In this document: piece after piece, positions 1 through 38,015 of the stretch
Layout: each line of letters begins with the position of its first letter
Position numbering within the stretch: the first letter of the stretch is position 1
Assembly: GCA_023129235.1 (NCBI GenBank)
Contig: JAGMCN010000034.1
Span: forward strand, 1-38,015
Direction: 5' to 3'
DNA: 38,015 nt
Origin: a candidate division WOR-3 bacterium
GTDB lineage: Bacteria; Hydrothermota; UBA3073; JACQXS01
Made by a program: the position numbers and the translations under genes
Notes under the pieces: generated by a model
Databases searched by the model: none
What the model saw: only the letters and a program-made list of their open reading frames with translations
Told to the model about the DNA's origin: nothing

Positions 1-54
1 TAGAGCACCGGTTTCCTAAACCGGGGGTCGTGAGTTCGAGTCTCGCCAGGGGTA
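1..54 (+). tRNA. tRNA-Arg(CCT), 5' end cut off by the window
   Basis: End of D-arm TAGAGC; anticodon stem CCGGT(8-12)/ACCGG(20-24) with loop TTCCTAA, anticodon CCT at 15-17; T-arm GTGAG-TTCGAGT-CTCGC; acceptor 3' strand CAGGGGT plus discriminator A54; CCA not encoded. Confidence 0.93.
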
Positions 55-89
55 ATAGAAACTTAAAATGCAAAAGTCAAAGTTTAAAA

Positions 90-114
90 TTGTTCGCAGA
101 ATCCTGTGGACAAG
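90..114. repeat. ~23-bp imperfect hairpin repeat, copy 1 of 4
   Basis: TTGTTCGCAG-AATC-CTGTGGACAA; related copies at 34812-34834, 35076-35095 (reverse complement) and 36341-36363 (reverse complement). Confidence 0.75.
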
Positions 115-149
115 CAGAGAGTTTTAAATAATTAAAAAAGGGGGGAAGA

Positions 150-1250
150 ATGAATGAGCCAAAAGCAAAGATTAAAGAGGAGCTCAAGAAGTTTCTATCA
201 GAGAAATTGGTTAGTAGAGTGAAAAACTACAAGGTCAAAGGAATAAGCGAATCTGACACTAAAGCAAAACTTGTAGAACCATTATTTGAGAAATTAGGAT
301 GGGACCTTCGCGGAGAAGAAGTAATAAGAGAATATCCAATTGGGTTAGAGGTGAAACCTGTAGATTATTTATTTAAAATAGATGAAGAAGCTCAATTTCT
401 TATGGAAGTTAGGAAAATTAATGTTTCATTAGAAGACAAGTCAGGAATAATGGAACAGAGCAAAGCAAACAGTATTAACTGGTGCGTGTTCACAGATGGG
501 AATAAAATAGAGGTATATAATTCTGATTGGGCCGGAGATGTTAAGAATAAAAAGTTTTTTGAAGTCTCTTTGGAAAAGCTTTCTCAAGAATTTTCTGGGA
601 GATTTGATACATTTTTTGAGAGTGTATGGTTATTATCCAGAGAAAGCATGATATCTCGGGAGTTGGAAAAAGAGGGAGAAAGAGAATATGCCAAGAGAGT
701 AATTTTGGAGATATTTAAAGATGAAGAGACCTTGAAATTCATAGGCGGAAGAGCAAGAGTTAAAAAAGTAAAGGTGAAGATAGTAAGAAATGTTCTTAGG
801 GAATTGGAGATTAAAGAAGCTTTCCCTTTTCCATTAAGGCCCCCGGAGGAATTAGTTCCAAAAGAAAAAGAGGTTGCCTCGAAAATCGCATCTGCCAAAG
901 AATCCCCAAAAACAGTTGCTCCAACTGACCAAGAGGATGTTATGGGAGAGATTATAGAGCATATTCACGATTCCTCAGTAAAAGAGGCTTTTAAGACAGC
1001 GATAGATACATTTAGAAAATTCGGCAGGGATGTAAGCGAAGAGCCAACCAAGAAAGTTGTTGTTTATAAGGTTAAAAACAGGGGCTTTGCGAAGTTACAT
1101 CCTTATAGAAATTATTTTGAGATAAGCATCTTTAATTTAGCTCTTAGGAAATGGTTATCATTTGATGTTGAGCGAGAGACTTTAAACCGACTCCAAGATC
1201 GCATAGATAAAGCTAAAGATAGTTACAAGGAGCTCCGAAAAAGGAGATGA
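150..1250 (+). CDS. Type I restriction enzyme HsdR N-terminal-like (PD-(D/E)xK) domain protein with C-terminal DUF5655-like domain
   Basis: N-terminal SESDTKAKLVEPLFEKLGWD..EVIREY..KPVDY..LMEVRK..WCVFTDG matches the HSDR_N pattern. C-terminal FGRDVSEEPTKKVVVYKVKNRGFAKLHP resembles DUF5655. G-rich RBS upstream; ATGA overlap with nadE. Confidence 0.7.
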   Translation: MNEPKAKIKEELKKFLSEKLVSRVKNYKVKGISESDTKAKLVEPLFEKLGWDLRGEEVIREYPIGLEVKPVDYLFKIDEEAQFLMEVRKINVSLEDKSGIMEQSKANSINWCVFTDGNKIEVYNSDWAGDVKNKKFFEVSLEKLSQEFSGRFDTFFESVWLLSRESMISRELEKEGEREYAKRVILEIFKDEETLKFIGGRARVKKVKVKIVRNVLRELEIKEAFPFPLRPPEELVPKEKEVASKIASAKESPKTVAPTDQEDVMGEIIEHIHDSSVKEAFKTAIDTFRKFGRDVSEEPTKKVVVYKVKNRGFAKLHPYRNYFEISIFNLALRKWLSFDVERETLNRLQDRIDKAKDSYKELRKRR

Positions 1251-1966
1251 ATCTACCGGATAAAATAAGCGAATGGATTAAAGCCAAAGTAGATGAAGCG
1301 GGAGCAAAAGGAATTGTTCTTGGTTTGTCTGGAGGACTTGATTCAGCAGTTGTAGGGGTTTTGGCAAAGCAATCTTTAGGGAAAAATGTATTAGGAATCA
1401 TAATGCCCTGTCATAACGAGCAGGATTGCGAAGAAGATGCTAATCTCATCGCAACAAAATTCAAGATTAAGACAGCTCGCGTGGTTCTTGACAAGATTTT
1501 TGATGAACTCCTCAATGTTTTGCCTGATGCATCAAATCTAACTCAAGCTAATTTAAAGCCAAGACTCAGGATGCTTATTTTATATTATTTTGCGAATAAA
1601 CTAAATTATCTTGTGGCTGGGACTGGCAATAAGAGCGAGTTAACGGTCGGATATTTCACAAAGTATGGAGATGGGGGAGTTGACATTCTTCCTTTGGGTA
1701 GACTTTTGAAGACTCAGGTAATAGAGCTTGCGAAAGAGCTCAAAATACCTCAAAAAATAATAGAGAAAGCTCCTTCAGCAGATTTGTGGAAGGGGCAGAC
1801 AGACGAAGGAGAGCTTGGAATTTCGTATGCAGAACTTGACAAGACTATTCTGGCGATAGAATCTGGCAATCCAGAAACTACAGACCCAATGGTTTTAAAC
1901 AAGTTGCTCAATCTAATGCAAGCTTCAGAGCATAAAAGGTTGCCTGTCCCATTTTTAAAAACCTGA
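1247..1966 (+). CDS. nadE: NH3-dependent NAD+ synthetase
   Basis: GLSGGLDS, NLKPRLRM, GTGNKSE, GYFTKYGDGG and PSADLWKGQTDE motifs. Confidence 0.96.
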   Translation: MNLPDKISEWIKAKVDEAGAKGIVLGLSGGLDSAVVGVLAKQSLGKNVLGIIMPCHNEQDCEEDANLIATKFKIKTARVVLDKIFDELLNVLPDASNLTQANLKPRLRMLILYYFANKLNYLVAGTGNKSELTVGYFTKYGDGGVDILPLGRLLKTQVIELAKELKIPQKIIEKAPSADLWKGQTDEGELGISYAELDKTILAIESGNPETTDPMVLNKLLNLMQASEHKRLPVPFLKT

Positions 1967-1991
1967 ATTTTTTAGAATTTTAAAAATTAAG

Positions 1992-3785
1992 GTGAGAGAA
2001 AAAAGAATATCATCGCTTTTTTGTTTAACCTCTGCAATATTTTCAATTCTCCTAATAAGAATTATTGCACTTCAGCTAATGAATGTCCAAAAATACAAAC
2101 GACTTGCAAGAGAAAATTATGTAAAACCTCAAGTTGTAGAATCGCCAAGAGGAATAATATATAGCAGAGACAGAAAAGTACTTGCCGAGAATATTCCAAG
2201 TTATACAATTATTATAGATTCTAATCGGATAACAGAAGAGGAATATAGAGAATTTTCTTCATTTTTGAAGTTGCACAGCCATCCGGATAGTGTACCTTTA
2301 CAAACTGGAAGCCCGTGTCACTATGTAATAAATAAAATTCCTTTCTCAATAGTTTGTGATATTGAGGAACACAAAGAGGATTTTCCAAATGTTTCTATAA
2401 TAGCACGTCCAACAAGAAGATATCCTAATTATGAGATTTTTTCACACCTTTTGGGTTATACATCGGAGATTTCAAAAAAAGAGCTTAAAGCTCATCCCGG
2501 CTATAGATTAGGAACTACTATTGGTAAGTCAGGGATAGAAAAAAGTTATGAAGAATTTTTGCGTGGCAAAGATGGAACGAAGTATATAGAAGTGGATGTA
2601 AGAGGTCGTGAGCTCGAGCTTATATCTTATGTTTCTCCTGAGCCGGGTTGTGATATATGGCTTAATATTGATGCAGAACTTCAAATATTTGCTTATGAGA
2701 TTTTGCCAGATAGAGGAGCTTGTGTAGCAATGAACCCTCAAAGTGGTGAGATTCTATTGTGGGTATCAAAGCCGGGATTTGACCCAAATTTTTTCTCTGG
2801 AGGAATCCCTTCTAAAATATGGAGAGAATGGAGAGAAGATTCTCTTTCTCCTCTTTGGGACCGGGTAATGAAAGGATGTTTTCCTCCTGCTTCAGTTTTT
2901 AAGCTTATTACTGCTGCCGCTGGACTTGAAAAAGGAATAGTAGGTCCTCATACTAAACAACCAGTGCAATGCAATGGAAGTATGATGATTGGAAGAAGGG
3001 AATTCAAGTGTTGGGAGACTCACGGCTCTTTAAATTTAATAGATGCAATCGTTTACTCTTGTGATGTCTATTTTTACCAACTTGGAATCTTGCTTGGCGT
3101 CGAGAGAATAATGAGTCAAGCTAAAAAAGTTGGGCTTGGGGAGAAAACAGGAGTAGATATTCCAGGTGAACTTACTGGACTTATACCCTCAGAGAAATGG
3201 TATGACAAAAGATATGGCAAAGGTAGATGGAGTAAAGGAATTTCAGCAAATCTGTCGGTAGGACAAGGAGAGATACTTACCAGTCCACTTCAGATTTTGT
3301 ATTTTGTATCAGGAATTGCTAATCGCAAGGTTTTGAATACTCCGAGAATTGTAGCACGAGCAATAAGTTCAGATGGAGAAGAAGTTTTTTCAAACACTCC
3401 ACATTCTCGTACTCTCCCGTGGAGTGCTGAGACAATAGAAGTTTTAAGACAGGGGATGTTAGGAGTTGTGGAGAGGATTGATGGCACAGGAGGATTGGCG
3501 AGAGTTCCGGGAATAAAGGTAGCTGGGAAAACGGGAACAGCCCAGAATCCCGGCGGAGAGCACCATGCATGGTTTGTAGCTTTTGCCCCTTATGATAACC
3601 CTGAGATTTGTGTTGTGGTATTTATTGAAAATGGAGGGATGGGTGGTTCAGTAGCAGCCCCAATAGCAGGACAGATACTCAATAAGTTTTTCTACAAAAG
3701 TAAAGAGAGAATTTCTAAATCCGAAATCCTAAACTCTAAACAAATTCAAATGACCAAAATTCAAGACATATGTTTTGGATTTTGA
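1992..3785 (+). CDS. mrdA: Penicillin-binding protein 2 (class B transpeptidase)
   Basis: GTG start, N-terminal TM helix, PRGIIYSRD, GKSGIEKSYE; catalytic SVFK, SCD and KTGTAQ; HAWF. The last ~24 aa are read through a repeat element. Confidence 0.93.
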   Translation: MREKRISSLFCLTSAIFSILLIRIIALQLMNVQKYKRLARENYVKPQVVESPRGIIYSRDRKVLAENIPSYTIIIDSNRITEEEYREFSSFLKLHSHPDSVPLQTGSPCHYVINKIPFSIVCDIEEHKEDFPNVSIIARPTRRYPNYEIFSHLLGYTSEISKKELKAHPGYRLGTTIGKSGIEKSYEEFLRGKDGTKYIEVDVRGRELELISYVSPEPGCDIWLNIDAELQIFAYEILPDRGACVAMNPQSGEILLWVSKPGFDPNFFSGGIPSKIWREWREDSLSPLWDRVMKGCFPPASVFKLITAAAGLEKGIVGPHTKQPVQCNGSMMIGRREFKCWETHGSLNLIDAIVYSCDVYFYQLGILLGVERIMSQAKKVGLGEKTGVDIPGELTGLIPSEKWYDKRYGKGRWSKGISANLSVGQGEILTSPLQILYFVSGIANRKVLNTPRIVARAISSDGEEVFSNTPHSRTLPWSAETIEVLRQGMLGVVERIDGTGGLARVPGIKVAGKTGTAQNPGGEHHAWFVAFAPYDNPEICVVVFIENGGMGGSVAAPIAGQILNKFFYKSKERISKSEILNSKQIQMTKIQDICFGF

Positions 3786-3828
3786 ATTTAGATATTGTTT
3801 AGGATTTAGTGCTTTGAATTTAGGATTT
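3710..3828. repeat. Imperfect inverted repeat built of 7-nt units, overlapping the mrdA 3' end
   Basis: Left arm AATTTCT AAATCCG AAATCCT AAACTCT AAACAAA. Reverse complement of the right arm reads AAATCCT AAATTCA AAGCACT AAATCCT AAACAAT. Confidence 0.8.
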
Positions 3829-3839
3829 ATAAAAATAAG

Positions 3840-5615
3840 ATGGATTTTTGGGAAAGAATAAAGGAAAGAGTGCTTGTTGCTGATGGAGCAATGGGAACTC
3901 TTCTTTATGAGCGCGGAGTGCCAAAAGGTCATTGCTATGACGAGCTTAATCTGTCCAATCCAACACTCATTCAAGAAATACATAAAGCTTATCTTGATGC
4001 TGGTGCTGAGCTAATTGAAACTAATACCTTCGGGGCAAACGAGTATATTCTCTCAAAATACTATGACCTTGGTGAAAAAAGCAAAGAAATTAACTATAGA
4101 GGTGCGAAAATTGCAAGAGAAGTAGCGAGGGATAAATTTGTAGCTGGAACTGTAGGGCCGGTTACAAGACCACTTGAATCAAGAGAAAAGTTACAGTCAT
4201 CAGAAATAAAGGAGATTTTTACATCACAGATTCTTGCTCTTCTGGAAGGAGGAGTAGACCTCATTATCCTTGAGACTATGGCTTCTATTGATGAGCTTCT
4301 ATTGGGATTTCGGGCTGCAAGAGCAGTATGCGACCTACCTATAATATGCCAACTTTCATTTGCTGAAGATGGTCGCACAATTTTAGGTGTTGACCCTGTA
4401 GAGGCATCTATTAGACTTGACAAAGAAAAAGTCCAAATAATAGGTGCTAATTGCGGAATAGGACCCCAGAGCGTATATGAATCCATTCAGCGTATGGGGC
4501 ATATAACTCAGGCAACACTTTCAGCACAACCAAATGCAGGTAGAGCAAGTTGGACTGGAGAAAAGTTTGTGTATCCTGCTACACCAGAGTATTTTGCAGA
4601 CTACGCCAAACGTTATGTGAGTAGCGGAGTCTCGATAATAGGTGGTTGCTGTGGAACTACTCCTGCATACATATCTGCTATTAAAAACGCTGTTGAATCC
4701 TTAACTCCGAAGCCCAGAAAAATTGTGCAAATAAATGTAGGAGCAGGGTTGAAGCCCACTCCTACCGGTAGGGACGAGGTTACCTCGCCCCTACAACAAA
4801 TGCTTAAGGAGAAATTTGTTCTCAGTCTTGAACTTGAGCCACCAAAATCCACAAATGTTGAAAAAGAGTTACTCACAGCTGAAAGTTTTAAAAACTTAGG
4901 TGGGGATTGCGTTAATATATCAGATAATCCTATGGCGAGACTCCGGATGAGTCCTATTCCCCTTGCCCATATAATTCAGGATAAAGTGGATATTGAGGTA
5001 ATCCTACATTTTACCTGTAGAGACAGAAATCTCCTCGCAATTCAGTCTGACCTGATTGGAATGCATGCTCTGGGAATTCAGAACATACTTGCCCTAACAG
5101 GTGACCCACCATCAGTCGGGGATTATCCATTTGCAACAGCTGTTTTCGAAATTAACTCTGAAGGGCTTGTAGAAATCATAAACTCTCTTAACAATGGAAC
5201 AGACTGGCTCGGCAATCCAATTCCTAATCCAACTTCTTTTTTTGTGGGTGTTGCGAGTGGTTTAGACGGGCTATCCCGCACAAAGAAAAAAATAGCCAAA
5301 GGAGCAAGATTTATTCAAACTCAACCAATATTTGATATAGAGAATTTCCGAAAGTTTGTCTCGGAGTTCCCTGATATTCCTGTAATCGCAGGAATTCTTG
5401 TGCTTGGGAGCTTGCGACAGGCTGAGTTTATTCAAAATGAAGTCCCCGGAATTACTATCCCAGACCCAATAATGGAGAGAATGAAAAAAGGAGCTACTGA
5501 TGAGGGAGCAATTATTGCCAGAGAATTGCTTGGAGAGTTACGAAAGTTCTCCGATGGTGCGTGTATAATGATTCCAGGTGGAAAATATGAACTTATTAAG
5601 GATGTGCTAAAATGA
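3840..5615 (+). CDS. yitJ: Bifunctional homocysteine S-methyltransferase / 5,10-methylenetetrahydrofolate reductase (YitJ type)
   Basis: DGAMGT, ETNTFGAN, GANC and GGCCG (Zn ligands) in the N-terminal half; ELEPPK, ISDNPMA, HFTCRDRN, ALTGDPP and QTQPIFD in the MTHFR half. Confidence 0.92.
   Translation: MDFWERIKERVLVADGAMGTLLYERGVPKGHCYDELNLSNPTLIQEIHKAYLDAGAELIETNTFGANEYILSKYYDLGEKSKEINYRGAKIAREVARDKFVAGTVGPVTRPLESREKLQSSEIKEIFTSQILALLEGGVDLIILETMASIDELLLGFRAARAVCDLPIICQLSFAEDGRTILGVDPVEASIRLDKEKVQIIGANCGIGPQSVYESIQRMGHITQATLSAQPNAGRASWTGEKFVYPATPEYFADYAKRYVSSGVSIIGGCCGTTPAYISAIKNAVESLTPKPRKIVQINVGAGLKPTPTGRDEVTSPLQQMLKEKFVLSLELEPPKSTNVEKELLTAESFKNLGGDCVNISDNPMARLRMSPIPLAHIIQDKVDIEVILHFTCRDRNLLAIQSDLIGMHALGIQNILALTGDPPSVGDYPFATAVFEINSEGLVEIINSLNNGTDWLGNPIPNPTSFFVGVASGLDGLSRTKKKIAKGARFIQTQPIFDIENFRKFVSEFPDIPVIAGILVLGSLRQAEFIQNEVPGITIPDPIMERMKKGATDEGAIIARELLGELRKFSDGACIMIPGGKYELIKDVLK
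4737..4794. repeat. Two tandem GTAG-type REP-like palindromes, in frame inside the yitJ interdomain linker
   Basis: GTAGGAGCAGGGTTGAAGCCCACTCCTAC (4737-4765) and GTAGGGACGAGGTTACCTCGCCCCTAC (4768-4794). The second shares its arms with the intergenic copy at 34461-34490. Confidence 0.85.
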
Positions 5616-5683
5616 ACCACAAGAGCATAGATACCGTCCTCTGCCTTTATGGGAAAATACTTTTCGGGGCTCAATAGTTAGGA

Positions 5684-6421
5684 ATGGGAAAAATGAATAT
5701 AAAAAGGTGTATTTTTGAGGGTGTTCTGATTTTTGGTACGGCTTTTACTTTATGGGCTGGAGACATTGCAAAATTTAATGATGTCTCTATACTTGATAAC
5801 GAAAATGCGTATGCAGTTGGAAATAATGGAGCGGTTATGAAAAAGACACAAGATAAGTGGAAAGAAATAAATCTTGCAGTAACTCCTCAAATTAAACAAA
5901 CTGAATGGGACTTTCGGGGTATATGCTTTGTAGATTCACAAACTGGCTGGATTGTTGGCAATAATGATGAGCAACAAGGTGTTGTGTTGAAAACAAAAGA
6001 TGGAGGAGAGAATTGGACTGCCGAGTTTCCAAAAGTAAGAGGTAAGGAGCTTCCATTTTATTGTATCAATTTCAGCAATGCAAGTATAGGATATATTGGA
6101 GCTGGCAATGGTTATGTGTTGAAAACTGTATATGGTGGTAAAAAGTGGATACCAACTGCCAAGCCAGTTCCTATTAGGATGTATAAGTCTAAATGTAAAG
6201 TTATAAGTTTATGGGTAGAGAGAGATTCTCCTCTTGGAGATCATGTGTGGGCTGAGGTAGTTACTGAAGAGGGGAAAAGAATGGTTTCGCGAAGTATAGA
6301 TGGAGGATGCAGTTGGGATATATGGGATCCTCTTTATGATAAAGAGTTTAGGGAGTTGTTTGGTATGACAAGAAATAATCCTGATTGGGTTAAGCCAAGT
6401 AGAGTAGATAGTAGCGAGTAG
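5684..6421 (+). CDS. Secreted YCF48/BNR (Asp-box) repeat protein
   Basis: Signal peptide; Asp-box-like repeats TKDGGENW, TVYGGKKW and SIDGGCSW; FVDSQTGWIVG. Confidence 0.75.
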   Translation: MGKMNIKRCIFEGVLIFGTAFTLWAGDIAKFNDVSILDNENAYAVGNNGAVMKKTQDKWKEINLAVTPQIKQTEWDFRGICFVDSQTGWIVGNNDEQQGVVLKTKDGGENWTAEFPKVRGKELPFYCINFSNASIGYIGAGNGYVLKTVYGGKKWIPTAKPVPIRMYKSKCKVISLWVERDSPLGDHVWAEVVTEEGKRMVSRSIDGGCSWDIWDPLYDKEFRELFGMTRNNPDWVKPSRVDSSE

Positions 6422-6436
6422 TTAGTAGATAGGGAA

Positions 6437-8083
6437 ATGATAAGACTTTTAAACAGTAAGGTGAGGATTTATCCCTTGCGAATAAGAATATTTTTTATAA
6501 GTTTTATTGTTTTAACTCCAAGCCTCGTATATCCTTTAGAGCTTCATAACCTGGAGCTTGTGCTGGAAATTATGAGACCCGATACCTCTTCAATACATTC
6601 ACCTTTGGGGATTGGACTTGCCAGTGGAGATGTAAATGGAGACGGGTTTAGTGATATTATTGTAGGAGGAGGGGGGATTGGATACGATAAGTGTGTATGT
6701 GTCTATTATGGTGGAGAGACCCCAGACCCCACTCCTGATGTAATTATTATGCAAAAACCAGAAGATGAGGGGAATGCCTTTGGTAATTATGTAACAGTGG
6801 GAGATATAAATGGTGATGGATATGACGATGTAATGATAGGCGGTGGTTACCAAAGCCGCGCATATTTTGGAGGCGACCCAATGGACTCATTGCCTGATTT
6901 AATGCTAGAGTGTGGAGAATGGATGGGATGTGGTGACTTAAATAATGATGGATATGACGATTGGGCAATTGGACAGTGTGTCTGGGATGAAGGAAGAGGA
7001 AAAGTAATTATTTATTTTGGTGATTCTATTCCTGACATAATCCCTGATATTGTCTTATATGGTGAAGAGATTGGAAGAGGAAATTTTGGAGGGAGTATCC
7101 AGAGCGGGTTCGATGTGAATGGTGATGGATATGAGGATTTGTTTATATCTGCTAAAGGATATTATGGAAATAATGGGACCTGGCAGTATCAGGGTAAAAC
7201 TTATATTTATTATGGAGGTGACCCGATGGATACGGTTCCTGATGTTACAATGCTTGGCAAGTGCCCTTGGGACTTTTTTGGTATACCTGCGCTTGTGCCA
7301 GACCTTACCGGCGATGGATTTGATGATGCCTGTGTAGGGGACCCACTTGACAATGTGCATGATACGGTTTATTCTTACTGGGGTGGAAATCCGATGGATA
7401 GTGGAGTTGATTTAATCTTTAGCGGTGAATACTCTCGCAATCGATTTGGAAATTCAATTGGAGGTATAGAAAAAGTACACCCAAGCGGTTCAAAAGCAGT
7501 AAGTATTGGGAGTTGTTGTTATCCTGATCCTTATATTGATACTCTTCTACGTGGTAAAGTTTATGTTTATTTAGGAGGGACATCTCTTGACATTGTAGTT
7601 GATGCCTGGGCAGTTGGTGTAGATAGCCAGGAGATAGGATGGGTGGTTGCAAGTGCTGGTGATGTTGATGGCGATGGGATAGATGAAATTATGTTCTCAA
7701 ATTACGCGGCATTATCTTATATTCCTCACAAAGTCTGGATATGCAAGTATACGGGACCGGGGGTGGAAGAAACCAATTATCAATTAGCAATTAACAATTA
7801 TCAATTAGCAATTTCTCCAAATCCAGTTGTTCGGAGAGCAGTCATTAATTATCAGTTGCCAGTTAAAAGTAAGGTATCACTGGAAATTTATGATGTTAGT
7901 GGGAGATTAGTGAAGAAATTGTTTGATAAGTCCCAAAAGTTAGGGCAGTATGAAGTTATATGGAACGGGACTGATGAGAAAGGGAAGTCAGTGGCATCAG
8001 GAGTCTATGTTTTTAAGTTAAAAGTAAAAAGTGAAAAGTTGGAAGTTGAAAGGACAAAGAAGATACTTTTTTTAAAAGAGTAA
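6437..8083 (+). CDS. FG-GAP (integrin-alpha) repeat protein with C-terminal FlgD-Ig/T9SS type A-like sorting domain
   Basis: Repeated GDVNGDGFSD, GDINGDGYDD, GDLNNDGYDD and GDVDGDGIDE; C-terminal GVEE..SPNP..IYDVSGRLV..WNGTDEKG..GVY..K. Confidence 0.88.
   Translation: MIRLLNSKVRIYPLRIRIFFISFIVLTPSLVYPLELHNLELVLEIMRPDTSSIHSPLGIGLASGDVNGDGFSDIIVGGGGIGYDKCVCVYYGGETPDPTPDVIIMQKPEDEGNAFGNYVTVGDINGDGYDDVMIGGGYQSRAYFGGDPMDSLPDLMLECGEWMGCGDLNNDGYDDWAIGQCVWDEGRGKVIIYFGDSIPDIIPDIVLYGEEIGRGNFGGSIQSGFDVNGDGYEDLFISAKGYYGNNGTWQYQGKTYIYYGGDPMDTVPDVTMLGKCPWDFFGIPALVPDLTGDGFDDACVGDPLDNVHDTVYSYWGGNPMDSGVDLIFSGEYSRNRFGNSIGGIEKVHPSGSKAVSIGSCCYPDPYIDTLLRGKVYVYLGGTSLDIVVDAWAVGVDSQEIGWVVASAGDVDGDGIDEIMFSNYAALSYIPHKVWICKYTGPGVEETNYQLAINNYQLAISPNPVVRRAVINYQLPVKSKVSLEIYDVSGRLVKKLFDKSQKLGQYEVIWNGTDEKGKSVASGVYVFKLKVKSEKLEVERTKKILFLKE
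7774..7815 (+). repeat. In-frame 7-nt microsatellite (CAATTAN)x6
   Basis: CAATTAT CAATTAG CAATTAA CAATTAT CAATTAG CAATTTC; encodes NYQLAINNYQLAIS. Confidence 0.9.
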
Positions 8084-8102
8084 GAGGAAATAGTAATGCT
8101 TA

Positions 8103-8156
8103 AGAGAGATACAGAGATTAGATATATAAATGTTTTCCTCTGTGCTCTCTGTGGTT
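8103..8156. repeat. Degenerate ACAGAG/CTCTGT periodic inverted repeat
   Basis: AGAGAGATACAGAG ... CTCTGTGCTCTCTGTGGTT in the intergenic region. Confidence 0.55.
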
Positions 8157-8171
8157 AAAAAAGGAGATAAA

Positions 8172-9245
8172 ATGAAAATTGCTATGATGGGTGGTTGGAA
8201 CACAGACTCAGGTGCTTCGTTTCATGCCGAACTTGTTGGAAGAGCATGGATAGACCAGGGGCAGGGATTAAAAGTATTTACCTTTTACGACTATGCTTTT
8301 CACGGAACACAAATTACTGGCAAAGACGAGGATTATGTGGAAAGATGCTTTACAGTATCTTCATATACTCCTCCTAACCTTAATCCTGTTCCTTTTTTAG
8401 CTGAGGATTACGATATATTTGTTGTTCAGGACCTTGGGATGCTTCCAAAAGATTTGCTTGGCAAAATATTCCATCGCATAAAAAAGCGTGCTAAAGTAGT
8501 GAATGTAATTCACGACGGGAATCTATCGGAAGACCCTGCCTTTTATCAATTTGACTGGGATGCCATTGTGTGCTTTGATGAGAGATACCGAAAGTTTCTT
8601 ATCTCTGCGTATGACTCTGAGAAAGTTCGTATGATACCGTATCCCTGTCTCCCTTATGCTCCCGGGGACAAGAAAGCAAAAAGAGAGAAGTTAGGTCTCC
8701 CACAGGATAAGCATATTATCTTTAGCTTTGGACCGGCTTCAAACTCCACACTTGAAGTTATGCCAAGTATAGCGGAACTGGCTTCAAAATACCCGATATT
8801 AGTTTTAACGGTTACAAAGCACAAGGAAGCACTTGAAGGTTTTAAGTCAATTGTCAGTGGTCAGCAGTCAGGAGTCAGTATTGAGATAAGAGAAGAAGCA
8901 CCTCCTACAGATGAGCTATATGATTATCTACACGCTTCAGATGTGCTTGTTTTTAACAAAACATCTACTCCACAGGTAGTGGTTTCCTCAACTGCCTTCC
9001 AATGTCTTGGCTCAGGATGTCCAATTGTGGCAAAAGAGTCAAACTATGTGGAGTTTTTTGATAAAGAGGTGCTGAGGTATTCGGATGTGGACACTTTCAA
9101 ATCGCATCTCTCGGCAATTTTTGATAAAACGGAGGCATACGAAAGAACACTTGAATCTGCAAAAAAGTATGTGATAGAGAACTCGGCTCAAGAGATAGGC
9201 AAAAAGTATATAGAGCTATTTAAATCTTTAATTCAAAAATATTAG
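8172..9245 (+). CDS. GT-B fold glycosyltransferase (GT4-like)
   Basis: Start moved to ATG 8172 behind an AAGGAG RBS (MKIAMMGGWNTDSG); KAKREKLGLP..IIFSFG, LHASDVLVF, LGSGCPIVA and IGKKYIELFKSL patterns. Confidence 0.72.
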   Translation: MKIAMMGGWNTDSGASFHAELVGRAWIDQGQGLKVFTFYDYAFHGTQITGKDEDYVERCFTVSSYTPPNLNPVPFLAEDYDIFVVQDLGMLPKDLLGKIFHRIKKRAKVVNVIHDGNLSEDPAFYQFDWDAIVCFDERYRKFLISAYDSEKVRMIPYPCLPYAPGDKKAKREKLGLPQDKHIIFSFGPASNSTLEVMPSIAELASKYPILVLTVTKHKEALEGFKSIVSGQQSGVSIEIREEAPPTDELYDYLHASDVLVFNKTSTPQVVVSSTAFQCLGSGCPIVAKESNYVEFFDKEVLRYSDVDTFKSHLSAIFDKTEAYERTLESAKKYVIENSAQEIGKKYIELFKSLIQKY

Positions 9246-9246
9246 T

Positions 9247-9324
9247 ACACAGATTCTCACAGATAGAACAGATTTGCACAGAATATAATCTGTGACAATC
9301 TCTCTAATCTGTGTATATCTGTGT
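9247..9324. repeat. Periodic imperfect inverted repeat (ACAGAT units facing ATCTGT units)
   Basis: ACACAGATTCTCACAGATAGAACAGATTTGCACAGA-ATATAA-TCTGTGACAATCTCTCTAATCTGTGTATATCTGTGT. Confidence 0.8.
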
Positions 9325-9344
9325 GCTAAATAAAAGGAGGAGAT

Positions 9345-10262
9345 ATGTTAAAAAGATACGACGGGAATCCAATTCTTGACCCCATACCTTCTAATGCTTG
9401 GGAATCGCGGATGGTATTTAACTGTGCCGCAATTCACGAAGGAGGAAAAACACACCTCATCTATAGAGCCAGAGGCGTTGATGGGCATGTCTCAAGATTC
9501 GGATATGCAGGAACCAAAGACGGATTTCATATAGACGAAAGACTACCGGAGCCCATATTTATGGGCGACCCCATAAATGACCTTGAGTGCCACGGATGTG
9601 AAGACCCAAGATTAACAAGAATTGGTGATAGAATTTATATGTGCTACACTGCTTATGGAATGGTTCCGGGAGTAACAAGACAAATTGGGTCAATCCAAAT
9701 AGGTATGACATCTATTTCAGTAGATGATTTTCTTAATCACAAGTGGAACTGGGAGAAAAGATGGTATCCTTTTCCAAGAGTTGATGACAAGAATGCTTGC
9801 CTTTTTCCTGAAAAAATAAATGGGAAATGGGTTATGTATCATCGTCTTGCTCCTCATATATGGGTCAGTTATTCGGACGATTTAAAGCATTGGGGTGCCT
9901 CTAAAATAGTAATGAGTCATCAAGAAGATTGGGAATACTTTAAACTCGGAAGTGGTGCTCCACCAATTAAAACACCTAAGGGATGGCTTTTCGTATATCA
10001 TGCTGTATCTCGTGAATTTCATTATCAACTTGGGCTTGCTCTTATAGACCTTGAGAATCCTGAAAAAGTAATCTGGAGAGGCAAGGAACCACTGCTTAAA
10101 CCAGAAGCACCGTATGAGGTAAATGGAGTTGTGTCTGATGTAGTCTTTACCTGTGGGGCAGTAGTGAGAGACGATACGCTTTTTATATATTATGGTGGTG
10201 CAGACACATCAATTTGTGTAGCAACTGCAAAGCTCTCTGATTTACTTGATTCTATGAAATAA
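9345..10262 (+). CDS. Glycoside hydrolase family 130 protein (beta-mannoside phosphorylase/glycosidase)
   Basis: NPIL, VFNCAA, LIYRA, GCEDPRL, DKNACLFPEKINGK..MYHR, GSGAPPIKT..GWL..YH, VVFTCG and YYGGAD motifs; AGGAGG RBS. Confidence 0.9.
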   Translation: MLKRYDGNPILDPIPSNAWESRMVFNCAAIHEGGKTHLIYRARGVDGHVSRFGYAGTKDGFHIDERLPEPIFMGDPINDLECHGCEDPRLTRIGDRIYMCYTAYGMVPGVTRQIGSIQIGMTSISVDDFLNHKWNWEKRWYPFPRVDDKNACLFPEKINGKWVMYHRLAPHIWVSYSDDLKHWGASKIVMSHQEDWEYFKLGSGAPPIKTPKGWLFVYHAVSREFHYQLGLALIDLENPEKVIWRGKEPLLKPEAPYEVNGVVSDVVFTCGAVVRDDTLFIYYGGADTSICVATAKLSDLLDSMK

Positions 10263-10264
10263 GG

Positions 10265-10293
10265 GTAAGGGCGGGTTTAAACCCCGCCCTTAC
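10265..10293. repeat. REP-like GC-rich palindrome between convergent genes (possible terminator role)
   Basis: GTAAGGGCGGG-TTTAAAC-CCCGCCCTTAC, 11-bp perfect stem, no clear U-tract on either strand. Confidence 0.75.
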
Positions 10294-10302
10294 TATAAAT
10301 CT

Positions 10303-12804
10303 CTATTTCAGAAGGATAAGCTTCCTCGTGCTTTGATAATCTCCGGACTTGAACTTGCAGAAGTAAATCCCGTTTGCCAGCTTAGTTCCAGCGTCGTTTT
10401 CTCCAGTCCATTTGATTGTATATGTCCCGGGCTCTTTTTTGGAATTTACAAGAGTCCTGACTACTCTTCCAGTTACATCATAGACTTTGAGAGACACCTT
10501 ATCGCAACCAGAGATTCCTACTCCATATTTTATGCTGATAGCACCACCAGATGGATTAGGAGCTACCGGATAAAGCATAGTAATGGAAGGGATTTTTGTT
10601 TCCTCAACTCCAGGCTCCAAAATAACAACTGGATTGTCTAAATTGGGAAAACCACAAGCTTTACCACCCCACTGATTCTCAAAATAGAAGCAATAGTTTA
10701 GAACACCATCTCCTGCATAATCTATTGGTGTAGTAAAAGTATAAAATTTCCCATCGCTGTATGTAGTATCATTAGCATCTAATTCAATCATTGCAAATCG
10801 TTCACCTGGCTCGTAATCCAAGTTGTCATTCAAATCAATCAGGACTTCATAAACATAGGGAGAATCATTATAGGCATTTGTATATCTCACTCCAAATTCA
10901 AATGCATCGCCGTCTGCACCTGTATCTGGGTCCACTCCATCTGATTCAAAACCAGTGGCACCAACCCATTCTAGATATTCTATAGGTGTATAATAAAAAT
11001 CCACCGTCGCAGAACTGTCCAAATCGCCTATTGTAAATGTAGTGTCGGTTGGTGTGTGCTCATATCCCTCAATCCAGGGTACAGACACAGTCCACTCTGC
11101 ATCACATATCTTGAAAGAATAGGTACTATCGGACTGACTTACCTTACCATTTGCTGAATATCCATAAGGCCAGATACTGTCTCCATCTGCGCCAACCCAG
11201 ATATCTTCGGGCACATAAAAAAGCCCATGTAACATACCAGAAAGTGTGCAGTGCCCATAATTGAGCATAAAATCATTTCCAGGAACATCAACCGTATCTA
11301 CGGTCACGCTCTCTATACGCTTAGGGAAAGGCAACCACTCCTCGGGTCCCCAGAGCTCAATATTCCAGGTTCCTTCTGGTGCACCCACTTGATAAGTTCC
11401 ATTTGAGTCTACTGGACTCTGTACTTCAGTTTCCCATGTCATAGGGTTAATTACTCCTACTGTAAATTCAGTGTAATCAGAAACTGGAGGGTCTCCCGGG
11501 TCAACAGAAAGACTGCCTGACACAGAGCCCTTATAGGTAACTAAATTCACATAGACCGTATCTCCAAGCCCTGCATTCCATCCATTTCCTCCCTCAATTG
11601 CAAATCCTGGTAGAAGTTCATCTTCGTCAAACCATAAATGGTAAGAATCAACTATACTACTCACAGAAATTACAAACAAGCCTGTTGCAGGGTCGCTGTT
11701 GATTTCTATATGTCCGACACTATCCTCTGATGTTTCCATCTCGTAGGACTTTGACGGCAATCCTCCATTCTCAGTGATTAAGCCAAATATGCTCGTATCA
11801 GTTCTTGGAAGGAAAATATCCTTACGGATGCTGTCACCGACTCCAACATTGAATCTCTGATTCCAGAATTCAGGTATAAGATAATCTGGCCATACTTCTT
11901 CCTCTCCCATGCCAAGTCTGTAATTATCTCCAGCAAGCACTCCCATAAAATAACGGCCACTGTCAGTAGATGCCTGAGCTACACCCTCATGGGTATCCTC
12001 ATCCTCTATACCTATGTGCAGGGTTCTTATAACAAGTGAATCCCTATCATCCTTTATATCCCCATATACATAAGCTTCAGGGAGTTCATACTCAAAGTCA
12101 ATTCCTGTGACGGGAGCGGTTACATGTAATACAGTATCTCCAGGCCGAATATATGGTGGAATATCATCCGCAACCACTACATGCCAGGTGCCTGTATCTG
12201 GCAGGTTTAAAGTATAGTCTCCAAACGAATCAGTAATTGCAGACCACCAGGGCTCTTCGTCCATATCAGTGCAAACCCAAAGTGCGTTAAGCAGAGAATC
12301 AGGAGCACTAATACCTTCTATGCTCACAGTTCCTGATACTATAGCTGGTGGTGAGGGATGCGGATTTATAAGTAACCAGTTCTCTGCTGTGCTTGCATCA
12401 ATGTCATTTGTCACTTTGAACACATAATTCCCAGGTGCAAACGCCATTCCAGTTATCACATTACCAATATCACAATAAAATATCCCATCCAGCACAGCTG
12501 ATGAATCAGCAGGTCCCTGGTCCCAATCTGTCATTCCATCAATCAGTGTGAACGGACTCATTATCCATAGTTTATCACCTGCATCTATCGTATGGTTAGC
12601 ATTCAAATCAAGCCACAACTCCGCGGTTAAAGTATCGCCAAGTTCACAATCGCATTCCCATGCCATAGTATCGCCTTGCGTCATCACTGTATCTGGTGAA
12701 CCATTTACAACAAACTTGAAATAATTGGTTCGCTGTGCTTCCACAGGCAGACTAAAACCAATCACTCCTAAAACTACTATCGCCCTTAAAACATTTCTAC
12801 TCAT
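10303..12804 (-). CDS. Large acidic secreted protein with tandem beta-sandwich (carboxypeptidase-regulatory-like) domains and C-terminal FlgD-Ig/T9SS type A-like domain
   Basis: Signal peptide; AGGAGG RBS; repeated xSG..D..G.Y...G.W units; DLNANHTID and DLNDNLDYE Ca-loop-like motifs; GVEE..APNP..YDVTGRVV..WTGENDAG..GIYF. Confidence 0.78.
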   Translation of the reverse strand: MSRNVLRAIVVLGVIGFSLPVEAQRTNYFKFVVNGSPDTVMTQGDTMAWECDCELGDTLTAELWLDLNANHTIDAGDKLWIMSPFTLIDGMTDWDQGPADSSAVLDGIFYCDIGNVITGMAFAPGNYVFKVTNDIDASTAENWLLINPHPSPPAIVSGTVSIEGISAPDSLLNALWVCTDMDEEPWWSAITDSFGDYTLNLPDTGTWHVVVADDIPPYIRPGDTVLHVTAPVTGIDFEYELPEAYVYGDIKDDRDSLVIRTLHIGIEDEDTHEGVAQASTDSGRYFMGVLAGDNYRLGMGEEEVWPDYLIPEFWNQRFNVGVGDSIRKDIFLPRTDTSIFGLITENGGLPSKSYEMETSEDSVGHIEINSDPATGLFVISVSSIVDSYHLWFDEDELLPGFAIEGGNGWNAGLGDTVYVNLVTYKGSVSGSLSVDPGDPPVSDYTEFTVGVINPMTWETEVQSPVDSNGTYQVGAPEGTWNIELWGPEEWLPFPKRIESVTVDTVDVPGNDFMLNYGHCTLSGMLHGLFYVPEDIWVGADGDSIWPYGYSANGKVSQSDSTYSFKICDAEWTVSVPWIEGYEHTPTDTTFTIGDLDSSATVDFYYTPIEYLEWVGATGFESDGVDPDTGADGDAFEFGVRYTNAYNDSPYVYEVLIDLNDNLDYEPGERFAMIELDANDTTYSDGKFYTFTTPIDYAGDGVLNYCFYFENQWGGKACGFPNLDNPVVILEPGVEETKIPSITMLYPVAPNPSGGAISIKYGVGISGCDKVSLKVYDVTGRVVRTLVNSKKEPGTYTIKWTGENDAGTKLANGIYFCKFKSGDYQSTRKLILLK

Positions 12805-12992
12805 CTTTCCTCCTTTCCTTGTATGATTTAACTCATCTCTGCCTTCGTTTATATTCTATGGACACCACCGCCTCTAAATTTTTGTATAATAACCTCAAAA
12901 AACTCTCTTTATAGAGTATTAAATTTACATTGTGCCTGTCGTAGGCTCTATGAGTGTTATAATTTCCTGTGTTGCAGACTCTATGAGATGAT

Positions 12993-14543
12993 TTACCTCA
13001 CCAATACCAGCTTTCTTGTCACGCTTTTCTCATCGCATTGTGTAGTACAATAATAAATTCCTCTTGGCAGAGACTTGCCTGATTCATCGGTGCCGTCCCA
13101 ACTTACCTTATGGATTCCAGATTCCTGAATCTCATCTACCAGCACTTTTACTAATCTACCAGAAAGGTTATAAATCCTCATACTCACAGCAGTTGGTTTT
13201 CCTATTTCATATTCAATGAGAGTCTTGGCTATGAATGGATTAGGATAATTACCCAATATCTCAATTCCCTCAATTCTCTCATTTTCCTCAATCCCTGTAT
13301 CTTCGCAGTAAATAGCATAAAGCTTATTCCCGGAGCAATCTCCAAAGTAAACTGTCTTATTAGGTCCTATTGCTGGAGAATTCCAAACCTCATTTTCTGT
13401 CCTGTAGAAACATACAATATCTCCATCAGATTGCTTTAATATAAAAAGTCCACCAGTCCCTGGAACCCAATTGTCACTTGCTACTCCAATATAAACGTAA
13501 CCATTTGAGCTCAATGCTGGAGAGGAAGCAATATTCCAATAAGCATCACCTCCGGGAAGATATTTTGCCCATTTCCTTGTGCTATCAGGATTAACGGCAT
13601 GCACTGTATCTGCTACTGCACCTATATATATCGTTCCATCATAACTTATTGCTGGCGAAGATATAAGAGCTGAGCGATCTCTATTATTAGCTGGCCTTGA
13701 GGACAATAAGTATGTCCATTTTAAAGTGCTATCAGGATTTAGAGCATAAAGAGTTTGGTCTTCAAGTGTTGAGAAATATATTGTTCCATCATCACCTATT
13801 GCTGGAGAACTTCTAATTTTACCCCCAGCTTGATAGGTCCACTTGCACTTTCCATAAGTAATTGAATCCTCTATAGCATAAAGCTTGTTATCATCTGCTC
13901 CTATATATATTGTCCCGTCAGAAGCTATAGCTGGTGAGGACTGAATAACACTACCTATTGAAAATGTCCACCGTAGATTACCATTAGACTTCATAGCATA
14001 AAGCAAACCATCATAAGTTCCCACATATATTATACCAGCGTTTATTACAGGCGAAGAGGAACTACCATGAAACCCGAATCCTGAGGATGGAATAGTCCAT
14101 CTTACTTTACCACTATCTGAATATAGACAATAAAACTTACCATCCCAAGCCGATGTTCCTTCCCCTATATAAATATATTTATCATATATTAGTGGAGAAG
14201 AATTAAACTCTAAACAGGCAGGAGCAGAATATTCCCATTTCTTTGCAACAGAATTGAGCCCAAGATCCTTAATTGCATAAACTAAACCAACACCCGCATT
14301 CCCTCTATTGCCTATATATATCAGTGTATCATTTCCCTCCACTCTCACTGACGGAGAAGAATAAAAATAGTTTGCCCCACTAAATTTCCATTTCTCATTA
14401 CAACACTCGGGACCTGGATAAGGACTTTGACCTGTGCGCCTTGTGTCATACTTAAACATAGGCCAATAATCTATGTCTGCACTTAAAACCCCTGCCTTTA
14501 AGACACCAAGCAAAAGCACCAAACTTATCAACTTTTTATTCAT
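12993..14543 (-). CDS. PQQ-like (BamB-type) beta-propeller repeat protein with C-terminal FlgD-Ig/T9SS type A-like domain
   Basis: Signal peptide; WPMFKYDTRRTGQS; repeated SSPAI..DGTIYIG..LYA..KW; GIEE..YPNPF..IYNLSGRLV..WDGTDESG. Confidence 0.88.
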   Translation of the reverse strand: MNKKLISLVLLLGVLKAGVLSADIDYWPMFKYDTRRTGQSPYPGPECCNEKWKFSGANYFYSSPSVRVEGNDTLIYIGNRGNAGVGLVYAIKDLGLNSVAKKWEYSAPACLEFNSSPLIYDKYIYIGEGTSAWDGKFYCLYSDSGKVRWTIPSSGFGFHGSSSSPVINAGIIYVGTYDGLLYAMKSNGNLRWTFSIGSVIQSSPAIASDGTIYIGADDNKLYAIEDSITYGKCKWTYQAGGKIRSSPAIGDDGTIYFSTLEDQTLYALNPDSTLKWTYLLSSRPANNRDRSALISSPAISYDGTIYIGAVADTVHAVNPDSTRKWAKYLPGGDAYWNIASSPALSSNGYVYIGVASDNWVPGTGGLFILKQSDGDIVCFYRTENEVWNSPAIGPNKTVYFGDCSGNKLYAIYCEDTGIEENERIEGIEILGNYPNPFIAKTLIEYEIGKPTAVSMRIYNLSGRLVKVLVDEIQESGIHKVSWDGTDESGKSLPRGIYYCTTQCDEKSVTRKLVLVR

Positions 14544-14565
14544 AATTACATCTCCTGAAAATATG

Positions 14566-14594
14566 TATATACTACAATTTTGTTAATTTGTCAA
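14566..14594 (-). promoter_or_regulatory. Candidate sigma70-type promoter for the 14543 gene
   Basis: TTGACA (14594-14589), 17 nt spacer, TATATA (14571-14566); the -10 match is imperfect. Confidence 0.4.
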
Positions 14595-14610
14595 GTTCTT
14601 TTTGAAAAAT

Positions 14611-14673
14611 AAAAAAAGGGTAGGGTTGAAGCCCTCGCTTCAACTATATGAGAGCGAGGGCTCTCATCTACCC
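14611..14673 (-). terminator. Long GC-rich hairpin followed by T7 on the minus strand
   Basis: GGGTAG(14618-23)/CTACCC(14668-73) outer stem and AGCCCTCGCT(14630-39)/AGCGAGGGCT(14653-62) inner stem; A7 at 14611-17 on the + strand. Confidence 0.5.
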
Positions 14674-14742
14674 ATATGGAATGGAAGAACTGTTCCACAG
14701 GAGGACATTTTTGCCGAAAAGTAACATTTTTCAAAAAAAAGT

Positions 14743-14787
14743 TTGACATCTTGTATTTTCAGGATACATCTTAAAGACTTAAGATGT
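14743..14787 (+). promoter_or_regulatory. Candidate promoter of the polysaccharide locus with overlapping 9-bp perfect inverted repeat
   Basis: TTGACA at 14743-48; ACATCTTAA-AGAC-TTAAGATGT at 14766-14787. Confidence 0.4.
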
Positions 14788-15224
14788 GTGATAAAAAACT
14801 AAAGATTAACAAAACAATGATTTGTAAGGCAACCTTCATTTTATCACTCCTATTATTTTCGGATTCATTGTTTGGTGAGGTATGTGTTCATGTATGGGGT
14901 GAAGTCAAAAAGCCAGGTGAATATTACGTACCTGCTGGAATAAATGTCCTTGAGCTCATTTCCAAAGCCGGTGGTCCCACAGAGTATGCGAATATTAAGA
15001 ACATCACACTTACTCACAGAGAGGTAACTTCTGATAGGATAGTCAAGGTTAATTTAAGCAATTATTTGAAGAAAAAGGAGTTCAAGAAACCCATTCCTGT
15101 GGTAGAGAATGGGGATGTTGTCAGGGTTCCTCGCAATAAATGGTATAGATGGCGAACTCTGATAAAAATTGCTGCCGATGTAGCAATTATTGCTAATGCC
15201 TATTACTGGTTCTCAAGAGATTAA
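14784..15224 (+). CDS. SLBB-domain polysaccharide export protein (minimal Wza/OPX-like)
   Basis: Signal-like hydrophobic segment; VHVWGEVKKPGEY..LELISKAGGPTEYA..GDVVRVP; directly upstream of wzc. The start may be ATG 14817. Confidence 0.8.
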   Translation: MCDKKLKINKTMICKATFILSLLLFSDSLFGEVCVHVWGEVKKPGEYYVPAGINVLELISKAGGPTEYANIKNITLTHREVTSDRIVKVNLSNYLKKKEFKKPIPVVENGDVVRVPRNKWYRWRTLIKIAADVAIIANAYYWFSRD

Positions 15225-17391
15225 AGAATTAAGTTTCAGTGACTTCATAAGTGCTGTCCTGAGGAGAAGGCGGATAGCCATTACTTGTTTCCTAGGTGTA
15301 GTCATTGCCACAATTCTCTTTAACCAACTTTCTCCCAAAGTCTATGAGGCAGAAACAACTATTGTATTTGAGGAGACCAAGGAACCTATTCCCACATTTG
15401 ATTTCTCTCAAGCTATTTCCACGAAAAGTTTTATCCAGAATCAAATAGAGGAAATAAAAAGCAGGACCTTATCTGAAGAAGTAACAAGCACTTTATCAGA
15501 TGAAATCATCAAGACATTTAAGATTCCCAACAAGCTACCTAAAGGATTCACCAAAGAAGAACTCATTACCGCTAACATAAGAAAGAATATATCCGTTACT
15601 CCCACCAGGAACTCTGATGTTATACAGATTAAAGTTCGCTCTCGCAATCCATTATCTGCTACAGTGATTGCCAACGCAATAACCAGAGTTTTAAAAGAAA
15701 GATGCTTAAAGGTAAAGCGTGAGGAAGTTAGCAGTATGCGTGTCTTCATTGAAGGCCAGCTTGGACTTTTTGAAGACCAACTTCAGTCTGCGGAATTCAC
15801 TCTGAAAGAATTTAAAGAAAGGAATAGGGTTACCCTCCTGGACGATGAATCCAAAGAGATATTAAAGCGTATAACTGCGGCAGAGGTTTTATATAACCAA
15901 GCTTGTTCTGACCGCAAATCTGCAGAGCATCGTCTAAGCTATATTCAAAAGAGATTGGCAGAGCAAAAAAGCGTACTTGTTCCTTCTATAACTGAGGTTG
16001 CAACTCCATGGGCAAGGAAGCTGAAGCAAAAGCTGGTTGACCTGGAGGTTCAGTACACCACCCTTAAGATTCAGGATTATCCGGAAAGCCATCCTCAAGT
16101 TGTAAAGCTTAAGGACCAGATTGCTCAGACTAAGGAAACGCTTGAGACCAAGATGCTCAAGATAGTAAAGGGTGAGCGAATCATTGACCCTTTATCTGAG
16201 CTTCAGGATTTGTTGCAAGAGACTATATCACTGGAGATAAATCTTGAAACCTACAGGGCTAAAGAAAATGCCCTACATAAAACCGTAAATACCTATAACA
16301 AGAAGTTGCAATCACTTCCGGAGAAAGAGTACGAGTTATCCCAGTTAATAAGGGATAAGGAAGTAAGCGACAAGATATATGCTATGCTTTTGGAGAAGCA
16401 CGAGGAAGCTCGTATCACCGAAGCAGGCAAAGTGAGCAGTATTAGGGTAATAGACCCCGCTAAAACTCCTAAGTTTCCCATAAAGCCAAAAAAGAAACTG
16501 AATCTGGCAATAGGAGTGATAATAGGACTAATGCTTGGCATAGGATTGGTCGTATTCCTTGAATACCTGGATACCTCCATAAAGACGATTGAGGATGTGG
16601 AAAGAGATGTCAATCTCGTTGTATTAGGCTCAATTCCCATCATCAGAGAAAAAAGTAAACTTAAGGATGAGGCAAGTCCGATAACTTCTCATCTCGCTAC
16701 CAATTTACCATTAAAGTCCCATGCTATGGAAGCATACAGAAGTCTCCGCACAAACATACAATTTACAGACCCTGATAAGCCATTGAATGCAATTCTTTTC
16801 ACCAGTGCGGGACCGGGTGAAGGAAAGACACTAACAGTTAGCAATCTTGGTATAGTTCTTGCTCTCTCAGGAGTTAAGACACTGTTGATTGATTGTGATT
16901 TAAGGAGGCCAGTGCTACATAAGTTGTTTCAGGAAGATAAAGAGCCGGGTGTTGTTAATATATTGGCTGGTCAATCTGAAGTTAAATCCGTAATCCATAA
17001 GACTAAAATTGATAATCTGCATATTATAACTTGTGGTGCTATTCCCCCGAATCCAGCAGAGATGTTAGGCTCGCATAGAATGAAGGAACTTTTAAGTGAG
17101 CTAAAGAAGAAATTTGATATCATACTGGTGGATTCTCCACCAGTTATAGCTGTTACCGACCCTGTAGTTCTCAGCTCAGAGGTTGACGGAGTGGTTTTAG
17201 TTATTAAATCAGGTAGCACAAGCAGTGATGCGGCATTGAGGGCAAAATCACTATTAGAGAATGTAAATGCAAGGATTGTCGGTGCGGTATTGAACAATGT
17301 GTGGGTAGAGGGACTTTACGGAAGATACGGCTATTATCATCACTACCATCATTACTATACACAGGAAGGCGAGAAGAAGGGACGTAAATGA
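15196..17391 (+). CDS. wzc: Polysaccharide co-polymerase / tyrosine autokinase Wzc
   Basis: Two TM helices flanking a coiled-coil periplasmic region; EAYRSLRTNI, Walker A GPGEGKT, IDCDLRRP, VDSPP; Tyr-rich tail. Start is ATG 15196 or TTG 15190. Confidence 0.93.
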   Translation: MPITGSQEIKELSFSDFISAVLRRRRIAITCFLGVVIATILFNQLSPKVYEAETTIVFEETKEPIPTFDFSQAISTKSFIQNQIEEIKSRTLSEEVTSTLSDEIIKTFKIPNKLPKGFTKEELITANIRKNISVTPTRNSDVIQIKVRSRNPLSATVIANAITRVLKERCLKVKREEVSSMRVFIEGQLGLFEDQLQSAEFTLKEFKERNRVTLLDDESKEILKRITAAEVLYNQACSDRKSAEHRLSYIQKRLAEQKSVLVPSITEVATPWARKLKQKLVDLEVQYTTLKIQDYPESHPQVVKLKDQIAQTKETLETKMLKIVKGERIIDPLSELQDLLQETISLEINLETYRAKENALHKTVNTYNKKLQSLPEKEYELSQLIRDKEVSDKIYAMLLEKHEEARITEAGKVSSIRVIDPAKTPKFPIKPKKKLNLAIGVIIGLMLGIGLVVFLEYLDTSIKTIEDVERDVNLVVLGSIPIIREKSKLKDEASPITSHLATNLPLKSHAMEAYRSLRTNIQFTDPDKPLNAILFTSAGPGEGKTLTVSNLGIVLALSGVKTLLIDCDLRRPVLHKLFQEDKEPGVVNILAGQSEVKSVIHKTKIDNLHIITCGAIPPNPAEMLGSHRMKELLSELKKKFDIILVDSPPVIAVTDPVVLSSEVDGVVLVIKSGSTSSDAALRAKSLLENVNARIVGAVLNNVWVEGLYGRYGYYHHYHHYYTQEGEKKGRK

Positions 17392-17712
17392 AATCTGTTT
17401 ATTAAATAGGTATATATCTGAATAACTTAGCTATCATACAGTAAATGGTTAACAAAGTCAAACAAGTGGTAAATGTATTTGCTGGAGATAAAGTAGAATA
17501 TCTTTCTATTGAGAAGTTTGATGCAATCTTAAGAGATAGATATATTTCTCCGTAAATCAAAGTTCCCATATATTTGACAGCTTTTTGGCCGGCAAACGAG
17601 AGAATATTAGGCATATGCTGAGGACTTTGCTCAATGACTCAATCATCCAATAAAGTGTTAACTAATAACCTGAAGGTCAAGGAAGAAGAATTAAAGAAAG
17701 CACTCTAATCGT

Positions 17713-18504
17713 ATGAAGAAAATTATTTCAAGAAGTAATTCAACGAGAGTATTTGGAAAAGAATATGCCTTATCTTACGATTATTTTTATCAGGATAAAG
17801 ACTACGAAAAAGAATGCGATTTTATTGAGAGCATTTTCAAGAAGTTTTCAGGTAATGTAAAGACAATCCTGGATTTGGGATCTGGGACAGGTGGGCATGC
17901 CTTGATTTTAGCCAAGCGAGGTTATTATGTTATGGGAGTGGACCGTTCTAAAGAGATGCTTGAGATAGCCAAGAGTAAAGCGAAGAAAGAAAACCTTTCT
18001 ATAGAATTTATTCATGGGAATATAACTGATATTGATTTACATCAGAAATTTGACGCTATAATTTCTATGTTTGCGGTGATAAGCTATCAAACTACTAATT
18101 CTGCACTTGCAGGAGGTTGTAAAGTAGCAAGTAAGCATTTAGTCTCAGATGGATTATTTCTTTTTGACTGCTGGAATGGCTCTGCAGTTCTTACTGAAAA
18201 ACCAACTGTGCGTGTCAAGAAAGTAGAGTTAAAGGATAACAAAAAGATAATAAGGTTTACAGATCCTATTCTAAACACCATGAATCACACTGTAGAAACC
18301 CGATTCAAGATCTGGAAGATAGAGAACGATCATTTAATTGACGAGACCAACGAATCTCACTTTATGCGGTTTTTCTTCCCTCAAGAAATCAGGTACTTTC
18401 TTGAAATAGCAGGTTTTTCGGAAGTAGAATTTTGTCCTTTTCTTGAATTGGAAAAGACATTAACAGAACACGATTGGAATATGGCAGTAATAGCCAGGAG
18501 GTAA
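17713..18504 (+). CDS. Class I SAM-dependent methyltransferase, TylM1/DesVI-like (candidate NDP-aminosugar N-methyltransferase)
   Basis: YDYFYQDKDYEKEC, LDLGSGTGGH, GVDRSKEML and FDAIISMF motifs. Confidence 0.8.
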   Translation: MKKIISRSNSTRVFGKEYALSYDYFYQDKDYEKECDFIESIFKKFSGNVKTILDLGSGTGGHALILAKRGYYVMGVDRSKEMLEIAKSKAKKENLSIEFIHGNITDIDLHQKFDAIISMFAVISYQTTNSALAGGCKVASKHLVSDGLFLFDCWNGSAVLTEKPTVRVKKVELKDNKKIIRFTDPILNTMNHTVETRFKIWKIENDHLIDETNESHFMRFFFPQEIRYFLEIAGFSEVEFCPFLELEKTLTEHDWNMAVIARR

Positions 18505-18508
18505 TTTT

Positions 18509-18913
18509 ATGTCTATTGAATGGATAAAAGATGGAGAACAAGTATTAGCAGTAATTATTCCGTTTGATTATAATCCATCAAAAACAGAATTTATAACCCC
18601 GCTTGATTACAAACAACAACTTGGATTTATTGTGTATGAAAGTGGAGAATCTATCACACCACATCTTCATATTCCTATGAATAGAAATTTGATTGGAACA
18701 TCTGAAGTTCTTTTTATAAAATCAGGAAAGGTCAAAGTAGATTTATACACAAAAGATAAAAAATTAGTGGCAACGAGAACTTTAAATCAAGGTGATATAA
18801 TACTATTGGTTAGCGGTGGACACGGGTTTAGAATGCTGAAAGACACTATTATGTTGGAAGTAAAACAGGGTCCATATATTGGGGTAGAAGAAAAAGAGCG
18901 ATTTAATTCATGA
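18509..18913 (+). CDS. Cupin-fold protein of polysaccharide loci
   Basis: PHLH..SEVLFIKSG..GDIILLVSGGHGF..EVKQGPY cupin motifs; ATGA overlap with the next gene. Confidence 0.75.
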   Translation: MSIEWIKDGEQVLAVIIPFDYNPSKTEFITPLDYKQQLGFIVYESGESITPHLHIPMNRNLIGTSEVLFIKSGKVKVDLYTKDKKLVATRTLNQGDIILLVSGGHGFRMLKDTIMLEVKQGPYIGVEEKERFNS

Positions 18914-20019
18914 TACAGGTAAATGAGCCGCTAATTGGTGAGAAAGAATTACAATATGTTACCGAATGTTTAAAGACTGGTTGGATCTCTTCTGCCGGTA
19001 AATTTATAAAAGAATTTGAAGAAAAGTGGGCAGCGTATTGTGGCATGAAATACGGTGTTGCTGTAAGCAATGGGACTACTGCTTTGCAAATTGCCATAGG
19101 ATGCCTTGATTTAGAGCCAGGTGATGAGGTTATAATGCCCACTTTCACTATTATATCTTGTGCCCTTGCGGTTATCTATAGTGGTGGCAAACCAGTCCTT
19201 GTAGATTCTGACCCAAGAACATGGACAATAGATGTTTCTCGGGTTGAGGACAAAGTTACCTCCAGAACCAGGGCGATTATGCCCGTGCATATCTATGGTC
19301 ATCCCTGCGATATGAAGCCAATTCAGGAATTGGCAGGGAAATATAAGCTGGTCATCATAGAAGATGCAGCTGAAGCCCACGGCGCAGAATATAAAGGTAG
19401 AAAATGTGGTGGGCTTGGAGATATTAGTTGTTTTTCTTTTTATGCGAACAAAATCATTACTACTGGGGAAGGTGGAATGGTACTTACAAATAATGAAGAA
19501 TATGATGAAAGGGCAAAGTCTTTAAGAAACCTGTGTTTCAGGAACGATAGACGCTTTTATCATACGGAATTGGGCAGTAATTTCAGGTTAACTAACCTTC
19601 AGGCAGCCATTGGGATTGCTCAACTTGAACGAATTGATGAACTTGTGGAAAAGAAAAGATGGATAGGACATAGTTATAATGAAAAATTGAAAGATATCCC
19701 TTGGCTGATTCTCCCTATTGAGGAATCTTGGGCAAAAAATGTTTACTGGATGTATGGGATTGTGTTGGATGAAAATATGGGGATGGATGCAAAAGGATTT
19801 GCGAGACGATTGCTTGAACATGGTGTGGATACACGGCCATTCTTTTTGGGGATGCATGAACAGCCTGTTTTCCATGAGATGGGGCTTTTTAGAGATGAGC
19901 ATTATCCAGTAACTGAGCAAATTGCACGACAGGGGCTTTACTTGCCATCTGGGCTTACACTAACAGAAGATCAGATAGACGAAATAGCCAAACGGATCAA
20001 AGAAATTTTAACGAAATGA
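18910..20019 (+). CDS. per: DegT/DnrJ/EryC1/StrS aminotransferase, GDP-perosamine synthase-like
   Basis: GWISSAG, SNGTTAL, PVHIYGHP, EDAAEAHGA, SFYANKIITTGEGG (PLP lysine) and GLYLPSG motifs. Confidence 0.85.
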   Translation: MIQVNEPLIGEKELQYVTECLKTGWISSAGKFIKEFEEKWAAYCGMKYGVAVSNGTTALQIAIGCLDLEPGDEVIMPTFTIISCALAVIYSGGKPVLVDSDPRTWTIDVSRVEDKVTSRTRAIMPVHIYGHPCDMKPIQELAGKYKLVIIEDAAEAHGAEYKGRKCGGLGDISCFSFYANKIITTGEGGMVLTNNEEYDERAKSLRNLCFRNDRRFYHTELGSNFRLTNLQAAIGIAQLERIDELVEKKRWIGHSYNEKLKDIPWLILPIEESWAKNVYWMYGIVLDENMGMDAKGFARRLLEHGVDTRPFFLGMHEQPVFHEMGLFRDEHYPVTEQIARQGLYLPSGLTLTEDQIDEIAKRIKEILTK

Positions 20020-21467
20020 AATTAGAAGCTTCTGATATCAAGAAAAAAGCTATTAAATCTGTGAAATGGACAGCCCTTATGGAAATTGTCTCTCGTTCTA
20101 TCCAGCCTATTGTTGTACTAATTCTTGCTCGACTTTTAGCACCAGCAGAGTTTGGTGTTGTTGGTGTGGCAATGATAGTTATTGGACTTGCGCGGATATT
20201 TCAAGACTTTGGACTTGGGAAGACCTTAATCCAGCGAGAGACAGAGATAGATAAGTCAGCAAATATAATCTTCTGGACGAATTTGACGTTATCACTCTTT
20301 CTGTATTTTATACTTTTTATAACTGCACCTTTACTTTCTCAATTTTTCCACGAACCGAAGGTAATAGATGTAATTAGAGTTTTATGTTTACAGATTATTT
20401 TTTTCAGTCTTATATCAGTACATCAATCGTTATTTCAACGGAAATTTCAATTTAAACAACTCTTCCTTATTAGATTATTCTCAGCCATTGTCCCTGGTTG
20501 TGTATCAATTCCTCTGGCATTATCTGGTTATGGTGTATGGTCGTTAGTCTGGGGAACTCTTGCTGGTACTGCTGTTCAGGTTTTGCTTTTCTGGAGAAAT
20601 AGTCCCTGGCGACCTAAATTAAGTTTTGATTTTCAATTAGCAAGGCAATTATTAGGATTTAGTAGTTGGGTTGTCTTGGAAGCATTCTTGGGTTGGTTAA
20701 TTGTATGGGGAGATTCCATAGTTCTCGGTCATTTTCTGGGGGTGAAAGAACTCGGAGTATATCGTGTGGGAGTAACCTTTCTTACGCTTGTTTTTGGTAT
20801 CTTTTTTAGTCCTATATTGCCAGTTGTTTATTCGATTTTTTCTAGATTGCAATCTAATTTATCCGAATTGAAACAATTCTTTCTTAAAATAACTCAATTG
20901 ATAGCAGCAATTTCCTTGCCTATCGGTCTTGGGTTAGCTATATCAGCAAAGTCCATTGCATTAGTCATATTCGGTCGGATGTGGTTGGGAATTGAAATTG
21001 TTATTTTAATTTTGGCAATCTCCGAATCCGTAGCTTGGCTCGTAGCCCATAATCATGAGGCATATAGAGCTATTGGCAGACCAGATATAAACGTAAAACT
21101 TCTCATATTATCTGTTATTTGTTTTCTTCCTGCTTATATATTGGCTGCTCCTCATGGACTTTTTGTATTTTGTTTAGTAAAGTCCGGGGTTGTTATGCTT
21201 ACCATGTTTTTTCATCTTTTTGTAGCCAATAAAGTCTTGCACTTACCATTTACTTACTTATGGAAACTTATTCGGATACCCTTGGTTGCGGCAATACCAA
21301 TGGGATTCGCAATTTACGGTATTACTAATGTAATAAATACATATAGTTGGTTCAGCTTGATTTCAAGTATAATAAGTGGTGGTATTTTTTATCTATTAAC
21401 TCTCTGGATGATAAAGAAAGATTTTGTTAAATGGAGTTTCCGACAGCTGATGGAGATGGCAAGGTAA
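20016..21467 (+). CDS. wzx: Wzx flippase (WzxC-like lipopolysaccharide biosynthesis protein)
   Basis: LARLLAPAEFG, DFGLGKTLIQR, GYGVWSLVWG and GVKELGVY motifs; many TM helices. Confidence 0.9.
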   Translation: MKLEASDIKKKAIKSVKWTALMEIVSRSIQPIVVLILARLLAPAEFGVVGVAMIVIGLARIFQDFGLGKTLIQRETEIDKSANIIFWTNLTLSLFLYFILFITAPLLSQFFHEPKVIDVIRVLCLQIIFFSLISVHQSLFQRKFQFKQLFLIRLFSAIVPGCVSIPLALSGYGVWSLVWGTLAGTAVQVLLFWRNSPWRPKLSFDFQLARQLLGFSSWVVLEAFLGWLIVWGDSIVLGHFLGVKELGVYRVGVTFLTLVFGIFFSPILPVVYSIFSRLQSNLSELKQFFLKITQLIAAISLPIGLGLAISAKSIALVIFGRMWLGIEIVILILAISESVAWLVAHNHEAYRAIGRPDINVKLLILSVICFLPAYILAAPHGLFVFCLVKSGVVMLTMFFHLFVANKVLHLPFTYLWKLIRIPLVAAIPMGFAIYGITNVINTYSWFSLISSIISGGIFYLLTLWMIKKDFVKWSFRQLMEMAR

Positions 21468-21513
21468 ACATGGAAGATAGGATAAGTATTAGGTTTAAGG
21501 AACTCTTGTTAAT

Positions 21514-22328
21514 AAAGGAAATCTTTTAGAGTTGTCAAATGTAGTCAAGATAATAGAAAAAAGTGAACCTGACGAAATCTATAATTTATCTGCCTAAAGT
21601 TCTGTGAAATTATCTTTTAACCAACCGATAGAAACTCTCGAATTCAATATACTTAGTGTGGCAAATTTATTAGAAGGCATAAGAGTTGTCAATCCTAAAA
21701 TAAATTTTTATCAGGCGTCAACCAGTGAAATATTTGGCAAGGTAAAAAAAGAATTTTTACCCGTAAATGAAGACTCTCTATTTAATCCTGTAAGTACCTA
21801 TGGAATATCAAAAGCTACAGCTCACTGGATTACTAAAAACTATAGAGAAGCTTATGGTTTGTTTGCAGTTTGTGGAATCCTTTTTAACCACGAAACTACA
21901 CTTAGAGGTAAAATTTTTGTTACGAAAAAATCCTTAATAGTGCTATTAAAATTAGCAGAGGTTTGGCTGATAATTTGATACTGGGAAATTTGAAGGTTTA
22001 TAGAGATTGGGGATACGCCCCTGAGTATGTAAAGGCAATGTGGCTAATGTTACAACAGAATAAACCACGTGATTATATTATCTGCTCCGGAGAAGCTCAT
22101 AGTTTAGAAGAATTTACAAAGGAAGTATTTAAAAAACTAAATTTAGATTTCAAGAAATTTATAAAGATAGATAAGACCCTTTATAGACCTGTAGAATTAG
22201 AAATTATTTATGGGGACAACACAAAAGCAAAGGAACTTTTAGGATGGCAATATAATATGACTTTTGAACAGTTGATAGATACGCTTGTAAAAGACGAAAT
22301 TGAATACATGAACTGGAAGTTGCATTAA
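21514..22328 (+). pseudogene. gmd: GDP-mannose 4,6-dehydratase pseudogene
   Basis: N-terminal GxxGQDG region absent; in-frame stop TAA at 21595-97 (PDEIYNLSA*SSV, normally Q); frameshift in the A6 run at 21925-30; YQASTSE, YGISK, GILFNHE and RDWGYAPEYV still recognisable. Confidence 0.9.
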
Positions 22329-22331
22329 AAA

Positions 22332-23558
22332 ATGATTAAGGTCTTATTCACAACTCCTGTTCTTGAACATCCTGCGGCAGGAGGTCCTCAACTCCGTATT
22401 GAGAATTCTATTAAGGCGTTGAGTAAAGTTTCAGAATTGCATATCATATCAAGAGCACGTCTTGCTTCTATTGGTGGAATGGATGCACAAAGGTTTTACG
22501 AGAGCTATTGTAAAAAGTTTCTTTACGTTCCCTCTGCCAAGCGACTCTCAAACAATAGATATATGCGAAAGATTCAAAGAACATCAAGAGGATTTTTGAG
22601 TCAAGATTGCAAGTTCATTCTTCAATATGCCGCAAGACATTCCATTAATGTGATTTGGTTTGGGTATGGTAATATTTCATTTGATTTAATCTGCAAAATT
22701 AAAAAGAATCGGTATGATATCCAAGTTGTTTGTGATACCGATAGTGTTTGGTCCAGATTTATCTTGAGGGGACTGCCGTATGAGGAATCTCTCATCAGGA
22801 AACTCAAAATATACACAGCAGGAAAAAAGAAAGAAAGAGAAGAGCAAGTATTGGTAAATTTAGCGGATATTACAACAGCCGTTTCTGATATAGATGCACA
22901 ATATTATCGTTCTATTACAAACGTTCCAGAAAAGATTCAACTCTTTTCAAATGTTCTTGATATTAAGGAGTACAATAAAAAGCCAGAACCACCTAAAGAT
23001 ATAAAACGACCAGCGATATATCTTGCGGGAACATTTAGTCCGAAAAGTCCAATGGACAAAGCAGCTTGGTGGATTATTAAAGATGTGCTACCAATCCTTA
23101 AAAAAGCAATTCCCAACATACATTTTTATATCATAGGTAGGGGGTCGAATCACACTTTTTCTAACGTAAATGATCCGAATATTACTATTACGGGAAAATT
23201 GCCATCTGTACTTCCATATCTGTGTAATGTGGATGTATCGATTGTTCCACTGAGATTTGAATCAGGAACGCGGTTTAAAATCTTGGAGGCAGGTGCTTGT
23301 GATATACCTGTTATATCAACTACTTTGGGCGCTGAGGGGCTACCTGTTACCCATGGGAAAGATATATTGGTTGCGGATTCACCTGAGGAGTTTGCTAATT
23401 CTGTTATAAGGTTAATTCAGGATAAAAATCTATCTTCGCAATTGGCGGAGAATCTCCGTACTTTAGTTCGTTCAAAATTTAGCATCGAACATCTTGAGAT
23501 TGAGGCAGGGAACATTTTGGAGAAACTAAATTGCCACTATGACAAAGAATTTCTCTAA
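22332..23558 (+). CDS. Glycosyltransferase family 4
   Basis: IVPLRFESGTRFKILEAGACDIPVISTTLGAEGL motif. Confidence 0.88.
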   Translation: MIKVLFTTPVLEHPAAGGPQLRIENSIKALSKVSELHIISRARLASIGGMDAQRFYESYCKKFLYVPSAKRLSNNRYMRKIQRTSRGFLSQDCKFILQYAARHSINVIWFGYGNISFDLICKIKKNRYDIQVVCDTDSVWSRFILRGLPYEESLIRKLKIYTAGKKKEREEQVLVNLADITTAVSDIDAQYYRSITNVPEKIQLFSNVLDIKEYNKKPEPPKDIKRPAIYLAGTFSPKSPMDKAAWWIIKDVLPILKKAIPNIHFYIIGRGSNHTFSNVNDPNITITGKLPSVLPYLCNVDVSIVPLRFESGTRFKILEAGACDIPVISTTLGAEGLPVTHGKDILVADSPEEFANSVIRLIQDKNLSSQLAENLRTLVRSKFSIEHLEIEAGNILEKLNCHYDKEFL

Positions 23559-23607
23559 TTTTATTGCAAGCTGGAGTATTTGGTGTTTACAATATTAGGA
23601 GTTGCCA

Positions 23608-24975
23608 ATGACGGAAATACTTTATGGGATCCTCAGCATCATCTTTATGGTGGGTGGCATTGCGGTTGGGAAAATTAGGTTTGGATCATATATCTTTAAC
23701 CCGCCCGGCTTATACAGTCTTATTTGGGGCATTGGGCTTATCGGTCTCAATTTTAGAATATCAAGTGAATTTTATCCACTAAGCCCTCAGGCAAATAATA
23801 TTTTCTTTGTAGCTTGGTTTTTCTTCCTTCTGGGGGTAACTTCTTTTGGCCATCTCGCATGTACTTTTCAGGCAAGAAAGAACCAACTTAGTGAGAGTAT
23901 AGAACAAATAAAGAAATTTTATTTAGTATCTTTGAGTACTTCTATCCTTTTTTTGCTTGTAATGTTGTTCCATATATTGTCCTATGTTAGCATTTATCAA
24001 TATATTATGTTGGCACCGATGTATAGATTAGCGTATTTTTATGCCGACCTTCCGGGTGCAGAAATTTACGCATTATTCCCTTATTCTGGAGCATTCTATA
24101 ATTTAATTGTTTACCCTCTTCTTTTAATATCTGCTATTTATGGTGCCTGTTATGCAAACATTGTTAACCCAAAATGGATACTCTCATATTTACCAATAGG
24201 AGGTGCAATGATATGGTCCATGATTACTCTTGGTCGATTTCCTGTCTTTATTGTGGGAAGTATCTACTTGTTTGCCTGGATGTTCACGGAGAGAAAAAAA
24301 GTTTGGGGAGGAAAAACTCTCCGAATAGGACTATTAATAGGAATTTCTATATTATTTGTCACTTTTTTAGAAAATATACGATTAGGAGAGATGAGAGAAA
24401 TCACAAAATCTTATGCTTATAGCGCGTCTGGAATGAAAGTGCCTTATCTCATAATGAATCCTGTTTATTCTCAATATGGAGGATTGGTACTATTTTCTGT
24501 ATGTCTGCCAGAAACAAGATTCAGAGAGTCTTATTATGGAGGGATTACTTTCAAGGAGTTCCTATGGATTAGAGGTATTGTTATCAGACACATATTGGGA
24601 GACAAAGATTATCGATTCAATCCAGATGCTCTCGTTGATTTGCAAGAAGGTGCCAAGTACATAGGTAATAACATAAAAACGAACGCCTTTCAAACTTATT
24701 TACACGCTCCTTGGCATGATTTTAGGTATTTAGGTATAATTATGTTTCCTTTTATTATGGGTTTTCTTTGTTGTCTGCCATATAGATTTTTTCTTAGAAC
24801 AGGTAGTTTTTACATGTTTGGTTTATATTTATATTTAATTGTAGTATTTATTTTAGTATCAACTATAGTATGGCGACTCTCAGATATTTTTTATTCTTTG
24901 CCTATTTTTTATCTCGTGGCAGGTTATATTTTATGGAAATGGAATAGAAGTCATCCTAAGAAATTAAGGGATTGA
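23608..24975 (+). CDS. wzy: O-antigen/capsule polymerase Wzy
   Basis: About 10-11 hydrophobic segments, periplasmic loop with TNAFQTYLHAPWHDF, position in a wzx/wzc locus; AGGAG RBS before ATG 23608. Confidence 0.78.
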   Translation: MTEILYGILSIIFMVGGIAVGKIRFGSYIFNPPGLYSLIWGIGLIGLNFRISSEFYPLSPQANNIFFVAWFFFLLGVTSFGHLACTFQARKNQLSESIEQIKKFYLVSLSTSILFLLVMLFHILSYVSIYQYIMLAPMYRLAYFYADLPGAEIYALFPYSGAFYNLIVYPLLLISAIYGACYANIVNPKWILSYLPIGGAMIWSMITLGRFPVFIVGSIYLFAWMFTERKKVWGGKTLRIGLLIGISILFVTFLENIRLGEMREITKSYAYSASGMKVPYLIMNPVYSQYGGLVLFSVCLPETRFRESYYGGITFKEFLWIRGIVIRHILGDKDYRFNPDALVDLQEGAKYIGNNIKTNAFQTYLHAPWHDFRYLGIIMFPFIMGFLCCLPYRFFLRTGSFYMFGLYLYLIVVFILVSTIVWRLSDIFYSLPIFYLVAGYILWKWNRSHPKKLRD

Positions 24976-24983
24976 GGTATTTT

Positions 24984-26156
24984 ATGAAAATTGTATTCTT
25001 ATCTCCCATAAGACATTTAGCGAGCATACCATTTGCCATGGAAAGTATCCAGGCATTTGCAGATAGAGAGTATAGGGTAGATGTAATAACCTCTTCCGCC
25101 CTTGAATTAAAATATAAACCGAATCATTTAAAAATTCGTGTTATTACTTATCCGGATAATAAAGGATTATTTGATTATCTATTTATTTCTTTTTTTAAAA
25201 AAGTTTACTTATATCAAAAACACAACTCGTATGATATAGTTATTGGAATGTCTCAGAAAGGCTTAATTGCTGCAACCTTACTTATGTTCCGAAAACCTGT
25301 AATTTATTTTAACGATGAACTATGGACCGGATATGAAGGAAGGAAATGGTACAAAAAAATATATAACAGAGTTTGGAAGTGTATTGAACAGTTTTGCAAT
25401 CGGCGGGTTACATTCTCTGTTAATCAGGACAATCTTCGTGCAGATTTACTTGCCAAGATTAATAAAATTCCCCGTGAATCTATTATACTTTTACCAAATT
25501 CATTTTCAGGAAAAGCCAGCCGAAAGGAAAGCAGTTATCTTCAAAAAAAATTTCACATTCCAGAAAAGTCCAATACTCTTTTATCTATTGGGGCAATCCC
25601 GGTGAACTCAGGATATTTAGAATTGGCTGAGGAAGCAAAAAAATGGCCGGAGGAATTCAGATTGGTGTTTCATATGCGACATCCTGTAAGTCCTCAAAAG
25701 TACTCGTATGCATATAGAACTCTGGAGTCAGCGGATAACAAGCATGTTTATGCTTCCGTATCGCCTGTGTCTTATGAAATTTTAGTGGATATTGTAGCAT
25801 CTTCTAAAATTGGGTTAGCTTTATATGGGAACAGAAACTCCAGAGACCTTAATGCTCTATTCATAGGCTATTCTTCCGGAAAAGTGAATTTATATCTTAA
25901 ACTGGGGATTCCTGTGATTGCACAAGACTTTCCAGGATTTAAGTGGATAGAAGAATCTGGAGCAGGTATTTGTGTGTCTGAATATACAGAAGTTTTTGGT
26001 GCTGCTAAGGATATAATGGCCAATTATAATTTCTATAGTGAAAATGCTCTTAAAACATTTAAAGAACGGCTTAGTTTTGACTGTTCGTTTGAAATCATAG
26101 AAAACAAGGTTAGACGAATTTCAACTAATAAAAATCTGAAAAGGAGAGTTAAATGA
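24984..26156 (+). CDS. GT-B fold glycosyltransferase
   Basis: SSKIGLALY..SSGKVNLYLKLGIPVI motif; GAGG RBS before ATG 24984. Confidence 0.75.
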   Translation: MKIVFLSPIRHLASIPFAMESIQAFADREYRVDVITSSALELKYKPNHLKIRVITYPDNKGLFDYLFISFFKKVYLYQKHNSYDIVIGMSQKGLIAATLLMFRKPVIYFNDELWTGYEGRKWYKKIYNRVWKCIEQFCNRRVTFSVNQDNLRADLLAKINKIPRESIILLPNSFSGKASRKESSYLQKKFHIPEKSNTLLSIGAIPVNSGYLELAEEAKKWPEEFRLVFHMRHPVSPQKYSYAYRTLESADNKHVYASVSPVSYEILVDIVASSKIGLALYGNRNSRDLNALFIGYSSGKVNLYLKLGIPVIAQDFPGFKWIEESGAGICVSEYTEVFGAAKDIMANYNFYSENALKTFKERLSFDCSFEIIENKVRRISTNKNLKRRVK

Positions 26157-27547
26157 AAGCTTTAGAGAGAGAATTGAGAGTATTTATTCCAGAGAATTTT
26201 CCATTAGAAAACAAAGGAGAAGAAGCGATACTTCGAGGTATTGAAGATATGTTATCACAAAGTGGCTTGAGTGTTCTATTTTGTACACTTCCAACCACAT
26301 GCAACAGAAAAAAAATAAAAGGTAATGTAATAATGTATCCCCACGAATGGATACATTCTTCCTGGTATTATTTGACATTTCAACCAGGTTTTTCATTTCC
26401 TGCTTTATACTCAACACTCTGTTGTATTTGTAGACATATCTTAAACAGGTTTTTACCTAATTGGATAAAGATTATGCCTTTGCCTCTGCGATTGCTAATA
26501 TGGTTAGAGAAAGACGTTCCTTGGCTTCGGAAGTTGTTTCCTGAGCGGTATGAAATGCTACAAGAGCTAAAAAAGATGGATATTGTTATCGCAGGACACG
26601 ATGGAGTTTTTCGTCCTAGGGAGTATCATATCCTGAATTTCATGAGAGATATGGGACTGGTGTACGGAATTATAGGCTGTAGTTTAAAACCAGGTAATCC
26701 TAAAATCGCAAGGATGTATGAAAAGAGCTTTTCTAATAGCTTATTTTTATATTTCAGGGAGAAATTCAGCTATGAGTGGGTACAAGAGCAGTTACCCAGT
26801 CTCAAAAAATCTGCAATAGCTCCCGATCCAGCTTTTGCCATGAGACCCGTTGAGACAAAAGAAGTAGATTCTATTATTAAAAAAGAAAAGTTGGATAACA
26901 TCTTCTTAATGCCAGTGGTAATGATGACCGTTACTGAGAATGTTATGATAAAGAGATTTGCATTTAAGGATAAACAAAAAGTCATAAATAAAATAAGAGC
27001 CCATAGATATCTTATGGCAAATTTGGTTCAGCATATTATAGATGAATGGAATGCCTCGATTATTTTTCTACCTCACTCTACAGGTATTACCGATGAATTA
27101 GAGGACAGAAGGATTGCAAAGGAAATTATGAAGTTAGTTAAGAATCCTATGAATAGGGTAAAAATAATATACAATGAAGAATATGGGGCGAGGCAATTGA
27201 AAGGATTGATTGGTAGGGCTGATTTATTGATTGGTGAGAGAGTTCATTCAATTATCGGTGCTGTGGGTGTCAATACACCATTTGTCTGCATTGGCTCAAA
27301 AAATGATTTTCGGATAACCGGGATTATAGGCAACATGTGCCAATGTAGTGACTGCCTCTACTATCTGGAGTCCGCTGCTCTTGAAACATTATGTGCATTT
27401 GCAGATAGCATCTGGAAAAGAAAGGAGGCTATTAGAGAGAGACTTAAGAATGTTTCATCAGAGATGCAGGCACAATTAAGTGGGATAGGAAACGAAATTT
27501 TAGCCTATGTAAAAAGTGGGATGAAAATAAATGAGAGGTCTTTCTGA
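26153..27547 (+). CDS. Polysaccharide pyruvyl transferase family protein (WcaK/CsaB-like)
   Basis: NKGEEAIL, FREKFSY, PDPAF, FLPH and IGERVHSIIGA..TP motifs. Confidence 0.85.
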   Translation: MKALERELRVFIPENFPLENKGEEAILRGIEDMLSQSGLSVLFCTLPTTCNRKKIKGNVIMYPHEWIHSSWYYLTFQPGFSFPALYSTLCCICRHILNRFLPNWIKIMPLPLRLLIWLEKDVPWLRKLFPERYEMLQELKKMDIVIAGHDGVFRPREYHILNFMRDMGLVYGIIGCSLKPGNPKIARMYEKSFSNSLFLYFREKFSYEWVQEQLPSLKKSAIAPDPAFAMRPVETKEVDSIIKKEKLDNIFLMPVVMMTVTENVMIKRFAFKDKQKVINKIRAHRYLMANLVQHIIDEWNASIIFLPHSTGITDELEDRRIAKEIMKLVKNPMNRVKIIYNEEYGARQLKGLIGRADLLIGERVHSIIGAVGVNTPFVCIGSKNDFRITGIIGNMCQCSDCLYYLESAALETLCAFADSIWKRKEAIRERLKNVSSEMQAQLSGIGNEILAYVKSGMKINERSF

Positions 27548-28799
27548 TAGAATAGAGAAAAATTTAACAATTGAAGCAGTTGTTCGCTCAGAATTATGCT
27601 TGGGATGTGGAACATGTGTAGCTCTTTGTCCTAATAATGCTATTGTTTTGCGTATTCGTACCAAGAAAAAAGTTTACATGGCTGAAATTGTTGGAAGCTG
27701 TGAGGAGTGTGGACTTTGCTATCGTGTGTGTCCGGGGAAGGGTGTTCCCTTGCTAAGAATGGGGGGAAAATTATTCTCTACTTCAATGCAATCTTCTGTT
27801 GGACGATATATTGCTTGTTACTCAGGTTATGCCGTGGATCAGAATGAAAGATTCCATAGTTCTTCCGGAGGATTTGTAACTGCGATTCTCAAAGAGCTTC
27901 TCCAAAAGAAAGAGATTGATGGGGCTATTGTAACAAGATTTAATCCTGAAAGATTAGAGGCTTATGCAGTTATTGCTAAAAGCGAAGAGGAAATTGGGAA
28001 ATGTAGGGGCTCTAAATACTGTCCTGTACCAGTAAATATTATTTTGCGTAGAGTGCTTGCAGAGAGAAATAAGAATAAATATGTTTTTGTTGGACTTCCA
28101 TGTCATATTCAAGGGCTTCGATTAGCTCAGGATGTCATGCCTATTTTAAGGAAAAAAATTATACTTGCACTTGGACTCTTCTGTGGAGGCATGTTAGGAT
28201 TAGAAGCTACCCGACAGGTGCTGAGACATAGACATATAACTCCTAAACAAGTATCGAAATTATCCTTTCGTGGAAGTGGATGGCCGGGAGCGATGAAGAT
28301 TGAAACAGTGGACACAAGAACTTATTCACTCTCATATCCAGAATATTTCAAAGGGCTTGGATACTTAGAGCCGAATCGATGTCGGCTATGCATTGACCCT
28401 CTTGCAGAGTTAGCAGATATTGGTTTTGGAGATGCCTGGCTTCCACGTTATGCAAATGATTCTGATGGATATTCTATCGTAATTATCAGAGGATTGGAAG
28501 GGGAGAGTATATTTCAACAGACAATTAAGTCAATGAGAATTATAGCAGAGCAAATTTCTATGGAGGATGTTTTGAAATCTCAAAATGGAAATATAGTTAT
28601 TAAAAGAGCAACTATGGGAGTGCGTCGGGTTCGGTATGCGATATTATTCAAGAAGCTCCCAACATATGATCTGAAATTCCACCTGAGCCTAAAGGCAGTT
28701 TATAAAGATCTAAGAATGTATTTAGGGCAACTCATAAAGATGTGGAGTAACGAATTGAGAAGTTACTTTAATGATAGGGTGTCAAAAAAGGGGAAATAA
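27531..28799 (+). CDS. Coenzyme F420 hydrogenase/dehydrogenase beta-subunit (FrhB)-like Fe-S flavoprotein
   Basis: Two CxxCxxCxxxCP motifs; SSGGFVT, GSKY, VGLPCHI, LGLFC, FRGSGWPG, RCRLCID and ADIGFGDAW. Confidence 0.88.
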   Translation: MRGLSDRIEKNLTIEAVVRSELCLGCGTCVALCPNNAIVLRIRTKKKVYMAEIVGSCEECGLCYRVCPGKGVPLLRMGGKLFSTSMQSSVGRYIACYSGYAVDQNERFHSSSGGFVTAILKELLQKKEIDGAIVTRFNPERLEAYAVIAKSEEEIGKCRGSKYCPVPVNIILRRVLAERNKNKYVFVGLPCHIQGLRLAQDVMPILRKKIILALGLFCGGMLGLEATRQVLRHRHITPKQVSKLSFRGSGWPGAMKIETVDTRTYSLSYPEYFKGLGYLEPNRCRLCIDPLAELADIGFGDAWLPRYANDSDGYSIVIIRGLEGESIFQQTIKSMRIIAEQISMEDVLKSQNGNIVIKRATMGVRRVRYAILFKKLPTYDLKFHLSLKAVYKDLRMYLGQLIKMWSNELRSYFNDRVSKKGK

Positions 28800-28804
28800 A
28801 TAAT

Positions 28805-29902
28805 ATGAACTTAATGTCCGAGAAGCTTACTCAAGCTATCAAAAATCCTAAAAGAGTATTTTATAGATTTAAAGAGAAATTGACTAAGAAAACATGTGAG
28901 GAGTCTTTAATAGATGAATCAATTAGATATTTTCCTTCAAAAGAAGAAGGAATTAAAATTTTCTTTGTGGAATCAAAATATGATTATGGAGATAAAAATA
29001 GAGGATTAAGTTTTGAAGAAAACAATTTCCTGCATACATTGGTCCACTCGTGCTATGAAACTATTGTTTTCGACCCTATTCTTACGATGAAAAAATATGG
29101 AAAAAAAACGATGAATCGCATACTTATAGAGAGCGTCTATCGTTGGAACCCAGATATTGTATTCTTTGTATTGTTTAAAGATGAGATTGAGTTGGATACT
29201 CTGATAGAAATTAGAGATAGTATGGGAATAAAAACCTTAAATTGGTTTTGTGATGACCACTGGAGATTTGATAATTTCTCAAAAATCTATGCTTCCTTTC
29301 TCAGTTATGTAATAACTACTTATAAACCAACAGTAGAGAAATATAAATTAATCGGGGTGAAAAATGTGATATTGTCCCAATGGGCGTGTAATCATTACTT
29401 GTATAAAAGATTGAAGCTTCCTTATCTATACGATGTGAGTTTTGTAGGGCAACCTCACGGGGATAGATATAAAATAATAAGAAGGATTAGAAAAGCAGGA
29501 ATAAAAGTTGAAACTTTTGGGTATGGGTGGCCGAATGGAAGAGTTACAACTTACGAGATGATAAAAATATTCAACCAGACAAAGATAAATCTAAATTTAA
29601 GTAATGCATCGAGAGGAAAAATAAATCAGATAAAGGGAAGAGATTTTGAGATACCAGGATGCGGAGGACTTATGATTACCGGATATAATGAAAATTTGAA
29701 AGATTATTACCGGATAGGAAAAGAAATGGTATGTTATAACACTGTAGATGATTTAATCGAACTATTAAGACATTATCTCAAAAATGATGAAGAGAGAGAA
29801 ACTATAAGAGAAGCAGGTTATAAAAGGGTGTCGGCAGAACATACATACGAGGAAAGATTTCAGAAGATATTTAAAAAGACATTGGAAGATAGAAACTTGT
29901 GA
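28805..29902 (+). CDS. CgeB-like glycosyltransferase (Glyco_trans_1_2)
   Basis: WFCDDHWRF, YDVSFVG, KINLN, KGRDFEIPGCGG and EHTYEERF motifs. Confidence 0.85.
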   Translation: MNLMSEKLTQAIKNPKRVFYRFKEKLTKKTCEESLIDESIRYFPSKEEGIKIFFVESKYDYGDKNRGLSFEENNFLHTLVHSCYETIVFDPILTMKKYGKKTMNRILIESVYRWNPDIVFFVLFKDEIELDTLIEIRDSMGIKTLNWFCDDHWRFDNFSKIYASFLSYVITTYKPTVEKYKLIGVKNVILSQWACNHYLYKRLKLPYLYDVSFVGQPHGDRYKIIRRIRKAGIKVETFGYGWPNGRVTTYEMIKIFNQTKINLNLSNASRGKINQIKGRDFEIPGCGGLMITGYNENLKDYYRIGKEMVCYNTVDDLIELLRHYLKNDEERETIREAGYKRVSAEHTYEERFQKIFKKTLEDRNL

Positions 29903-31035
29903 AAATTCTTATCACGGTTGAATTTTACTACCCTAAAATTGGAGGAGTGGAGTTATGGACTCAAACTATTGCTGAATACTTTGCATCAAGGAGACATAAA
30001 GTTTATATTGCAACAACTTATTTGGAGAATAGGAAAACAAGAAACTTAAATCGTGTAAATATTTTAGGATTTAATATTAAGGGTAATAAAGTCAAAGGGA
30101 TAAAAGAATTAACAAAAGGTGATATAAAAAGATATAAAAAATTACTTTTGGAAGGAGGATTTGATATTATTCTCCAGCACGCGGCTCAAACATGGCATAC
30201 GGATTTAATGTTTGACATCATTGACAAAGTAAGAGCTAAAAAGATTTTAATTCCATGTGGCTACTCGGGATTATCTACACCATTGCGAAAATTAATATAC
30301 TATAAGTATTTTAAAAAACTACCAAAATACTTACGCAAATACGATCTTTTAATCTATCACTGTGAGGGATATAGAGACTATAAGTTTGGGGAAAGACATG
30401 GTTTAAACAAATATAAGTTAATCCCGATTGGCATTAACTTAAAAGAATTTCAAGAGGTATATAAAAGCGATAAAATAAAATTTAGAGAAAAGTATAAAGT
30501 TAGTAGTAAATATATAATTCTCAATGTATCAAACCATTATAAGCTTAAAGGTCACTATTTCGCGATAAAAACTTTGGAAAAGTTATTAAGAGAAGGGATG
30601 GATGTTTCTCTATTAATTATAGGAAACCCGGCTATTGGCACAAAGCAAAATTGCTATCATGCTTGTCTTAAATATTCGCAAATCAATGAGAAATTTAAGG
30701 TACTTACTGATATGCCGAGGAAAGATGTAATTAAAGCTTATACGGAAAGCGATGTGTTTTTACTCAGTTCTAAAATTGAATACTTCCCTGTAGTGATATT
30801 GGAATCAATGGCGGGAAGTCTACCTTATGTATCTACGAATATCGGCTGCGTGAGAAATATGGGTAAAGGAATAATTGTCCACGATCCAAGAGGAGCCACT
30901 GAAGCAATTAGACAAGTACTTTCTGACAAGAAGTTAAGGGATAGTATAGTAAAACATAACAAAGGTAAAATAGAACACGAGTATGAAATTAACGATGTTT
31001 TAAAGCTTTACGAGAAAGCCCTTATAGAAGCTTGA
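29899..31035 (+). CDS. Glycosyltransferase family 4
   Basis: GTG start; YYPKIGGVE, KLKGH and SDVFLLSSKIEYFPVVILESMAGSLPYVST motifs. Confidence 0.88.
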   Translation: MKILITVEFYYPKIGGVELWTQTIAEYFASRRHKVYIATTYLENRKTRNLNRVNILGFNIKGNKVKGIKELTKGDIKRYKKLLLEGGFDIILQHAAQTWHTDLMFDIIDKVRAKKILIPCGYSGLSTPLRKLIYYKYFKKLPKYLRKYDLLIYHCEGYRDYKFGERHGLNKYKLIPIGINLKEFQEVYKSDKIKFREKYKVSSKYIILNVSNHYKLKGHYFAIKTLEKLLREGMDVSLLIIGNPAIGTKQNCYHACLKYSQINEKFKVLTDMPRKDVIKAYTESDVFLLSSKIEYFPVVILESMAGSLPYVSTNIGCVRNMGKGIIVHDPRGATEAIRQVLSDKKLRDSIVKHNKGKIEHEYEINDVLKLYEKALIEA

Positions 31036-31061
31036 TTTCATCAGTTTTTTTAATCATTAGT

Positions 31062-32105
31062 ATGTTTTCAGTATTAATGTCTGTGTATCATATTGAAAAG
31101 CCAAATTATTTGGATCTTGCGTTCAAATCTCTTTACGAGCAAACATTTAAAGACTTTCAAATTGTGCTTGTATGTGATGGACCTTTAACAAAAGGAGTAA
31201 ATGCTCAAATAGAAAAGTGGAAATCTGTATTTAAAGAAAAGTTATTAGTTGTAAGGTTAAAAGAAAATAAAGGATTAGGAATTGCCTTGCAGGAAGGACT
31301 TAAACATTGCAAGTATGATATAGTTGCCAGAATGGATACAGACGATTATTGCGACCCTACCCGTTTAGAAAAGCAATATAACTTTTTAAAAAGTCATTTA
31401 TCTATTGAGGTAGTGAGTTGTGCATTAAAAGAATTTGTAGAAACACCCGATAATGTAATTTCTGTAAAACCAGTATATGAGACACATAAAGAGATTGAGA
31501 AAAAGTTTTGGTTTAGAAATCCTATAAATCATCCTGCTGCAATGTTCAGAAAGAAAACAGTTCTAAAAGTAGGCGGATATAAAGATTTGCTGTTTCTGGA
31601 AGACTATTATTTATGGAGCAGAATGTGGGTAAATAAATCAAAATTTTGGAATCTTACCGAACCACTTTATTACCAACGTATTGATAAAAATTTCTATAAA
31701 CGACGAGCTGGGATTACGCAATTGAAAAATGAAATTTTTATAAGGCAGTATTTATATAAAAACCATAAAATAGGTCTTCCCAAATTTCTTGCATCAATAG
31801 TTATTCAAGTATTCTTGAGGTCAACACTTCCTGGAATCCGCCGTTTCTTCTGGTCTAAAATCAGAAAAAAGTATAAAGGATACAAAAACATTAACAAACG
31901 CAATGATGAAAATGATAGAATTGAGCGAGGAAAAAAGAAAACAAGTGAAGAAAAGGGGAAGAAAGTCTTAAAAGAATTTGATGAAAAGATTATTATTAAA
32001 AAGTACTTGGAAGTTCTGCCAGAGATTAGTGAATTAGATAATAGGGGAAAGATGAAACCACAGATTTCACAAAATTACATTGATTCAAAAGCACAGGAGT
32101 TGTAA
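31062..32105 (+). CDS. Glycosyltransferase family 2 (AmsE-like) with aberrant C-terminal extension
   Basis: FSVLMSVY, VCDGPL, NKGLGIAL, ARMDTDD, NHPAAMFRK and EDYYLW motifs; the last ~75 aa derive from a relic of another gene plus a repeat. Confidence 0.85.
   Translation: MFSVLMSVYHIEKPNYLDLAFKSLYEQTFKDFQIVLVCDGPLTKGVNAQIEKWKSVFKEKLLVVRLKENKGLGIALQEGLKHCKYDIVARMDTDDYCDPTRLEKQYNFLKSHLSIEVVSCALKEFVETPDNVISVKPVYETHKEIEKKFWFRNPINHPAAMFRKKTVLKVGGYKDLLFLEDYYLWSRMWVNKSKFWNLTEPLYYQRIDKNFYKRRAGITQLKNEIFIRQYLYKNHKIGLPKFLASIVIQVFLRSTLPGIRRFFWSKIRKKYKGYKNINKRNDENDRIERGKKKTSEEKGKKVLKEFDEKIIIKKYLEVLPEISELDNRGKMKPQISQNYIDSKAQEL
31873..32030 (+). pseudogene. 3' relic of a deleted GT4 glycosyltransferase
   Basis: An alternative frame reads IKDTKTLTNAMMKMIELSEEKRKQVKKRGRK, then shifts to KVLKEFDEKIIIKKYLEV, a typical GT4 C-terminal helix pair. 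Confidence 0.65.
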
Positions 32106-32293
32106 TGTTAGAAAAGACGAAAATATCAAAGACAAATATTGAATGTTATAATGCGTGGAGAGTGAATGGATTAAGCGTAAGTCCATTTGTATTTGTGATT
32201 AAAAAATTATCGAAGATTTTGCAATTTCCTTTTTTCAACCGCTTACAGAGTCTGTCGCAGACTCAACGAGCGACAGATGAATCCGTCAGTTGA
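32105..32293 (+). pseudogene. Probable 3' relic of a WcaE-like GT2 glycosyltransferase
   Basis: KTNIECYNAWRVNGL..FVIKKLSKILQF resembles C-termini of WcaE-like GT2 proteins (from recall, not searched); the rest of the ORF runs through repeats. Confidence 0.45.
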
Positions 32294-32374
32294 CGGAATA
32301 GACACAGATGCAATCTAAATGAGAAACAATCTCAAGTAATGTATAAAGCTACAGACTCGCATGAAATAAAAATG

Positions 32375-32401
32375 TTGACTTTCATATTTTTAATATATGA
32401 T
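32375..32401 (+). promoter_or_regulatory. Candidate internal promoter for gmd-fcl
   Basis: TTGACT (32375-80), 15 nt spacer, TATGAT (32396-401), 8 nt before the ATG; no SD sequence. Confidence 0.35.
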
Positions 32402-32409
32402 TAAACAAG

Positions 32410-33456
32410 ATGAGAAAGAAAGCTCTAATCACGGGAATAACAGGTCAGGATGGTTCTTATTTAGCAGAGTTCTTACTTTCAAAGGGATATAAGGTTCACG
32501 GAATTATAAGAAGAACAAGCACTTTCAATACATCCCGTATAGACCATATTTATCAGGACCCTCATGCCCCTGGGACGAAATTGTTCTTGCATTACGGTGA
32601 CCTTATGGATAGTGAACAGATAAATGACATAATTTACAATATAAAACCCGACGAAGTTTATCACTTAGGTGCCCAAAGTCATGTAAGAGCGAGTTTTGAT
32701 ATGCCTGAATACACTGCTAATGTCACGGCTCTTGGAACAACCCGAATTTTAGAAGCAATAAGAAGAAGCGGAAATAAAATAAAGTTCTATCAAGCGTCAA
32801 GTAGTGAGATGTTTGGCGCGTCTAAACCGCCTCAAAATGAAGAATCGCCTTTTAAACCACGCAGTCCCTATGCCTGCAGTAAGATCTATGCTTATTGGAT
32901 GGTAGTAAATTATCGTCAGGGTTACGGTCTTTTTACCTCTAATGGTATCTTATTTAACCATGAAAGTCCTCGTCGGGGAGAAACTTTTGTAACTCGCAAA
33001 ATCACACGTGCCATCGCTTCGCTTCTCGCCAAAAAACAAGATTGTCTTTATCTGGGCAATCTTGAAGCCAAGCGAGATTGGGGATTCGCACCTGAGTATG
33101 CAGAGTTTATGTATAAGATGCTCCAGAATAGTAAGCCGGACGATTTTGTCATAGGTACGGGTGAAACCCATTCTATAAAGGAATTTGTGGAAGAAGCTTT
33201 CTCTTATATTGGCTTGGATTGGAGAAAATATGTAAAGATTGATCCCCGATATCTCAGGCCCACAGAAGTGGAAGAATTAGTGGCTGATTCAAGAAAGGCA
33301 AAGAAAATTTTAGGATGGGAGCCTAATATACGATTTAAAGAATTGGTGAAGATAATGGTGGATACAGATATGCGAAAAATGGGATTAACTCCAATAGGGG
33401 AAGGAGATAAAATCTTGAAAGAAAAGTTTCCACAGAGATGGTGGAAGGTAGATTAG
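32410..33456 (+). CDS. gmd: GDP-mannose 4,6-dehydratase
   Basis: [52 protein letters not shown] and RDWG motifs. Confidence 0.97.
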
Positions 33457-33468
33457 TATAGTTTATAA

Positions 33469-34431
<963 letters not shown>

Positions 34432-34460
34432 AATTAAAACTTATAAGCCACGAAAACACT

Positions 34461-34490
34461 GGTAGGGACGTTCAATTGAACGCCCCTACC
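34461..34490. repeat. GTAG-type REP-like palindrome
   Basis: GGTAGGGACGTTCAATTGAACGCCCCTACC; arms identical to the copy at 4767-4794. Confidence 0.85.
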
Positions 34491-34686
34491 ATAATATAAT
34501 TTCTTTTGTGTACCTTAGTGTTTTGGGAATTTTGTTGCAGACTCCGTGAGTGGCATTTTGTAAAAATTGCATTGGTTTTGCAAAAACTGCATACATAGAT
34601 AGACACAACTTGTTTTCAGTGGGTTTCTTAACCTGCCAGACAGACCTCCCTATAAAAGATAGGGGACTCCCCATGAAAGATAAATC

Positions 34687-34753
34687 TTGCCGCAAAGACA
34701 CAGAAGTTGCAAAGTTTTATTTTTCCTCTGCGTTCTTCGCGTCTCTGCGGCGA
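34687..34753. repeat. Periodic imperfect inverted repeat (GCAAAG/CTCTGC units)
   Basis: TTGCCGCAAAGACACAGAAGTTGCAAAG ... CTCTGCGTTCTTCGCGTCTCTGCGGCGA. Confidence 0.7.
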
Positions 34754-34811
34754 AAATCTTTTTTCTTGACTTTGATATAACTTTTGCTATTAAATTAAAA
34801 GTGAAGGGCAG

Positions 34812-34834
34812 GTTCGCAGAATCCGTTGGACAAG
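34812..34834. repeat. ~23-bp hairpin repeat, copy 2 of 4
   Basis: GTTCGCAGAATCCGTTGGACAAG, 21/23 identical to 92-114. Confidence 0.75.
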
Positions 34835-34880
34835 TATTTTGAACAAAAGTAGAAATAATAGTTTCAAAGGATAGGTAAGG

Positions 34881-35930
34881 ATGGGATATATCTGGAAAAT
34901 ATTGCTTTCTTTTATCATAAGCTGTGCCATCCAGTATATAGTAGTTTGCCTTGCTCGCAAATTCAACTTTTTTATAGATAGGGTAGATGACAAGCCCCAG
35001 AGGTTTCATAAAGACCCTATCCCAAGAGCCGGTGGGATAGGCATTCTTGTAGGCAGTTTTATTCTGCTAACATCCTGTCCACATTCTGCGAATAAAATAG
35101 GTATAGGTATTCTTTTGATTCTATCAAGCTTGCCTTCCTTCTTGATTGGGAAGGTGGAAGATTTAAGAAATAATTTATCAGTTAAAATAAGGTTTCCTCT
35201 CTTAATCATTTCTCCTATTCTGGGAATGTTCCTTCTTGGAAATATAGTAAAGGATACAGGGATATTTACTCTCCCAATGATAATTGCAATTCCATTTACA
35301 TTATTTGCGGTTATAGGGATGACCAATGCTATAAATATCATAGATGGATTTAATGGACTTGCTTCGGGAATATCTTTAATTGCTTTTGGCTTTTTGGGGT
35401 TAGCGGCTTACATTGTTGGCGATATTGAACTTCTAAGGATAATAGGAATCTTGTCTGCTTCTTTGCTTGGCTTTTTTGTGTGGAATTTTCCAAGAGGAAG
35501 AGTATTTCTCGGAGATGGAGGAGCGTATTTTCTCGGCTTTATGCTTGCAAGCATTTCTATATTACTTGTAAATAGGAATCCACAAATATCACCATGGTTT
35601 ATTCTTGTGATTTTAGCATACCCGGTGTGGGAGGTCATATTTTCTGCGTATAGGAAAAAGATGGTAAGGAAGAAAAGCCCACTGGTATCAGATAGAGTTC
35701 ATCTACATATGTTGATATATCAACGCATTACCAAAACACACTGGAAGACATCCGTATATTTATGGATGCCCAGCGTGTTTATTGGTAGTTTAGGAATAGC
35801 ATTTTCCCGTTCAGCATTGATTTTAAGCATACTCTTGTTAATCTACATACTTTTTTATAATCTCTTCTATAATAGAATAGTAAGGTTTAAAGTGAAAAAA
35901 TTAAGAAAAATACAAAAGGTTAAGAAATAA
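34881..35930 (+). CDS. wecA: Undecaprenyl-phosphate alpha-N-acetylglucosaminyl 1-phosphate transferase (WecA/MraY family)
   Basis: PQRFHKDPIPRAGGIGI, NAINIIDGFNGLA, WNFP..VFLGDGGAY and DRVHLHMLIY motifs; many TM helices. Confidence 0.88.
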   Translation: MGYIWKILLSFIISCAIQYIVVCLARKFNFFIDRVDDKPQRFHKDPIPRAGGIGILVGSFILLTSCPHSANKIGIGILLILSSLPSFLIGKVEDLRNNLSVKIRFPLLIISPILGMFLLGNIVKDTGIFTLPMIIAIPFTLFAVIGMTNAINIIDGFNGLASGISLIAFGFLGLAAYIVGDIELLRIIGILSASLLGFFVWNFPRGRVFLGDGGAYFLGFMLASISILLVNRNPQISPWFILVILAYPVWEVIFSAYRKKMVRKKSPLVSDRVHLHMLIYQRITKTHWKTSVYLWMPSVFIGSLGIAFSRSALILSILLLIYILFYNLFYNRIVRFKVKKLRKIQKVKK

Positions 35931-35986
35931 AAGATGCCGAATCTCTGAAAAAAGCAGAGAGAAAACTCATAACTCTCAGCTATAAT

Positions 35987-38015
35987 ATGAAAACTTATGC
36001 TTATGGTTTCCCGCGATTAGGACAAAATCGGGAGTATAAAAAAAGTATAGAGAGCTTCTGGAAAAGAGAAACATCAAAGCAGGAGCTTGTTTCAAAAATC
36101 TTCCAATTAGAAAGAGAAATTATTGATAAATATGAGAACAGTGTGGATAAGTTCCCTGTAGGCGAGATGACTTTTTATGATAATATGCTGGACACAGCTT
36201 TGATGCTTGGACTTTATCCTTACAAAACTCTTGAAGAATATTATGACTTATGTTGGGGCAAAAGTGCTCTGGAGTTAAGTAAATGGTTCAATACAAACTA
36301 CCACTATCTTATACCTGAATTTCCTCAAGATTTCTCTCCCTCTCCACAAGATTCTGCGAATAAATTTAAACTATTATGGAATAAGCCGAAAGAAGCATTT
36401 GAACGATATAAAATTGGAGCGAAGCGGAAATCCCGTTCCGGCGGGAAGGGAATCCCCTATATGATAGGACCATTTACTTTTTTGAAATTAAGCAAGGGAC
36501 TTAAATCTAAAGATTTTGAAGACTCCCTGCTCGCATTAGGAGCAATATATAAAGAAATAATTAAAGATTTCCCGGAAGTCCACATTGACGAACCTGCTTT
36601 AGTTATGGAAATTTCACAGGTAGAACTCTCTTTATTTAAGCAAGTATATAATGAAATAGGGCATTCTTCTAAAATAAATCTCTTTACTTATTATGACTCT
36701 GTGGATTATTTAGAAATTCTATATAGTCTGCCCCTACAAGCTATTGGACTGGATTTTGTTCAGGGCAAAGCCAACTTAGATGAGATAAGAAAATACGGTT
36801 TCCCAGAAGATAAGGTTTTAATTGCCGGGATAGTTAATGGCAGAAATGTTTTGAGAGGCAATATCGAATACTATCTTGCTTTACTAAAAGAACTATCCGG
36901 TTATGCCAAAAATATTGAAATTTCAAATGCAGGACCTCTTTACCATTTACCCATATCAGTGAAGCAGGAAAAGTTTCCTCCAGAACTCTCGGGAAAGTTA
37001 GCTTTTGCCAATGAGAAACTGGAGGAGTTAAAAACTATCGGGAGAATGGTTGAAGAACGAGAACCCACACTCAAGAATTTAGAGGATTTTAAGCATAAAA
37101 TACCTCAGGATATTAAGAGATTAAAAGAAAAGGATTTTAAAAGAGCAGTCACTTTTCAGGAACGGAGAAAGATACAAAATAAGGTTTTAGATTTACCTCT
37201 TTTCCCTACAACAACTATAGGTAGCTTTCCTCAAACTCCCGATATTCGGAAAAAAAGAGCAGATTTCCGCACAGGCAAGATATCCAAGGAGGAGTATAAA
37301 TCCTTTATTAAGACAAAAATTGAGGAGTTAATTAAGCTTCAGGAAGATATAGGATTAGATGTTCTGGTGCATGGAGAATTTGAGCGAAGTGATATGATTG
37401 AGTTCTTCGCTGAAAAATTAGAAGGTATTACCACTACCAAGAATGGATGGATTATTTCTTATGGGACTCGGTGCTACCGTCCGCCTATTATTTATGACGA
37501 CGTGAAAAGGAAAGCACCTTTGACCCTGGAAGAGATAGCTTTTGCTCAGTCAATTACCAAAAAGCCTGTAAAAGCCATACTTACAGGACCTGTAACAATT
37601 GTTTCCTGGAGTTTTGTGCGGGATGATATACCCTTACCTTTAGTTGCTTATCAAATTAGTTTAGCCCTGCAGGAAGAAGTTAAGGACTTAGAAAAAGCAG
37701 GAATAAAAATCATTCAGATTGACGAGCCCGCTTTTAGGGAAAAAACACCCATTAAAAAAAGAGATTGGGAAACGTATTTTGATTGGGCTATAAAATCTTT
37801 CAGACTTGCCAGTTCTTTATCCTCGCCAGAGACTCAAATACATACTCATATGTGTTATTCAGAATTTGGCGAAATACTTGAGTATATTGAGAAAATGGAC
37901 TTTGACTGCATTACAATTGAGGCAAGTCGTAGCAGGGGAGATACTTTACAGTATTTCAAGGATATAAACTTTGAGCGGCAAATTGGTCCAGGAGTCTGGG
38001 ATGTTCATTCACCTG
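35987..38015 (+). CDS. metE: Cobalamin-independent methionine synthase, 3' end beyond the window
   Basis: Not in the ORF track because no stop is reached. Hand translation gives MKTYAYGFPRLG, KWFNTNYHY, IGPFTFLKLSK, PTTTIGSFPQT, VHGEFERSDM, QIDEPAFRE, HTHMCYSEF (Zn ligands) and IGPGVWDVHSP. Confidence 0.96.
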   Translation, partial: MKTYAYGFPRLGQNREYKKSIESFWKRETSKQELVSKIFQLEREIIDKYENSVDKFPVGEMTFYDNMLDTALMLGLYPYKTLEEYYDLCWGKSALELSKWFNTNYHYLIPEFPQDFSPSPQDSANKFKLLWNKPKEAFERYKIGAKRKSRSGGKGIPYMIGPFTFLKLSKGLKSKDFEDSLLALGAIYKEIIKDFPEVHIDEPALVMEISQVELSLFKQVYNEIGHSSKINLFTYYDSVDYLEILYSLPLQAIGLDFVQGKANLDEIRKYGFPEDKVLIAGIVNGRNVLRGNIEYYLALLKELSGYAKNIEISNAGPLYHLPISVKQEKFPPELSGKLAFANEKLEELKTIGRMVEEREPTLKNLEDFKHKIPQDIKRLKEKDFKRAVTFQERRKIQNKVLDLPLFPTTTIGSFPQTPDIRKKRADFRTGKISKEEYKSFIKTKIEELIKLQEDIGLDVLVHGEFERSDMIEFFAEKLEGITTTKNGWIISYGTRCYRPPIIYDDVKRKAPLTLEEIAFAQSITKKPVKAILTGPVTIVSWSFVRDDIPLPLVAYQISLALQEEVKDLEKAGIKIIQIDEPAFREKTPIKKRDWETYFDWAIKSFRLASSLSSPETQIHTHMCYSEFGEILEYIEKMDFDCITIEASRSRGDTLQYFKDINFERQIGPGVWDVHSP
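36413..36446 (+). repeat. Short GC-rich palindromic element in frame in metE
   Basis: ATTGGAGCGAAGCGGAAA-TCCCGT-TCCG-GCGGGA, encodes IGAKRKSRSGG within AT-rich flanks. Confidence 0.6.

Follow-up and report, generated by a model that had tools for sequence, protein, structure and literature searches.

The window, the entire stretch of 38,015 nucleotides analysed here, belongs to a 1.71 Mb assembly that is 62% complete (G000) and contains four copies of a very short repeat, all at the places given in the initial annotation. The family, designated F1, has the 18-nt core TTCGCAGAATCCTGTGGA. An exact copy on the forward strand (93..110) is intergenic, 39 nt past a tRNA fragment (1-54), the only Rfam match in the window at the gathering threshold, and ahead of an ORF that starts at 150. 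The flanking letters, TTG and CAAG, lengthen the stem of this copy to 10 bp, and the copy is present with identical flanks at locus L011 of another assembly. The stem had been described as forming on one strand only; its folding energy (DNA, flanks included) is -4.9 kcal/mol (z -3.2), compared to -1.9 kcal/mol for the other strand. The repeat had been taken to be about 23 bp long; the real unit is 18 nt, and the letters TTG ... CAAG represent a target preference and lie outside the element.

The second copy (34813..34830, forward strand), which departs from the core at two positions (GT instead of TG in the 3' arm), is located upstream of a wecA-like ORF of the Glycos_transf_4 type (34881-35930). 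A same-genus genome, 93% complete (G001), lacks it in the orthologous spacer, as does a contig of run X3, which skips 34789-34880. Within the wecA-like ORF, a 15-nt remnant on the reverse strand (35078..35092), consisting of the core without AGG, is read in frame as C-P-H-S-A-N-K. Since the X3 contig spans 34880-36227 free of gaps, this copy is older and common to the X3 strain.

The fourth copy (36343..36360, reverse strand, one mismatch) lies in frame in the MetE ORF (35987-38014, open at its 3' end), where it adds P-Q-D-S-A-N and is read in context as S-P-Q-D-S-A-N-K. The metE gene of G001 has a gap of exactly 18 nt at this site, and the six residues are missing in 19 of 19 other MetE homologs. 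In independent public data, the X3 contig left out exactly 18 nt at 36343, and run X1 gave a 12-nt loose end reading the empty-site metE junction. The comparison with homologs that the initial annotation proposed showed a clean insertion in metE (18 nt, six residues). In the wecA-like gene, the remnant is part of a 21-nt segment that G001 lacks, the rest being an apparent 6-nt duplication of ATAGGT. A local duplication of the adjacent PQDFS codons, once considered as the origin of the metE copy, was ruled out because the inserted letters are those of the family consensus.

Related 18-nt families are also represented in intergenic DNA, on the forward strand at 12971..12988 (GTCGCAGACTCTGTGAGA type, two mismatches) and at 34534..34551 (GTTGCAGACTCCGTGAGT), the latter in a region with a 16-nt gap in the G001 alignment (34541-34556). 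Two further related-family copies, inverted and mutually overlapping, occupy intergenic positions 32241..32272.

Abundance and host range

A 20-mer search with up to three mismatches gave 3 matches in the window compared to 0.00 expected from 100 shuffles. The genome scan suggested earlier yielded about 60 copies against 0-2 expected. More exactly, there are 61 copies in G000, 18, 21, 8 and 14 of them with 0, 1, 2 and 3 mismatches, respectively (43 variant copies), while three Markov simulations gave none at up to two mismatches and 0-2 at three. F1 is the most abundant 13-mer repeat family of G000, with a density of approximately one per 28 kb.

Copies were present in 10 of 41 relatives, G000 included. 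At no more than one mismatch, there were 40 in G000, 52 in G002, 27 in G006, 11 in G019 and 7 in G013, and a single copy in G001 of the same genus; a reversed control pattern gave 0 in every relative scanned. The same 18-mer occurs in multiple copies, patchily, in these relatives and in Flammeovirgaceae, Calditrichia, Ignavibacteria and Chitinophagaceae MAGs, with 40 copies in the Flammeovirgaceae MAG and 18 in the Calditrichia MAG at up to two mismatches, and also in a single-contig chromosome record (OY762937). T9SS sorting domains, a typical feature of the FCB group, occur in the hosts, and the named matches are Bacteroidota, Ignavibacteria and Calditrichia. The identity of one 18-mer across several FCB-group phyla, with patchy counts, would most readily be accounted for by horizontal spread and subsequent bursts in individual lineages.

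There were no exact matches in viral contigs. The 52 matching stretches in metagenome contigs were set aside as evidence because they are a mixture of chance matches, single loci and true copies; only 12 of the 52 have the G at +4 described below and a dozen represent one conserved high-GC locus. High-GC singletons in Gemmatimonadaceae/Steroidobacteraceae (one orthologous gene), Mycolicibacterium and Verrucomicrobia were taken as chance, about 17 chance matches being expected.

Filled and empty sites

Comparison of orthologous alleles was carried out with G002, which is about 91-97% identical to G000, and with G001. Two sites, C157:6318 and C13:17607 (C-numbers are G000 contigs), are filled in G000 only and empty in both G002 and G001. 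At C112:14959 the empty allele is that of G002, and at C199:22499 that of G001; C195:9060 is occupied in G000 and G002 but not in G001. The filled and empty alleles differ by 18 nt alone, with no target duplication. Moreover, 18 nt is the modal length among indels of at least 9 nt, accounting for 8 of 43 between G000 and G002 (85,943 aligned bases) and 9 of 57 between G000 and G001 (69,615 aligned bases).

F1 also inserts into itself. Nested copies occupy the loop or the 3' arm of existing copies to give 36-nt pairs. The G002 ortholog of C195:11124 has a second 18-mer between C11 and C12, and the 36-nt nested pair at C112:11631 is missing from G001. The same two internal sites were used again at C13:6600, C13:10368, C178:881, C178:1431, C178:2211, C183:5049 and C25:5552. 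In addition, 5 of the 61 copies lie within or abut period-7 heptamer arrays, compared to 0.78 expected, and in C215 and C79 the AGAGTTG register continues unbroken across the insert.

F1 is probably a mobile, non-autonomous mini-insertion with a fixed length of 18 nt. The genome scan and the gaps in homologs support the initial view, in which the repeat is a tiny non-autonomous mobile element that extends housekeeping proteins by short peptides.

Target site and hairpin

The target is loosely defined, T-T-(G/T/A) preceding the insert and N-A-N-G following. Its strongest position is the G at +4, found in 39 of 45 copies (1.58 bits). On one strand, the core can form a 7-bp stem that includes two G-T/G-U pairs (T2-G17 and G4-T15), with a folding energy of -2.0 kcal/mol, compared to -1.2 kcal/mol on the other. 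The hairpin is weak: 21 of the 43 variant copies have lost the central pair, 5-14, and the 34813 and metE copies fold poorly. Among the same 43 copies, the wobble strand keeps G-U or Watson-Crick pairing in 42 and 40 at the two wobble positions, whereas the other strand is mismatched in 40 and 32. Changes at the wobble pairs are mostly to Watson-Crick pairs (C-G 3, A-T 5, G-C 4, with one double change). Pairing between the flanks showed no excess over the shuffled expectation. Copy orientation relative to GC skew was unbiased (15 against 12) on these short contigs, so that a lagging-strand mechanism is neither supported nor excluded.

Coding context

The 18-nt unit is six codons long and has no stop in any of the six frames, and as a result most copies sit in ORFs. 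ORFs of at least 100 aa, assigned by length and not by gene calls, hold 50 of the 61 G000 copies, compared to 89.5% of random windows; 12 of the 50 are within the first tenth of the ORF, so some may precede the true start. The initial annotation had noted regularities of orientation and frame among the copies of the window. Neither these nor a general rule tying orientation to gene context held genome-wide, where 21 ORF copies are same-sense and 29 antisense and four of the six frames are common. The depleted frames are the two that encode RRILW or HRILR, and only 4 of the 50 copies are in frame 1 (p = 2.7e-5). The rarity of the RRILW and HRILR frames suggests that the insert may be translated, with selection then acting on the peptide as a filter; part of the depletion could instead come from a target preference linked to codon phase.

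In G006, 23 of 28 copies are inside ORFs. In the Flammeovirgaceae MAG only 2 of 17 are, the other 15 being in intergenic arrays with inverted partners, which indicates that F1 behaves differently in different hosts.

Search for a mobilizing enzyme

No mobilizing enzyme could be tied to F1 among the neighbouring genes and Y1 loci examined. The initial annotation had proposed looking for copies beside an HUH/Y1 transposase, and neither of the two Y1 genes of G000 is flanked by F1. Both have flanking repeats of their own, which are a hairpin with a GTAG tag for the gene on C211 and GTGCCAGGCAC for that on C96, with no F1 nearby. One case of association was found in the Calditrichia MAG (L265), in which a Y1 gene lies amid 6-7 F1-like copies, all in the orientation of the gene. 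A tblastn search with this L265 Y1 protein gave no match in G000, 62% complete. For 19 of 20 Y1 loci in seven other genomes, the flanks have no F1-like copy, and in two of these 19 an F1-like match occurs solely inside the Y1 coding region. There was no Y1 gene downstream of F1 at five loci with a conserved context, L006/L029 (the same place), L289, L302, L317 and L325, and no conserved neighbour gene across 59 F1 loci. Y1 genes are present in 31 of the 41 relatives, with or without F1.

Discussion

The closest analogue of F1 is the small dispersed repeats (SDRs) of cyanobacteria. These repeats, which Elhai and colleagues reportedly described in 2008 in Nostoc and related cyanobacteria, are said to be 21-27 nt long, to form hairpins, to occur in heptamer tandem arrays and within one another, and to be insertion-polymorphic between relatives. 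We know of no enzyme for them. The likeness, drawn from descriptions, extends to the very short dispersed hairpin, the heptamer arrays, the self-nesting and the insertion polymorphism. In contrast to the 21-27 nt of SDRs and their cyanobacterial hosts, F1 indels are exactly 18 nt, and F1 is found in MAGs of the FCB group, mostly in frame within ORFs. Literature searches with the 18-mer and the core on both strands, and for SDRs, RPE/in-frame elements and nested, heptamer or hairpin repeats, found no description of F1.

Other systems share some of these features. Rickettsia palindromic elements are palindromic repeats of approximately 100-150 bp, known from one genus, that lie in frame in protein genes and add peptides. 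F1 resembles them as a palindromic selfish repeat that is in frame within genes and adds a peptide, but has 18 nt and crosses phyla. The IS200/IS605-derived palindrome-associated elements move by single-strand 'peel and paste', need separate left and right end hairpins and are several-fold longer than F1. They have in common with F1 the lack of target duplication, a mismatched hairpin, an adjacent sequence preference and a preference for unpaired or structured DNA; however, IS200/IS605 elements recognize a tetranucleotide before the element, whereas the strongest F1 position is 4 nt after it. The target-site duplication that surrounds the terminal inverted repeats of DDE-type MITEs is absent in F1. 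In the literature on repeat coding elements, PARCEL and the organelle palindromes are loose analogues only.

REP/REPIN sequences with their RAYT (Y1) transposases are imperfect palindromes of about 20 nt in tens of dispersed copies with no target duplication (PMC3116915; PMC3733652), and one end of a REP bears a conserved tag, GTAG or CGTC (PMC3733652). F1 is similar in size, palindromic character, copy number and lack of duplication, and its intergenic arrays in the Flammeovirgaceae MAG parallel the inverted doublets of REPINs. However, REP/REPIN sequences are extragenic whereas 50 of the 61 G000 copies are in ORFs, and the tag is absent from the F1 core and flank consensus; G000 has a separate GTAG-tagged REP family. 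While RAYT genes are flanked by their cognate repeats, F1 shows this arrangement once (L265), and the G000 Y1 genes have other cognate repeats.

We infer that F1 may move as a single-stranded hairpin, handled by an enzyme that would be encoded elsewhere. The preferred candidate, tentative and with considerably less than even confidence, is a single-strand transposase of the HUH/Y1 (IS200/RAYT-like) kind that would act where DNA is unpaired. More broadly, there is a nearly even chance that F1 and its sister 18-mers constitute a new minimal class of mobile DNA, an 18-nt hairpin that genes tolerate owing to its length and freedom from stops, that an unrecognized trans-acting activity would insert into unpaired DNA without duplication, that would be able to cross between FCB phyla, and that would be both the smallest mobile element known and a steady source of six-residue insertions in housekeeping proteins.

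Alternatively, the repeat could spread via an RNA copy, in that a reverse transcriptase or some ribozyme-like activity would insert the transcribed hairpin into DNA or copy it back, a route that was reportedly proposed by Elhai and colleagues for the cyanobacterial repeats. We consider it unlikely. The wobble pairs T2-G17 and G4-T15 hold on one strand only, copy 1 is located just past a tRNA gene where transcription would cover it, and insertion into heptamer arrays and nesting occur as in SDRs, but the near-equal numbers of sense and antisense ORF copies (21 versus 29) argue against this route. Moreover, G-T pairs are tolerated in single-stranded DNA hairpins too, so the strand asymmetry cannot separate RNA from single-stranded DNA. 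Still less probable is a larger transposon with imperfect 9-nt termini, TTCGCAGAA and TCCACAGGA, of which the 18-mers would be the footprints or solo ends left behind once the body was lost or excised. The two halves do match, at 6 of 9 positions, as an imperfect inverted repeat, and the core is embedded in larger repeats elsewhere, with longer flanks shared by 5 of 28 copies in G006 and the core at the tip of longer stems at the Ignavibacteria loci L042 and L060. However, halves separated by 19-6000 nt in G000 proved to be pairs of intact copies or nested 18-mers, with no parent among them, target duplication is absent, and both close relatives have neither the copy nor any larger insert at the newly filled sites.

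A selected motif that is immobile (protein-binding, DNA-uptake or DnaA-box-like) and accumulates by mutation and recombination is very improbable. It would account for the retention of one 18-mer in several phyla, and the reverse strand, which begins TCCACA and reads TTNTCCACA when the common flank is included, may resemble a DnaA box. DNA uptake sequences, however, have a high density and arise by point mutation rather than insertion. The density of F1, about 60 copies in 1.71 Mb, is far below that of known uptake sequences; its filled and empty alleles differ by whole 18-nt gaps and not by substitutions, its copies nest in one another, and a genome of the same genus that is 93% complete has one copy. 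Least credible of all are an ancestral origin of the 18 nt with recurrent precise deletions, and an artefact of assembly or of adapters. Two copies are at contig ends (C195:1-18 and C199:24288-24305) and the exact 18-mer appears in many unrelated assemblies, but neither G002 nor G001 has the copy where G000 alone is filled, all 19 MetE homologs lack the residues, and ORFs pass through the copies in frame. The copies bear 1-3 substitutions, some common to orthologous sites with diverged flanks (L001 and L043), and F1 is present in the single-contig record.

If F1 is indeed a mobile 18-nt hairpin, it would rank with the smallest mobile DNA known from bacteria, and copying of such a hairpin to new sites would bring the size floor of mobile DNA below the approximately 20-40-nt REPs and the 21-27-nt cyanobacterial repeats. 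The activity that moves it would need almost no sequence in the element itself. The clean pairs of filled and empty sites in G000 and G002 provide a handle on a mechanism unsolved since the cyanobacterial repeats were described. F1 would also offer compact genomes a route for short in-frame peptide insertions into enzymes such as MetE. Annotation and phylogenetics of these MAGs call for caution, as a six-residue 'lineage-specific loop' or a contig break can be a repeat insertion.

Copy number and hairpin structure

The initial annotation described four related stretches of about 23 bp. All four were found at the positions it gave, with TTCGCAGAATCCTGTGGA as their common unit; however, this unit (family F1) is 18 nt long, similarity among the aligned copies stopping at the 18-nt edges, with only a flank preference persisting beyond. 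The copy at 93-110 (+) matches the 18-mer exactly, the spacer copy at 34813-34830 (+) has two mismatches and the copy at 36343-36360 (-), within the MetE ORF, has one. The fourth stretch, at 35078-35092 (-) in a Glycos_transf_4 (wecA-like) ORF, is a 15-nt remnant that lacks AGG. When the window was searched with a 20-mer, 3 matches were obtained, compared with 0.00 expected. The expectation of further copies was borne out by a scan of the genome (1.71 Mb, 256 contigs, of which the window is C185; 37.9% G+C, 62% complete), which found 61 copies at up to three mismatches, 18 of them exact and 21, 8 and 14 with one, two and three mismatches, respectively. Three first-order Markov genomes had no match at up to two mismatches and 0-2 at three. 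No other non-simple 13-mer family in the genome is as frequent as F1, and two contig ends fall inside a copy.

As single-stranded DNA the 18-mer had a folding energy of -2.0 kcal/mol (z -2.7), compared with -1.2 for the complementary strand, with the stem pairs T1-A18, T2·G17, C3-G16, G4·T15, C5-G14, A6-T13 and G7-C12. Among 43 variant copies, the two wobble pairs changed mostly to Watson-Crick pairs, while the central pair was broken in 21. Sister families are also 18 nt long and keep the TCGCAG/CTGTG stem with different loops. About 25 copies of GTCGCAGACTCTGTGAGA were found at up to three mismatches and 5 of GTCGCAGACTCCTTTGGA at up to one; the 27 three-mismatch matches to the latter may overlap other families. 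The window holds three sister-family copies.

Other short repeats were also observed. A GTAG-tagged palindromic REP family of the TGTAGGGG...CCCCTACA type lies at 34460-34494 in the window (best 13-mer, 14 copies), and the genome has the repeats TGTCCTTATAAGATAGACATCA (best 13-mer, 30 copies) and GTTCCACCATAAGTTTTAGTCCACA (best 13-mer, 21 copies), the latter of which may be a CRISPR repeat, as well as several further heptamer arrays.

Filled and empty sites

F1 is a mobile 18-nt unit that inserts without target duplication. Orthologous DNA was compared with that of two genomes of the same genus, G002 (~91-97% identical) and G001 (~78%), and the filled and empty alleles differed by precisely 18 nt. 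At C157:6318 and C13:17607 the genome under study alone has the insert, both relatives being empty. G002 also lacks the unit at C112:14959, and G001 lacks it at C199:22499 and at C195:9060, the last of which is filled in G002 as well as in the genome under study. In the window, the metE copy corresponds to a gap of exactly 18 nt in G001, the spacer copy at 34813 is missing there and the wecA remnant lies inside a 21-nt segment missing from the same genome. No target duplication was present in any filled/empty allele pair. Moreover, 18 nt was the commonest length among indels of at least 9 nt, accounting for 8 of 43 relative to G002 (85,943 aligned bases) and 9 of 57 relative to G001 (69,615 aligned bases); part of these were gains in G002 or G001.

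The proposal that the metE copy is an insertion was supported by the homolog alignment, in which the six residues were absent from 19 of 19 other homologs; the two closest (84% and 81% identity, BLASTP) also lack them. In a public sequencing run from another study (X3), a 3,940-nt contig over wecA-metE omits the 18-nt unit at 36343. Run X1, possibly the source sample, has a contig that enters the empty-site junction by 12 letters and another that spans the filled metE form. Contigs cannot yield allele frequencies.

MetE contains another in-frame mini-insertion at 36413-36445, whose 33 nt encode 11 residues (IGAKRKSRSGG). G001, 19 of 19 MetE homologs and the X3 contig all lack it; it has two copies in the genome, many matches in the related genome G003 and many loose ends in all four runs. 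The closest MetE homolog, P0002, shows a 15-residue insertion unique to it, KSSGGDKPRPYDLGR, elsewhere in the alignment (columns 102-116); therefore, MetE lineages have each gained different small insertions.

Target sites, nesting and heptamer arrays

The 5' flank of F1 reads T, T, then G, T or A (never C), and the 3' flank reads N-A-N-G; 39 of 45 copies carry the G at +4 (1.58 bits). These letters are part of the target, since the empty alleles carry them. Pairing between the flanks showed no excess over shuffled flanks, so the 10-bp stem of the copy at 93-110 is a by-product of target preference.

F1 also inserts into itself, at two recurrent internal positions. Same-orientation insertions between T13 and G14 were found at C112:11631, C13:6600, C13:10368 and C178:881, and opposite-orientation insertions between C11 and C12 at C178:1431, C178:2211, C183:5049 and C25:5552, as well as in the C195:11124 allele of G002. 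The unit also prefers heptamer arrays: 5 of the 61 copies lie within or abut period-7 tandem arrays, which make up 0.54% of the genome, compared with 0.78 expected (Poisson p = 0.0013). On contigs C215 and C79 the AGAGTTG register is unbroken across the insert. A FliK-like ORF of 818 aa with a Flg_hook domain (C178:255-2708, -) contains about a dozen copies of the 18-mer, its long low-complexity N-terminal part being made of heptamer arrays and 18-mers.

Residence in coding sequences

F1 resides in frame within genes. The 18-mer comprises six codons and is stop-free in all six frames, which is true of 14% of 18-mers drawn at random from the genome. Of the 61 copies, 50 (31 of 39 at up to one mismatch) are within ORFs of 100 aa or more, a slight deficit relative to random 18-nt windows (89.5%). 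The actual proportion in coding sequence is somewhat smaller, because ORFs were called on length alone and 12 of the 50 copies are located in the first tenth of their ORF. The regularity of orientation and frame noted in the window did not hold genome-wide, as 21 copies had the same orientation as the ORF and 29 the opposite, and several frames were used. The encoded peptides were PQDSAN (15), FAESCG (14), STGFCE (11) and SQNPV(D/E) (6), with HRILR (3) and RRILW (1) rare; these two make up frame 1, which was thus used by 4 of 50 (p = 2.7e-5). In G006, a related genome of another family, 23 of 28 copies were in ORFs, 4 of the 23 in frame 1. We read this skew as suggesting that the insert is translated and that basic and hydrophobic peptides are selected against; alternatively, it may reflect a target preference that depends on codon phase.

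Candidate mobilising enzymes and mechanism

Nothing in the window moves F1, in agreement with the initial annotation. Of 41 relatives, 31 have Y1_Tnp (HUH) single-strand transposase genes, whether or not F1 is present. The genome has two, and the suggestion that copies might flank such a gene failed there, since neither has F1 nearby. The gene on C211 (region 1400-2683) has the GTAG hairpin GTAGCGTCCGAT...ATCGGACGC on both sides, which looks like an ordinary pairing of REP with a REP-associated Y1 (RAYT); this hairpin differs from the window REP family at 34460-34494. The gene on C96 has GTGCCAGGCAC repeats upstream. Across seven other genomes, F1-like flanking copies were found at 1 of 20 Y1 loci, L265 (Calditrichia), where all 6-7 copies are oriented as the Y1 gene; its protein had no tblastn match in the 62% complete genome. 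Many Y1 proteins of this phylum, including three of four long ones tested, are fused to a helix-turn-helix of the DnaA C-terminal type; examples of ~320 aa are at L333:1384-2373, L334:1444-2400 and L081:1441-2412, and GGGGTCAGGC-type inverted repeats lie at the ends of such genes. On its reverse strand, F1 together with the usual flank gives TTNTCCACA, a sequence that may resemble a DnaA box. Neither a gene family recurring beside F1, across 59 loci, nor a larger parent element was found.

Because F1 favours tandem arrays and the loops of other hairpins, its target is probably unpaired DNA. Given such a target, a hairpin that bears mismatches and the lack of a target duplication, HUH/Y1 single-strand transposition would be the best fit, a tentative assignment that we consider somewhat unlikely; the enzyme and the carrier strand are both our inference. 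The main rival is movement by an RNA route, which has reportedly been proposed for cyanobacterial small dispersed repeats.

These repeats are the closest known to F1, both being hairpins, embedded in heptamers, nested and recently mobile; F1 differs in its 18-nt length, in its presence in other phyla and in its mainly intragenic location. Two features of REP/RAYT elements are missing, as F1 is not extragenic in this genome and has no REP end tag. MITEs make a target duplication, not seen here, and Rickettsia palindromic elements are far larger. The F1 sequence was not found in the literature searched.

Distribution

At up to one mismatch, F1 was present in 10 of 41 related genomes, with 40 copies in the genome under study, 52 in G002, 27 in G006, 11 in G019, 7 in G013, 3 in G021, 2 in G015 and 1 each in G001, G017 and G020; a reversed control pattern had no match in any related genome. 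With one genome per species, the exact 18-mer occurred in 57 stretches, compared with ~17 expected by chance. The high-GC single matches look like chance. The remainder cluster in MAGs of Chitinophagaceae, Ferruginibacter, Flammeovirgaceae, Ignavibacteria, Calditrichia, Kapaibacterium and Cytophagaceae. At up to two mismatches, one Flammeovirgaceae, one Calditrichia and one Chitinophagaceae MAG had 40, 18 and 6 copies, respectively, and an Ignavibacteriaceae chromosome had 5 (control pattern, 0). In the Flammeovirgaceae MAG, F1 is intergenic, arrayed with inverted partners and ATTCGCA/ATTCACA repeats, and 2 of 17 copies are in ORFs. The window host has T9SS sorting domains, its nearest named MetE relatives carry Marinimicrobia-type and Omnitrophota names, and the runs containing the window stretch are labelled cold seep metagenome.

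Many metagenome assemblies, some of them titled human gut metagenome, share a single conserved high-GC locus that contains the exact 18-mer (L283, L288, L296, L306, L309, L310, L312, L315, L320, L323, L324 and L328) and is probably unrelated to the family. In a class-level relative (L006/L029) and four metagenome contigs (L289, L302, L317 and L325), F1 has one conserved context, an (A)ATGGTGTCAA(G/T)TCTGTG repeat followed by F1 and then a conserved non-coding stretch. The same motif also flanks the G006 Y1 gene (L259).

Follow-up and report, generated by a model that had tools for sequence, protein, structure and literature searches.

Many bacterial glycans carry ether-linked lactate, an example being Man4Lac in Odoribacter splanchnicus (PMC12679510), and glycolactilic-acid genes are reportedly, going by its title, the subject of Knirel 2017. 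In UDP-MurNAc, the (R)-lactyl ether is formed by MurA and MurB through enolpyruvyl transfer from PEP followed by flavin reduction. The FrhB-like fold has ferredoxin-dependent, F420-independent users in HCAR and BciB, the latter being an 8-vinyl reductase that reduces a vinyl C=C bond. Among E. coli O-antigen clusters, O69 (lar/lat) and O124 (wfeO/wfeP) combine a transferase of family PF04230 (hereafter PT) with an FrhB-like Fe-S flavoprotein in a Wzx/Wzy locus, and O146 (wbuD/wbuE) and O150 (wfgF/wfgG) likewise combine a PT with a flavoreductase for a lactyl ether, but there the reductase is of the nitroreductase family and the product is (S). The ketal pyruvyltransferases WcaK, CsaB, WcfO, and Pvg1p belong to the same Pfam family, with PEP as donor for CsaB and Pvg1p according to the accessible part of Hager 2019 (PMC6801904). 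The O69 genes are already named lar and lat in the supplement of Liu 2020 (PMC7685785); the lactyl-ether reaction has already been linked to similar E. coli genes, apparently without a test-tube demonstration. The initial annotation of the locus studied here knew of no demonstrated mechanism. No biochemistry of ether-linked lactate formation outside peptidoglycan was found in the literature searched (subscription papers lay outside its coverage), but the gene-level idea was in print as lar/lat. The portions available of PMC8466920, PMC13139461, PMC6927306, PMC6856556, and PMC9912281 held no gene-level information on lactyl ethers.

Here, we describe a comparable gene pair from a candidate division WOR-3 bacterium (Hydrothermota; GCA_023129235.1, contig JAGMCN010000034.1, positions 1-38,015, forward strand; this stretch of 38,015 nucleotides is called the window), which probably forms a lactyl ether (1-carboxyethyl) group, likely (R), on a surface polysaccharide. 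Homologous loci compared with it carry L-numbers (L006, L115, etc.). The relevant features of the window are:

14784..35930, + strand, host polysaccharide locus (Pfam/NCBIfam profile matches)
20016..21467, + strand, Wzx flippase (context; PF13440/PF01943)
23602..24975, + strand, Wzy-type repeat-unit polymerase (context; TIGR04370 above cut-off)
24972..26156, + strand, GT4-family glycosyltransferase directly upstream of the pair, with a 4-nt overlap (Pfam PF13439)
26153..27547, + strand, window PT, polysaccharide pyruvyl transferase family (PF04230), predicted GT-B, 464 aa, WcaK-like long subfamily
27531..28799, + strand, window reductase, FrhB-like Fe-S flavoprotein with a 2[4Fe-4S] ferredoxin domain and FrhB_N/FrhB_C, 422 aa

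The host locus encodes SLBB/Wza-like and Wzc proteins, a methyltransferase, a cupin, a DegT aminotransferase, Wzx, Wzy, five glycosyltransferases, and the pair, as well as Gmd, Fcl, and a WecA/MraY-like initiating transferase. Within this Wza-like/Wzc/Wzx/Wzy locus the pair is flanked by wzy and the GT4 gene on one side and by three more glycosyltransferases on the other. The two open reading frames share 17 nt (27531-27547), and the claim that they overlap within a glycosyltransferase block is borne out by the coordinates and the Pfam/NCBIfam context. A special meaning of the overlap was rejected, as the nearest homologous locus, L115, has a 9-nt gap, the genes are in convergent orientation in 20 of 63 adjacent pairs, and wzx separates the two genes in E. 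coli O69. The two loci closest to the window retain the upstream GT4 enzyme in the same position beside the pair (64% identity in L115, 46% in L006), and this enzyme may install the acceptor sugar or transfer the sugar once it is lactylated; Wzy is 52% identical and syntenic in L115.

The window reductase matches the PF04422, PF04432, and Fer4 models of Pfam. Its two ferredoxin motifs (C23/26/29/33 and C57/60/63/67) and its core cysteines C191, C218, C284, and C287, the latter aligning with those of methanogen FrhB, confirm the initial reading that both ferredoxin motifs and the FrhB core are retained. By PDB phmmer and Foldseek searches its nearest structures are F420-oxidoreductase subunits and HCAR (TM-score 0.68 to 8RIU_B in Foldseek). 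HHalign gave 99.9% to O69 Lar, at a sequence identity to Lar/WfeO of only 25-28%. The Lar/WfeO-type motifs SSSGG, Y[CY]PV, and GDAW are common to these proteins, as are the four core cysteines, whereas in the alignment Lar/WfeO retain a single ferredoxin motif and the window reductase has two. In a quick tree of 34 rows with long branches and SH-aLRT as support measure, from which two FrhG fragments, a duplicate, a half-filled row, and 16 close relatives of the window clade had been removed, the window reductase grouped with O69 Lar and O124 WfeO in a 24-row clade (SH-aLRT 98), apart from the energy-metabolism FrhB paralogues. It is predicted to be an (R)-specific enol-ether reductase.

The window PT scored 70.3 bits against PF04230 (cut-off 25.3) but remained below the curated cut-offs of its ketal-forming relatives, WcaK (TIGR04006, 30.5 versus 727) and CsaB (TIGR03609, 41.8 versus 213). 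Its AF2 model (pLDDT 93) matched generic GT-B enzymes only in Foldseek, and a PDB sequence search returned no match at E <= 1. WcaK is its nearest named relative: HHalign gave 97.6% to WcaK versus 5.4% to WfeP, the profile of the window PT clade scored 173 bits with WcaK versus 39 bits or less with Lat-type proteins, and BLAST found no similarity to either Lat or WfeP. Orthology with E. coli Lat/WfeP was rejected on these three grounds. Since the window PT belongs to the WcaK-like and not to the Lat lineage, we infer the function of this exact pair from other lineages; the enzyme is predicted to be a PEP-dependent enolpyruvyl (lactyl-precursor) transferase.

PT and FrhB-like genes are paired far more often than expected by chance. 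A PT is present in 71 of 80 FrhB-like reductase loci, and, reciprocally, 68 of 80 loci of the window PT clade have an adjacent FrhB-like gene, as compared to a baseline of only 6/22 PF04230 loci of the same phylum that have a reductase of this kind at a distance of up to about 1.5 kb. Cultured carriers of a window-type pair include Syntrophaceticus schinkii (L031), Methanosarcina sp. Z-7115 (L017), and Parabacteroides distasonis (L086). In two further loci of the PT clade (L163, L184) a nitroreductase takes the place of the FrhB-like gene and in one (L144) a MurB-like gene, so that any of the three is adjacent in 71/80; the remaining nine are interrupted at the partner position or lie where the sequence ends on one side. 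Nitroreductases substitute for the FrhB-like partner in both PT lineages, the E. coli Lat type and the window type. PT and FrhB-like protein are also found fused, in either order (L041, L197-L199). In two Bathyarchaeia loci, L024 and L084, the FrhB-like gene lies next to MurA, and together with the MurB-like swap in L144 these neighborhoods lend support to the proposed analogy with MurA/MurB. The MurB-like gene, on a single contig and at 137.8 bits versus the TIGR00179 cut-off of 144.5, could be a chance neighbor. The reductase clade is not exclusively PT-linked, as nine of the 80 FrhB-like loci lack a nearby PT and three of these (L042, L077, L079) look catabolic.

Known O-antigen structures provide a further comparison. 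For the serogroups compared, lactyl structures were taken from the text and supplement of Liu 2020 (PMC7685785). All four lactyl clusters examined combine a PT with a flavoreductase, which is FrhB-like in O69 and the O124-type cluster and a nitroreductase in O146 (a cluster also carried by the laboratory strain E. coli ATCC 8739) and O150; none of three ketal clusters (O149; O156, which includes a hypothetical ORF; colanic acid wcaK) has an annotated reductase. The expected correlation of the pair with lactyl rather than ketal substituents thus came out as predicted and supports the suggestion that the pair is an analogous route to 1-carboxyethyl sugars instead of pyruvate ketals. A frameshift in the PT gene wfeP converts the Glc4RLac of O124 to the Glc of O164 (Liu 2020, PMC7685785), and the split PT is visible in L096. 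Lactyl stereochemistry follows the reductase family, (R) with FrhB-like proteins (O69, O124) and (S) with nitroreductases (O146, O150), as based on two serogroups each, with O69 = R and O146 = S taken in part from a paper title. The O150 and O124 loci were inspected only after this rule had been framed. O69 Lat and O150 WfgG are 48% identical and GlcNAc is lactylated in both, yet the group is (R) in O69 and (S) in O150. For E. coli O58 and O112ac, no cluster was retrieved when O69, O146, IAI1, O124, or glf sequences were used as blastn queries. Among Klebsiella K types, the part of Pan 2015 that was available lists two nitroreductase genes and one 'F420 hydrogenase' gene; K8 has a PT gene without pyruvate, which counts against the function proposed below.

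Based on these patterns, we consider it probable that the pair acts in two steps, PEP-dependent enolpyruvyl transfer and flavin reduction, likely to an (R)-lactyl ether. The PT would take PEP and one sugar hydroxyl without closing a ketal and release, MurA-like, an enolpyruvyl ether with planar geometry (or the corresponding oxocarbenium species). Electrons would then pass from the ferredoxin-type clusters via the FrhB cluster to the FAD of the FrhB-like protein, which would reduce the C=C bond in a MurB-like manner and thereby fix the stereocenter. The group would be placed on one sugar of the polysaccharide made by locus 14784..35930, with either a nucleotide sugar or the lipid-linked repeat unit as acceptor. 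Electrons are presumed to come from ferredoxin or flavodoxin and not from F420; the donor probably differs from the NADPH of MurB. The pair is not a member of the MurA/MurB system: the chemistry may be common to both, but the folds are unrelated (predicted GT-B versus EPSP-synthase, Fe-S FrhB versus MurB), and the links between them are the cross-pairings of a PT with a MurB-like gene and of MurA with FrhB-like genes.

The same product could be reached if the PT made a cyclic pyruvate ketal that the flavoprotein opens reductively. The window PT is WcaK-like by sequence and WcaK, its closest named relative, belongs to a ketal-bearing polymer, which counts against enolpyruvyl transfer; no glycan structure for any organism with a window-type PT was found in the literature covered. 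An O-4 lactyl group as in O124 and O150 could derive from an opened 4,6-ketal, and the characterized PF04230 enzymes make ketals, as far as the available part of Hager 2019 (PMC6801904) covers them. However, the MurB-like swap (L144) and the MurA neighbors (L024, L084) point to an enol ether, and MurB sets a precedent for the reduction of an alpha,beta-unsaturated carboxylate by a flavin. No precedent is known to us in which three unrelated families of flavoproteins open ketals reductively, and we regard this route as unlikely. Scarcely more probable is an ordinary ketal-forming PT beside an FrhB-like protein with an unrelated redox function in sugar-precursor synthesis, e.g., deoxygenation. 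The WcaK-like PT, the clade members without PT in L042, L077, and L079, and the other sugar-modifying genes of the locus (DegT, cupin, methyltransferase) would fit such a division of labor, but the reciprocal linkage (71/80, 68/80) is to PT and not to nucleotide-sugar enzymes, and the fusions in both orders, the nitroreductase replacement in both PT lineages, and the E. coli gene-structure correlation likewise speak against it.

It is highly improbable that the window reductase is a genuine F420-binding hydrogenase or dehydrogenase subunit that lies in a polysaccharide locus by chance. Its top PDB and NCBIfam matches are indeed the F420-binding modules of FrhB, FpoF, and Fsr, with which, as with HCAR (5DQR), it has the fold, FAD, and [4Fe-4S] core in common, but it scores far under the cut-offs for FrhB (90.5 versus 331.5) and FpoF (87.1 versus 475), lies in a separate clade outside the energy-metabolism group, lacks the QDGG and SVGSVG motifs of that group, and occurs in a polysaccharide context. 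In agreement with the initial annotation, none of 30 scanned ORFs in the window is a hydrogenase subunit or F420-biosynthesis gene. The 62% complete genome has no PF01996 or PF01933 match, PF01996 likewise has no match in nine of nine genomes of the same order, three further PF04432 genes are located elsewhere in the genome, and the E. coli relatives function in a host that makes no F420 (PMC8571402, from the part available). An F420 hydrogenase role was rejected on scores, tree position, and motifs, and the hydrogenase-subunit label is a misannotation. PF01996 matches in other families of the phylum were weak and partial.

If two-step lactyl-ether formation by the pair is true, a large set of capsule and O-antigen genes that carry the label 'coenzyme F420 hydrogenase beta subunit' would be glycan-tailoring reductases, and their recognition would remove false F420-metabolism signals from genome annotations. 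An FrhB-like partner would shift the annotation of a 'pyruvyl transferase' from ketal to lactyl ether, the reductase family would predict R or S, and lactyl sugars would be predicted in archaeal glycans. It is intriguing, if still tentative and somewhat short of even odds, to view the entire FrhB-like clade as widespread F420-independent (R)-specific enolpyruvyl-ether reductases, a 'second MurB' that is interchangeable with nitroreductases (S) and MurB, was recruited separately by at least two PT lineages, and is paired with genuine MurA in Bathyarchaeia. Lactyl chirality could then be read from the genome, and lactyl-ether and muramic-acid-like sugars would be common, though unrecorded, decorations on the glycans of methanogens, Bathyarchaeia, and many anaerobic bacteria.

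The pair consists of two overlapping open reading frames:

26153-27547, + strand, PF04230 pyruvyl transferase (PT), 464 aa, Pfam 70.3 bits against a cut-off of 25.3
27531-28799, + strand, FrhB-like Fe-S flavoprotein (reductase), 422 aa, two ferredoxin motifs, PF04422 and PF04432

The 17-nt overlap, the two ferredoxin motifs and the FrhB core motifs described in the initial annotation were all recovered, with reductase cysteines at 23/26/29/33, 57/60/63/67 and 191/218/284/287, and none of the 30 ORFs scanned in the window is a hydrogenase or F420 gene, as had likewise been stated. The surrounding polysaccharide locus encodes an SLBB protein, Wzc, Wzx, Wzy, five glycosyltransferases, DegT, Gmd, Fcl and a WecA/MraY-like transferase; the GT4 gene immediately 5' of the pair accompanies it in the two closest loci. 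The source genome (1.7 Mb, 62% complete) holds one PF04230 gene, four PF04432 genes and zero matches to the PF01996 and PF01933 profiles. The other three PF04432 genes, on other contigs, neighbour what we take, from their sequences rather than a scan, to be energy-metabolism genes. AlphaFold models matched F420-oxidoreductase subunits and HCAR for the reductase (pLDDT 83) and generic GT-B enzymes for the transferase (pLDDT 93).

Between wzx and the first GT4 gene (21505-22313) lies a second gmd, broken into two pieces in different frames, which are 43-46% identical to the intact gmd (32410-33456) and leave ~58 N-terminal residues without a match; this suggests that the locus was put together from two sources. 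The Wza-like gene (14784-15224) encodes only 146 aa with only an SLBB domain, and three secreted-looking proteins (6437-8083, 10303-12804, 12993-14543) carry a C-terminal FlgD-Ig/T9SS-like domain.

A comparison of the pair with known polysaccharide structures, as proposed in the initial annotation, separated lactyl from ketal glycans in E. coli: a flavoreductase is present in 4/4 lactyl clusters examined (of five known) and in 0/3 ketal clusters. Serogroups with lactyl groups, i.e., ether-linked 1-carboxyethyl, are O58, O69, O124, O146 and O150; O112ac, O149 and O156 have pyruvate ketals (Liu 2020, PMC7685785). Gene order in the clusters, which are RefSeq records typed via PGAP wzx/wzy labels, is FrhB-like–wzx–PT in O69, nitroreductase–wzx–PT in both O146 and O150, and wzx–FrhB-like–PT in the O124/O164 family (PT intact in L097, split in L096), while an annotated reductase is absent from the PT-bearing O149, O156 and colanic-acid wcaK regions. 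The O69 FrhB-like and PT genes occupy the positions of lar and lat in the supplementary gene list of PMC7685785, equated here by list order (columns not kept). Configuration is R with FrhB-like reductases (2/2) and S with nitroreductases (2/2), a rule set down before the O150 and O124 loci were examined. The O69 and O150 transferases are 48% identical and serve lactylation of the same sugar, but configuration is opposite and reductase family different, from which we infer that the reductase sets the stereocentre on a planar intermediate.

Klebsiella data fit the lactyl reading, at the level of reductase-gene counts across types rather than of single types. Types K8, K22, K37 and K66 have PT genes but no pyruvylation; across 79 types, nitroreductase genes were counted twice and an 'F420 hydrogenase' gene once (Pan 2015, PMC4616057). 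K22 contains (S)-carboxyethyl-GlcA, according to a reference title, and the K37 sugar sequence is identical (PMC7246685). An untyped galF-gnd cluster of E. coli IAI1, an O8 strain (L093:11948-20009), has the order wzx–FrhB-like–PT, is near-identical in 8/5426 genomes and is predicted to yield an (R)-lactyl glycan. The IS-rich E. coli plasmid pBDSF8-3_3 (24.8 kb; L100:5739-13812) encodes two near-identical pyruvyl transferases, one 3' of an FrhB-like gene and the other 3' of a nitroreductase fragment. Related PT genes occur on additional E. coli plasmids; these are putative mobile glycan-modification cassettes.

The window reductase groups with the E. coli enzymes. It scores 101-150 bits (25-28% identity) against them and 98 against its nearest own-genome paralogue, and HHalign aligned it to Lar at 99.9% over 344 columns. 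In a quick maximum-likelihood tree (34 rows, 20 of 54 dropped; long branches, SH-aLRT support only), it fell with Lar, the O124 reductase WfeO and archaeal and bacterial polysaccharide-locus proteins into a 24-row group (SH-aLRT 98), separate from 10 other FrhB-family proteins. It shares the motifs SSSGG, Y[CY]PV and GDAW with Lar and WfeO, whereas the corresponding motifs of FrhB-type proteins are QDGG, Y[TS] and SVG/GSV. The transferase differs: BLAST gave no match to Lat, WfeP (O124), WbuE (O146) or WfgG (O150), its clade profile scored 173 bits against the colanic-acid ketal-type WcaK and at most 39 against Lat-type proteins, and HHalign gave 97.6% to WcaK and 5.4% to WfeP. The WcaK-like affinity is the main result against direct transfer of function. 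It is offset by how the window clade itself behaves: a reductase gene nearly always accompanies its members, and these partners belong to three unrelated flavoprotein families, much as those of the Lat lineage belong to two.

Among the top 80 of 133 metagenome loci on the transferase side, an FrhB-like gene is adjacent in 68, a nitroreductase takes its place in two (L163, L184) and a MurB-like gene in one (L144); of the remaining nine, L121 is interrupted by an apparent reverse-transcriptase gene and the others are truncated on one side. These loci are redundant and collapse at 70% identity into 29 clusters, of which 25 contain an FrhB-linked member. On the reductase side (top 80 among 279 relatives from GTDB genomes), hosts include Bathyarchaeia, methanogens, Chloroflexota, Planctomycetota and Bacillota, and 71 fetched loci contain a PF04230-type gene (70 by iterated profile, L046 by Pfam). 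In one the two genes are fused, in 63 they lie within 450 nt of each other (43 on the same strand, 20 convergent), and in seven the distance is greater. No such gene was found in the other nine of these 80, some of which end at contig edges. Three of the nine (L042, L077, L079), which belong to the same broad FrhB-like clade, appear to have sugar-catabolic or other surroundings (FGGY kinase, epimerase, amidohydrolase or FAD oxidase-like gene) and may put this fold to catabolic use. Both fusion orders exist, reductase-transferase (L041:441-3056, 871 aa) and transferase-reductase (L197-L199, about 890 aa). Since order, spacing and strand vary between loci, the 17-nt overlap has no particular significance.

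Within the window's phylum, 6/121 genomes have the reductase (E <= 1e-40), PT-linked in all six and part of a PT-reductase fusion in three, and neither of the two remaining genus members carries it at this threshold. As a baseline, at 22 PF04230 loci from the phylum sample, an FrhB-like or nitroreductase partner lies within ~1.5 kb in six. Tight linkage is thus a feature of the window transferase clade and not of PF04230 generally, and the module is patchy and probably mobile. PaaK/F390-synthetase-like adenylating enzymes adjoin the reductase or PT in L014:4674-5990, L072:3585-4916 and L206:1-1292, the latter two judged by sequence starts.

MurA and MurB form a lactyl ether via an enolpyruvyl ether. 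By analogy, a sugar hydroxyl would attack C2 of PEP with loss of phosphate, the transferase intermediate would drop a proton rather than close the ketal, and the flavoprotein would reduce the resulting enol ether. Cross-pairings support the enol route. A window-type PT lies between wzx and a MurB-like gene in L144:116-4004, a single 4.2-kb contig that has no FrhB-like gene and whose MurB score is slightly below cut-off. In two Bathyarchaeia (L024:7264-8532, L084:7281-8546), the gene immediately 3' of the FrhB-like one in a glycosylation locus encodes full-length MurA (above the TIGR01072 cut-off), and in L072:7791-8168 a MurA fragment lies three genes further on. HCAR and BciB are precedents for F420-independent reduction by the FrhB-like fold. 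The electron donor is probably ferredoxin or flavodoxin, because the reductase has its own 2[4Fe-4S] domain, none of nine genomes of the window's order has an F420 ligase match and E. coli lacks F420 (PMC8571402). PEP is the donor for CsaB and Pvg1p, and acceptors of WcfO and CsaB are lipid-linked (Hager 2019, PMC6801904); characterised ketal transferases act on a lipid-linked unit, unlike the UDP-sugar stage at which the lactyl step is placed by Liu 2020 (PMC7685785).

Because the link between pyruvyl-transferase genes and lactyl ethers is already published and the O69 genes have names, this kind of system is not new at gene level. The full-text literature covered, with few subscription papers, yielded neither biochemical work on the mechanism nor a statement of the R/S rule, which Knirel 2017 may contain. 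The pair is real and its reading is well supported by comparative evidence, for a kind that is, as far as found, biochemically unproven. On Sinorhizobium meliloti pSymB (L087:6905-9380) it stands alone, with no surrounding polysaccharide gene cluster, and reductase matches occur in 66 Sinorhizobium plasmid records; S. meliloti is a genetically tractable host for identifying its product. Our analysis adds a WcaK-like transferase lineage with the same reductase, the exchange of reductases among three families, the pairing with MurA and the spread into archaea; the Bathyarchaeia combination of FrhB-like protein and MurA may give archaea a route to a muramic-acid-like sugar that does not require MurB.
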